Positions 1 through 64,000 of a stretch of 64,000 bases of DNA are shown in pieces (position 1 is the first letter of the stretch; the number at the start of each line of letters is the position of its first letter). Location of the stretch: assembly GCF_006345805.1 (NCBI RefSeq), contig NC_043013.1:8804001-8868000 (forward strand), in the 5' to 3' direction. The DNA is from Octopus sinensis. Taxonomy: Eukaryota. The position numbers were made by a program, and so were the translations under genes. A model generated the notes under the pieces. The model searched no databases and had not been told where the DNA came from. It was given only the letters and a program-made list of their open reading frames with translations.

Positions 1-319
1 CAGATTACTTATTTAATACTTATTTATTCACATTTCAGAAAGGTTTAAATTCAGGATATACAAGATCCAAATTTTGAATGAAGTGCAAAAGTTCGTATTA
101 CCATAACAAATACTTCTGCAGGTTACAGAGAAATTTATAGAGAGTGAAAAAAGGCTTCTTCTAAGCAAACAACTCTATATTTGGTTTTTAAACAGAAATC
201 TACAAGTCCGTCTACGAGTGCTTGTGAATTGGCGATTGGGTCTACAAGTGATGGTGTGCGCGAGTCAAGTGCGAGTAAAAGTTAATATTAATGCGAATTA
301 ATATTCGTTTCAAATTTTA

Positions 320-515
320 GCACAAGGCCAGTAATTTATGATGAGTGATTAAGTCGAATACATCGACCTCAGTACATGACTGGTACTTATTTTATCGACC
401 CTGAAAGGAATAAAAGGCAAAGTCGACCTTGGCGAAATTTGAACTCAGAACGTAAAAACGAACGAAATGCCGCTAAGCATTTCGTCCGGCGTGCTAACGA
501 TTTTGTTAGCTCGCC
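320..515 (-). mobile_element. SINE (octopus-type family), near full body
   Basis: Reverse complement reads GGCGAGCTAACAAAATCGTTAGCACGCCGG...GTTCTGAGTTCAAATT...GGGTCGATAAAATAAGTACCAG; same family recurs at 520-715, 733-831, 39545-39750, 56872-57005. Confidence 0.75.
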
Positions 516-519
516 CGCC

Positions 520-715
520 TTTAAATATACGCCGGATAAAATCATTAACAGTATTTCGTCTGTCTTTATGTTCCAAGTTCAGATTCCACCGAGGATGACT
601 TTGCTTTTCATCCCTTCGGGGTCGCTAAAATAAGTACCAGTTGAGTACTGGAGTCAGTGTAATAGACTTAACTACTCCATCGAAATGCTGGCCTTGTACG
701 AAAATCTGAAACCAA
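520..715 (+). mobile_element. SINE, same family, inverted relative to 320-515
   Basis: GCCGGATAAAATCATTAACAGTATTTCGTC...GGGGTCGCTAAAATAAGTACCAGTTGAGTACTGG...GGCCTTGT mirrors the neighbouring copy. Confidence 0.7.
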
Positions 716-732
716 AATTTATATATTTAAAC

Positions 733-831
733 GCGGCAAGCAGGTAAAATCGTTATGGCGCCGGGGAAAATGCTTAGCGACGTTTCTTCCGACTTTGCGT
801 TCTGAGTTCAAAGACCGTCGGGGTCGGCTTT
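733..831 (+). mobile_element. SINE 5' part truncated by assembly gap
   Basis: GCGGCAAGCAGGTAAAATCGTTA...AAATGCTTAGCG...GTTCTGAGTTCAAA then Ns. Confidence 0.6.
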
Positions 832-931
832 NNNNNNNNNNNNNNNNNNNNNNNNNNNNNNNNNNNNNNNNNNNNNNNNNNNNNNNNNNNNNNNNNNNNN
901 NNNNNNNNNNNNNNNNNNNNNNNNNNNNNNN
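832..931. other. Assembly gap (100 N)
   Basis: Exactly 100 N, typical placeholder for a gap of unknown size. Confidence 0.98.
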
Positions 932-1319
932 CAGTCAGAGTAGAGCACAATAGTCCAGGAAAACTTTACAGTCCTCATTATCTGTGAGACGAGGGCGCTT
1001 TGCATCTGAACCAAAGAAGTTCACATTGATTGTTCCCCCAAATATTGGAGCCGAGAAAATGGAGTGCAATGAACCAAAGCAAGTGACAGCGTTCCGAGAT
1101 TGACTCGACGTAATGTTGACGGTGAAGGGGAGTTCACTTACACTCGCTGCTGCTGTGTGTGACGGAGGTAGAAGCGAACCAGGCTGGTCGTTGTTGCTAC
1201 TACCATAATACCCTTCTAATTCTTAACACCTTTCAACATAATCTGGGTGTAATTTTCATTCCATCAGCACAAGTGGGGTTACCATGTTTCTTACAAGATT
1301 ATAAACACCAAGGTGGAGC

Positions 1320-1900
1320 AAGTTTAAGAGAGGAGAAGGAGTAGAAAGGAGTAAAGTATGAGAGAAAAGGGTCGGAGCAGCAGGAGTTTGCTGTTATAAA
1401 GGAGTAAGATGACCTTTTGTATTTTAGAAGAGAGGATGGAGGTGATCAGGTGGAGCAGGAGAGTTAAAAAAAAGATAGGTGTGATGAGGTGTCAGGGTGA
1501 ACATTGACGGTACGACGTGGGTAGGGTGAGTGGGGAGTAGGGGATATCTTTTAATGCAGAACCACAGAAAAGAAATGGTGATACTGTAAAAAGGAGAAGG
1601 AAGAGTGAGAGAGATGACACGCTGTTGGGTAGGTTGGAGGAGTGGATGGGGGAGAGAAAGAGGAATGCACAGTGTATGGGAAAAGGGAGTGGTGTGGTGG
1701 GTGAGGGGAGATAAATTGGCGGTACGGAAGGGTTGGGGATGGGGCGAGGATTGAGAGTATGGGTGGAGAGAACAGTAATGAAGGATGAAGGGTGGATAAA
1801 TTGTGAAATGATTCTGGGTAGACAAACAGTGGTATGAAAAAAAAACTGGTGTTAGGGAGGTTATGGGTGGTGGTGAGTGTCTTGAAAAGGAGGGAAACTG
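1320..1900. repeat. Purine (GA/GT)-rich low-complexity tract
   Basis: Strongly G/A-biased degenerate sequence; its ORFs are compositional artefacts. Confidence 0.7.
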
Positions 1901-1985
1901 GGTGAAGCATCCAGTTGTGCATATCGCCAGTCATCTTGATACCATGTAATCTCCTCCATGTTGTCCAAGATTCTGAGATCAACAT

Positions 1986-2012
1986 TCAGTCTCTTCCATG
2001 AAGCCGAAAGTC
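1986..2012 (-). CDS. Candidate terminal exon D (coding part DFRLHGRD* if phase 0)
   Basis: Acceptor (TG)n..CACCGATCACAG|GAC conserved in the paralog at 23494-23520; frame uncertain. Confidence 0.35.
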   Translation of the reverse strand, partial: DFRLHGRD

Positions 2013-2026
2013 CTGTGATCGGTGAA

Positions 2027-2045
2027 ACACACACACGCGCACACT

Positions 2046-2143
<98 letters not shown>

Positions 2144-2220
2144 TGTGTGCATATGTGATTGTGTGTATTATGTATGTATATATATATATGTATATATATA
2201 TATATACACATACATACATA
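2027..2220. repeat. (CA)n/(TA)n compound microsatellite
   Basis: Direct inspection. Confidence 0.95.
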
Positions 2221-2290
2221 CGTCCCCTTTGACTGGCCACTGGTACTTATAGTGTCAAATACTTTCGGTATGCAAATTAGAGATCCTTAC

Positions 2291-2374
2291 ATAGAGTAAC
2301 TGCAGCATTTATTGAGTATAGAAACAGTTTGGCTGCTTGTTTCTCTGGAGACTGTCAGAATGATGTGGATATCT
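2291..2374 (-). pseudogene. Candidate exon C, copy 1 (84 nt), apparently damaged
   Basis: Strong donor CTAT|GTAAGG; acceptor is CATGAG versus CATCAG in the paralog; in-frame TAA where the paralog has CAA (RYPHHSDSLQRNKQPNCFYTQ*). Confidence 0.4.
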
Positions 2375-2529
2375 CTCATGAGAACGCAACAAGGGTTGAA
2401 AATCAATTAAGGTTGTTCATTATCTTTTTTTTTCAATCTGTGGAGAAATGCCTAAAATTTGCCCTGTTTATAATTATACCATATGTTATATATATATACA
2501 TATATATGACCGCGTATGTACCGTTGGAG

Positions 2530-2690
2530 ATTTTTTTCCCTCCATCTTCCCTTCTTTGGATCTTTCCATTTCCTATGGTTTTGACGAAGAGCTCCGCCCG
2601 AAATATTAAACCCTCCTTCTTTCCTGGGCGTCCAATAATACTCTACATGTTCCACGTCCTCGCGTTGTTGTGTTTTATGTTTGTTTTCAT
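2530..2690 (+). mobile_element. Penelope-like terminal-repeat fragment with degenerate minimal hammerhead motif, inserted in (TA)n
   Basis: GGTTT-TGACGA-A-GAGCtccGCCC-GAAATATT-AAACC at ~2577-2612; related to 27420-27600. Confidence 0.5.
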
Positions 2691-3293
2691 GTATATATAT
2701 ACATACATACATATATAAATCTTTATATATAGATAGATAGATACATACATACATACATACACATATACATACATATATACATACATATATACATGCATAC
2801 ATACATTCATACATAAATATATATATATATATATGGGGAATTTAGAAACTGGTTTTACTGGTTTGACATATAATACGATGATTCTTTCCATCTCTAATAA
2901 TATGATATATAGGAGCTGTTTTTTCTAATATTAAAAATTGTTCTTAGTGATATTAAAATGAAAACCACTACACTGACTGCAACGATATAACAAAATGGAA
3001 GCCTGCAATAAATATATAGAATTTAGTAGCTGGATCTACCAAAAAGAGATAAAATAGAGTTCTACCTACTGCAAAAATTGCAGATAGCTCTACCAGTCTG
3101 AAGAATAATAGCTTGGTCTACCAGTATAAATAATTGCAACCAGTCGTATCAATGTGAGAATATATATGAAATTATTCATAAACAGAATATACAGCGTTCA
3201 TTTTAAGCAAATCCTTTGATGAAATTCTCAAGAAATAATCCATCACAATTCAGAACAATTCAAGTATATTTTAAGATTAAAAAAAAAGCTTAC

Positions 3294-3342
3294 TTGTTTG
3301 GGTTTCTGACCAGATACCTCAGCCATTTCTTGAAGTTCTAGT
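3294..3342 (-). CDS. Micro-exon B (49 nt, phase 2>0): x-LELQEMAEVSGQKPKQ
   Basis: ATTTTGCAG acceptor and GTAAG donor; only one open frame; identical 49/49 to 29007-29055. Confidence 0.75.
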
Positions 3343-4049
3343 CTGCAAAATCAATAAATGGTAAACTTCCAGGTTAGTAAAATGAATTGTCATGATGTGT
3401 ATAAAGATGAATATTTAAGTCTTTATCCTTTAACTGTGAACGTCGAATAGAAAAGCTGTGTTATTAAAAGGAAAGAAATCGAGACAATGGAAAAGAAACT
3501 CAGCTTTAAGGAATAATATGGCGGGTGAAAAGTTATGCACAGAAAGAATGATTCAGATAGAGATGAAGGCTGAGAGATAAATAAAGATCAAAGGAAGCTA
3601 AGAAATTAAGAGAGAATTCAGAAAGAGGCAATTCCTCAAAGAGAAGCAAGTAGAAATATACCGAAAATTGCAGAAAAGGTGGAGAAATTAAACTTAACAG
3701 AAGCAATTGATAAACAATAAGAACAGCCGGAATTATACCTTAGAAATTATTCTATTCTCATACACACACAAACACATATACAGACACACACACAAGCACA
3801 CACACACATGCACACACACCACAAAAGAGGTGTTTCCATGCAGCAAAAAGAAATGGGCAAATTTGTTGTACCTATATATATATAATTAATAGAAAAAAAG
3901 ACGGACTAAAAGGACAAGTAAAACAACATCGCGAGGACTTGACACATGCAAATTGTGAATAAGACGCTCACAGAAAGAAAGAAAGAAAGAGTGTTTTACG
4001 TTTCGAGCAAAGGTTTTTTCAGAAACAGGAGATGGCGTAAAATTCAAGC

Positions 4050-5240
4050 GAAAAGGAAGACAGGGAAAATAAGGCTTGGATGTGGTGAATTTATGCACTA
4101 GCTTCCCACACCATTATGATATAAAAGCAATCCTCTTCTGGCTAGAAAAATACCCAAATGAGATCCCAGGACGCATCAACCACAGCTTCACAATCCCAGC
4201 ACTGAAATTTAACCTCCAGAACAACTACTTCATGTCCGATATTGTTTACTATCAAGAAAAATGTGGAATTGCAGTGGAACCTCGTACTGCCCCACTGATT
4301 GCGAATTTTGTAATCTAGAAATTAAAATATACCAATTATCACAGCAAAAATATGGTATCTCAAAGGAATTAGACATACGAGCCTTAAGGGAAGTTAACCG
4401 AAATACTACACCAAATTTAAATGTACTCCTATACATCTCCACATATAACTCCAGAAACAATGAGGCATTCAACATCATCATCCAGAATTTACCCATTCGC
4501 ACTGGGGATAAACAATGAACGAAATTTTGGACTCACACAAAATTATCAAAATTTAACCGGCGCAAGATTATATCCCTTAACAACGGAACCAAAAGTGGAA
4601 AATGGGGGTGGCCTAACTGGGGCACATGCTTCCACCTTTGGGGGGGGGTACAGAATTTCACTTCAAACAAGGTGAAATATTTAAGATAAAGTCACATTTC
4701 ACTTTGCCTCTGAAAACCAAATCTATGTTATTACTTGCTTAGGTTGCCAAAACCACTATATAGAACAAACACGAAGAACAACGCTTCAAAAACAACAAAT
4801 CAGTTTCCCACAGTATAGACAGATACATGTTAGTGAGCACATAGATAGATGTGATAGGAGTCTTAAACCAAACTTCCTAAGTTTCCCTTTTTCTCAATGC
4901 TCCCAGAACACCTCAGTGCAGTAATGACTAAATAAAGAGGCAACTTTCAGTAATAAATATCAACCACAACTTAACATGAACACACAACTTAAAACAGGAC
5001 ACTACTAACCTTACTAATACAAGTAATCCCACTAATCCTCAAACATCTCATATACCATTCATACTCTGTTAATCATATTAATCTAATTGCATCACTTTCA
5101 GAACAGCTTACCTCCCTTGCATACAGATACAGATACAGGTACTATTACACCCAACAGCGTTTGGAAATTGGTGTTGATTCAAAGTTAGTGAACAGCGATG
5201 TCGAAACCGGTATGACTTTCTATAATGACTCATGGTAAGG
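4050..5240 (+). mobile_element. Penelope-like element remnant (RT plus GIY-YIG, frameshifted)
   Basis: DVVNLCTSFPH..FWLEKYP..QNNYF..YQEKCGIAV..APLIANF matches PLE RT motifs; IYVITCLGCQNHYIEQT near 4720-4780 is a GIY-YIG remnant. Confidence 0.85.
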
Positions 5241-6055
5241 ATTTTTATACTTCTTAATTTCCCCTCAAATCATTTAATTGTATATATATGTATCTTTGTT
5301 CTAAGAAAAAGAACCATTACTTTTATGCCTAGTGTGCATTTTCTTTGTTTCTTTTTAATTTTTCCTTTTATATATATATATATATATTATTATTATTATT
5401 ATTATTACTATTATTATTATCATCATTATTACTATTTTACCTGCTCTTCTCCCACTGTTCTATCCTATTACTCTGTTATTCTCTCCTTCACTCTTCCTTG
5501 CTCACGTGGCTCCCGCATGACCACCGGACATCTTTCTTATTTTCTCTCCGTTGTAGCTGGAACAAGGAAGACGTGTTCTTGCTTGTATCATGTCCTAGCT
5601 TAATTTACGCGTTCGTCACCACAACCTCGTTTAGGCTTAACAGACCTTCCTGTTTCTTTTCACTGTCCTGGTTGTGTTACCTATTTTGATCCTTTGCAAA
5701 ATCCCAAATTCTACTTAATCTGCTTTGCGGGAGCAACTGTTTTATCGAATGCGTATATTGTTGTTAAATGCTCGAAATACGAGAATAGAGAAACAACCAG
5801 CAACTGATGGCCGGTCGTTCTTCATGTTTGTTTTGTTTTCCATTTGTGTCTTTCGTTGTTCGAAAAAAATAGTTCGTGTTCATGTACACGTGCTTCGTAT
5901 TTTTGTACACGTTTTATGACGTCCTCTGCCCCGATATGCATATATACATTCATACATACATATATATATACGTATAAATGTAAGTATGTACATATACGTA
6001 TGTATATAGGCATATATTATCTATAATATATACATATATATACATATATATATAT

Positions 6056-6157
<102 letters not shown>

Positions 6158-6389
6158 ATATATATGTGTGTATGTGTGTAAATGATCGAAATGTCATACT
6201 CACTCCTTTTAGTGGGCGTCAAGCTATAATACATTTTTGTGTACGTTGTCCCGTTTGTTTTCATTTTTCGTTTTTTAACTCACTATTTTGCACGCGCGCG
6301 CGCACAGCCATATATAGAAATAAACAACAGCTAAAAACGTATATGTATAAGTCACAGAGACTCGCTAATTCTTCATCAGTTTTTCGCTA

Positions 6390-7870
6390 ATACTTTATCA
6401 TAGTTCTAAGCCAAATTCCATCTTTATTTCTTTGGCAAAGCCATGTACTCTCTCTAGTACTGTTTCCAGCTGTTTATCATTTGCAGCGTATAGTTTTAGA
6501 TCATCCTTATACAAGAGTTGGTCGATTGTTTTCCCGTAAAAGTTGTATCCATATCTAATTCTATTTAGCACGTCAGATAAAGGTATCAGTGCCAAGCAGA
6601 AAGAGTGGAAAGATCGTGTCTCCCTGGAATATTACTGTTCTAACGGGGACGGCTCCCTTTCGATTATTGTCGTTACTTTGGTCATAGAATATTATCAAAA
6701 GCTTTTCGATAATCGATCCCAGTCATACTTGGACCATTCTTCTCTTGTCGGCTGTCTTCAGTTATGGCTTTATTGACAGGTAGCTGATGCTTTTGCAGCA
6801 CTCCTTCTTCTGTTTCAGAAACAGGTTGTTATCATCCAGATGTTTGCCCATTCTCTGCAGTAAAGGTTTTGTAAATTGTAGCGAGTCAAGTTATCGGTTT
6901 GTAATTTTGTGGGTTTCCCGTTTCGGTGGACTTGGTAATCAGGAAATGTTTCCCTTCCATGGGCCCTTCAAATATTGTCTCAGGCTCTTTTAATATTTCA
7001 TCAAATTTCCCAGGCATCGTTTTCTGTATTCCTGTTTGATATTTCAACCAGAAATTGGAGACCGCGTAGTGCATGGTTGCCGACCTCTTCAGTTGTTATA
7101 GGAGTCCAGAGTTGTAGAGGAATTGTTTTTGTTACTTTGAAAGACCTTTTCCTAGGTTGTTCCCTCACCGACCATTTTTCTTTCCATTGATCTCTATTTT
7201 ATTTTTGCCAAGTTCTAAGTAGAATCTTTTGAAATTGGAGTAGAACTGTTTGTTTTGTTCAAAGAAACGTTGGCGTATCTCATACTGGCGGATTTTTTGT
7301 ACTTTGGCGAGGATATATCTTGCTTTAGCTGTTCTTTTATCCCAGGTATACTTTGTTCTAGAATTTTCTATTTCCATAGTATTTTACTTCTGTTCTTGTT
7401 GCTTAGTAGTGTTGATTGTCTACTAATTTCCTTAAGGACTGACAGATCCTTTCTTTTATTTTATATCTTTTTCTAGATATTCTTTATCCACAGGATTTTT
7501 TTTAGGTGGTAATTCTCCTGTTTGGATGGGTTTGAGAGGGTATCCAGCTTTGATATATTATAGCATTTAACCTGATTATACTGACGTTTGTTTCTGTGGG
7601 TATTAGTTCCGTGACGGCCAGTTTCCTGTTATTTATTATTAATGTGGCTTTAATATCAATCTTAATTTTTGGGAGCTACAGTCAGTTGTCCATACTGAGA
7701 TCTGAGCCTTTCAATTCTTTGATTATATTCATTTTTAGAGTATCATAATCATTAGTTTCACCTTCACTCTTTTAAGGTTTTAGATTTGTTTCGCTTTCCT
7801 TCCTGTTCATATTTTTTGTCTGTGGTGTTCTGATTTCGTGCATATAGCTCATCATTATACATTCATACGG
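6390..7870 (-). mobile_element. R4/Dong-like non-LTR retrotransposon remnant
   Basis: QLLYKDDLKLYAANDKQLE..EIKMEFGL (RT YxDD region) and KIRQYE..EQNKQF..KRFYLEL N-terminal motif; many stops and frameshifts. Confidence 0.85.
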
Positions 7871-8424
7871 CCTGGGTTTGTTGCCTTTCGTTGTTTTCTT
7901 CCTTTTCGTTACGTTTGACTTCGTATCTTACACTCCCAGTGCTTATGATATTATTTGGCATTGCTGTGTGGTCACTATCTACGATTTCCTAATGTACACT
8001 GAATCGCAAAAGAAACGCAATCTTTTTCAAATGTCATTTTATATTCTAAATATATTTCAGTGATGTAAGAGTAAATATTCCAAAACCTGCTGATTTATGG
8101 CTGAGACCCAAATTACAGGCAGTCTTTAGACTTTCCTGAAACGGGACGCCAAAATGCAGCTGCGTTGAATGTCGTGGGTATCAGTCGCAAACTATTGAAA
8201 AGAAAACCGAAATGCACGTGCATCTCGTGGAGGTTATGGCTCTAAAACCGAACTTGAACCGCATTCCTGGCATTCCAAATTTCTTCGCCTTTGGAGTAGT
8301 TCATTTCGTACGTGAGTGTTGCATTGTTGGATTATTATTGTTGGAACTCCTTCGTGCTTTTTTTTGTTTGTTAACGCCACATTTGTTTATGTTCTGCGTT
8401 TCGCAGGCTTTTTACAACATTATT

Positions 8425-9070
8425 CATATCTATTATATCAACGCCAATGTCTTTATGTGTGTTCGCGTGTTACTTGTGTATTCAAAAACTGCTGCACCGA
8501 TCATAATGAAATTTAGAACACAAAATCAAAGCCTAGGGAGAAGGGCAATGCTGTGTGTTTCATACAATTTCATGGACCAAAATTACTGGATCCTTATGAT
8601 ATTTGAAACTTAGATTCAATGCATAAGGGCAGGTATAATGCAATATGTTTGGTTTGAATTTCAGATGGCTTAAAGGGGGAAGAACCCCTCATGAAAATTC
8701 ATAAATTTTCGATGTTGATGAAATTTCAACCATAAGTAATTGATACACATCAAGAAGTATTCTCAAAGATTCCACTTCATATGAGGATTCTAAGACACCA
8801 TATTGAGGGCCTTAACTCCCAAATTTTAGTCATTTCTTTTATGATCCAAAATTAGGTCAAAAGTACTGAATGGATCTTTACGAAATTTGGGAATTATATT
8901 CTATGCATAAAGGCCATAACCCCCATGACAATTCATATATTTTTGCTGCTGATGAAATTTTAACCACAGATATTAGATACAAATGAAGTAATATTTATAA
9001 AATTTCATCTTCTTGCAAGTTAGAAAGACCCCTTAATGGGGACTTAATACCCACAATTTAATAATTTTAT
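8425..9070 (+). mobile_element. Non-autonomous Helitron/DINE-like repeat (tentative)
   Basis: Starts ATCTATTATATC..TGTGTGTTCGC..CCGATCATAATGAAATTT with internal GATGAAATTT(C/T)AACCA subrepeats; no clear 3' CTAG. Confidence 0.35.
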
Positions 9071-10389
9071 CTAAGCAAAGACGAATACAGTTGTACTCTT
9101 GGAAGCTGTAGGGTCACCCGAGCATAAAGATGAGCATTATTTGTAATTCAATGGTACAACAGTGTAAGAGTTTGCTTTGGCATACACTTAGATTGTGATT
9201 TCTGCAATGTGGTGCATAAATTGTCAAGAAAATGGGAGGCATCTTTGCTTCCGCTGATTCAGTTGCAAAGTGTTGAGTAAAGTTATTTGATTGCAGACCT
9301 CCTTTCAGTCTTTTTATTATCACTGAGTCACACATAGTCCCCAGAGAGTAACATTGATTTCAAGGCCTTCCCAGATGAGTGACTTGTTATTCAAAGACAT
9401 TTATAGATTGTAAATTTATTCTGTCCAGTTACGTATCAGTACAGTGGTCATTTGCAAACTCCAACTTTCATTTATCCTTAGCCATTACGTCACACAGTTG
9501 TTAATGTTTATTTCAGTTGGGTCACGCCCTTCCAATTACTATAGATTCGTAATGCATCTTACGGCTGTAATACTACATTGGGAATATTACATTGGGAGTG
9601 GTAACGACTGGAGTAGGGTAGCTGACTGCTTATTGTGATGATTCGTCTTTTGGTTTCCTGTAGCTTTGCTCTATTTTACAAACCCAGTGAACATATATTT
9701 CCTATTTCAAAGAAATCCAAGCAATAGATATAAGGCCCAAGTTAAAAAGATTCTCAACAATTCAACTTCTCTGCTTGACATTAAGACACCCCCCACCAAT
9801 AGGGGCCTTAACTCTCACATTTTAGAGTGCTCCATGACCTCCATTTTTTAGGAGCAAAATCCTTTTAACAGGTTCTATAAGACAAGAATTTTGGAATATG
9901 CGCATAAAAATCATTAGTATGGGATACATGTGGTACGATTACAATTTTTTTAGGTTGTGTAAAGAGGGAAATAACCCTCATCTGCAATTTTGATGAAATT
10001 CGAAACATTACAGAAAATATAACAGAAAAGTCTAATTCTTCAATTACATGTAACACGGGCAACGTGTATATGCACACAAAGATAAATTGATAGATACAAC
10101 TGAGTGGGCAAACAAAAATATGAGACAGCCTAGTGCTTTTTTTTATGTTGATAAGCCTGGTACTTATTCTATTAGTTTCTTCTTGTGAAACCAGTAAGTT
10201 TCACAAGGTATGCATGTCTGATTTCTTGCTGCCATTTCCGACACAAATATTACCGCAACAATGGCAAAATTCTTTTTTCTCTTGTAAAAAATTCTTCTAC
10301 ATCCTCTTGTGGAGCATTTTCGAACTTACAATTTTCGTTCTTCAAAATTCTGTATAGAGCAGTTGTATACTGTCAACTTTACGTGACAG

Positions 10390-10483
10390 TCCCATAAAGG
10401 GAATCACACCACCGCTATCTAGCCCTAGGAAGCATCAACGCTTCGTAGGGCTAAATAGCGGTAGTGTGATTTCCTTTATGGGA
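10390..10483. repeat. Fold-back hairpin, 44-bp arms, 6-nt loop
   Basis: 10390-10433 vs reverse complement of 10440-10483: 4 mismatches; non-folded family member at ~50530-50620. Confidence 0.9.
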
Positions 10484-10599
10484 TACCATCACTGCCTATA
10501 TCTCTCTGAGATATTTAGAAATTTAATATTTCTATTTTTTGTGATCAGTGGATTTATTTCACTGGAATTATATATGTTTCCAAGGTCTAGACAGGTATC

Positions 10600-11640
10600 T
10601 GCCGCTAGCAAATCATGCTACTCCAGGTTTTTGTTGTTTTTTGAGAGAAGCTAATCGAAGATGCGTGCGAAGCCGACGTTTGGTGGTAAAAGAAAAATTG
10701 GAAATCAAGAGCTACGCGGAAGCGACAGCGGAAGACCCGGAAAAGGAGAAATTAAGAAGCCTAACACCGAAGTCGTTGAATTGGGACCCTGAAAAGATGA
10801 AGAGATACATGAGCAAAGTAGAAAGAGAAGCAACGAATGTGAAGCTTATAATGTCGGAGGAGAAAAAGAAAATGTTAAGGAATTCAACAATAGTATACAG
10901 AACATTCTCCAACGAATTCAGGAGGATTGAAATAGCACCTGAATTTCAAATAGAAGCAATGGTATAGTGCTGTATGGATAGAGTGGTTTTCATAAATAGA
11001 GGAAGCCAATACGGCAAGGTAAATGTTATGTTTGAAAACGTGGAGGCGGCAAAGAGGAACGACCAAGTGATAGAAGGAAATAAATGGACTCTCATACCCG
11101 ACAAACCAGGAAAATGTTAGTGAAAATTAGAATTGGAAGAATCCCACCGTGGACTGAACCAGAACGGATAATAGCAGCAATCTTTACAGAGAGTGAGAGA
11201 GTAGGCTACCGAAATATGGAGAGAATTAGGTTTAACTGGACCCAATTTTCGAATTGGTGGAATTACGGGGTGGAAGTGAACTGTATAGTGAATCAGTATT
11301 TCTATGAGGAAATACCAGAGACAGCGGAGCTTCCAAACGGATACAAATTGAAGATAATGATGACTGTGAGGTCTTCAAAATCTTACGGATGTGGCGTGAG
11401 GAGGCACTTAAAAAGAAAGTGCCGTAGATTATTGGAAGTTGTAGATATAATAGAGGAGAAGGACATAATCCAGGAGAATGAATTTTTGGAGGTTAAGGCG
11501 AAGAAAAGAGAAAGGAGAATGTCTCCGCCGACAATGGATCCTAACAAGTATAAAGCAAAAGAAAGACAAGTAGAAACAGTTCGCCAGTGGGAGCGCCTAA
11601 GAAGAGTGTCAGAGAAAAATCAACATTTCCATGGAAACAC
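10600..11640 (+). mobile_element. L1/Tx1-like ORF1 (gag-like) remnant
   Basis: Broken ORFs 10548-10967 and 11084-11833; FINRGSQYGKVNVMF and KIRIGRIPP segments, eroded zinc knuckle SYGCGVRRHLKRKC; followed by an (ACAG)-rich tract. Confidence 0.6.
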
Positions 11641-12639
11641 AAAGTCGTTAAACTTCACAAAGAGTCAGACTCACAAACACAGAAACATTCAGATATACAG
11701 AAAAACAGAGATGCAGACAAACAGACACAAGATAACCCAGAAGTACAGATACCCCAAAACACAGACTCACATACGAAACACACAGGTTTACAGTCACACA
11801 ATCATACAGACATACAAGCACAAAAAATCTTAGACAGACAAACACAAGAAAACACAGAACTACAAAAGCATAATAACACAGAGTCACAGTCACAATGCAC
11901 AGGAAACACACAGAAGCAAATTTTTCCTTGTGACATATACGGCATCGCAAATAATAGAGAAAAATATTTCAAGATGGAAAGAGACTGTCAAGGTGAACTT
12001 AGAAGAAGGCTATGACAAGAACATAAGATTATCTTGATGGGTAACACTAAGTATAGCTCGTTAAAGGAGGTCTTTCCATCGGATGTGAATCCGCTGTGGA
12101 CTGAGATGGATGCTGAACCTTGCACCCCGGTGGTGGAATTTGTGGAGATAAAAGAAAAGATAAAGAGGTGAGTATCATCTGTTTCAAAGACTGTAAATAA
12201 GACAGTGTTAAATCCTTTTGTGTTCATACAGATTTTTAAAAATTGTGAACCTTTGTAAAAGTTTTTAAATTTTAACTTCTAAAAGAACGAATAACCTCGT
12301 GGTCATCTCGGAGCGGGGCTGGGATGTGCCTGTTTATCAAAATCATCTTCATTATAATTATTTCACTTTTCATTCATCTTTTCATGTGTTTTTTTTTTAT
12401 CCCCGCAGGTGTATGTATGTCCCTCTGTGTTTGGGCCTTGTGCCTTGGAATTAAAATTAATTCGTAATTTCTCCGTGAAAGAACAATCGTTGAGTGGTTT
12501 AATTTGTTGAAGGCTTCTGGCCAGGTACGTCGAACTACTAAAATTGTTACTGTTATCGTTAATTTTTTGCGTTTTTGCAAAAGCACACAGCTTGTTCAGC
12601 AGGCTTATGTCTTTATATATACTATATACTTATATTGTG

Positions 12640-12695
12640 AAATTTGATTTAATACTAAATTGAATGTTTCCCTGTAAGTTTGGAGTTATACTCCC

Positions 12696-12753
<58 letters not shown>

Positions 12754-13024
12754 CATATATATATATATATTTAAAACTTATAAGTTTAAATTATTTAAAT
12801 AATTTTTAAAATTTTAACTTTAATTTAAATATTTTAATTTGAAATTTTATATTTTTTATATTTATATTTTATATTTTTTTAATTAATTTTATTTCTATGT
12901 ATTGGCTTATGATTTTCATTGTTTGATTTGCCCAATAGTGGTTTTATCTCTAATTTAATATAATATATATTAATTAGATTTAATCCTAAATCTAATTTTT
13001 CTCTGTAAGTTTGGATTTACTCCC

Positions 13025-13060
<36 letters not shown>
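12640..13060 (+). repeat. AT-rich dispersed repeat with partial tandem duplication
   Basis: TTTGATTTGCCCAATAGTGGTTTTATCTCTAATTTAA..CTGTAAGTTTGG shared with 18820-19040. Confidence 0.7.
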
Positions 13061-13062
<2 letters not shown>

Positions 13063-13512
13063 AATATATATATGTATATATATACATGTATATATACATA
13101 CATTCATATAGATAGATAGATAGATAGACATCTCGAAACAGTAAACTGGACAAATTGTTGGCGTTGTTTGTTTCCCATTGGACATTTTTTCATTTCCTAA
13201 TAGGAGTTACCAAGGAACAAATTGAGAAGGAATAGAGAATCATAACAATACAAAATTTACATTTGGATGAAGCTTTAATACAGAGTCCGAACAATAAGCG
13301 ATCATGTGTTTATGTGTGTCTATATACTGTAATATAGCGACAACGTGGTTGTGGTATTTATAATAAGTAAGGAATTAAGGTTATTTAGGCTATTAACTGC
13401 CTAATTGATCTATGCTTGTCAGATATTATTCCCTGACCCTCTATTGTCTTTCATCTTCCATCAGTGAATTTATTCTACGATAAGGAAACGTTATTTGAAA
13501 ATGTCTACTTAC

Positions 13513-13553
13513 TGTGGAGTAGGTTTCAGTAGCTTCCTTTTCTCTTCTCTTAC
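13513..13553 (-). CDS. Micro-exon A1 (41 nt, phase 0>2): VREEKRKLLKPTP-Q
   Basis: ATTATTTTCTAG acceptor and GTAAGT donor; flanks paralogous to A2 and A3; in frame with B2 and B. Confidence 0.7.
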
Positions 13554-15679
13554 CTAGAAAATAATACAAACAATATTATTTGCTAAACAAAATGACGGAG
13601 TGAGATCTTTTAGCGGTTAAAACCAAGATTTAAGTAATATGAAGAAGGAGGTATATAAGTAACAATAGTATGCAGAAAGACAAAAAATAACTACAACTAA
13701 TAATCTACACACACATATAAACACAGAAACATACATTTATTTAAAAAGTCATTTGTGCTTTCAGTTTAGTTTTTGTGATCTGAACATATTTATTATCATT
13801 GTTTCCCAATAGAATTTTGCAATCTCATCTACAATTATTGTATTTTTATATGGTTCAGTATTTGCGATGCGATGTTTGTGTAAATGTTTTGTATTCAGAG
13901 GCTGGATCACCACAATGCAGTATCTGCTTCGTAATCAACTTAAATAGGCCCTCTCGTAATCTTTCAGCATCGAACGTTCGGTCTGCAGAGGATACCCTCT
14001 CTTCACTCTCTTATAAGTTTTGGTGTTGGAGGCTTTACTGTATAGACAGGAGATTTTGTGGGGTCCTTCGCTGGAACTAGGTCACAGGAAAACCATATCT
14101 ACATGCAAGGACGCCACCACTGTCATGTTGGATACTTCGGATTTGTGGTATCATGGTATCATTCTTGTAGGGACTTCTTGTTGAGCTGTATCTAGGTATA
14201 GGTGACCACTCGTCAGACTTAAATTACTGAAGGCGCATCAGTTATTTGTGTCAGAAGAGTCACCTATACTGCTAAGCACTTTATCGGAGAGATATCAATG
14301 CTCACTCTATGACCGGCCTATAACTTTTGACTTCCTAAAAGATACAGTACCGCTTTAACGCTTTAGAATGTGCTTTTTGATTAAACAATTTCCACCTAAA
14401 GTACTGTTCCCATTTCCTTAAATTACATTATGATCAGCTTCTTCCACTAAACCGTTAGTTTTCTTTAAAAAATTGTGTTCTCCTGGTTTATAAAAAAGTT
14501 TTCACTATAAGAATAGCTAACCACAAGCGTTCTTCTTTTGAAAACTTTTATATCTGTGACTAGCAGGAACGCTTAAGGTGATTATTCTTGTAAAAGCTTC
14601 GATGTCTCGGAACAATTTGACCCATAATGTAATTGTAAAATCCGTGTAACTCTCCTTTAAATGGGAATTGTTTTATTAAAAGCATGAACGTATATAAGAA
14701 ATGACTGTTATGGTTGTTAACTTTCATGTAAATGATAAAGTTGTATCCATCTGGCCAACATATAAGAAATGACTGTCAACTTTCATTTGTTTCCTTCTGG
14801 CCAATATCATCATGGGTGCATATAACCCCCTGAACTATGATCTCCGGTATTTCAGTCTATAAAGGAAACAAACATCGCACAGGCTTTGACTTATGCCAAG
14901 TACAAGATAACTAAATATAAGTTTAAGGAAAACTAAAAACATAATTTACTGAACTTAAGTATCACAACAAACAAAAATACAAATAGTTTTTCTTAGACGA
15001 ATAAATTATGACCTTGACAATATCAATTCAAAGTTATTCCTTCTGCAAATTTTTGTTTTGTTGTTCATATGCAAAATCTTCTTGATAGACAATTTTTCCT
15101 GTTTTAATAGTAGGGCGAAAATGAAAAGTTTGTCATTGTTCCTCTTTCAAAATCTGGCCTTGGGGCTTATTAATGGACATCACAAAAGACTGACGTATTG
15201 GAAATTGAAGTCGTTTGAACTCGAAAGGCATATTGGAAGGTATCAAAGGTAAGCGAGGAATATTCACCGTTTCCACAGGCAGAAATTATTGTGGTCTCTA
15301 TGACATTCCTTGATAATTTCATGGCAATAAGTCTTGTGCCATTGCACAGCCTTTGTTTAGAAAGGTTGCGCAGAAGTCTGACTGGAGCGCTCTTTAATAT
15401 TCAATGAGTATACTACACAAGCTACACACAGCAAGGACAAAGAAACAAAAGTAGAATGTAAAAAGCTTAAAAACGAACGCACAAGAACAGATTCGAACGC
15501 AGACAATAGACATTACAAACACAGACAGCAAAAACAAATCAAAAGAAAAAGAAAGATAACCAACCCACTACACCAAATTAACATCACTAAGCATATAACA
15601 CAAGCAACACACAGCAAGGAGAAAAAGACAAAAATAAAATTTACACGTGTTAAAAAATTTTTGTAAAAATGTTGAATGA

Positions 15680-16560
15680 CGTTAACTGAACTGTGGGGTT
15701 CGAGTAGACGTCATTCCACATTTTCATTTATCATTACTATTCTTTTCGTTCGATTTAATTTTCCTCCACTGTTGTGTTTTGTTTGTCCTTATGCTGTCCC
15801 CTCTGGGTTTCAACTCTATATGGTTGATAAAAGAATATCAGTCTGCGAGGTACGCCTTTGTGTTGCGGTTGGTTATTTATTGGTGAAGGTTTGTTGTTTG
15901 AAGTCGTTCTATTGCCGTTGTTTCCCTCGGGACTACCTCGTGTTTGAAAACTTAGTGTCTTTTGACACACTGTTCGCCTGAACAGGCTTGGTTTTCCTCT
16001 TGTTCCCCTGTTGTGGGCGAATTTTTTGCGTTTTGTATGGGGATTGTGCCCGCACAAAATGACTAGTGATTTGTATGATGTGTCGGAGCTCATACTGAAT
16101 GTCAACTCGGAGTACGAAACCGACTCGGAAAAAAGTGTGGATGATTATGCGGCAGCGGTCAGTAGGCGGCAAAGAAGATAGAATATCAGGACGGAGGCCG
16201 TGGAAACATTTTAACCAATTCTGCGGGGAGAGGCAACAAGCGTGAGGTTGACTACCCCACCCCAAGAAACGAGAAGAAGAACGATAATTTAACGGTATCT
16301 CTTAAAACAAAGAGAACAGAGATAGCGTCTATCGAAGAAATGGAAAATGTTTTAAAGCTTATGTTCAATTTACAATATATGAAAAGAGGCAAGAAATTAG
16401 GTAGCGTGGAGGTACAGTTCATATCAGAATACGACACTAGGGGTGATTCTGCGATCACCCTGCAGACGAAAAGCTGGCTCTTTTACCGTCATACTTTGGC
16501 AAAAGAAACATAGAAGTCGCAATAGAAAGATATTCACCTGAAATTAGACCGGCGTGTATA
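15680..16560 (+). mobile_element. L1/Tx1-like 5' UTR plus ORF1 N-terminal remnant
   Basis: From ~16068: MTSDLYDVSEL..DYAAAVSRRQKK..YMKRGKKLGSVEVQF, resembling FINRGSQYGKVNVMF of the 10.6-kb remnant. Confidence 0.5.
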
Positions 16561-16567
16561 AATATAG

Positions 16568-16961
16568 GATCTTTCGGTTTGAACGGCAGTTTTTAACATA
16601 ATTTCTACGTAACTAAAAACTTTTAAACTTCGTATACTGGTAGAATGGGTTTATAAAACATCTTTTTCTCTTGGCTTTATTGAGAAAATTCTATAGTTTG
16701 TAAGATATTTGTTGTTTTTTTCTTCAATTTCTGCAATTTCAACCTATCACTGACGTCCATTGAGGTAAACAATATTCTGTGCCGTATGAATATGTCCCAA
16801 CAGATTGGGTTTATTTACATTTGTGAAGAAAAATTATACCCTTCCCCACCCCTAACCCTAAAGTAGATTGAAATGCAATAGATCGGTACTAGGGTCATAA
16901 TTATGGGTTACAATTTCATACGACACCGCTAGAAAAACTGCCGATCAAACCGAAAAGATCC
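16568..16961. mobile_element. MITE-like element with ~28-bp terminal inverted repeats
   Basis: GGATCTTTCGGTTTGAACGGCAGTTTTT ... AAAAACTGCCGATCAAACCGAAAAGATCC; no coding capacity; TSD not clear. Confidence 0.65.
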
Positions 16962-17789
16962 AAAATATATGTATAAAAAATATAAATAGAATACATTTTT
17001 TACATATTTATAGAGATATTGGTTTATAGGTTTATTGCTTATATATTTTTTACACATAATTTTTCTGTATTCTACCCCCCAGCCTGCCTTTTTCTTGTGC
17101 GTATTTTGTGTATATGGAATCCTTTGTGCGCGCGTGTGGATGTGTGCGTGTGTACGTGCAGGTGAGTATTGCGCATATAGACGTGTTGTACTCATTGTTT
17201 TTTTACACATTTTCCTGTATAAAAGATAGAAAGAGAGAATTGAAGGCGTTCGAGTCAAAAGGAAAGAGTACAGTTTGACATTATATATATATATACATAT
17301 ATTGATAAAAATGATAAGACAGCGAAAGAATGAAAGAGACCTCGATATTATGTAAATAGAGGAGTGCCCCAGCATGGCCACAGCTCATGAGCTGAAATTA
17401 GATAAAATAAAATAAATAATTAAAAAAATGTAATAGGTGGCAATTATTCGGTAGCTGTGATAAAACTCCGAGTTTCAGATGCCGAGGTGGAAATCCACGC
17501 CGCCATCTCTTCAGTTATCCGGCCATCGGAAAAAATGCTATGAAAAACGACCGTTATACAAAGGGAAATTACTGTGTGAATGACCGTTAGTAAGACAAAA
17601 GAGCTATTTGAATGACCGCTAAGTGAGGGGAGGGAGTAAAAGTAAGTGGGTAAAAAGGTTCATAGTATTCACGTAAGCGTGCATGTTCATACCTACACAT
17701 GCGTGCCCGCACACCAACGTGCATGCGCCTAAATGTATTATACACTCATCCACTCTCACTTGAAACACACACAACCTCACACGCACCAT

Positions 17790-19040
17790 TCGCCAAATAT
17801 ATATATAAATATATTATATTAAATTAGAGATAAAACCACTATTAGGCAAATCAAACAGTGAAAAACATAAGCCAATACATAAAATTAATCTCGCTAAGAT
17901 AAGTATTTATTTATATTTAAGATCTTTAAATTGTAAATTTAATATTTTATAAGTCTTTGGTGTAATAATATTTTTCTTCTGTAAATATCGTTGTTTATGT
18001 AATGATCTAATTATCGTTGTTTATGTAATGATCTAATTATCGTAATTTTCTGTATAATTATTAGATATTAAATTTAAGTTTATTCGTAAGATATTACTTA
18101 GCGATAGATATGTTGTTTGGTAGCAAGTATACGAGTTGTCTAAAGTTAGGTTTATGTATATACATGTATTAATAGCATTAATTGTAGTTTTTAATTTCTT
18201 ATAATTAAAATTAGATAAACTTAGATAAACTTAGATATGTTTCGACGAAAGACTGGTCCACGCCATGTCTAACTTAATAGCATAACTTAGTTATTGTCTT
18301 TTTAAATTGATATCTGCTAGTTTTATTCCCATTGATAAATATATTTATAGTATTTATAGTATTTATTCGATACTATATAACTACGAATTGATTATTTCAG
18401 TAAGTATTTTAAATATAAGATTTCCAAAAGTTCGTTTAAGTTTGTTTGTATTTTTGAAATTAGCTATTTCATCTTTAAATATGAAAAATTAATTTATTAG
18501 GTCTTTATTATATGTGCATATATATTTATTTATTTATAGCGATTATTTTAGATCTTAATTATTATATTTCAATTAACCTGAAGATTGACTGTAACCATAA
18601 TTCGAATTATTAATTGAATTTAAATTATTGTTATTCGAATTCGTACAGCCATGAAACGATCGTAGTGTTTTACTCTTTAACTTTTATTAACCTTTTAATA
18701 CTTTTGATATTTATATAATAATTTTTAAAAAATTAATAAATAAATAAATTTATAAATAAAATAATATATAAATATAAATATATACATACATATAAATATA
18801 TATGCATTTGTATATATATATTTAAAATTAATAAGTTTAAATTATTTAAACAATTCTTTTGAATTTTATATTTTTAAATTAATTTTATGTAATGGCTTAT
18901 GCGTTTCACTGTTTGATTTGCCTAATAGTGGTTTTATCTCTAATTTAATATAATATAATATATTTATACTATAAAATTGGATTTAATCCTAAATCTAATT
19001 TTTCCCTGTAAGTTTGGATTTATTCCCTAATATTATTATT
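17790..19040. mobile_element. AT-rich element with inverted ~100-bp terminal segments (probably non-autonomous Penelope-like)
   Basis: 17810-17890 (TTAAATTAGAGATAAAACCACTATTAGGCAAATCAAACAGTG) is the reverse complement of ~18880-18955. Confidence 0.5.
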
Positions 19041-19192
19041 ATTACTTTTCATATATATATATATATATATACAACCCCACACACACACGCGCGCGCACAA
19101 AAAAGTTCATTCCCACGTCTATATGCACCTATAGACATGGAAAACTGGGCTAAAGGCAATATATATATGTGTGTGTGTTTGTGTGTGTGTGT

Positions 19193-19470
19193 GGAGGCGC
19201 AATGGCCCTGTGGTTAGGGCAGCGGACTCGCGGTCGTAGGATCGCAGTTTCGATTCCCAGATCAGGCGTTGTGAGTGTTTATTCAGCGAAAACACCGGCA
19301 GCGGCTGGTGGCGATCCCTGCTGTACGCTTTCGCCGCAACTTTCTTCTGTTGGCCTGCACATTTAGCCAGCGGGGTGGCGTCATTTGAAGGCTAAATCAA
19401 TGCGAAGCTCATTGTGACCAGCGATGTGTAGCAACATCTGAAAGCCTGGTCGGTCACGTGATCACGTGAG
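19193..19470 (+). mobile_element. tRNA-derived SINE
   Basis: A box TGGCCCTGTGGTTAGG and B box AGTTTCGATTCC, followed by a non-tRNA body. Confidence 0.85.
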
Positions 19471-19570
19471 AAAAAAAATATATATAAGTTCTAATTTACC
19501 CTAATTATACAAAAAAGTCATTAGCTGGTTCAACCATTGCGTAATATAGTAATCACTACTAATAAAGAGT

Positions 19571-19920
19571 GGAGGCGCAATGGCCCAGTGGTTAGGGCAG
19601 CGGACTCGCGGTCGTAGGATCGCGGTTTCGATTCCCAGACCGGGCGTTGCGAGTGTTTATTGAGCGAAAACACCTAAAGCTCCACGAGGCTCCGGCAGGG
19701 GATGGTGGTGATCCTCTTTCTTCCTGTTTCTGTTGTACCTGTATTTCAAAGAGCCGGCCTTGTCACTCTCTGTGTCATGCTGAATATCCCCGAGAACTAC
19801 GTTAAGGGTACACGTGTCTGTGGAGTGCTCAGCCACTTACACGTTAATTTCACAAGCAGGCTGTTCCGTTGATCGGATCAACCGGAACCCTCGTCGTCGG
19901 AACCGACGGAGTGCTTCCAT
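19571..19920 (+). mobile_element. tRNA-derived SINE, same head with different tail
   Basis: TGGCCCAGTGGTTAGG / GGTTTCGATTCC; tail GTTAAGGGTACACGTGTCTGTGGAG..CCGACGGAGTGC. Confidence 0.85.
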
Positions 19921-20187
19921 CCACTAATAAAGAAAATTTATTTTGCTCTATGATTATGTAAAATAGTAATCTAATCTATCACTACGAGAAATAGAACGCT
20001 GTTCCACATATGTGAAAAATAATAATCAGTTGTACATTGGTATACTGGAAAATGTATTAAGATATTCATAAGCAAAATTTATAAGGTTGCTGTTAAAACA
20101 GAGTCTTTGATGAAATTCCAAAACACACATTGGTCATAATTCGTGCAAACAGAAGTAATAAAGAAAAAATGAAAAACATTAAATTAC

Positions 20188-20233
20188 TTGGGATTCTTCG
20201 TCTTCTTCAGCCGATGATTCAGAAGATAGTGAT
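20188..20233 (-). CDS. Micro-exon B2 (46 nt, phase 2>0): x-SLSSESSAEEDEESQ
   Basis: CATTTTTTGTAG acceptor and GTAATT donor; flanks homologous to exon B flanks (ATTCATAA..CTTTGATGAAATTC; TTAGT.AAA..TTGTCAT; ACAATGGAA). Confidence 0.7.
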
Positions 20234-22656
20234 CTACAAAAAATGAACCAAGGAGGAAGTTTAGGATTAGTGAAAGTTGTTTGTCATATGGAATGTAGTT
20301 AACATTCTGGACATTTGAACTTCATCTAAAAGTTAAGAAAAGGAGAAAAGTGATATTGTTTCATGGGTTGGGAGCAAGAAACAATGGAATATTACTGAAA
20401 GACTAATATAGGAGGTAATGAGAAGGATAACCAAGAGGGAGTTAAGGTCAGAATGAGTCAGGGGCTAGAGGAATGGTCAGGGTCTGGTGAACAAAGGCGG
20501 AGAGAAAAGCTAAGAACATAGGAGGAGAAGGTAGAAAGAGTCAGTGAGGATTATGACTAAATTTATGGAGTAATATCTATGTGTATTTAGACCTGTTGTG
20601 AAATTAGGAATACATTTCAATAAGTAGCTTTGAATAATTTTATTTCAAAAGAGAGGTCAGCAAATCTTGACGAAATGCTCAGACAGTAAAACTCGTCAGT
20701 TTGATTTTTATTACAAGCTGCTGAAAATATAGTTCATAGACTTCATTTCACACCAAAAGGTACATTTTCGCATAAAGTCTGGGGTGTAAATACTCATGTA
20801 ATTATATCAAGTCATCAAATTTCTACAATTTTAAATGGCATTTAATTGGTACAATTTTGATTGTGTTTTGATATATAGCCTTCTGCCATTTATCTCGGTT
20901 TTGTGGGATGTGTGGGTGTGTGAGATATGATGAACTGTAAAAGACAGTAAATCTGCTTAATTTAATTCACATCTCTAGAAAAACTTCTGCTTCAATGTAT
21001 GATTTCTTACATAAAATAAGACCTCAAATTTCAACAATTACCATAAGGTATTTTGTTTGACCGTTTTATAATTCTGCTAATCCACTACATTTTCTTCAGA
21101 TGTATATTAAGACACAAACAAACAGTAACATTAGAAGAGATAAACTGATAGGTTAAACATTTCTGAATTGACTGTATGTATTTGGTGGAGATACTTAGCG
21201 TTTATGGGGCAAATTTCAAAGCTACACTAAATACACGGTGGTAACACACTTTACATTGTTCTTAGTTTGCACGGATTTACTGGACCATCGCTTTTGTTGG
21301 AACCAAAGTGTTTTCGCTTTTCCCTTTATATCTACAGGAGACCCCTTTGTAGTTTCATGTAACTGCAACTCCAAATCACCATGCAATAACCTATCACTAG
21401 ACCAATGAAATTTTACCTCCGATCAGAACTGGACCCTCAAGAAAATAAACAGACTGACTCGGTAAGAGAATCAAACAACAGGAAAGTTTCATGACCATTC
21501 CTCACAGGCAAGACAACCAGGCAGAATGTCAAACTTGGTCTCCAGAAACAATAAGAATAAGAATTATAACGAATCAAAAATTATATCCTTTCACAGAAAA
21601 GATTATAGATACACTGATTTCAAAGCATTCCGTTACAGGCGAAAAACCCTCTACGCGACGGTAAAAAGAATCACGTGCAAGATGAAAGAAACTGTAACAA
21701 AATCCCTTTTGCTTACTCTCTTCTTTCTTTATTTGTTTCTCTCTTAACTCAGTATGACTGAACTTTTTGCGATCCACATTTTTTATATACTTCGCCCATC
21801 ATTTTCTGATATTATTGAAATTTGTAAACATTTAATCATTAAAATATGTTTTCTAATTCGCAAACAAAATAGGGCCTTGGGACCGAGGAGAAGAGGTAAC
21901 GCTTAGAAAATGTCTTGGAAGATGGTGAACATAGCGACAGAAAATTTGCGACTGTTCAGCTACAGGACCAGTGTAAGAAGGGAAGAAAAAGGGGTACTGG
22001 CAGTTGGTCACGCGACAGCAGCAGGCAGAGGTGAAAGACTGCAGGGTGAGAGAACGACAGAGAAAAATACGGAAGGGATGAAGGGAAAGAAGAAAGGCTG
22101 GGAATACAAGAGAGAGAAGGAGTCAGTAGAAAGTCTATAATAAATAAATACACACACACACACACATATATGTATATTTATATATATTAAGTATGTAAGT
22201 ATGTTTTAAAATGTATGGGCTATTTACGGAGTGCTCATAGAGAGCCTACGCGAAAAAATACAGAGTAGAGAAAATTTAAAACGCAAGTCTTGGAAAGTCA
22301 AACAGATTCCCGAACGCATAAATGAGAAATTTCAATCGAAGTAGTTGAATCATATATATTTATACACATCAACATAAATCATGCATGTACAGGCGTAAAA
22401 ATTCCCCAAGGTTATAAAGAATGAAATCAAACATACATAGAAATATAGAAGAAATATAAAGATTTATATAAAAATACTTATCAAATTACATATAAATAAA
22501 TTTACATGCAACGAGTTATACGTGATAAATATAGGAGGTGCAAAGTGGATGAGAGATTGGTACATTCTGTAAGGATCAGATATCGAGATATGTAGGTATT
22601 TAGCGTGTCTTTCGATATGATGAAGAAAGTTTATCTGGAAATGTCTGTCTACTTAC

Positions 22657-22712
22657 GTATCAGAAGTTATCGATGCCAAAGGCGCTCGAATTTGTGTTTC
22701 TGTTGTTTCAGG
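22657..22712 (-). CDS. Micro-exon A2 (56 nt, phase 0>2): PETTETQIRAPLASITSD-T
   Basis: CTTCTTTTCTCTAG acceptor and GTAAGT donor; paralogous flanks; in frame with B' or C' and with B2. Confidence 0.7.
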
Positions 22713-23493
22713 CTAGAGAAAAGAAGAAAAACAACGTTAATTGTTGAAAGAAACGTTTGGGTTAGTATTTCTAGGTATAGAAAACAAGTTTTAAGTAAAA
22801 TATATGTTTGAAGGAGGAGGTATATAAGTAACAGTAGTAAGCAAGAGGCAAAGAATAACCACATCTAAAAGTCTAACAACTACACACGGATATAGACACA
22901 GAAAAATCCATTTACAGATAATAGACAAACAGTTTTATTTTCAATTTAGTTTTAGGGATTTCAACATGGTTAGCATCATTGAATTCAAATGAAGGTCTGA
23001 AATCGTATTTACAACTATTTTATTTTTATGAAGTTCAGTATTTACGATATCAGTGCAGATCCTTTTAATATCTTACTAATTTAGGCATAATTAAATCAAA
23101 TCTTTAGGAAAATAATATCATCAGATGCAATATGAAACACAATTTATATATATATATAAATGAATTATAAAGTTCACATCCTGAAATCATCAAAAGACTC
23201 CCAAAGCCTAAAATTCAAAGAAGGAAAACAGTAAAGACATTAAATAGTTCTGTAAGTTATAGAAAGTTTTTTAAAAATTATGATGACCATATAAATATCA
23301 TTTAATGTAAGTTTATTTAAGCATGTACATATTAATTCTACATTTTCCCAATTGAAGAACGGACATATATTCTTACGGTAGAAATGCTTCAAAAAATAAG
23401 ACGATGCCAAATACGCTTTTAACAACTTCATCGCCACCAGAACGCAGGTCATATTGATCCCATGTAATCTCCTCCATGTTCTGAGTTCAACAT

Positions 23494-23520
23494 TCACTCT
23501 CTTCTATAAAGCCAAAAGTC
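23494..23520 (-). CDS. Candidate terminal exon D' (DFWLYRRE* if phase 0)
   Basis: CACCGATCACAG acceptor; AATAAA ~180 nt downstream (23312-23317), weak evidence in AT-rich DNA. Confidence 0.35.
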   Translation of the reverse strand, partial: DFWLYRRE

Positions 23521-23594
23521 CTGTGATCGGTGTAACGCACACACACACACACACACACACACGTTCGTGTGCACATATGATTGTGTGTATTATC

Positions 23595-23642
<48 letters not shown>

Positions 23643-23736
23643 CTTACATACATACATACATATATACATACCCATTGACTTGCCGCTGGTGCTTATAGTG
23701 TCGAATACTTTCGGTATGCAAATTAGGGACTCTTAC

Positions 23737-23820
23737 ATAGAGTAACTGCTGCATTTGCTGAGTATGTAAATAGTTTGGCTGCTTGCTTCCCTGGAGACTG
23801 TCAGAATAATGTAGACGCCT
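23737..23820 (-). CDS. Candidate exon C' (84 nt, phase 0>0): RRLHYSDSLQGSKQPNYLHTQQMQQLLY
   Basis: CTTAAT..TTTTCAACCCTTGTTGCGTTCTCATCAG acceptor and CTAT|GTAAGA donor; open in phase 0; competing acceptors exist (e.g. TTTCTCAACAG at ~23883). Confidence 0.45.
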
Positions 23821-23962
23821 CTGATGAGAACGCAACAAGGGTTGAAAATCAATTAAGGTTGTTCATTATATTTTTTTCAATCTGTTGAGAAATGCCTAAA
23901 CTTTGCCCTGTTTATAATTATACGAAATGTTACACACACATATATATATGTATATGTATATT

Positions 23963-24039
<77 letters not shown>

Positions 24040-24125
24040 TATGCATACATACATATATATACACATATATATATACATATGCATACATACATATATATAC
24101 ATACATACATATATATATATATATA

Positions 24126-24578
24126 TTCCACAGCACCCTCTCTCCTTCCCCCTCAGCCCCACGCGGATCATTCCCTTGCTCTAGATCCCGCTGCAACACT
24201 TGCCCCTTCATCACCAACACCACTGCTGTCACTGGCTCCAACCGGCGAAATGTACGTATTAGGCACTCCTTTACGTGCACCTCGTCTGGCCTCATTTACT
24301 GCATTAAATGCAACCTATGCGGGATGCTGTATGTAGGACAGACGGGACGCCGGTTATCCGACCGATTCACAGAACATTTGAGGGACGTTCGCCTACACTC
24401 TTTTTCTCCCGTCGCACGCCACTTCCGCTCGGCCAGCCATTCCCTAGATGACATCTCAGTGTTTGGTCTCGCCCCCCACAATGGTCGTCCACTTTCTAGG
24501 CTCCACTTGGAGCAACGCTACATCTTCACCCTACAAACCACTACCCCACACGGACTTAACACAGCCCCCTCCTCCTAA
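24126..24578 (+). mobile_element. Penelope-like GIY-YIG endonuclease domain, 5'-truncated, intact frame
   Basis: [64 protein letters not shown]; starts abruptly in (TA)n. Confidence 0.92.
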
Positions 24579-24589
24579 GGTTTTTTTTT

Positions 24590-27400
24590 CCGGATAAACA
24601 CCCCCCACACACACACCTACCTACATCCCACACGCCTGTTCACACACACACATACGGATACACATCTACGTACACACATTCACACATTTAATCACACATA
24701 CTTATAGACATACATGCACACACTAACATACAAACCAACATGCACATACATACACACATACATACACACACACACATACATACTTACACACACACACACA
24801 CACAGACATACATACATACATACATACACACATACATACGCACATACATACACACACACACATCGCACATACATACTTCACACACCTATACTGACATACA
24901 CACACACACATGCACACATACATGTACGCACACACACATACATACACACATACCCACACATGCACACCTTTACACGAATGCACACACACATACACCTATT
25001 TGCACCCAGGCAGCCCCCCTCTTTTCTGCTTTCTGGTTTTGGTTGATGGATCCTCGGTTCCCGTGGAGCGGGTTGTTCGGGGGCCCCCGCGCGCGCACGC
25101 CTTGGCGCGTGCTGGGGGTCGGTCGACCCCATGGGCTTGCGTTGTATTGTTTGTGTGTTGTGTGTGTGAGCGTGCTTCGTGTGTGTGGGCGTGCTTCGGG
25201 TGTGTGCGTGCGTATGTATACATACATACCCACACACACGCATGCATCCCTACCCACATACATACACGCACACCTACTCACACACACACTTACACACACA
25301 CATACACACACACACATACCCGCGCACACACATACATGCATACACACACATACCTACTTCAGACATACACACACACAGACATACACCCATACACTCACAC
25401 TCACACGCATACACACACACACATACACACGCACACGCACACATACACACACACACACCTACATACATACATTACACTTGTACACACACACACTTACATT
25501 CATACACACACACACCTACACAGCCATACCTTCACTCATACATACACACATACCTACACACACACACAAACACTCACAGACACACACCCATACATACATA
25601 CACCTATACACACACGCCTACACACATACATAGACACATACATAAACACACACACATACACATACACATACATACGCACACACACATATACTTACACACA
25701 TGCACACACACACATACATACATACACCCACACACATACACACACACATACTTACATACTCCTATACGCACATACATACACACAGACATACACACATACA
25801 CACTCACACATACATACACACACACATACTTACACACACACTCGCCTGCACGCGCACACACATGCATGACAAACACCCATACACTCACACTCACATACAC
25901 ACACACCAACATATACACGCACACGCACACATACACGCACACACACACCTACACTCCCACACACATACATACGCACCTACATACACACACACACGCATAC
26001 ACACGCACACACACGCACACACACGCATACATACATATATTACACACGTACACACACACCTACATACACATGCATACACACACACACACAAACACACACG
26101 GACACACCCATACATACATACATACATACACCTATACACACACGCCCACACACCTACATACACACACATGCATACACACACATGCATACACACACACACA
26201 TGTACGCACATACACACACATATACGCACATACATATATACCTACACACATGCACACACACACACACACATACGCACATGCATACGCATACATGCATACA
26301 TGCATACACACATACACACACACACACGCACGTACACATACACACACACACATACATACACACACACACACTCACTCACACACCTGCATGTACGCGCACA
26401 CACATGCACATACACACACTTCCACACACACACACGTACATACATACACACTCATACACATACACACACACACACACACGGACATACATCTATATACACA
26501 CATATACACACACATACTTACATACATTCATCGGACACCCAGACTTACACACAGACACACTCACACATCCACACACATACATACTTACACACACACTCGC
26601 AGGCGCGCGCACATAGACGCTTGTGCACGTTCGCGCACGCATAAACGCATGCATGCACCACGCTCGTGGGTGACCGACTAGATCTCCTGTACGTATCTGG
26701 GGCCGGCGCGTGTCTTTGGGTTCTCCCACGCCTGTCGCCGCGGGACCACTCTTCCATCTTCCCCTTTCCCCCCTCCACTGCAGTTCTTTTTCCTTAACCC
26801 CCCCTCTTTGTACACACACGCACACACATACACACACCCACTCACACACACACATTTGCATATATATATATACATTACACTTACACACACTTCAAATTTA
26901 CTTGCCATACACACAACTACGCACACTGGACACACTACCACTTAACACACACACTGGCACGTTACCCTTTCCCTCCTTCCCTTCTTCCCTCCTTCCTCCC
27001 TTTTTTTACCACTGACCACTCACTCGAGACTTGCTATGTCATCCGTTCGCCCTGCACGCACTAACATATACATATTTTTTGTTTTTTTATCTCGCCTCAC
27101 ACACACATACACACACGCACACGCACACACTCACACATACATACACACGCACACACACATACCTCCCTGTTTCTGATCTGCTTTTCTGACTTGCTAGGGT
27201 ACCCCCACACACTCCTTTAATTCTACTACTGCCTGCTACTAGCCACTGTCCACCATACACACACATACACACACACGCGCACACTCACACACACACCCTC
27301 GTTTTCTCGCACACCTTTTTTACCATTCCCTCTTTGATTCAGCTCTCCTGTTTTTAAAAAACATTTTCCTCCTTTTTTACCACTTCCGTCTGTTCAGTAT
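24590..27400. repeat. 2.8-kb degenerate (CA)/(CATA)-rich simple-sequence tract
   Basis: Direct inspection; source of the His/Thr and Val/Cys pseudo-ORFs. Confidence 0.92.
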
Positions 27401-27419
27401 GTGACCTCGTGAAGACTAC

Positions 27420-27595
27420 CTGCAATTTTTTTTCCTCTGTCCTCCCGTCTCGGGATCTTTCTTTCTCCTATGTTTCCGACGAAGAGCTCCGCTCGAAACG
27501 TCATACCCTCCTTCTTCCATTTTCCTGAGCGCCTAATAATAATAATACTGTAATTGTTCCACGTGTTGTTTTTTCTGTTTTCCCGTTTGGATTAA

Positions 27596-27600
<5 letters not shown>
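27420..27600 (+). mobile_element. Penelope-like terminal repeat with minimal hammerhead motif
   Basis: GTTT-CCGACGA-A-GAGCtccGCTC-GAAACGTC-ATAC at 27472-27506. Confidence 0.55.
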
Positions 27601-27647
<47 letters not shown>

Positions 27648-27649
<2 letters not shown>

Positions 27650-28540
27650 TAAACAGTAAAATTAATTACAGACATGGACAAGAACATGAAACACCACAGA
27701 GACGACACAAGAACCACAGGACGGGACATTCGAAGCCCTCAGTCATCAGTCAAGAACCAGATCATCTTAGCAATTTCGGCTGATTAATCTTGAGATTGCT
27801 CCGATATGGCCAGCCCGCCAAGGGAAATCTAAGCCAAGCGCATTAGATCCCCTGGAAGAAAGCTTCGAATGTATACAACGAAAGGACGGAAAACGATCGA
27901 AGTACACAAACAAAAATACAGAATACGTGACACCAATAAGAATACAAAAACGTAAAAACAATAACGGTAAAAATAAAAAATAAACAACAAAACAAAACCA
28001 GGACGTAGGACAAGGGTCTTTCGACAGGACGATTTGAGTATGGGGCTGGCTTGTGAAGTTGTGCCTAAAGGCCACGGGGAGACGAACAAATACGTGTTGC
28101 TTCTGAGGCTGCTGAAAACGAAAAGAGCGCTCAACAGCGGCTAGCTGTCACGTGAGAACAAAAGACAGGAGAAAGGGACAGATGAAAAGGGAGAGAAGGT
28201 GGACGAGGGAGGAGAAGAAAGAGACAGATCGAGGGGGCTGGAGGTGAGAGAGATAGAGAAACGTAGAAAGGGGGGGGACGGATGGAGAGGGAAAGAAAGG
28301 AAGTGGAATAAGGGAGGAGAGAGAGAGAGAGAAAAAGAGACAGATTAAGAGTCGTATCAAAGCTTGAGAAAAAAATATACTTATCGTATAAGGACAATTG
28401 TGGATACGTAGCCGCCGATTATATAGGTAAACAGTAAAATTAATTACAGACATGGACAAGAACATGAAACACCACAGAGACGACACAAGAACCACAGGAC
28501 GGGACATTCGAAGCCCTCAGTCATCAGTCAAGAACCAGAT
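27648..28540 (-). mobile_element. Non-coding element with identical 115-bp direct terminal repeats (778-bp period), in (TA)n
   Basis: 27648-27762 equals 28426-28540; related fragment at 57925-58065; strand inferred from the CTGATGA..GAA motif. Confidence 0.75.
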
Positions 28541-29006
28541 ATATATGGGGAAATTAGAAACTGGTTCTACTGGTTTGACTTATGATACGATGATTCTTTC
28601 CATCTCTAATAATATGATATATAGAAGCTGGTTTTTCTAATATTAAAAATTGTCCCCAGTGATATTAAAATGAAAACCACTACACTGACTGTAATAATAT
28701 AACAAAATGGAAGCCTGCAATAAATATATAGAATTTAGTAGCTGAATCTACCAAAAAGAGATAAAATAGAGTTCTACCTTCTTCAAAAATTGCAGATAGC
28801 TCTACCAGTCTGAAAAATAATAGCTTGGTCTACCAGTATAAATGATAGCAACCAGTCGTATCAATGTGAGAATATATATGAAATTATTCATAAACAGAAT
28901 ATACAGCGTTCATTTTAAGCAAATCCTTTGATGAAATTCTCAAGAAATAATCCATCACAATTCAGAACTATTCAAGTATATTTTAAGATGAAAAAAAAAA
29001 GCTTAC

Positions 29007-29055
29007 TTGTTTGGGTTTCTGACCAGATACCTCAGCCATTTCTTGAAGTTCTAGT
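29007..29055 (-). CDS. Micro-exon B' (49 nt, phase 2>0): x-LELQEMAEVSGQKPKQ
   Basis: Identical to exon B; canonical splice sites; in frame with A3 upstream. Confidence 0.75.
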
Positions 29056-29433
29056 CTGCAAAATCAATAAATGGTAAAATTCCAGGTCAGTAAAATGAAT
29101 TGTCATGATGTGTATAAAGATGAATATTCAAGTCTTTATCCTTTAACTGTGAACGTCGAATAGAAAATTTGTGTTATTAAATGGAAAGAAATCGAGACAA
29201 TGGAAAAGAAACTCAGCTTTAAGGAATAATATGGCGGGTGAAAAGTTATGCACAGAAAGATTGATTCAGATAGAGACGAAGGTTGAGAGATAATCAAAGG
29301 AAGCTAAGAGAGAATTCAGAAAGAGGCAATTCCTCAAAGAGAAGCAAGTGGAAATATACCGAAAATGGCAGAAAAGGTGGAGAAATTAAACTTAACAGAA
29401 GCAATTGATAAACAATAAGAACAGCAGGAATTA

Positions 29434-30687
29434 CGAGGGGCGTTCAATAAGTAATGCCCCTGACCCACTTCCCATACCAGTAGAGCAACGGAACTTGGCA
29501 CCGTTATTGGTCTTTTTCTACATAGGAACCACTCAGAGTTATGCATTTCTCCCATCGTTTGATCCAGCTCTGGAGACCGTTTTTGTAAAAGACCCCAGCT
29601 TGGTCCTCCAACCACGACGTGACTTTAGAAATCAAGGCTGCATCATCTGGGAAATGCTTTCCTTTCAAAAACAACTTCATGGCTGGGAAGAAGTGAAAAT
29701 CAGAGGGTGCAAGGTCAGGAGAGTAGGGGGGTGGGGGAGGAGTTCATAGCCGCACGCCTGTGCTTCTGATCTGGCGACACGCGAGTTGTGGACCGGAGCG
29801 TTGTCCTGCAGGAGGAGGATGCCTTCGCTGAACTTGCCCCGCCTCTTGATTTTGATAGCTTCTCTTAATTTCCTCAAAAGTGAAGCATAATAGGCTCCTG
29901 TAATTGTGGTACCCTTTGCCAGGAAATCTGTCATCACTACTCCGTCCTGGTCCCAGAAGACTGTGAGCATGACCTTGCCAGCAGAGGGCTGCACGCTTGC
30001 CTTCTTTGGAGGAGGTGAGTCACGGTGCTTCCACTGCATTGACTGGGCTTTGGTCTCTGGATCATAGTGATGGACCCAGGTTTCATCCTGTGTAATCAGT
30101 CTTTTGAAAAAGTTTGACTCATCTTCTTGGTACGTCTCCAAATTCATCCTCGAGCACTCGACGCGTTCTCGCTTCTGGAAAGGTGTGAGCAACCTGGGAA
30201 TCCATCTGGCAGACACCTTTTGCATATGCAAATGGTCATGAATGATAGTTTCCACTGACCCGGTACTAATCTTGACCTCATGGGCTATTTGGCGAATAGT
30301 TATGCGTCGATCTTCCAAAATGGCAGCCTCAACTTGACGGACAGATGCCTCATCAATGGCAGAAGGGGGTCGACCAGATCTGGGAGCTGTTTCCACAGAA
30401 TTCCGACCATGTTTGAATTCACGATGCCAGCGTTTTACAAGGTCATATGATGGGGCATCATCACCATAAGTTACTTTCATTTCATCAAAAGTCTTCCGTG
30501 GTGTGCGTCCTTTCAAATACAAAAACCGGATCACTGCTCGACACTCAACAGGCTCCATTTCACACTTGACTTAGAGCTGTAATTTGCCACCTAATCTATG
30601 GAGATATAAGTAATTTCACATGCAAAATTTCAACTAGATCAAACACCTGGAAGTGGGTCAGAGGCATTACTTATTGAACGTCCCTCG
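29434..30687 (-). mobile_element. Mariner (Tc1/mariner, DD34D) transposon, full length 1254 bp
   Basis: 39-bp TIRs CGAGGG(G/A)CGTTCAATAAGTAATGCC(C/T)CTGACCCACTTCC; TA duplication at 29432-33 and 30688-89; empty site in the paralog at 3734-3735. Confidence 0.97.
29504..30558 (-). CDS. Mariner transposase with a single -1 frameshift
   Basis: HTH N-terminus, WIPRLL, TQDETW, QDNAPVH; one extra base in the G6 run at 29726-29731 restores YSPDLAPSD and a 351-aa ORF ending YVEKDQ*. Confidence 0.93.
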
Positions 30688-30761
30688 TATACCTTAGAAA
30701 TTATTCTATTCTCATACACACAAAAACACACATACAGACACACACACACACATATATATAT

Positions 30762-30852
<91 letters not shown>

Positions 30853-31019
30853 AAAAGAGGTGTTTCCATGCAGCAAAAAGAAAAGGACAAGTAAAACAAC
30901 ATCGCGAGGACTTGACACATGCAAATTGTGAATAAGACGCTCACAGAATGAAAGAAAGAAAGAGTGTTTTACGTTTCGAGCAAAGGTCTTTTTCAGAAAC
31001 AGAGGATGGCGTAAAATTC

Positions 31020-32210
31020 AAGCGAAAAGGAAGACAGGGAAAATAAGGCTTGGATGTGGTGAATTTATGCACTAGCTTCCCACACCATTATGATATAAAA
31101 GCAATCCTCTTCTGGCTAGAAAAATACCCAAATGAGATCCCAGGACGCATCAACCACAGCTTCACAATCCCAGCACTGAAATTTAACCTCCAGAACAACC
31201 ACTTCATGTCCGATACAGTTTACTATCAAGAAAAATGTGGAATTGCAGTGGGACCTCGTGCTGCCCCACTGATTGCGAATTTTGTAATGTAGAAATTAAA
31301 ATATACCAATTATCACAGCAAAAATATGGTACCTCAAAGGAATTAGACATACGAGCCTTAAGGGAAGTTAACCGAAATACTACACCAAATTTAAATGTAC
31401 TCCTATACATCTCCACATATAACTCCAGAAACAATGAGGCATTCAACATCATCATCCAGAATTTACCCATTCGCACTGGGGATAAACAATGAACGAAATT
31501 TTGGACTCACACAAAATTATCAAAATTTAACCGGCGCAAGATTATATCCCTTAACAACGGAACCAAAGGTGCAAAATGGGGGTGGCCTAACTGGGGCACA
31601 TGCTTCCACCTTTTGGGTGGGGGGTACAGAATTTCACTTCAAACAAGGTAAAATATTTAAGATAAAGTCACATTTCACTTTGCCTCTGAAAACCAAATCT
31701 ATGTCATTACTTGCTTAGGTTGCCAAAACCACTATATAGGACAAACACGAAGAACAACGCTTCAAAAACAACAAATCAGTTTCCCACAGTATAGGCAGAT
31801 ACATGTTAGTGAGCACATAGATAGATGTGAAAGGAATCTTAAACCAAACTTCCTTATTTTCCCTTTTTCTCAATGCTCCCAGAACACCTCAGTGCAGTAA
31901 AGACTAAATAAAGAGGCAACTTTCAGTAATAAATATCAACCACAACTTAACATGAACACACAACTTAATACAGGACACTACTAACCTTATTAATACAAGT
32001 AATCCCACTAATCCTCAAACATCTCATATACCATTCATACTCTGTTAATCATATTAATCTAATTGCATCACTTTCAGAACAGCTTACCTCCCTTGCATAC
32101 AGATACAGATACAGGTACTATTAGACCCAACAGCGTTTGGAAATTGGTGTTGATTCAAAGTTAGGGAACAGCGATGTCGAAACCGGTATGACTTTCTATA
32201 ATGACTCATG
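31020..32210 (+). mobile_element. Penelope-like remnant, duplicate of 4050-5240
   Basis: Near-identical ORFs 31050-31292 and 31235-31492. Confidence 0.85.
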
Positions 32211-32340
32211 GTAAGGATTTTTATACTTCTTAATTTCCCCTCAAATCATTTAATTGTATATATATGTATCTTTGTTCTAAGAAAAAGAACCATTACTTTT
32301 ATGCCTAGTGTGCATTTTCTTTGTTTCTTTTTAATTTTTC

Positions 32341-32413
<73 letters not shown>

Positions 32414-32939
32414 ATTATTATTAATATTATTTTACCTGCTCTTCTCCCATTGTTCTATCCTATTACTCTGTTATTCTCTCCTTCACTCTTCCTTGCTCAC
32501 GTGGCTCCCGCGTGACCATCGGACATCTTTCTTATTTTCTCTCCGTTGTAGCTGGAACAAGGAAGACGTGTTCTTGCTTGTATCATGTCCTAGCTTAATT
32601 TACGCGTTCGTCACCACAACCTCGTACAGGCTTAACAGCCCTTCCTGTTTCTTTTCACTGTCCTGGTTGTGTTACCTATTTTGATCCTCCGCAAAATCCC
32701 AAATTCTACTAAATTAGCTTTGCGGGAGCAACTGTTTTATCGAATGCGTATATTGTTGTTAAATGCTCGAAATACGAGAATAGAGAAACAATCAGCAACT
32801 GATGGCCGGTCGTTCTTCATGTTTGTTTTGTTTTCCATTTGTGTCTTTCGTTGTTCGAAAAAAATAGCTCGTGTTCCATGTACACGTGCTTCGTATTTTT
32901 GTACACGTTTTATGACGTCCTCTGCCCAGATATGCATAT

Positions 32940-33013
<74 letters not shown>

Positions 33014-33098
33014 GTATAAATGTAAGTATGTACATATGCGTATATATATAGGCATATATTATCTATAATATATACATATATATATACATATATATATT

Positions 33099-33199
<101 letters not shown>

Positions 33200-33419
33200 G
33201 TGTGTGCGTGTGTAAATGATCGAAATGTCATACTCACTCCTTTCAGTGGCGTCAAGCTATAATACATTTTTGTGTACGTTGTCCCGTTTGTTTTCATTTT
33301 TCGTTTTTTAACTCACTATTTTGCACGCGCGCGCGCACAGCCATATATAGAAATAAACAACAGCTAAAAACGTATATGTATAAGTCACAGAGACTCGCTA
33401 ATTCTTCATCAGTTTTTCG

Positions 33420-34890
33420 CTAATACTTTATCATAGTTCTAAGCCAAATTCCATCTTTATTTCTTTGGCAAAGCCATGTACTCTCTCTAGTACTGTTTCC
33501 AGCTGTTTATCATTTGCAGCGTATAGTTTTAGATCATCCTTATACAAGAGTTGGTCGATTGTTTTCCCGTAAAAGTTGTATCCATATCTAATTCTGTTTA
33601 GCACGTCAGATAAAGGTATCAGTGCCAAGCAGAAAGAGTGGAAAGATCGTGTCTCCCTGGAATATTACTGTTCTAACGGGGACGGCTCCCTTTCGATTAT
33701 TGTCGTTACTTTGGTCATAGAATATTATCAAAAGCTTTTCGATAATCGATCCCAGTCATACTTGGACCATTCTTCTCTTGTCGGCTGTCTTCAGTTATGG
33801 ATTTATTGACAGGTATCTGATGCTTTTGCAGCACCCCTTCTTCCGTTTCAGAAACAGGTTGTTATCTTCCAGATGTTTGCCCATTCTCTGCAGTGAAGGT
33901 TTTGTAAATTGTAGCGAGACAAGTTACGGTTTGTAATTTTGTGGGTTTCCCGTTTCAGTGGACTTGGTAATCAGGAAATGTTTCCCTTCCATGGGCCCTT
34001 GAAATATTGTCTCAGGCTCTTTTAGTATTTCATCAAATTTCCCGGGCATCGTTTTCTGTATTCCTGTTTGATATTTCAACCAGAAATTGGAGACCGCGTA
34101 GTGCATGGTTGCCGACCTCTTCAGCTGCTATAGGAGTCCAGAGTTGTAGAGGAGCTGTTTTTGTTACTTTGAAAGACATTTTCCTAGGTTGTTCCCTCAC
34201 CAACCATATTTCTTTCCATTGATTTCTATTTTATTTTTGCCAAGTTCTAAGTAGAATCTTTTGAAATTGGAGTAGAACTGTTTGTTTTGTTCAAAGGAAC
34301 GTTGGCGTATCTCATACTGGCGGATTTTTTGTACTCTTGCTTTAGCTGTTCTTTTATCCCAGGTATACTTTGTTCTAGAATTTTCTATTTCCATAGTATT
34401 TTACTTCTGTTCTTGTTGCTTAGTAGTGTTGATTATCTACTAATCTCCTTAAGGACTGACAGATCCTTTCTTTTATTTTATATCTTTTTCTAGATATTCT
34501 TTATCCACAGGGTTTTTTTAGGTGGTAATTCTTCTGTTTGGATGGGTTTGAGAGGGTATCTAGCTTTGATATATTATAGCATTTAACCTGATCATACTGA
34601 CGTTTGTTTCTGTGGGTATTAGTTCCGTGACGGCCAGTTTCCTATTATTTATTATTAATGTGGCTTTAATATCAACCTTAATTTTGGGGAGCTACAGTCA
34701 GTTGTCCATACTGAGATTTGAGCCTTTCAATTCTTTGATTATATTCATTTTTAGAGTATCATAATCATTAGTTTCACCTTCACTCTTTTAAGGTTTTAGA
34801 TTTGTTTCGCTTTCCTTCCTGTTCATATTTTTTGTCTGTGGTGTTCTGATTTCGTGCATATAGCTCATCATTATACATTCATACGGCCTG
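33420..34890 (-). mobile_element. R4/Dong-like LINE remnant, duplicate of 6390-7870
   Basis: ORF 33431-33628 identical in translation to 6398-6595. Confidence 0.85.
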
Positions 34891-37443
34891 GGTTTGTTGC
34901 CTTTCGTTGTTTTCTTCCTTTTCGTTACGTTTGACTTCGTATCTTACACTCCCAGTGCTTATGATATTATTTGGCATTGCTGTGTGGTCACTATCTACGA
35001 TTTCCTAATGTACACTGAATCGCAAAAGAAACGCAATCTTTTTCAAATGTCATTTTATATTCTAAATATATTTCAGTGATGTAAGAGTAAATATTCCAAA
35101 ACCTGCTGATTTATGGCTGAGACCCAAATTACAGGCAGTCTTTAGACTTTCCCGAAACGGGACGCCAAAATGCAGCTGCGTTGAATGTCGTGGGTATCAG
35201 TCGCAAACTATTGAAAAGAAAACCGAAATGCACGTGCATCTCGTGGAGGTTATGGCTCTAAAAATGAACTTGAACCGCATTCCTGGCATTCCAAATTTCT
35301 TCGCCTTTGGAGTAGTTCATTTCGCATTGTGGCATTGTTGGATTATTATTGTTGGAACTCCTTCCTGCTTTCTTTTTTTGTTAACGCCACATTTGTTTAT
35401 GTTCTGCGTTTCGCAGGCTTTTTTCAACATTGTTCATATCTATTATATCAACGCCAATGTCTTTATGTGAGTTCGCGTGTTACTTGTGTATTCAAAAACT
35501 GCTGCACCGATCATAATGAAATTTAGAACACAAAATCAAAGCCTAGGGAGAAGGGCAATGCTGTGTGTTTCATACAATTTCATGGACCAAAATTACTGGA
35601 TCCTTATGATATTTGAAACTTAGATTCAATGCATAAGGGCAGGTATAATGCAATATGTTTGGTTTAAATTTCAGATGGCTTAAAGGGGGAAGAACCCCCC
35701 CATGAAAATTCATAAATTTTCGATGTTGATGAAATTTCAACCATAAGTAATTGATACACATCAAGAAGTATTCTCAAAGATTCCACTTCATATGAGGATT
35801 CTAAGACACCATATTGAGGGCCTTAACTCCCAAATTTTAGTCATTTCTTTTATGATCCAAAATTAGGTTAAAAGTACTGAATGGATCTTTACGAAATTTG
35901 GGAATTATATTCTATGCATAAAGGCCATAACCCCCATGACAATTCATATATTTTTGCTGCTGATGAAATTTTAACCACAGATATTAGATACAAATGAAGT
36001 AATATTTATAAAATTTCATCTTCTTGCAAGTTAGAAAGACCCCTTAATGGGGACTTAATACCCACAATTTAATCATTTTATCTAAGCAAAGACGAATACA
36101 GTTGTACTCTTGGAAGCTGTAGGGTCACCCGAGCATAAAGATGAGCATTGTTTGTAATTCAATGGTACAACAGTGTAAGAGTTTGCTTTGGCATACACTT
36201 AGATTGTGATTTCTGCAATGTGGTGCATAAATTGTCAAGAAAATCGGAGGCATCTTTGCTTCCGCTGATTCAGTTGCAAAGTGTTGAGTAAAGTTATTTG
36301 ATTGCAGACCTCCTTTCAGTCTTTTTATTATCACTGAGTCACACATAGTCCCCAGAGAGTAACATTGATTTCAAGGCCTTCGCAGATGAGTGACTTGTTA
36401 TTCAAAGACATTTATAGATTGTAAATTTATTCTGTCCAGTTACGTATCAGTACAGTGGTCATTAGCAAACTCCAACTTTCATTTATCCTTAGCCCTCACG
36501 TCACACAGTTGTTAATGTTTATTTCAGTTGGGTCACGCCCTTCCAATTACTATAGATTCGTAATGCATCTTACGGCTGTAATACTACATTGGGAATATTA
36601 CATTGGGAGTGGTAACGACTGGAGTAGGGTAGCTGACTGCTTATTGTGATGATTCGTCTTTTGGTTTCCTGTAGCTTTGCTCTATTTTACAAACCCAGTG
36701 AACATATATTTCCTATTTCAAAGAAATTCAAGCAATAGATATATGCATACAAATAGAAAAGATGTTGCAATTATTATATAGCATAACAGATTGTAGAGTA
36801 GTTTTAACTGTTTTATGGAAAGACCTAAGTTTTTTCACTTACATGGAGGTACTACATTATGTGTATATTTATGAAAATTAGGCTTCATATAAATTTATTA
36901 AGAATTGGTAGATTTTATAACAGAAATGTAGGCATTCTTGCATCGTTCTGTCACAATAAAATACGTCAAATATCATTGAAATGACGTAATATTAAATAGC
37001 ATTGTAGGTAGAAATTCACTGCCAATTAATAAAATCCGTATGTTTTATATTAATTCTTTCACTTGGTGTAGAGACTTCGTAAAACATTAATCTTATTTTG
37101 GTTATTAATGTTCTAAATTTTTCTAAGGTGACTAAGTTACCTGAACTTACAGGCTGTTGTACAAAATACTTGCCATATATCATTTCTTAACTGTCGATTC
37201 TCTTTCATTTTTCCATCATGGAAAATACTCAATAACATCGCTTTCCCTTTATATAAATGCCAGTAATATGGTGGGGTAAATATAGTTTATTCTTTCTTTT
37301 ATTATTGTTGAAATTGTTCAAATACTAAAGGATAAAAGCAATACTTAAAATTCTCTAAGGATCAGATATGAAGAGATTTAGAGGTTTAGTGGTGTCTTTA
37401 AATATGATGAGTAAATGTAATATGGAAATGTTTGTCTACTTAC

Positions 37444-37496
37444 CCATTGGCAGAAGATGCCATTGCCACCGGCCTTCGTCCTCCACCTCTTCGAAT
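37444..37496 (-). CDS. Micro-exon A3 (53 nt, phase 0>2): IRRGGGRRPVAMASSAN-G
   Basis: ATTATTCTCTAG acceptor and GTAAGT donor; ~400 nt of flank paralogous to A1 and A2. Confidence 0.7.
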
Positions 37497-37924
37497 CTAG
37501 AGAATAATACAAACATGGTTAATTGCAGAAAAAGTTTTGGAGTTATAATGTTTAGCTGTTAGTAGCAAGGTTTAAACAATATGCTTATATGAAGGAGGAG
37601 GTATATAAGTAACAGTAGTGTGCAAAAGACAAAGAATAACCACATCTAAAAATCCAACTACACACAGATATAGACTCAGAAAATATAATGGGAAAAGATA
37701 TTTTTATTTTCAGTTTAGTTGTAGAAATCTGAACATAGCTATTATTGCTTTCAAATAAAGATATGAAATAGTGTTTATAATTATTTTACTTTTATAAGGC
37801 TCAGTTTTCATGATATCAGTGAAAATCCCTTAACATATTATTTTAGGCATAATTTAGAAATGGTTAGGAAAATAAAATCATCAAATGTAATTTGAAACAC
37901 AGTTTATATAAGTATAGATGGATT

Positions 37925-38200
37925 ATTATTTACATTATTTACATTAGTCGGATATGTGTCCTCGTGTTGTTTGTTGTTGCCACAGCGTTTCGGCTTATTT
38001 ACTGTCCAGCCTTCATCAGGTGTTCTAGTGGAATTTTAGACCCAACCCTAAGTTCTCATTCTTAAGGTATTTGTTGGTGATGTTACTAAAATTCCACCAG
38101 GACACCTGATGAAGGCTGAGGAATAAATCAGCCGAAACGTTTTGATAACAACAAACAAGCTGAGTACACATAACCGTCTAATGTAAATAATGTAAATAAT
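37925..38200. mobile_element. Palindromic Penelope-type element, 115-bp inverted arms with hammerhead-like cores
   Basis: Arms 37925-38039 and 38086-38200; CTGATGA-A-GGCTGA(ggaataaa)TCAGCC-GAAACGTT at 38106-38141. Confidence 0.75.
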
Positions 38201-38229
38201 GTACAGAATTCTTCGTCTCTGAAAGAGAG

Positions 38230-39480
38230 AACAGTATAAATGGATTATAAAGATCACATCCGGAAATCATCAAAAAGCTCCAAACAGGCAAAATAGAAGT
38301 GATAGTTATTGATAGAAAACAGCATGGAGATGGCAGAATATGATATAGAAGAGTAAGAGAGAAGACTCTTTGCAGATTGTGAAATAATACAAGGAAAGAA
38401 GAAAACAGGAGCAACAAGTGTTGAAAAGAGTTAGATGGTAAGCATTTCAGACGAAGGCAGGATGTTGCAGCAGATAAATCGTGATTATGGTTGAATAATG
38501 GAGAGATCAAAGAACAAATAGAAGGCCTCGTTGTGGTTGCTCAAATCCAGTCTTTACTATTCGTTACTCTCGTTGCTGTTATGCCGAAAAGAAAAAGAAC
38601 AGTTTTGACATTAACAAAGATGCAGCTCCAAAATAAAAGGCGGCTTTGAGCTGAATCTTCCCTTCAAAGACAGTCGCAGATTGCAGGGGGCTCTGCTGAA
38701 GTGAGGGCTGTGGCCATCGATGAGGGTTGTTTGAATAAAACAGATAGTAACAACGATTTCAATGCACGTGCACATGCATTTGAAAGTTCTTCCGATGTTT
38801 TACTTCCAGACATCGTAATACTCCTTCCAGTTCACGTGCGTGTAGTGTTGTGAGTGAACAAGAACATAAACAAAGGCTCGCAAAGGCCAAAGCTACTGCT
38901 CGAGCTGCAGAGAGTGAATGTCATTAAAGCAAGAATAGACAGAACCATGGAAAGTGTTTAGTACAGAATGTGTAACGAAAATGGCGAGTCAATTCTGCAG
39001 ATAATAAGTACTGGAGTTCCTTTTTCACAGAATGAGTATAAATGCAGGCAGGATTACTTCAAAGAGGCTTTGGATTAAGGGGAGAATCATCGTACCAACA
39101 ACGACCAGACAGTGTGATAGAGAATGAACAGTTTAAGGTATTATGGGAAAAGCTGATCCTGAAATTCAAGCAAGACGAACAAATACTATCGTGCTAGATA
39201 AGGTTTCCAAAGAGTGTGTCATCCCAGGTGTGGTTGTGTCTGAATGTACCAGTTGTAAAAAGAAGAAAAAAACGGAAGAGCAAAAAGAAAATGCCAAGAT
39301 TTTCAATAATTCTGGAGGGTTTCTTCATAAGTTATCTCAGTAGTTATAGGCGCCCGAGGTACTGATGCCAATAAACTTGGTAGTTTCTTAAATAATACGA
39401 AAATTGGATTAATACAGAAATCTGTTATATTAGAAATTGCAACGATTGCTCAAAATGTCCTCAATACCAAATGAACAGTT
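38230..39480 (+). mobile_element. R4/Dong-like LINE 3' remnant (zinc knuckle and RLE), interrupted
   Basis: WLNNGEIKEQIEGLVVVAQ; RMCNENGESILQII; ENEQFKVLW; EIQARRTNTIVLDK. Confidence 0.65.
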
Positions 39481-39544
39481 CTGACCTGATATTCAAATGC
39501 AATATATTTGTGCATACCTTTAAATAAAGATAATGGTTTCTAAT

Positions 39545-39750
39545 ACGGGCACAAGGCTTGAAATTTGGGAGAACGGTGTAGTCAATTACATCGACCCCAG
39601 TGCTCAACTGACACTTATTTTCAACGACTCTGAAAGTATGAAAGCCAAAGTCAACCGCAGCAGAATTTGAACACAGAATGTAAAGATGAGTGAAATACTG
39701 CTAAGCATTTTATCCAGCATGCTAATGACTCTGCCAGCTTGCAGCCTTAG
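39545..39750 (-). mobile_element. SINE, same family as 320-515 (further fragments at ~39830-39960 and ~40510-40660)
   Basis: GCACAAGG..CATCGACCCCAG..CTTATTTT..AAAGTCAAC..ATTTGAAC.CAGAA..GCTAAGCATTT. Confidence 0.7.
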
Positions 39751-39989
39751 ATAATGTACCCACCAACCTACTAATTCAACATATAGCGATAATAAAAATT
39801 CTTTCTAATGTTCACACAAGACCATCAAGGAAAATAAGAGTTAGTATGATCGACTTCAGTACCTGACTAGTACTTTATTTTGTCAGCCCTGAAAATATGA
39901 AAAACAAAGTTGACTGTGACAAGATTTGAAATCAGAATATAAAAATCCGGAACAAAAGAGGCAAAATATTTTTTTTTACATTCTAACAA

Positions 39990-40380
39990 TTTCATTGGTA
40001 GGAACTCTGTGGAACTCACGGCCTAAAAATAGCAAAGACGTAGTATGAGCAAATCCTAGATATAAGACTGCAAAGTCCTGTCGGATGCAATGATTCGGTG
40101 TAACCATCATATCAGACGTGAAAAACTTGACATTGTTGTGGTGAACAAAGAGGAATAAGAAAGAAATTGAACAACTACGAGTGTTTTGGATACACGAAAG
40201 TTGTGGGTAATGAAACGTGTGGACGTGATACCAATAGTAATTGGCGCCCTTGGCAGTATCAACACTCAACTACCAGCATGGTGCAAAGGGTTGCTACAAA
40301 TATAAATATAAATACGCTCAAAAATCAGCACTGCTTGCAGCTGTAAGAGTTCTCCGCAGGGTTCTTGAAGCATGATCAGT
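39990..40380 (+). mobile_element. RLE-type LINE 3' remnant
   Basis: RREKLDIVVVNKE and VDVIPIVIGALGSI segments. Confidence 0.6.
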
Positions 40381-40664
40381 AAACTAATGTCACCAGTGTC
40401 TGCTTGCAGTGAACAGCCGACACTTTCCATCATACCCAGCAAAATAAGCTGAGAGTTTTCATCAAATAATAGGACTATTATTTGAAGTAAACTCTTAAAT
40501 GGAATCTTGAGGGAGCAAGCAAGTCGATAAAATCGGCCCCAGAACTCACTGGGTTCTTATTTTATTGATCCCGAAAACGATGAAAGCAAAGTTGACCGTG
40601 GTGGTATTTGAAGCTGGAACATAAAGAGCGAGAAGAAATGCCAGTAAGGAGTAAGCGCCTGCCA

Positions 40665-42600
40665 GCACTCAAGCTGCCAAGCACCCTGCCTTAGTCTACG
40701 CTCCATCCAGGACTCCAGCTCAGTCAGGGGAACGATCTGTGGATCTAACAATCGGTAATCGCACATCCTTATCGTCAAGGAAATGTTGGACATGTCGCAG
40801 GCTCAGAGCGTGACTGCGCATCACTAGACATTGCATGATCGGTCCTCCACTCAGCGTATGTTGACAGCGAATGAACTGTTTGACCAATAGATCACATCCC
40901 TTCCACAGAAAAAGAAAAACCAAACGCTTCAATCTCATCAGCCATGAAGTGGAGCAAGGCACGAGAGTCTGGTGATAACATAAGCAAAGTAAGCCTTTCA
41001 TGGACAGTTTCTTCACAGCCCATTTCTGACTGAAACTAGCCACCCCACAAGTCACGTCTCCCAGGTCTGTTCCACTTTGAGATTTGGATCAAACCAAATC
41101 GTGAGCAATTTAACCGGTACAGTCGTCCACTGCCCCATGATGCTGTTGGATGGCATGGACCTGCTTCTCCAGGTACCCAGATGCAATCTCACCGACGTCT
41201 TCTGGTTAACTTTTGTTCCTGCCCCCGTCTCGCAGCTCCCCAGTGTAGTACCAATCAGCTCCGACATTATTTCACTGACAATTACCCGCTTCTGCAATCA
41301 TGGATCTTTCATGCCAGAGTTCTGACGGGATGCCCCCAACCCATTTAACCCCCAAATTCAGAGGAAGTAACTCTTAGGACAGTACGTACAGAAGAGAAAG
41401 GGAAGAGAGGTGTCATCCTTGACGGTCGGAGTGCTTGATACTAAACAGTACCGATAGGTGACTATTTAAAGTTACCACCAAGCAAATGACACAATAAATT
41501 GTAATGATCTAGCTTCTGCAGACGAGCCCGAATCCAATTACTTAGTGGAATGCCACCAAGTATTAATGGTCAACTCTATCAAACGGTTCCAACTGATTTA
41601 AATTAACCAGAACCCCACCTATGCCAGGCTTTTTACCTAAATTTTCTGTGGTGCACCATGTGAGGTGGAGATTGTTATAGATAAATCTGTTTGCTTTAGC
41701 ACATTCAGTGCCTCACCTATCGGAGTATCGAGGACCAGCACCAACTTTTTCGATAATATTTTGGTCAAAATCTTCAAACCATCTCCCTTGTTCGGGTCCT
41801 TTCTCGGCTACACTTCTTTCCACAGAACTGGATATTCCCACGTTTATTGCCAGTTGCAATAGAAATCTGTCAAGCAGTCCCTGAATAAGTCTGGCATATG
41901 ACGATAAAGCTTGAAGGACAGACCATCAGGCCCCGGCGACTCCTCCATCGTCCAGCCCGATATTGTTTCCCGTATTTCATCAGCTGATATCGGCTTTTTA
42001 CAGAACTTCGCATTCCAGGCCAAGAGCCATGGCACACCATCGATGTAGGCAGTAAAGCTCATCTCCATCCATCGTCCACCATCGACTAGCCACCCAAATA
42101 GTTGAGCGAAGTGTCACATCTGCTGTAGTAGAGCGTCACGCACCCTTCCAAATTCGCCAAAGGTCGAATTGTGGCCTTGTTGCTGCATTGAGCATCTTCC
42201 ACCCTTATTCCTTCGATCGCATACTCTATCTCTGAAAATTCAACCTTCGTGCTTAGTGTAGAAGAATAGATCAAGGGCCAGATGTGCTGCCAGAATGTGA
42301 GACATGCATTCAAGATGGCGTTGCAATTACACACTAGCACTAAAGATCGGGACGTTCCTAGGAAACCCTCGAAAGGCCTGAAGAAATCCTGCTTCCTTTC
42401 CACACTGAAGAACACACAGTTATCAGTCTAAAGGCACCACCTTCGCTACTGTTCACATCTACAACCAATAACATAGAGTCCAGGAAGACAAAACGCATCT
42501 CGAGAATCATGTCTGCCCAGGTCCACGAAAATTGAATGGATCTCTAGTCCCAGGTCTTTCCGAAATAATCCTGTCACTTCTCCACCCCACCACCCATTCC
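40665..42600 (-). mobile_element. Old degraded Tx1/L1-like LINE related to 45465-48355
   Basis: SPGPDGLSFKLYRHMPDLF..YCNWQ and GTKVNQKTSVRLHLGTWRSRSMPS align to the intact copy. Confidence 0.85.
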
Positions 42601-44229
42601 AGATTTAATAAGAAATGTGAAGATATTGAATCTGCTACAAACGGGTGCAAATTTGCGTGTATTCGAATTCCTAGTCTCGCTGATGATTATTACATCCAAA
42701 CCTAGTAATTTGCGCTCATTAAGCAGGCAACCCCGTAAAATAATATTAAGCATTCATAAAGATTGCTACAAAAATTTAATTACAACACCGGACGTCAATA
42801 ATGTGTTTGTGAATGTTTTTCATTCGGTCAGCCATTCATTTTGTTTGCAGGTTAACATTGTGTGCATGTTTTCCCTTTACAATAATTCATTATAAATTAA
42901 TAAATATACTCTAAATTCATTATAAATTAATAATAACACTCTAAATAAACTGAAGAAAAAAGACCAAATAGTGGAAACTCATTATTGCTTCTCTCTTAAA
43001 TGAATTCATAAAACCTTTTCACATATTTAAAAAGCAAGAGAATTTCTAGTTCCAAGATACAAAGTTTGAGCAACATAGGAAAGTTGATGCTGATTTAAAT
43101 ATATACTGCATCTGATTTATGAAATTTATAAAGAAAATAAGAAGACTGGTTACGAAACCTAGGAATGCTTGATGCATTTTTAAAGTAATGAGATACACCT
43201 TCTACTCATGTGAACTAAGTACAAGTTGCAAAGCCACATCAAGTGATGAATCCAAATGAACAGCAAATGAAAATTGAGAGATAAAATAGAAAAAACTAGA
43301 GACATTTTCTTATTTATCACTTTAAATGATGTATTTAACCAAATGATCGTTTATTCGGAAACTGCTTGCTTTTTATCAAAACCTTCCAAAAACTGCTTGC
43401 TTCAAATCTCATCACTGACGATATAATCATTCGAATTATTAAGTTGAGATCTTTCTGTATGTAAAATGAAGTTATTTAAGGGGCTAATTTCGTAGATGAA
43501 ATAAATTAATACATAAAAGGGGAGAGAGGGAGAGAGAGAAAAAAAAGGAAAGCAAAGAATGGGTCAGATATAATTAAAACTGAACAATTGGTAGAAGTCT
43601 GTCCGCATGAAATATCCTGAAAGTAGACCTTTTGCAAAATCTAAAACCTCTGAATGATATGGCTACATATGCTGCCACATTCTTATGAGAGTATTGTGAT
43701 ACACACACACACACAATGTTTTTTACAATATTGCCGATGTATTATCCTTCACCAAACTTATGTAAAAATGGGCACATGCTCAAACAATGTGAGGGATGCC
43801 AAGAAGGGAGCGGGTAGGTGAGAGAAAGTATGAAAACAATAAGTGCATAAGACACCAACACGAAGACGGAAGTAGTGAGAGGCAGATGTTGTTCAAGGTA
43901 AAAAAAAAATCATTGATACTATGATTTAACATTTACCTGCATTATAATGAGGGTGGAGCGAAATAAAGGCAGTATTCCGAAATTAGTGATCATATTTCTC
44001 TATTTCTATAAGTATGAAATTCAGTAACCTGAGGTTCCGCTAAACAAAGGATGCCTGTATAAAGGGCGTGAGGTATTTTAAGCACTTACTTGTGTCTATT
44101 AACTTACAAGATTAGGAAAGGTATTATGTTAGAAAATCAAGCATTTATTATTAGTCGTGACCCCTGGATTAATGGGATTGATATGAAGTTATTGAACCAA
44201 AAAACAAAAATTAGCGTGGGTGAGTCTGT

Positions 44230-44460
44230 GTGATGGCACATGGCCAAACGGTTAGGGTGCTGCTCCCGTAATCGTCTGTTCGATTTCCAGGCCGGGTGGT
44301 GTGTTGGGTTTTTGAGCTAAACGCTTCATTTCACGTTGTTCTGCAACCACTTAGACATCTCATTTGTGGCACACTAAGCACCTGTACAGGTGATGTCGAT
44401 TTGATGGAGAAAGTGAGCTAATGCGCAGCACGAACACGTGATCATAATTTAAAAAAATCA
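44230..44460 (+). mobile_element. Degenerate tRNA-derived SINE
   Basis: TGGCCAAACGGTTAGGGTG..GTTCGATTTCC head, non-tRNA body. Confidence 0.55.
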
Positions 44461-44552
44461 TTTGTAGGTTGTTCAGAAAGGAAATACAGAACCGTCATTC
44501 TCGAAATCATGACTATAATTAAAAAATATTTGAAAGAAATCGTTTTTTGGTT

Positions 44553-44735
44553 TCGTAAAGTATACTAGCCATCTCAATATAGCTAACCACTAAGGGTGGG
44601 TGTTACTGTAGCTTTTAGCCCCAGGAGATCATCGTCTCCAGCTGGCTTTAGGCAGACTTTCTGTGCCCTTTCTGTGCTACAGTAACACCCACCCTTAGTG
44701 GTTAGCCATATTAAGATGACTAGTATACTTTACGA
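44553..44735. repeat. Fold-back element, ~60-bp inverted arms
   Basis: TCGTAAAGTATACTAG..GGGTGGGTGTTACTGTAGC / GCTACAGTAACACCCACCC..CTAGTATACTTTACGA. Confidence 0.9.
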
Positions 44736-45169
44736 TGTCGAGCAGTTACTGTTTACATCTCATTCAGAGATTTATTATTGTTTTTTGGTTTCTTATCCAG
44801 AAATCTGCTTTCCATTGTTCTCCACCATACATTCGGCTTTCCAACAAGTATAAATACAAAGCATTGGCGGGGGTTGGTCGTTTTCGCTTCCATAAGTTCT
44901 ATGCCTATCGCTTTCTAGCAAGCACCTCTTCCTAACAGGCATACATGTTACCAAAGTGGCGAGAGCTTCATCATTGTCATTCTCCCTTTACCACCATTTA
45001 ACAACCGACTACTACAGACAACCTTTGTATACCTAATCTAATGCGAAATTCAAAGGAAAATAAATCTGGCACGCAAGAACTTTCATCACCATGTTGATTC
45101 TTATGGTTTATATTACACTGTCTCACGGAGTTTGAACACTCTAACAGTATCATAACCTGTTACACACAC

Positions 45170-45420
45170 TCATACACACACACACACGTCTTTGTGTCTA
45201 TATTTGTCCCCCACCACCACCGCTTGACAACCGGTGCTGATATGTTTATGTCCCCGTAAGTTAGCGGTTCGGCTGAAGAGGACGATAGAGTAAGTATCAG
45301 GCTTTAAACAATAAGTGCTAGTGCCGCTATATTTGACTAAAAGTTCTTCAAGGCGGTGCCCCAGCATGGCCTCAGTCTATTGACTGAAGCAAAAAAAAAA
45401 AATAGAAAGTAAAAGAACAG
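45170..45420 (+). mobile_element. SINE 3' body and tail
   Basis: GCTTGACAACCGGTG..CCCGTAAGTTAGCGGTTCGG..CAAGGCGGTGCCCCAGCATGGCC; same tail at ~17360-17400. Confidence 0.7.
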
Positions 45421-45464
45421 ATAGATAGACAGACAGACAGATAAACTGACAGATAGATAGATAT

Positions 45465-48355
45465 GTTTCTTTATTAGCCACACAGGGCTGCACACAGATA
45501 GAACAAATTACAAGGTAGAGCTTTTCTTTTGAAGGTATTAAAAAAAAAAAAAAAAAAAAAGGAAGGGGAGGTTCGATCAAAAGGGATCGTAAAAGGAGAG
45601 AAAGAGGACAAAAATAAGGGGGGTTAAAAAAAAAAAAAAAAAAAAAAGGGGGGGGAGAGGAAAAAAAAATGATCAATAGGGATCATTATCACAGAAATGT
45701 CAATATGAAGTGTAAAGGGGAGGACAGGTGAGGTTTACCCGTGGAAAGAAAAGCCTGCGGAAAAGACCACGGTAACCTCGGTCAATGAAGTCACATTTTA
45801 TATTTCTTTTTTTTTTTTTTTTTTTTTTGCAAATAAGCAACTCTCTGTTTTCGATTTCTGGGTTCATAGGACTATGCTCAAGGTGGCTTCGTCATTCATA
45901 CGTGCCATTCTTGCTACATTCACCCATCTTTTTTTAAAACATTCGCTAGACAAAACTTGCCTCTCTACTCTCACTTTCCTTTTCAAGTGGTACTTGAAGA
46001 AGTTGATGAGAGATTGACCAGAGAGGAAAGTGTTTGTCTCCAATCCTTTCAGACGCGTCCACCAGATACATTCTTTCGCCATAGCCACAAGGATGATGAA
46101 AATAGCTCTTCCTTCCCGTTTGAAGGAAGGAGGCGTGACAATATTGACGATAGACTCAGCTGATAAACCGACTCGTCCCACACGTGACAGCAGTTGTTCG
46201 ACATAAGCCCACAGGTCGGAAATTGTTGGACACTGAACGAGTGCGTGCAGAACGGTTTCGTCGCTCTGACCGCATCTCGGGCAGGTCGGCCCCGTGTTTC
46301 TCGAGCCGTGTCTGTAGAGCTTATCCCGAACGGGTAGCGCTTCTCGGTAGCACTGCCAGGCCAGGGATCTCTGGAAGTTGTCCATGGGCCCTGGCCCGAA
46401 AGTCGTCCCGAACAGGCGGGTCAGGTACTCCTCGTCGACGTCCAGGTTCGCCCCGAGCTCGTCGTCGTACCTCCCCTCCACTAAACCCCTATAGAATGCT
46501 TTGGTTGTGTTGAAGTCAATTAAGGTCGACCCAGGACGGCAGAGTTGCTTGAGAGCAACGCGACACTCGCGGTGCCATTCGCCCTTCCTCGGCCTCTTTT
46601 TGATCCACGACTGCAGTTCGGTCATGGAGACGAGCTGCGGGAAAGCGTGCCTCACAAACGGCGACCACACCTGTTCACCGTCGTCTACATAGAGCCAGAG
46701 ATGTCGCAGTCTCAGCGCGTGTCTGCGCATCATCAACCACGGCATGCCCAGCCCTCCTTTTAACGGGTGTTGACAGCAAATGGATCGCCTGACCATCGGG
46801 ACGCATCCTTTCCACAAGAAGCGAAAGAGGATGCGTTGTAGTTTGGTGATGGTAGGGTCGGGACAAGGTACGACGGTCAGGCGGTAGTAGATGACGGACG
46901 CGATGTACGTGTTCGCCACCTCCGCTCGACCTTTTAGGGACAGTTTCCTCTCGGCCCATTGCCGGGCGAGAGTGACCACCCTACTCGTTATCTCGTTCCA
47001 GTTCTTCTCCACTTGGAGGTCCGGACCAAACCAGACCCCGAGCAACTCAACCGGGCCGTCGGTCCAGCGTCCCACGACGGAGGCGCTGGTGGACGGCATG
47101 GGCTTGCTTCTCCAGGTGCCTAGTCGCAAGCCCACTGACTTTTCCCGGTTGATTTTCGCTCCTGTCACCGCTTCGTAGTTTTTCAGTGTCTCGCCGACCA
47201 GCTCGATGTGCTCGTGGCTAGACACTATGACGGTGACGTCGTCCGCGTATGCAGACACGCTCGTCCCGCATCCCAATTCTCGCGGGATGCCCCTTAGAGT
47301 CGCCAGCTTCCGCAGTAGTGGCTCAAGAGTCAATACGTATAGAAGCGCCGAGAGGGGGCATCCCTGACGGACCGAACGTGCAATGTCGAAAGGTCTCGAT
47401 AGATGTCCATTTACGCGAATTACCGAACGGATGCCTCTGTACAAGGCAGCTATCCAGCCGCGGAAGACGGGACCGAAACCAGCCGCTCTCAGCACTGCCT
47501 CCAAGTATCGATGGTCTACCCTATCAAAGGCTTTTGATTGATCCAAGTTGATCAGGGCCCCACCCATGCCAGGTTCGTTAACTACCCTGTCTATGATGTA
47601 GCGCATCAGATGGAGGTTGTCATGGATGGTCCGGCCTGGCACGGCGCATGTTTGCGCCTTGTCGACCAGTTTCTCGATGACAAGCGCCAACCTCTTGGCT
47701 AGCACCTTGGCCAAAATTTTCAAGTCTGCATTAAGCAGAGTGATGGGCCTAAAGTTATCTATTACATTTCCCTTGTTTAGATCTTTCTTCAGCAGTGTTA
47801 CGGCTCCTCGGCTCACAAAACCAGGAATGCTCCCGTTTTGCTGCCAGTTGCAGTACACCGCCGCCAAGAGATCTCCAAACAAGTCTGGCATACAATTGTA
47901 AAGCTCGTAGGGTAGACCATCCAAACCCGGTGATTTGTCCCTCGAGCATTCTGCCATCGCTTCCCGCACTTCCGCCGCCGTGATGGCACCTTCGCAGCAC
48001 CCTGCCTTTCTTGTCGAGAGTCGTGGTAGGCTATGTAGGTAGGCACTGAAGTCCACCCTACGTTCTTGCCCTCCACTCGTTCCGAACAGTCGGGCAAAAT
48101 GCTGCTGAAAGGCCTCACACATTTTACTTGGCTCGAGCAATTCGCGCCCCTGTTCATCTACCAGTGACCGAATGGTGGCTTTGTTGCCCTGTTGCGCCTC
48201 TGCCACCCGGGCCTCTCTCGCGGCTCCAACACCTTCGTTCCTTAGAGCACGCATCCTAGCTCTGACAGCACATCCTTCGTGTTTGGCGTTGAAGTGTTGG
48301 TCGAGGGCCAACCTCGCCGCCAAAACGTCGGATGCGATGCCGCTTCTAATTGCCT
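45465..48355 (-). mobile_element. Tx1/L1-clade LINE, 5'-truncated, young, flanked by (TAGA)n-type repeats
   Basis: Intact RT ORF, pyrimidine-rich 3' UTR, AATAAA-GAAAC end joined to (ATCT)n without poly(A). Confidence 0.93.
45864..48323 (-). CDS. LINE ORF2 (reverse transcriptase plus C-terminal zinc finger; endonuclease lost by 5' truncation)
   Basis: SPGLDG, NFRPITLLNADLKI, DQSKAFDRV, RQGCPLS, YADDVT, CPRC..ETVLHALVQC; frame is open up to the truncation point near 48353. Confidence 0.95.
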   Translation of the reverse strand: MAARLALDQHFNAKHEGCAVRARMRALRNEGVGAAREARVAEAQQGNKATIRSLVDEQGRELLEPSKMCEAFQQHFARLFGTSGGQERRVDFSAYLHSLPRLSTRKAGCCEGAITAAEVREAMAECSRDKSPGLDGLPYELYNCMPDLFGDLLAAVYCNWQQNGSIPGFVSRGAVTLLKKDLNKGNVIDNFRPITLLNADLKILAKVLAKRLALVIEKLVDKAQTCAVPGRTIHDNLHLMRYIIDRVVNEPGMGGALINLDQSKAFDRVDHRYLEAVLRAAGFGPVFRGWIAALYRGIRSVIRVNGHLSRPFDIARSVRQGCPLSALLYVLTLEPLLRKLATLRGIPRELGCGTSVSAYADDVTVIVSSHEHIELVGETLKNYEAVTGAKINREKSVGLRLGTWRSKPMPSTSASVVGRWTDGPVELLGVWFGPDLQVEKNWNEITSRVVTLARQWAERKLSLKGRAEVANTYIASVIYYRLTVVPCPDPTITKLQRILFRFLWKGCVPMVRRSICCQHPLKGGLGMPWLMMRRHALRLRHLWLYVDDGEQVWSPFVRHAFPQLVSMTELQSWIKKRPRKGEWHRECRVALKQLCRPGSTLIDFNTTKAFYRGLVEGRYDDELGANLDVDEEYLTRLFGTTFGPGPMDNFQRSLAWQCYREALPVRDKLYRHGSRNTGPTCPRCGQSDETVLHALVQCPTISDLWAYVEQLLSRVGRVGLSAESIVNIVTPPSFKREGRAIFIILVAMAKECIWWTRLKGLETNTFLSGQSLINFFKYHLKRKVRVERQVLSSECFKKRWVNVARMARMNDEATLSIVL

Positions 48356-48381
48356 ATAGATAGATAGATAGATAGATAGAG

Positions 48382-48471
<90 letters not shown>

Positions 48472-48979
48472 GTTTCTTTATTGGCCACACAGGGCTGCAC
48501 ACAGATGGGATAAGTTACAAGGTAGAGCTTTTCTTTTGGGGATGAAGAGAACAAAAAAACAAAGGAAAAAAAAAGGGGGTGGCGTAGGTTTTCGATCAAG
48601 AGGGATCGTAAAAGGGAAGAAAAGAACAAAAACAAAAAAAAATTGAATAAAATAAAAAGAATAAAAAGAAAAAAAAGAAAAGGAAAAGGAACAAAAGGAA
48701 AGAGAAATGAAAAAAGAAGAAAAAAGGGGAAAAAAAGGGGAAGAGGAAAAAGAGAACGATCAATAGGGATCGTGTATCACAGTGTTATGATATATGGTGT
48801 AAAGGGGAGAGCAAGTAAGGTTTATCCGTGGGAAGAAAAGCCTACGAAAAAGACCACGGTAACCTTGGTCAATATTGTTATATGTTACCACATTTGTTTG
48901 CAAGTGGGTAACCCTCTGTTTTCAATTTCTGGGTTCATAGGATTATGCTCAAGGTGGCTTCGTCATTCATACATGCCAT
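48472..48979 (-). mobile_element. Second copy of the same Tx1-like family, 3' ~500 bp only
   Basis: Matches 45465-45908; same AATAAAGAAAC|(TATC)n junction. Confidence 0.9.
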
Positions 48980-48985
48980 AGATAC

Positions 48986-49091
<106 letters not shown>

Positions 49092-49440
49092 CCTGAGTAT
49101 CTCATCCTACTCCAGCAGCGTCGTCTGCGTTGGCTCGGTTACGTGCATCGAATACCGGACGGAAGGATTCGAAAACCTTCTGTACCGGGAATTGCCCACC
49201 GGCACAAGAGCACGAGAATGACTTCACCTTCGGTTCAAGGACGTCTTCAAGGGAGTTATGAAGTCGCTTGATCTGGATGTCCTGAGATGAGAGGAGGTCG
49301 CAAATGATCGTCCACACTGAAGTAAATGTCGAAAAGGCCTCTGGAAGATTTTGTTCTTTTGGTATGGCTCGGCAGGTGTCCCAGGGCACCACAGCCTGGG
49401 TCCAGTAGTCATATAGACGAGGGGAAGTGTAACAGAAACT
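49092..49440 (+). mobile_element. RTE/BovB-like LINE 3' fragment
   Basis: LQQRRLRWLGYVHRIPDGRIRK..LYRELPTG..LRFKDVFK. Confidence 0.8.
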
Positions 49441-49520
49441 CGCAACCAAAGAAAAACGCACTCGACGGATGCCTACTCCTCCTCCCCTTCCACCACCTCC
49501 TCCGCCGCCGCCTCCTCTTC

Positions 49521-49553
<33 letters not shown>

Positions 49554-49572
49554 TTGTTACCACTTCTACTGC

Positions 49573-49701
<129 letters not shown>

Positions 49702-50406
49702 GATTTATATTTATATATAATAACAACTGATGGATAAAGGTTCACTACAGCTGTTTGTAATGTGTTTTTATTGAGGAACAGAACTGTAACATCATGCAAA
49801 AGAAAAACCCGTTTTCATCAGGTGAAATGGGTCAAAATTAACAATTACAGTTTCTCATGAAAATTAACATAGGGTCATGTGACTCGACGATTCCAATGTC
49901 GATCATAGTGGGAAAGGACTGAGATAGTATTAAGCTTATAGTTAGGAGATCGTATCGTGACTGGAAAGAGAAAGAAAGAAGAAGAAAAGAGGAATACAGG
50001 AGAATAAAGGATGGAAGGATGAGAGAAAGACTAATGCGAGGGAGAAAAAGAAGATAATGCATTATCCTTCTATCCTTTGAAGCTTATAAATAAAATTATC
50101 TTAGTTTTAGTAGAGTTGAGAGAAGAACGAAGACGCACGCACATTTCGATAGATACCTTATATATTTGTTATATTTCTGTAACTTTTAATAATTTATAAC
50201 CCTATTACAATTTATATTCCATATGTATTGTAGAAAACTCATATATTTCATATTCTACATCACATACCAAATCGTATATTTCTAGAATAAATATGAATGT
50301 GTATATGTGTATATCTCTATCTAGGGTCTGAAGAAGCGCTATAAAACTAAGCACTTCATGGACATGAAACCCAGAGTAACCCCATATAGCAGCCATATCT
50401 AAATTA

Positions 50407-50499
<93 letters not shown>

Positions 50500-51059
50500 C
50501 GAGAGAGAGAGAGAGAGAGAGAGTGTGTGTGGTTGTATACTGTCAACATAATGTGACAGTCCCGGATGGGAATTACAGCACCGCTGTTTAGCCCTAGGAA
50601 GCATCGAACGCTTCCTGTCGGCTTTGACACATTTCCTGTATCCTTATATTTGTGAAGGAGAGGCAAGCACCCCCACCAGCCAAGATTCACACCTGAGGAC
50701 CTGGATGTATATATATATATATACACGCGCACACACACACAAATACACATACATATGTATATATATATATATCTTCTACACTCAACAAAACGTTGAAATA
50801 AAAGGATTAAATAGAAAGCTTTAAAAACATCTGAAACACGTAAATATGCCTGTTAGCTTATATACATTAACGCATCACACTAACATATTGAGATATATCC
50901 GGCTTTATGTTTCCTCTGATACAATTGTTATTGCATGTACTTGATGTGGCAGTAAGTCCATTCTCAAATGCTATCCATAATACATGTTAGTGGTAGCGGT
51001 TGAAGTAATATAAGAGGTGTTAGCAGTAGCAGTAGTTGTGGTGGTGGCGGCGATACTCC

Positions 51060-51260
51060 TTGTCGTTTAGCTCCAGGTTAAACTTAAATCAAGTAGATCT
51101 ATGATCAAAAGCATTCCAGCTATAATCATCTTTCCCCTTTTTAGGGTCATATCTAACACTATATTATCTACCTGTAATATGTACTTCTTTTTTGTTATAG
51201 ATTGGGTATGATTTGGAAGAAATTTAGCTGCTATTTCTAGAGTCTCTCTTTTTAGCATGA
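51060..51260 (-). mobile_element. LINE endonuclease remnant (tentative)
   Basis: KRGKMIIAGMLLIIDLL resembles the APE IIxGDFNIDLL motif. Confidence 0.35.
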
Positions 51261-51552
51261 GTTGTCACTGTAGTTATCATTGTTGTTAGCTCAGATCAAA
51301 CCTATTTGAATAGAGCCGTGAGCAGAGGCAGTTCAGCCATGACCAGCCCATTCTTTATAGAAATAGGAATATTCTTTTACTTTCATCAGTCATAGATCTG
51401 TGATCTTGCTGGGGTCTCTGCCTCAAAGAGTTTAGGTATTTGAATTGACTTCAGTGATTATTTTAAAGTCAGATTCTTTTCCTGTTGGTTTCTTTTGCCA
51501 AAGTGCTATTTCATGGCGACAAAGACAATCCAATACTCGTTGTCAAGCAGTG

Positions 51553-51593
<41 letters not shown>

Positions 51594-52265
51594 TATTCAC
51601 CCACAGCAATGAGTGAATGATATTCTTAACCATTTAGCATTTAAACTGGCTGTATCTGGTTGAAATATTCTACCTGCTTCATGTTAAAACTGGCAAGGTA
51701 CGGCCTCTCACACCTGCTCTACAATGTCATTATAAAAATATACAAGTGCATCAAAATCTCCAAAACAATATTAATAAATAAGCATAACAGTTAATAAAAT
51801 AATTTGAATGCTAAAGGGCTGAAAGACAATTTAGTATAATTAAACTTCCCTAAAAGTTCCAAATGAAGCGAGTCTAATACTAAAAAACAATCTTTAAACA
51901 TTTTGCATGGAAAAAAATCTTTTGAGGTAAATATATTGATGACTTGGAGAGAGAATAAGGGTGAAATTCGTATTTAAGCATATCTCATTTATTTCCGAAA
52001 AAGCAATTAGTATGATTTAATTTTAATGAAGAGGAATCTAATACAGAATATCGTTTCAAATTGGTACAGTCATTAAGAAAAAAGTAAAGAAGTAAAAAGT
52101 GCTCAGACTTGAGGGTGAACTATAGCTATGCCTTTTTCTATCTATTTATAGACAAGCAGACTGTGAATTATACTTTTACGGTTAATATACATTTTCACAA
52201 TTACTTCTATGAACTCTACCTAATTCAGTTTTCTACCAAATTATATGTAGTTAAGTTCATTATAT

Positions 52266-52308
<43 letters not shown>

Positions 52309-52599
52309 CAGATGTATACAAAACAATTCAGAAGGATCTGAGTAAAGTAGTTTTGGGTTCATCATCATCATCATTTAACATCCATGTTCCATGCTGGCAT
52401 GAGTTGGTTATGGTAATTAGACAGAACATAAGAAGTAGAAAGTTTACATTCTCAGGTATAATGACTCAACAATAGATAATGCACATTTCTATGTATTAAT
52501 CATTTCAAGCAGTTATATTTTATATATGTACAAGTGAATTAATCATATTAATAACATCTCTCCTTCTTGCGTTATCTCCCACATCACTTTCCCAGTTTT

Positions 52600-53015
52600 C
52601 AGAGTTGGCACTATAAATGTAGGCACATTGAAAAGCCGGTCTAGCGAGATTGCAGAGGTGCTTGAACAGAGACGTGTTGATGTATGTTGCGTACAAGAGT
52701 TAAGATAGAGAGGAGATTCAGCCAGTCCTCACAGGCAAAGAACATAGGTATAAACTCTTCTGGAAAGGTAATAGTGACTGAATAAGGGATGTAGGCATAC
52801 TTCTTGCAGAAACATAGGTGGATAAGGCCGTAGATGTAGCGAGGGTGTACGAGAGAATACTTAAACTCAGACTAGTCTTGCAGGATGGTATAGCTACAAT
52901 TATCTCCGCCTATCCCCACAAGCGGGCCTACCAAATGAACAGAATTATCTCTTTTATGATATTCTTCTGCATGCTACCTCAAAGACGAATGATATTGATC
53001 TCATCTTTGTAGCTG
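52600..53015 (+). mobile_element. RTE-clade LINE APE endonuclease remnant
   Basis: GTINVGTL..EIAEVLEQRRVDVCCVQE..YKLFWKG..VGILLAE..ERILKLRLV..IISAY..FVAGEFN. Confidence 0.85.
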
Positions 53016-53019
53016 GAGA

Positions 53020-53420
53020 ATTTAATGTTAACGGTTCCTCATGAAGATAATATGGACGCCGCACGGGCTCGAAAATTTAACTGTTATGTAAACCTCCTCG
53101 AGGAATGTGAAGACGCAGGCTGGAAAGCGGAACATTTTCCAATCGAAGTTGGATGTAGAGGGTTCGTTGGACACAGTGTGAGACGACTGTTGTTATCGCT
53201 AGGCCTAACCCATCGTAAACTCAATACCACCATGACCGATATCCAATCTACAGTGGAGAAGACTAGCCATTGGATTTGGTTAAAAATAGACGATGAGCGA
53301 TGGCTAAAAGGATATTGAGCTTAATTTGATAACCAGCTGATCTAGCAATTGGGGCTTCATATCAGTGAGGTGGGGGGGGTGCGCATTGATTACGTCGAGA
53401 AGTAGGCCCCGAAACGGCGT
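53020..53420 (+). mobile_element. HERO-like (RLE-type) LINE 3' end
   Basis: LTVPHE..RK..Y..L.EEC..AGW...FPIEVGCRGF..SHWIWLK restriction-like endonuclease C-terminus. Confidence 0.8.
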
Positions 53421-53670
53421 GCCTTCTCTCCTGATGACCACACACACTTGCTGGCTTCCGGTATACAGAGCTTTTGACTGGTAGCACTTGCATGTGCAAG
53501 TAGTTTGCAAGACATATGTGGGTGATTATCACTGTTTGCATATGTGTATGTATGTATGTATGTATGTATGTATGTATGTTTTCATGCAAGCATGTATGTA
53601 TGTATGTATGTGTGTATGTATGTATGTATGTATGTATGTGTGTATGTATGTATGTGTGTATGTATGTATG

Positions 53671-53703
<33 letters not shown>

Positions 53704-53959
53704 TATTTTGACATTTTGAAAAAGAACGTCTGAATCATATTTTGTTTAAATGTAGAAATACAAACCTATAAAATGAATTTCGAAAATGTTCAAAAGTGAA
53801 GATTTTGTGGTGTAGTTGTATGAAAAGTTAATAAAAACAATATTGTTTTTAAAATATCGGAATAGTGTCGAAACTACAGGGAGAAACTATAAATTATAGA
53901 TTTTTAAAAGGAATTGATTAACATTCCTAAGAGTTCACAGATAACGAAGCATGTGTTAC

Positions 53960-53966
53960 ATCATTT
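53960..53966 (-). CDS. Candidate 7-nt micro-exon X (A AAT GAT)
   Basis: CTTTTGCAG|AAATGAT|GTAAC; spacing conserved in the paralogous block at 59070-59076. Confidence 0.25.
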
Positions 53967-54629
53967 CTGCAAAAGTTCGAAAGCATTTGATCAGGGATCA
54001 GAAAATTAGCCAAAGGTTTGAGGATAAACAAAATAATCATAAAACAGATACATACGTTTGCCAACTTTCGAGTCACTTCATCAAAGCCAAACTGTTCAAT
54101 TCAGTTTCTTTAAGTAGAATGATGCGGTCTTAACCTCACACCCACACATTCAATAGTGAAGCGCATTGAAGTATAACAGAGGTCATACTGATTATAAAGA
54201 AAAACGGTAACCTTAAACCGAAAGTCAAATCTATTTATCAGGAGGCCGTGACAGCTGCAATTTGCCACTCCTATTTGAGATCATACAATGCATTCTAATC
54301 GTGACAAAACTTAAGAATACACTAGCATGACAGGTCAAATGACAAAATTTGTATACATACGTAATCCAATATACATTCATGTAGACATGCATCCGTACAT
54401 CCATCCATTCATCCGTTCATATATACATACATACATATATACAAACATACACATACATACATATATACATATTCATACACACATACATAAACACATGCTT
54501 ATATACATAGATACATAAATTTATGGATACATATGCATATATAAATACATGAATGCATACGTATATATATACATACGTACATGCTTATATACATACATAC
54601 ATGCATACATACAGACATACATGCATAAT

Positions 54630-55540
54630 CTTTTAACCACCAAATGTCTAAGTGCATCTCTTGACCAGGTTTGCATATATGAGGCTAAGATCATAAGACT
54701 TGGAAAGCGGCTCCTTGAGCAGCATTTCTTGTCTGATAAGCTTAAATACATATCAAAAAAGCCGCACGACTCTACCACGGTATGTCATCAGATGAAAAGA
54801 TGAGCGCATATCAGCAGAAGCCCATGCATGTATATGTGAGTAGGAAGCACCGAGATAATAGTAACATTTGTCATTAAAGCAGTCTATTATAGACCAGCAA
54901 CCAGATTCCTACTTCCCACCTTGACTTGAAGGGTATGCGGTTGCAATCCAGGGATATGAAATATCAAACAAATATACGATGCACAAAAGAAGAGAGATAT
55001 ATGAAAAGCAGTAATATATGACAACCTATGCAGTTGTTCGAAGATGTCATCACAGTATTAGCTATCGATGAGATATGATGTAGTAGCTAGGACATTGTAT
55101 ATAACGAGTTCCGTCGGAAGCATAAACCCGAGAACAAAGAAGAACCCACGGTATGGTAGACACCATATCCACTTATAATAAAAAGGAGTACTGGTGAAAT
55201 GCTCCTCTGGAAACCTCAATAAATTATAAACATATTATATGTGGTATACTCATTTGGGATAGAGAAGAGAGACTGTGTATAGTTGTGGAAGTCAACTTCC
55301 CTGCAGATGTTAACATAAAGCCGAAGAGAAGCGAAAGAGAAAATACGCTGAAAAATAAAATACCTACGCAAAATCTGCAGTTACTCTAATCAGATTACAA
55401 GTTCGTGTTTATAACTGTAATTATTAGGGCACTTGTATATGTAACACAATGCTTAAATACCAATCTTCAGTAATTGGACTTCTCAAACTCAGAAAGAAGA
55501 AAGCTAATTCGAAGACTACAGATCCAAGCAATCAATGGAA
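54630..55540 (+). mobile_element. R4-like LINE 3' remnant (RLE)
   Basis: EGYAVAIQ..; WDREERLCIVVEVNFPADVNI; YKFVFITVIIRAL; KLIRRLQIQAI. Confidence 0.7.
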
Positions 55541-56084
55541 CTCTAAATATCTTATAAAATTTTCCAGAGGCTTATAGTTTAAGTATATATGAGTATGTCT
55601 TGATATGCAAGTATATGCATTGGAATACATACATAAACAAAACATACAAATTTGCACATACACAAATATTTGATTTATATTTTTGAAATTCAAATGAAGA
55701 AGAATTGGTTCTGGGTTAGAATCCGGCTCCTCTATTGTCAAGAAAGCTTGAAATAAAACTGAATAAAACTGAATACTGGCGTACATACATAAATGCTTGA
55801 ATACATACATAAATAGATATATATGCATACACACATGCATACATACAAACATACATACATACATACATACATACATACATACACACATACATACATACAT
55901 ACATACATACATACATACATACATACACAAAAGACACAAATCTGTACGTATACATATATACATACACACAAAAATATCCTGTTGTTGATGCTAAAATTAC
56001 AATGAAAGAGCCTTGGATTTTTGTTAGGAAACCGGCCCTTTCTCTTTTGGCAAGAAATCTTGAAATAAAACTGAATAAGGACAT

Positions 56085-56600
56085 ACGTACATTCTCAAAG
56101 GCTACAGAGCTGCAGTTTGGCCAGAATAAATGTTGCTACATGATTGTGAAATGCGGGAAACTGTAAGCAAGACTAGCAAAATCTCCAACACTGACTTAAC
56201 TGTTTCCTCTATATCTGATGAGGGATGTTACAGGCACCAAGGGGTGGAAGAGAACATATCATACAATGACACATGTAACAACAAATCATGTGTCATTAAA
56301 GAATGTTATAGTCGAATAAAGAACATTTGGACCCAGAACTCAGCATTCAGAAAAAAAAACAGTGACTCAAAATGTATTTGCTGTGCCAATACTCATACCA
56401 ACATTTAGGCTGGTTGGACGCTCGATGAGATCCGAACTATTGATGTGAAAACCCCAAACATGCTAACCAGCAGACACAAGTTCCACACCAACAGTGACGT
56501 ACAACGCCAATACCTAAAACGAAAACAAGGCAGCAGAGGTTTAATATCAATCCAGACTGCCTTTCAATGTCGTATCCCTTCGGCAACATTATTTAAGTGC
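56085..56600 (+). mobile_element. R4-like LINE RT thumb remnant
   Basis: LQFGQNKC; FAVPILIPTF; WTLDEIRTIDVKT; YLKRKQGSRGLISI. Confidence 0.75.
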
Positions 56601-56871
56601 CAAGTATCGACGTGCATCCTCTGAGTCATCAAAGGAGTACTTTGGTGATATTTTTGAGCAGCTGCTAATCTTACGAACGAAATGTTGCGCAGAAACACGG
56701 CATAATAAACAATTTCTTGCAGCTTCAAGAGATCACTATCTCTTTTGTTTGTTAGGTATTTTATCGCAACTTCATTTTCTTGGATTGCAAACGCATTGTC
56801 GTTGTATTGTGATGTGTTGTAGTGGTCAAGATTGCAACAAATGTTTCATGTCCATAGGATTATCTTCCTTC

Positions 56872-57005
56872 AGACGGCGAGCTGGCAGAATCGTTAGCAC
56901 TTCGAGTAAAATACTTAACGGTATTTCGTCCGTGTCTACGCTCTGAGTAGAAAATCCTCTGATGTCGATTTTACCTTTCTTGGCTTCATAAAATAAATAC
57001 CAGTT
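56872..57005 (+). mobile_element. SINE 5' part
   Basis: GGCGAGCTGGCAGAATCGTTAGCAC..GGTATTTCGTC. Confidence 0.7.
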
Positions 57006-57924
57006 TATAATGTTTTTTTATTAAGTCTAGCTGGGGTTTTTTCGTTGTTTTTATTAGAGATACCTCCCAATCCAGACAATACGAACACTCTCACTACAAA
57101 TCCCTATAATTAAAATACCGTTAATTATCTTTCTCTCTGCTGCTCATCTCAGTCATCCTCGACAAGATCGACAGCGATAAAGTGTGCTTTTGGACCACAT
57201 CTTAATAATGTGCTTATGAGTGTGTGTGTGTGCGTGTATGCTTGTATGCATGTATGTGGTTATGAGTGCATATATTTATGTATGGATGTAAATATGTGTC
57301 TGTATGCATGTACGTATTTCTTTTTCTCTTTTTAAATTAGAGTAATTTAGGCCTGAGCAACTACATTTTTTTCTTTATTGCCCTTGTGGCTAAACAAGGA
57401 CTGGCAAAGGGATAGAGTTGATTACATCAACCCTAGTGCGTAACTGGTACTTATTTAATCGACTTATTCCTCCTTCAAGTGTTTTATGCTATCCTCCGTC
57501 CTTGACCTGACCTTCCATCCCTGATAGGGATATTGCTACGAGTTTAATGCTCCTTCAAAATCAAGGAGTGATTGCAAACCAATGAACTACTGATGATTAT
57601 ATTGTAGCTGTACTTGCTGCATTATTGTTCAAGCGTTTGTTAATTAACAGAAATGTCACTGGAGAGTCAAGTTTCCGGAAAACTGTATTTGTGCATTGCG
57701 TCTCTGGCAGTTTTATTCTGCAAATTATGCTTGCTGTAATTTTTAATTGATACTTTTTCTACCCTAATTTGAATTATGCTAGTCTTGAGTAATTGTGATG
57801 TAACCAAAGAACACATTGTAATTTAAACTTCTCCAGGAATATTAATTTAAGCAAAAGGATAGATAAAAGCAAAAGTTTGCAATTCATTGCACTCCTCCCC
57901 TATATATATATATATATATATATA

Positions 57925-58065
57925 TAGATAAACGTTAAAAATAACACAAACTGGGACAAGAACGTGAAACATTTTGAAGACGGCAAAAAAACACACAGAC
58001 GGGACTTTCGAAGCTCTCAGTCATCAGTCAAGAACCAGATCATCTTCGCAATTTCGGCTGATTAA
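57925..58065 (-). mobile_element. Fragment of the 27648-28540 repeat family, after (TA)n
   Basis: GACGGGAC.TTCGAAGC.CTCAGTCATCAGTCAAGAACCAGATCATCTT.GCAATTTCGGCTGATTAA. Confidence 0.8.
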
Positions 58066-59069
58066 GTATAATAAGAGTAAACAATAGCATTAATGGTTTT
58101 TAAAAAAAACAACAATTATTAATTACTGGTAGATTTCGGCATGTAAATATAACCATTAACGGTGGGAACTTCTATAAAAGTTCAATATATATTTTGTATA
58201 TAAATAAAAAAAGGCAGGCAACATGTTGCTCAGCCACATACCGAAAAAATTAGAAATAGCAGTCAAAGACTGTTTATTTCTATTTTCTACAAATAAGACT
58301 CCACATACGACATTTTTTTTACACACAATTTTTTGTACATGATGAAGGGTTTGCCAATTGTTGATGTAGCTCCAAAAAATATATTTGAGCTTCATGTTAC
58401 CCATATATTCATTAGTGAAATATTTCAGTATGTTGGGACTGATAAAGTAGCATGAAGTATCATGAAAGCCCAACTTCTCTGTGCCTTCTGCGTGCTGAAA
58501 GCAGCCCTCTAAAATGGCATGACAATGCTTCTCAATATTTGTAATACTGCCACCTGGCGTGTGTGTTTGTGTGTGTGGTTGGCGCATCTGTACAATGCTG
58601 TCGTGTTTGGCACCGATTTTGGAATACTGTTAAATAGATAATTCAAGTATTTTAAATGTAATATGCGAATAAATTGGTTCTTGTCACAATTCACAACATC
58701 GAAACACACACACACACACACACACACACATAATTTGTATCATAAACCGTGAATCCTCGAAATTTTTCTGAATATATCGCTTTTCCATTTGTAAATTATT
58801 TTCAAATTTTAATAAAGAACGTATGTATCATACTGTCCTGTTTTAAACATTGAAACGAAAATATATAAAAGGAATTTCGAAAAAACTTCAAAAGTAAAGA
58901 CATTGTTGGGGTTGGGTTAGCAAATTAATAAAACTATATTTCCGTAGTTTCTTAATCAGTCTTTTGCAATTAATATCGGAATAGACTATCAAAAACTACC
59001 CAGAAAAACAATTAGTTATAGATTTTTAAATGGAATTCTTTGATTAAAACACCAGCAAGTAGGAGTTAC

Positions 59070-59076
59070 TTTATTT
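59070..59076 (-). CDS. Candidate 7-nt micro-exon Y (A AAT AAA)
   Basis: TTTTTGCAG|AAATAAA|GTAAC. Confidence 0.25.
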
Positions 59077-59086
59077 CTGCAAAAAT

Positions 59087-59384
59087 ATGGGGAATGATTA
59101 CGGAGATGTACTTGCATAGCGAACGACTTGATCTGAGATCGTGTGCTGGAACGAAAACAATTGCAGCGTGGAAGTTGTTTATAAGCCATTTACGAAACAC
59201 ACAAAACCGTTAGATTCACTTCAACATTTAAATTTAATTTGTCAAAATATTTTCATCGCTTTGAAACCGCGACCTGTTCACTGACAAAGATTCGTTGCTA
59301 AAGCGACGAAAATATTTTGACAAATTAAATATAAATGTTGAAGTGAATCTAACGGTTTTGTGTGTTTCTTAAATGGGGAATGAT
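59087..59384. mobile_element. Fold-back insertion with 12-bp target-site duplication
   Basis: ATGGGGAATGAT at 59087-59098 and 59373-59384; 77-bp inverted arms 59186-59262 and 59300-59376; absent from the paralogous block at ~53970. Confidence 0.85.
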
Positions 59385-59698
59385 CACGATTTAAAAAACC
59401 TTTGATAAGGGATCAGAGCGATCAGTTACTGCTTGACGATAAACAACAAAGTCATTAAATATGATAAAAAAGATTCCACTGCCAACATTTGAAGCAGTCT
59501 TTCTAGATTACATGTGAGAGACGCAACACATTCTCACATTTATAAACTCAAACAGAATATCTTCTCAATAACAATCAGTCAACATAATATTGCAACATAA
59601 ATTCGACAAATAAAGTACACGAAACGCATTGAAGTGTGACGTAGCCCATACTAAATGAGTAAATTCGGTAAAATGGGCTTTTGTATACATATATGTAC

Positions 59699-59752
<54 letters not shown>

Positions 59753-59771
59753 TATTTTTAATATTTTTAAT

Positions 59772-60343
59772 ATTCTAGTTTTCTATTCAGGCTAGGTTTA
59801 TTTTCTATTATATGTGTAGCTTCTGTAATTTGTCTAATTGTTGCATCTGTTCTATGTGTGGACAATATCTTAATCTCTATGTTATTGATTGATCCCCCGT
59901 GTTCTTGTTCGGCGTGTTGGTACAGAATCGGTAGAAGCTATCCTTTTAGTAGAACTCTCTGTACGGATAACTATTGCACTGTATGTAGATTTAGCCCACA
60001 AACGAACTGTAAAGCCAGAAATGTGGTCTATAGTATAAGATGTATAGAGGGACGATGCAGTAACAAGACAGTAACATACGTAGGGGAAACTGCAAGAAGC
60101 ATTGGTGAGCGGGTGAATGAACATTGGAGACAACTCAAGGAAGGTAAAAGCTCATCGATTCTGTACCAACACGCCGAACAAGAACACGGGGGATCAATCA
60201 ATAACATAGAGATTAAGATATTGTCCACACATAGAACAGATGCAACAATTAGACAAATTACAGAAGCTACACATATAATAGAAAATAAACCTAGCCTGAA
60301 TAGAAAACTAGAATGGAGCAATAGCGCACACCACAACATATGA
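59772..60343 (+). mobile_element. Penelope-like GIY-YIG fragment preceded by an inverted duplicate of its own 3' part
   Basis: NCKARNVVYSIRC..YVGETARSIGERVNEH..H..EH..RQITEA..LN; 59772-59930 is the reverse complement of 60156-60314. Confidence 0.92.
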
Positions 60344-61071
60344 CAATAGTGGATCCTGCATACATAATAAATACACAGGTAATTAAAGAAATAGAAATGA
60401 ATATCTATATATATGTATATGTGTATATATATGTATATGTATATGTGTATATATGTGTGTGTATATGTATATATATGTATATGTATATGTATGTGTATGT
60501 ATATATATGTATGTATATGTATATTCCTTTTTTTTCCATTAGATTTATTATTATTATTACTAATATTGTTGTTATACATACATACAAGCATATGTAATGA
60601 TAATAATGGGTGGATGTAAACACATGAACAAAATTAGAACAAAAGCAACAACAACAAAAACAAAATACAAATTACAAGAATGTATATAACCAGAAGATAC
60701 AAATATTACAGGCATCCCCCCCACACACACACACTAAATAAACATAGACGCACATAGAGATATAAACATGCGCAAATGAAGACATACAATAGAAATATAA
60801 AATGGCTGACGGTTAGTAAGGAGAGACACAAGTAAGTGAGAAGAAAACAAAGGACCACTGATGCGGTCACAGGAGTGTGACGAAAGAACTTTGGCCGAAA
60901 TAAGATTAAGATTAATGTAAAAAATAAATATCACTGAAGCAAAATAACACCAAATATATAGTGCGTGTGTTTTTATTGGCTAAACTGGCAATATGACCAT
61001 TCCGAAATATAACAATATCTGTTTCAACACACGACTTCACATAAAAAATCTTGCACAACAAATATTTAAAC

Positions 61072-61206
<135 letters not shown>

Positions 61207-61240
61207 GTATATATAGACAGATAGATATATACATAGATAT

Positions 61241-61327
<87 letters not shown>

Positions 61328-61389
61328 TGAAAACATGCACATACGTGCACAAATGTACATACAAATATATTTGCTTATAGCTCTCCGTC

Positions 61390-64000
61390 AATGTTAACGA
61401 CGACATTGTCCTCTAGGAGTCTTATCCTACATTTTGTGAGTTGACCGATGTGAAAACAATTTGATCCTGGAATGGCCTATCCTTGAACGCAGATGACAAG
61501 GGAAGCTGCTCATTATGTTAATGGGGAGTCTGAAATGACGTTGAAGTCTCTTTTCCTCAAGTCTCTCACGTCGGATTAGTTCAAAGTGTGAAGCTCCTTC
61601 GTCGCTGAGGGAACGCCAGATTTGCCGGTTGTGAGCAAAGTATTCAAGTTGTGCCGGTTGAATGTTGCGGGAGTTAAGGACAAGCTAAAGATGATCCCGG
61701 AATCCCATTTTCGGAGGCGTCCAAAGGAGGAGGAGGTGATCCGTCGTAGAACGTCATCGACGATATGTCCATTTTACCTAGGTGGTTAAAAGAGTCAACA
61801 TTTGACAGAAGCGTGTCGTTTATATATAGTTATGTTGCTGGATGTGTTTTTTTTTTATTAAATACGTTTGAATGATCTCGTTGTGTTTTTTATGTTGATG
61901 TTAAGACCCAGACGAATATAGGTTTCATCCATGGCACTTAAGAATCGCTGGAGTGAGGCTGTTTCCTGAGCAGTGGCAGCGGTAACATTTGCATACCGGA
62001 GCTCAAATATCAGTTGATGCTAGAGAATTCGCTTTGAGCCGGTGGGTCTTGAAAATACTGCCATCATAGCGATAACGGGTTCTTATGCTATCGTCGGTAC
62101 TCTGTTGGACCTAGGAGAGGAGAGTTACAGCTATGTAGATGCTGAACAAAACAGGAGTGAGAACGCAACCCTGTTTGACTCCTGGTTTAACTCTAAATTG
62201 TTCTGAAGACGCTCCACCAAGACAGACTCTGGCTAGCATTCCGTTGTGGAATTTGCGGATGAAAGTTAAAGCAGTTGGAGGATAGCCACACTTTCCATAA
62301 AATGTCACAATCAACGGTGTCAAAAGCATTCGTCATATCGAAGAAACCAAAATTCATTTTTGTTGTTCTCTGCATTTTTCGAGAAGTAAGCGTGCACCAA
62401 ATATCAAATCAATTGTGCTCATATAAACCACATTGAGATTCAGGGATGGTGTGGTCCGACACGAAGATAAGAAGATGGCGGAGAATAATGCGTGCAAGAA
62501 TGTTGCAAGACACATCCAGAGGCTTCTGCTGTCACTGCAGTCGGATCGATTGCCTTTTCTTTTGTAAATGCAAATAATGATTGGTATTAATTTTTGTTTG
62601 TTTGTTTTTCCAACAGAGAACTAGGAATGGGTGAAGATATGATGCAAGTTGCGGTCCGCCGTATTTCCAAACCTCTCCAGGGATACAGTCTTCGTCAGGA
62701 GACTTCTTATTCTTTTGGGAGTGCAGTACCTTCTAGACTTCGTCTTGACTGAGTTCAGCTGCTATTTCTTCGATGATTTGAAGTTTTGGAAGCTCATCTA
62801 AAATCGACGTATCTGTCCATCGTTAAGGTTCTTATTGTTTTCTTTAATTAGAGTAGAGCCGTCAGCGATACAGATAGGTGCAATCAGGCAATGCGAAGGA
62901 CCGAAGTTGTCTTTGAACGGGTCCGAGAGTTCATAAGTTTTCTTTTCTTCAGCGAATTGTTGGATCTTTTCGGAGTTGCGGAGCCACCAACCATTCTGTG
63001 GGGCCTCAGCCCTAAGGTTATGCTAGTTTGGGACTAAGAAATGAAGATTTGCGAGGTGGGCGTTATGAGCACGGTTTTTCGCCTGCAAAAGGGGTTGGAT
63101 AATGTCTGCATTATCCAACCCCTTGAGTTCTTCATGTGGGATTTTCCAATAGTGGGTTCAGAGTGGGTGTGTCGAATGATGGAGAGCGCAGAGTTCCAGA
63201 GTAAGTTGAGTTCATTCTGATTCTGTTCGACCTCGATTCCTTCCCTATGTTATTTTCCATATTGCGAGGGAGTTCTTGTAGAACTGGAAGAACTAGAACA
63301 ACTGGGCAGACAGTAGCGACGTTTTTTTGTTTTTGGAGCTCAGTGTGTTTTGTTTTGGAAACACTTTTGCTTTTTCTGGCCGGAGGGCGGATTTGAAGAC
63401 ATAGGTGCGCGCATCGTATGGGGATCAGCCTAACATTCTGCACCGCGCTTGTATTTGATGTAGAAGGCATCGTTCTGATCATTTTGACGAACACTCACGT
63501 AATTGAGGAGATGCCATATCTTGGAGCGAAGGTGTATCCTTCTCCAAGCTGAGTGTAGAGACTGGTAGAAGGCGTCTTTAGTTTCTTCATTAATGCCTAA
63601 CGTCGGGGAATGTACACTGAAGATAGTGGCATGTACTTTGTTACTGAGGAGAATTCGAAAGGTCATCTGCCGTTCAATTATATCGGTTGAAATCGAAGAG
63701 ATGTTCTCCAGTAAAGACCAACGGACAGCAAATCCTGCACTATGAATTCTATTTTTGATTTGAAAAAGTCCTTTCCAGAAGTATATGTATCTTTCATCAA
63801 CTTCAGTGAGAGATCCGTCATCAGAGAATTTTGTTATGCTGAATGCATATCCACATTGCACCCTTTCAGTTAAAAGGCGATGAGCGCGGTCCTAAGGTTG
63901 GGTCGATCGTGGTCATCACGGTCAATCAAAGTTCGTATATTCCATGTAGCAAAAAATGAGAGATTGTGATGGTTTTCTTATTAATCTTCGACCGCAGTAT
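61390..64000 (-). mobile_element. RTE/BovB-like LINE, degraded, internally deleted, runs off the window
   Basis: APE (YFWKG..GFAV..ERQMTFRI..SVHSPTL), RT (AFDTV..GVKQGCVLTPVLF) and 3' (NRQIWRSL..HLRSRIG) segments. Confidence 0.88.

What the first reader, a model, noticed from the sequence alone, without database searches (positions are those of the whole stretch)
3294..37496. Hidden minus-strand gene built from 41-56 nt micro-exons over 34 kb
Seen: six short segments bounded by polypyrimidine-AG and GTAAG/GTAAT (A3 37444-37496, B' 29007-29055, A2 22657-22712, B2 20188-20233, A1 13513-13553, B 3294-3342). Lengths 53/49/56/46/41/49 alternate phase 0>2 and 2>0. They splice in genomic order to 294 stop-free nt: IRRGGGRRPVAMASSANG-LELQEMAEVSGQKPKQ-PETTETQIRAPLASITSDT-SLSSESSAEEDEESQ-VREEKRKLLKPTPQ-LELQEMAEVSGQKPKQ. 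None is in the ORF track. Inference: a disordered, lineage-restricted region. Dibasic sites (RR, KRK) and S-x-E motifs (the FAM20C consensus, as in secreted phosphoproteins) fit a secreted precursor, but a receptor cytoplasmic tail is equally possible. I do not recognise the family.
Basis: partly seen in the sequence, partly recalled or inferred. Interest (0 to 1): 0.8.

Follow-up and report, generated by a model that had tools for sequence, protein, structure and literature searches.

The report
Octopus TRPM channel N-terminal micro-exon array
The six tiny exons are real: they encode the start of an octopus TRPM-family ion-channel gene, a floppy repeated cytoplasmic head piece already present in database gene models of sister octopus species, not a hidden secreted protein.

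Summary
All six minus-strand segments sit at the stated coordinates with AG/GT boundaries and join into one 294-nt open frame. Splice consensus alone is not beyond chance: about 56 similar segments lie on that strand.

Three things make the exons real:
- They form a tandem triplication of a two-exon A+B module (102/102/90 nt).
- The window is the orthologue, at 96-98% nucleotide identity, of an Octopus vulgaris locus (OX597830.1, 69.12-69.22 Mb). The annotated gene there, CAI9735616.1, uses four of the six exons' orthologues and a B-type exon of identical sequence.
- Three O. vulgaris paralogue models (CAI9735612.1, CAI9735658.1, CAI9735597.1) carry the same A-B-A2-B2-A1-B order, followed by a TRPM SLOG domain. 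O. sinensis RefSeq TRPM-like-2 isoforms include or skip such exons.

The array is therefore the N-terminal extension of a TRPM2-like channel paralogue. It is probably disordered and has no signal peptide, so it should be cytoplasmic. The start codon (ATGCAG) lies at 43942-43937, and the channel body lies outside the window.

A-type exons diverge about eight times faster than their flanking introns, almost only at non-synonymous sites (pN 0.154, pS 0.013).

The secreted-precursor reading is not supported. No RNA was examined for this locus. Interest is moderate.

The parts
43937..43942 (-). Initiator coding exon end: ATG CAG followed by donor GTAAAT (encodes MQ). The 5' UTR extent is unknown.
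   Evidence: The CDS of O. vulgaris model P0002 starts at L001:10001, which maps at 98% identity to window 44042-43642. The sequence was read. P0001, P0002 and P0004 all begin MQI(R/G)RGGG. The start is inferred from gene models, not from RNA.
37444..37496 (-). Exon A3, 53 nt, phase 0 to 2, IRRGGGRRPVAMASSANG. It contains an internal ATG in good context, used as the start in P0005 (MASSANG).
   Evidence: The exon is 100% identical to the O. vulgaris orthologue L001:16452-16504.
29007..29055 (-). Exon B', 49 nt, phase 2 to 0, (G)LELQEMAEVSGQKPKQ. It contains an internal ATG, used as the start in the O. sinensis RefSeq isoforms (MAEVSG..).
   Evidence: It is identical to exon B and to L001:24524-24572. 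The same peptide is present in P0001, P0004 and P0005.
22657..22712 (-). Exon A2, 56 nt, phase 0 to 2, PETTETQIRAPLASITSDT. Hypervariable.
   Evidence: It differs from the O. vulgaris orthologue at 7 of 56 nt, all non-synonymous, against 15 of 800 in the flanks.
20188..20233 (-). Exon B2, 46 nt, phase 2 to 0, SLSSESSAEEDEESQ (acidic serine cluster).
   Evidence: It is identical in O. vulgaris and is present in P0002 and P0004, and as SPSSESSAEEDEESQ in P0001 and P0005.
13513..13553 (-). Exon A1, 41 nt, phase 0 to 2, VREEKRKLLKPTPQ (basic).
   Evidence: The O. vulgaris orthologue is 44 nt (IGGQEKRKLLKPTPQ). It differs by 2 substitutions plus an in-frame 3-nt indel.
3294..3342 (-). Exon B, 49 nt, phase 2 to 0, LELQEMAEVSGQKPKQ. 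Its donor is GTAAGC, so the gene continues to the left, beyond the window.
   Evidence: Its orthologue is L001:85538-85586, with 0 differences in 49 nt.
37591..37617 (-). 27-nt intronic element TACTGTTACTTATATACCTCCTCCTTC, 94 nt upstream of the A3 acceptor. Copies lie at 22810-22836 (97 nt upstream of A2) and 13641-13667 (87 nt upstream of A1, 2 mismatches). It is a candidate splicing-regulatory element, or a distal branch point plus pyrimidine tract.
   Evidence: alignment. One search found 3 matches in the window against 0 expected. One search found 5 matches in L001, all upstream of A-type exons. The function is inferred.
37350..37926 (-). Conserved island around A3. It is paralogous to 22564-23168 (A2) and 13476-13868 (A1) at about 70-75% identity. 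The exon itself is the least conserved part.
23567..36743 (-). Copy of a recently duplicated or converted intron-plus-B block, about 95% identical to 2145-9732. It is interrupted by window-specific insertions at about 23950-28538 and 29434-30687.
   Evidence: self-BLAST; comparison with L001.
2145..9732 (-). The other copy of the duplicated block, carrying exon B and most of the A1-B intron.

Best explanation
The window comes from an Octopus of the vulgaris/sinensis complex. It holds the 5' coding region of one paralogue of the octopus TRPM2-like channel cluster, which NCBI names 'TRPM member-like 2'.

After a 6-nt initiator exon (ATGCAG), the minus strand carries three tandem copies of a two-exon module. 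The A exons are 41-56 nt and run from phase 0 to 2. The B exons are 46-49 nt and run from phase 2 to 0. Each module is therefore 90-102 nt and symmetric in phase.

Spliced in order, the modules encode about 100 residues. The peptide has no hydrophobic or aromatic residues. It contains a Gly/Arg stretch, an acidic serine cluster (SSESSAEEDEE, a CK2-type consensus) and a basic KRK stretch. In paralogues this peptide sits directly N-terminal to the TRPM homology (SLOG/MHR) region, so it is a cytoplasmic, intrinsically disordered head piece of the channel subunit.

Only whole A+B pairs keep the reading frame, so the modules can be added, lost or skipped as units:
- O. vulgaris has four modules at this locus where the window has three.
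- One O. sinensis RefSeq isoform skips the internal modules.
- Three in-frame ATGs give alternative N-termini.

A-type exons evolve under diversifying selection or exon-focused gene conversion. B-type exons are kept identical.

Shown here: the exon anatomy, the paralogy, the orthology to an annotated O. vulgaris gene, the identical module order in TRPM-SLOG proteins, the frame-specific substitution pattern, and the absence of a signal peptide.

Inferred: that this particular locus is transcribed, that it splices to a TRPM body lying outside the window, and that the tail tunes regulation, partner binding or localisation of the channel through phosphorylation and isoform choice.
For: Anatomy and frame:
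- The coordinates, boundaries and single open frame are confirmed.
- The A/B paralogy and the recent 95% identical block are shown.

Database proteins:
- The exhaustive HMMER search found P0001 (E 2e-46, query 1-98 aligned to protein 3-101) and P0002 (E 4e-37).
- Both are O. vulgaris proteins on chromosome OX597830.1.
- P0001 carries LSDAT_euk, 'SLOG in TRPM', at E 3e-70.

Orthology:
- L001, the locus of P0002, is collinear with the window at 96-98% identity.
- P0002's exons map onto A3, A2, B2 and A1. Its B-type exons come from other L001 copies, one identical in sequence to B and B'.

Module order in paralogues:
- P0004, P0001 and P0005 share the order A-B-A2-B2-A1-B-A2'-B2', followed by 'KWI(K/E)..IKLR' and the SLOG domain.
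- O. sinensis RefSeq isoforms X1, X2 and X3 include such exons and X4 skips them.
- P0006 is a full TRPM channel, closest to solved TRPM2 structures at E 1e-143. Its homology with them starts at residue 96-104, after the micro-exon part.

Constraint and selection:
- All 11 O. vulgaris exon copies keep their splice sites and frame, and length classes are constant modulo 3.
- A exons have pN 0.154 and pS 0.013, against a flanking-intron divergence of 0.018. Fisher's test of exon against flank gives p = 3e-8. Synonymous differences number 0.5 in frame 0, against 3.0 and 6.5 in the other two frames.

Disorder:
- The AlphaFold2 model of P0006 has pLDDT 25-44 over residues 1-107 and 70-90 in the SLOG and channel domains.
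- The window peptide has a maximum Kyte-Doolittle score of 0.40 over 15 residues and no F, W, Y or C.
Against: - No RNA evidence was examined for this locus. The O. vulgaris models come from an EVM consensus of transcripts, protein alignments and ab initio predictions (PMC10700109), so they could be partly predictor-driven.
- P0002, the orthologous model, is visibly flawed. It contains a 56-aa hydrophobic 'junk' exon, it skips B', and it ends in an exon that is antisense intron sequence created by a palindrome in the assembly.
- No SLOG or channel exon lies in the window, so linkage to a TRPM body is not shown.
- The paralogue models P0001, P0003, P0004 and P0005 hold two to four SLOG copies and no pore domain, which suggests fused or fragmentary models in a segmentally duplicated region.
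- The O. sinensis RefSeq gene spans 687 kb across other genes. It may be chimeric, built from multi-mapping reads.
- Within the old paralogue islands the exons are less conserved than their introns, which is unusual for coding exons.
Confidence: 0.78

Rival explanations
1. Orphan or decaying 5' fragment. The array is a genuine duplicate of the TRPM-like N-terminal exons, but at this locus it is no longer joined to a functional channel body. It would then be a segmental-duplication relic, at most giving a short or non-coding transcript.
For: - No TRPM core exon lies in the window.
- The orthologous O. vulgaris model ends without a SLOG domain and runs into a palindrome.
- The region is a mosaic of recent duplications and transposable-element insertions.
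- The O. vulgaris B' donor is weakened to GTAGCT.
Against: - All six exons, and all O. vulgaris copies, keep an open frame, their AG/GT sites and their phase classes.
- Four exons are identical between the two genomes.
- The excess of non-synonymous change is frame-specific, which implies the frame has been read recently.
- In paralogues the next exons (A2', B2' and the TRPM start) follow after large introns, so their absence from the 3.3 kb left of exon B is expected.
Confidence: 0.15
2. Not exons at all. On this reading the segments are splice-site look-alikes inside a tandemly duplicated non-coding unit, and the database proteins are ab initio artefacts propagated across paralogous copies.
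For: - Splice consensus alone gives about 56 comparable segments on the strand.
- The exon columns are the least conserved part of the A islands.
- The O. vulgaris models contain obvious artefacts.
- The word-indexed protein search found nothing.
Against: - NCBI RefSeq models in a second species, made by an independent pipeline, contain A- and B-type exons as alternatively used cassettes at the N-terminus of a complete TRPM channel.
- Indels are in frame and length classes are constant modulo 3 in every copy.
- Substitutions avoid synonymous positions in frame 0 only, and exon divergence is 8 times that of the flanks, with boundaries that coincide with AG/GT.
- The negative is uninformative. 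The same tool also missed P0001, P0004 and P0005 when queried with their own alignment.
Confidence: 0.04
3. One reading: a secreted, FAM20C-phosphorylated, dibasic-processed precursor protein.
For: Only composition supports it: S-x-E motifs at residues 58 and 62, and RR and KRK stretches.
Against: - There is no signal peptide or hydrophobic stretch anywhere in the 100 residues.
- The annotated N-termini start MQIRRGGG, MASSANG or MAEVSG.
- In paralogues the array is fused to the cytoplasmic TRPM SLOG domain.
- The S-x-E sites lie in an acidic serine cluster that fits the cytosolic CK2 consensus S-x-x-E/D equally well.
Confidence: 0.01
4. A non-coding host gene whose conserved introns carry small RNAs (snoRNA or miRNA), with unconstrained exons.
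For: The introns flanking the A exons are more conserved than the exons among the old paralogues. This includes a near-invariant 27-nt element.
Against: - Rfam finds no family at gathering threshold, and no tRNA genes are found.
- The consensus fold of the conserved 280 nt is only -7.9 kcal/mol, with essentially no covariation.
- The coding signatures listed above also argue against it.
Confidence: 0.02

Closest known systems
Octopus vulgaris CAI9735616.1 (P0002; gene at OX597830.1:69,117,021-69,221,662, assembly GCA_951406725.2)
   Same: It is the orthologous locus, collinear with the window at 96-98% nucleotide identity. Its model uses the ATGCAG start and the orthologues of A3, A2, B2 and A1. 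It also uses two B-type exons, one of which (L001:85539-85586) is the orthologue of window exon B and identical to it.
   Different: - The O. vulgaris locus has a fourth module (Bvar/Avar), 26 kb of extra sequence between B' and A2, and a palindromic repeat.
- The model skips B', inserts a hydrophobic 56-aa exon absent from the window, and ends in an antisense-intron exon.
- The A2 and A1 peptides differ from the window's at 6 and 3 positions.
Octopus vulgaris 'TRPM SLOG domain-containing proteins' CAI9735612.1 (P0004), CAI9735658.1 (P0001) and CAI9735597.1 (P0005)
   Same: They share the module order A-B-A2-B2-A1-B, with 77-86% amino-acid identity to the window peptide. They show what follows the array: a fourth module and then the TRPM N-terminal 'KWI..IKLR' motif and SLOG domain.
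   Different: They are paralogous loci on the same chromosome. The models hold 2-3 SLOG copies and no pore domain, and they span 180-190 kb, so they are probably fused or incomplete.
Octopus sinensis RefSeq 'TRPM member-like 2' isoforms X1-X4 (XP_036366250.1 to XP_036366253.1)
   Same: This is a complete TRPM channel (LSDAT_euk, TRPM2, Ion_trans). Its N-terminus is built from B-type and A2-type micro-exons. Isoform X4 skips the internal ones, which shows cassette behaviour.
   Different: It starts at the ATG inside a B exon. Its exon sequences differ (MAEVSGQKTKQ, PETRETQIQPPMASTSFDI, PERQEMAQVYCQKPKQ). The gene range is 687 kb and spans unrelated genes.
TRPM2 and the TRPM-beta clade of channels (solved examples: human 6mix, Nematostella 6co7)
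   Same: The family that carries the array has the TRPM homology region and the six-TM pore. Its best solved match is TRPM2, at E 1e-143.
   Different: - The alignment with solved TRPM structures starts only at residue 96-104 of P0006, so they showed no detectable counterpart of the micro-exon head piece.
- The octopus proteins are about 1090 aa, against about 1500 aa for TRPM2, and no NUDT9H-type Pfam domain was listed for them.
- Recent phylogenies split the sequences that NCBI calls 'TRPM-like 2' among several clades (PMC13143021). The clade of this paralogue was not determined.
Schistosoma micro-exon genes (MEGs) (from my own knowledge)
   Same: They have arrays of very short exons separated by long introns, generate protein variants by exon skipping, and evolve fast in a lineage-restricted way.
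   Different: MEG exons are individually symmetric (multiples of 3), and MEG products are secreted with signal peptides. Here symmetry holds only for A+B pairs, and the product is the cytoplasmic end of a channel.
Genes whose exons diverge faster than their introns, such as snake venom PLA2 and conotoxins (from my own knowledge)
   Same: They show the same signature: a non-synonymous excess confined to exons, with introns nearly identical.
   Different: Those are secreted effector proteins under an arms race. Here the hypervariable part is a disordered intracellular tail, and gene conversion among paralogues is an untested alternative cause.

Membership tests
Octopus TRPM-like N-terminal A/B micro-exon array (as in CAI9735612.1, CAI9735658.1, CAI9735597.1) | Same module order and recognisable sequence identity across the whole array | tested here: met
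   HMMER gave E 2e-46 with 77% identity, query 1-98 aligned to P0001 3-101. The segment-by-segment table shows the same order in P0004, P0001 and P0005.
Octopus TRPM-like N-terminal A/B micro-exon array (as in CAI9735612.1, CAI9735658.1, CAI9735597.1) | Exon phase classes (A = 2 mod 3, B = 1 mod 3) and AG/GT boundaries kept in all copies | tested here: met
   the 6 window copies and the 11 L001 copies all comply.
Octopus TRPM-like N-terminal A/B micro-exon array (as in CAI9735612.1, CAI9735658.1, CAI9735597.1) | Transcription and splicing of the exons at this locus | not testable with these tools
   No read data are available. The only support is gene models built in part from Iso-Seq and RNA-seq and the RefSeq isoforms.
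TRPM channel family | TRPM homology region / SLOG domain (Pfam LSDAT_euk) encoded by the same gene | tested here: inconclusive
   It is absent from the 64-kb window (tblastn). It is present directly after the same array in paralogues P0001, P0004, P0005 and P0006. The gene leaves the window after exon B.
TRPM channel family | Six-TM pore domain (Ion_trans) and TRP helix | tested here: inconclusive
   Not in the window. Present in O. sinensis P0006 and P0033, which carry related micro-exons.
   The maximum Kyte-Doolittle score over 15 residues is 0.40. The N-termini are MQIRRGGGRRP.., MASSANG.. or MAEVSGQ... No dedicated signal-peptide predictor was available.
Schistosome-type micro-exon genes | Individually symmetric micro-exons flanked by exons for a signal peptide and a C-terminus | tested here: not met
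   The exon lengths of 53/49/56/46/41/49 nt are not multiples of 3, and there is no signal peptide.
Small-RNA host gene | Structured or Rfam-recognisable RNA in the conserved introns | tested here: not met

The most novel reading that the evidence does not exclude
The A-type micro-exons may be a genuinely hypervariable, positively selected cassette system. On this reading, octopus TRPM2-like paralogues diversify a disordered cytoplasmic head piece in three ways: exon-confined non-synonymous change (pN/pS of about 12, with exons 8 times more diverged than introns), gain and loss of phase-locked two-exon modules between sister species, and alternative module and start-codon use. A conserved 27-nt intronic element upstream of every A exon would control inclusion. 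That would be a new way of giving channel paralogues individual regulatory or targeting identities in a cephalopod sensory or neural gene cluster.
Probability: 0.25. Interest if true: 0.6.

Novelty: new member of a known kind. Interest (0 to 1): 0.38.

Why it matters
For annotation, this is a real 5' gene segment that ORF-based tracks cannot see. The public sister-species model of it is partly wrong: it has a junk exon, skips B', and ends in an exon created by a palindrome. The corrected chain is ATGCAG-A3-B'-A2-B2-A1-B, and the next exons should be sought further downstream.

For biology, an expanded TRPM2-like cluster in octopus carries a lineage-restricted, modular, disordered N-terminal extension. 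Half of its exons are frozen and the other half change almost only at amino-acid-altering sites. If transcription and selection are confirmed, this gives a tractable case of how tandem exon duplication and cassette splicing diversify the regulation of sensory ion channels.

It is not a new kind of gene or system.

Tried and rejected
- **Word-indexed protein search, 98-aa peptide.** No hit. This later proved a false negative, because the exhaustive HMMER search found P0001 and P0002. A profile search with the same tool again returned only P0002. Negatives from that tool are therefore ignored.
- **Exact look-ups of window transposon ORFs to obtain local gene calls.** Not on record.
- **Look-ups for paralogue DNA.** The look-up of P0006 was not on record. 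P0001, P0004 and P0033 were found, but their gene ranges are too long, so no DNA was returned. Paralogue loci could not be compared at nucleotide level.
- **ncRNA-host idea.** Rejected on Rfam, tRNA and RNAalifold results.
- **Splice-site scan as evidence.** Rejected as insufficient on its own.
- **Structure prediction of the window peptide through alignment A4.** A permitted homologue, P0006, was modelled instead.
- **Literature searches for a described cephalopod TRPM micro-exon array.** Nothing specific was found.

Full report
**1. Observation**

- The segments are 53, 49, 56, 46, 41 and 49 nt.
- Each is preceded by a pyrimidine-rich tract ending in AG. Each is followed by GTAAGT (the A segments), GTAAGC (B and B') or GTAATT (B2).
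- The window is eukaryote-like. It has 37% G+C, many microsatellites, one 100-N gap, transposon ORFs, and no tRNA or Rfam hits.

**2. Is it more than chance?**

Splice consensus alone is not enough. With thresholds set at the weakest scores reached by the six, a simple position-weight scan finds 56 open AG..GT segments of 35-60 nt on the minus strand and 35 on the plus strand. A phase-compatible chain could be assembled by picking.

The signal lies elsewhere.
- **Paralogy.** Self-comparison shows that A3, A2 and A1 are paralogues lying in 400-650-nt islands of about 70-75% identity. B, B' and B2 are paralogues too, with B/B' at 97% and B2 at about 60% over about 550 nt. The two types alternate strictly.
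- **Recent block.** A recent block of about 7.6 kb (2145-9732, matching 23567-36743, about 95% identity) carries B and B', which are identical.
- **Phase classes.** All A lengths are 2 mod 3 and all B lengths are 1 mod 3. Each A+B pair is therefore 102, 102 or 90 nt and phase-symmetric.

**3. External evidence**

The word-indexed protein search found nothing. The exhaustive HMMER search of 1.84 billion representatives found two proteins:
- P0001 is 677 aa, with E 2e-46, and query 1-98 aligns to residues 3-101.
- P0002 is 210 aa, with E 4e-37.

Both are Octopus vulgaris models on chromosome OX597830.1, with accessions CAI9735658.1 and CAI9735616.1. P0001 carries the Pfam domain 'SLOG in TRPM' (LSDAT_euk, E 3e-70).

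The locus of P0002 (L001, OX597830.1:69,117,021-69,221,662) is collinear with the window at 96-98% nucleotide identity, with the window's minus strand equal to the gene strand. The window is therefore the orthologous locus in a very close relative or in another assembly. O. sinensis is my guess; I did not test it.

P0002's CDS starts with ATGCAG|GTAAAT, which maps to window 43942-43937. It then uses the orthologues of A3, A2, B2 and A1, plus two B-type exons at other L001 positions (75.5 and 85.5 kb), the second being the orthologue of window exon B.

**4. What the gene is**

Searching with P0001 retrieved the family.
- O. vulgaris models P0004 (CAI9735612.1) and P0005 (CAI9735597.1), together with P0001, have the same segment order as the window: A-B-A2-B2-A1-B. 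They continue with a fourth module, then 'S(Q/D)KKWI..IKLR' and the TRPM SLOG domain.
- O. sinensis RefSeq 'TRPM member-like 2' isoforms X1-X3 (about 1090 aa, with LSDAT_euk, TRPM2 and Ion_trans domains) start inside a B-type exon (MAEVSGQKTKQ). They continue through A2-type and B-type micro-exons. Isoform X4 jumps from the first B exon straight to 'KSDKKWIEEN', which is whole-cassette skipping.
- P0006 matches solved TRPM2 structures at E 1e-143, with homology beginning at residue 96-104, after the micro-exon part.
- In an AlphaFold2 model of P0006, residues 1-107 have pLDDT 25-44, while the SLOG and channel domains reach 70-90. The alignment is thin over the N-terminus, so this fits disorder but does not prove it.
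- The window peptide has no F, W, Y or C, a mean hydropathy of -1.0, and no hydrophobic stretch.
- No TRPM core exon is present in the window. The gene leaves the window after exon B.

**5. Evolutionary signature**

Between the window and O. vulgaris, exons A3, B', B2 and B are identical (0 differences in 197 nt), while the flanks differ by about 1-2%.
- A2 differs at 7 of 56 nt, against 15 of 800 in its flanks.
- A1 differs by two substitutions plus an in-frame 3-nt indel.
- Within O. vulgaris, A3 and its recent copy Avar differ at 8 of 53 exon positions, against 11 of 600 flank positions.

Pooled Nei-Gojobori counts for these three A pairs give pN = 0.154 (17.5 of 113.3 sites) and pS = 0.013 (0.5 of 39.7 sites), against an intron divergence of 0.018. 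Fisher's test of exon against flank gives p = 3e-8.

The deficit of synonymous change is specific to the proposed frame: 0.5 synonymous differences, against 3.0 and 6.5 in the other two frames.

The boundary of the fast-evolving segment coincides with the AG and GT sites. This argues that the segments are read as codons in this frame. It points to diversifying selection, or to exon-focused gene conversion from other paralogues, which I could not separate from selection without the paralogue DNA.

All 11 exon copies in the O. vulgaris locus keep AG/GT and an open frame. The one exception is a weakened donor (GTAGCT) at O. vulgaris B', the very exon its model skips.

Among the older paralogues the exons are the least conserved part of their islands. 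A 27-nt element lies 87-97 nt upstream of every A acceptor and is nearly invariant. It occurs nowhere else in the window or in L001. It does not form a conserved RNA structure. I read it as a candidate splicing element, by inference.

**6. Mechanism proposed**

The array encodes a cytoplasmic, intrinsically disordered N-terminal head piece of a TRPM2-like channel subunit. It contains a Gly/Arg stretch, an acidic serine cluster fitting the CK2 consensus, and a basic KRK stretch.

Only A+B pairs preserve the reading frame, so modules behave as units.
- Over evolutionary time, the window has three modules and O. vulgaris has four.
- In splicing, isoform X4 skips the internal modules.
- Three in-frame ATGs give alternative N-termini: in the first exon, in A3 and in B. 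The A3 and B ATGs have a purine at -3 and G at +4, and all three are used by one or another annotated model.

I infer that the head piece tunes regulation, partner binding or localisation in a way specific to each paralogue and isoform. This was not tested.

**7. Caveats**

- No reads were available, so transcription of this locus is not shown.
- The O. vulgaris annotation is an EVidenceModeler consensus of Iso-Seq and RNA-seq assemblies, protein alignments and ab initio predictions (PMC10700109).
- P0002 contains a hydrophobic 56-aa exon absent from the window. Its terminal exon is the antisense of intron sequence next to A-type exons, created by a palindrome centred near L001:86,170.
- The paralogue models carry several SLOG copies and no pore domain.
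- The O. sinensis gene spans 687 kb across unrelated genes.
- This is a segmentally duplicated, hard-to-assemble region, and an orphan 5' fragment remains possible (about 15%).

**8. Comparison and novelty**

The secreted/FAM20C idea does not, and 'receptor cytoplasmic tail' is essentially right.

The closest known entities are the annotated O. vulgaris and O. sinensis TRPM-like genes themselves. The resemblance to schistosome micro-exon genes and to venom-type 'exons faster than introns' evolution is functional or evolutionary only, and their membership features are not met.

I found no paper describing this array.

**Verdict:** a real feature, a new member of a known kind (the 5' end of an annotated gene family), and of moderate interest because of the modular architecture and the exon-confined non-synonymous divergence.

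Noticed in passing
window 29434-30687 (ORF 29677-30558, minus strand): A mariner/Mos1-type transposase ORF of 293 aa (Pfam Transposase_1 at E 3e-25, plus HTH_48). It sits in a 1.25-kb insertion that interrupts the B' copy of the duplicated block. The insertion is absent from the paralogous copy (junction at 3734/3735) and from the O. vulgaris orthologue, so it is recent and specific to this genome.
   Followed up: partly
window 45464-48999 (ORF 45864-48323, minus strand): A non-LTR retrotransposon ORF of 819 aa (RVT_1 at E 6.5e-31, plus zf-RVT), flanked by (ATAG)n arrays. The whole 3.5 kb is missing from the O. vulgaris orthologue: L001 positions 8489 and 8501 abut, with a 12-nt overlap that may be a target-site duplication. 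It lies in the intron between the start exon's upstream region and the rest of the locus.
   Followed up: partly
window 23950-28538: A 4.6-kb stretch dominated by degenerate (CACA/ACAT)n repeats, with strong negative GC skew (about -0.5) and 44-46% G+C. It is represented by only about 330 bp in O. vulgaris. The long 'HTHTH' ORFs there are repeat artefacts.
   Followed up: partly
window 59772-59930 and 60156-60314: A perfect 159-bp inverted repeat (100% identity) flanking or overlapping an ORF with a weak GIY-YIG hit (59858-60343, E 4e-4, below the Pfam cut-off). It may be a Penelope-like element fragment or an assembly artefact. Unexplained.
   Followed up: no
L001 (O. vulgaris OX597830.1) about 75,000-97,500, centre about 86,170: A large palindrome: B, Avar and Bvar exons reappear in inverted order and orientation (86,764-86,811; 94,839-94,892; 96,913-96,960). 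The last exon of gene model CAI9735616.1 (94,532-94,639) is the antisense of intron sequence next to A-type exons. This is likely a fold-back assembly artefact or a real inverted duplication, and either way the model's 3' end is unreliable.
   Followed up: partly
L001 25,677-52,194, against window 23,247-23,619: O. vulgaris has about 26 kb between B' and A2 where the window has about 0.4 kb. The hydrophobic 'junk' exon of CAI9735616.1 (L001:42,842-42,997) lies in this extra DNA.
   Followed up: no
L001 24,573 (donor of O. vulgaris B'): The donor reads GTAGCT instead of GTAAGC, a 1-nt deletion. This may explain why the O. vulgaris model skips that exon. The window keeps GTAAGC.
   Followed up: partly
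O. sinensis gene of XP_036366250.1 (GCA_006345805.1): The RefSeq TRPM-like-2 gene range is 687 kb and encloses three other called genes, including an HR1/BRO1/PDZ protein and an NAD-binding dehydrogenase-like protein. Either the 5' micro-exons splice over very long distances, or the model is chimeric because the arrays are multi-copy.
   Followed up: no
tool behaviour: The word-indexed homologue search missed P0001, P0004 and P0005, although they share exact stretches of up to 31 residues with the query. Negatives from it on short, low-complexity queries should not be trusted.
   Followed up: yes
window 301-521, 39530-39748, 39791-39992, 40521-40648, about 57410-57460: A dispersed repeat family of about 200 bp (65-78% identity), present at both ends of the locus. 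It was not classified.
   Followed up: no
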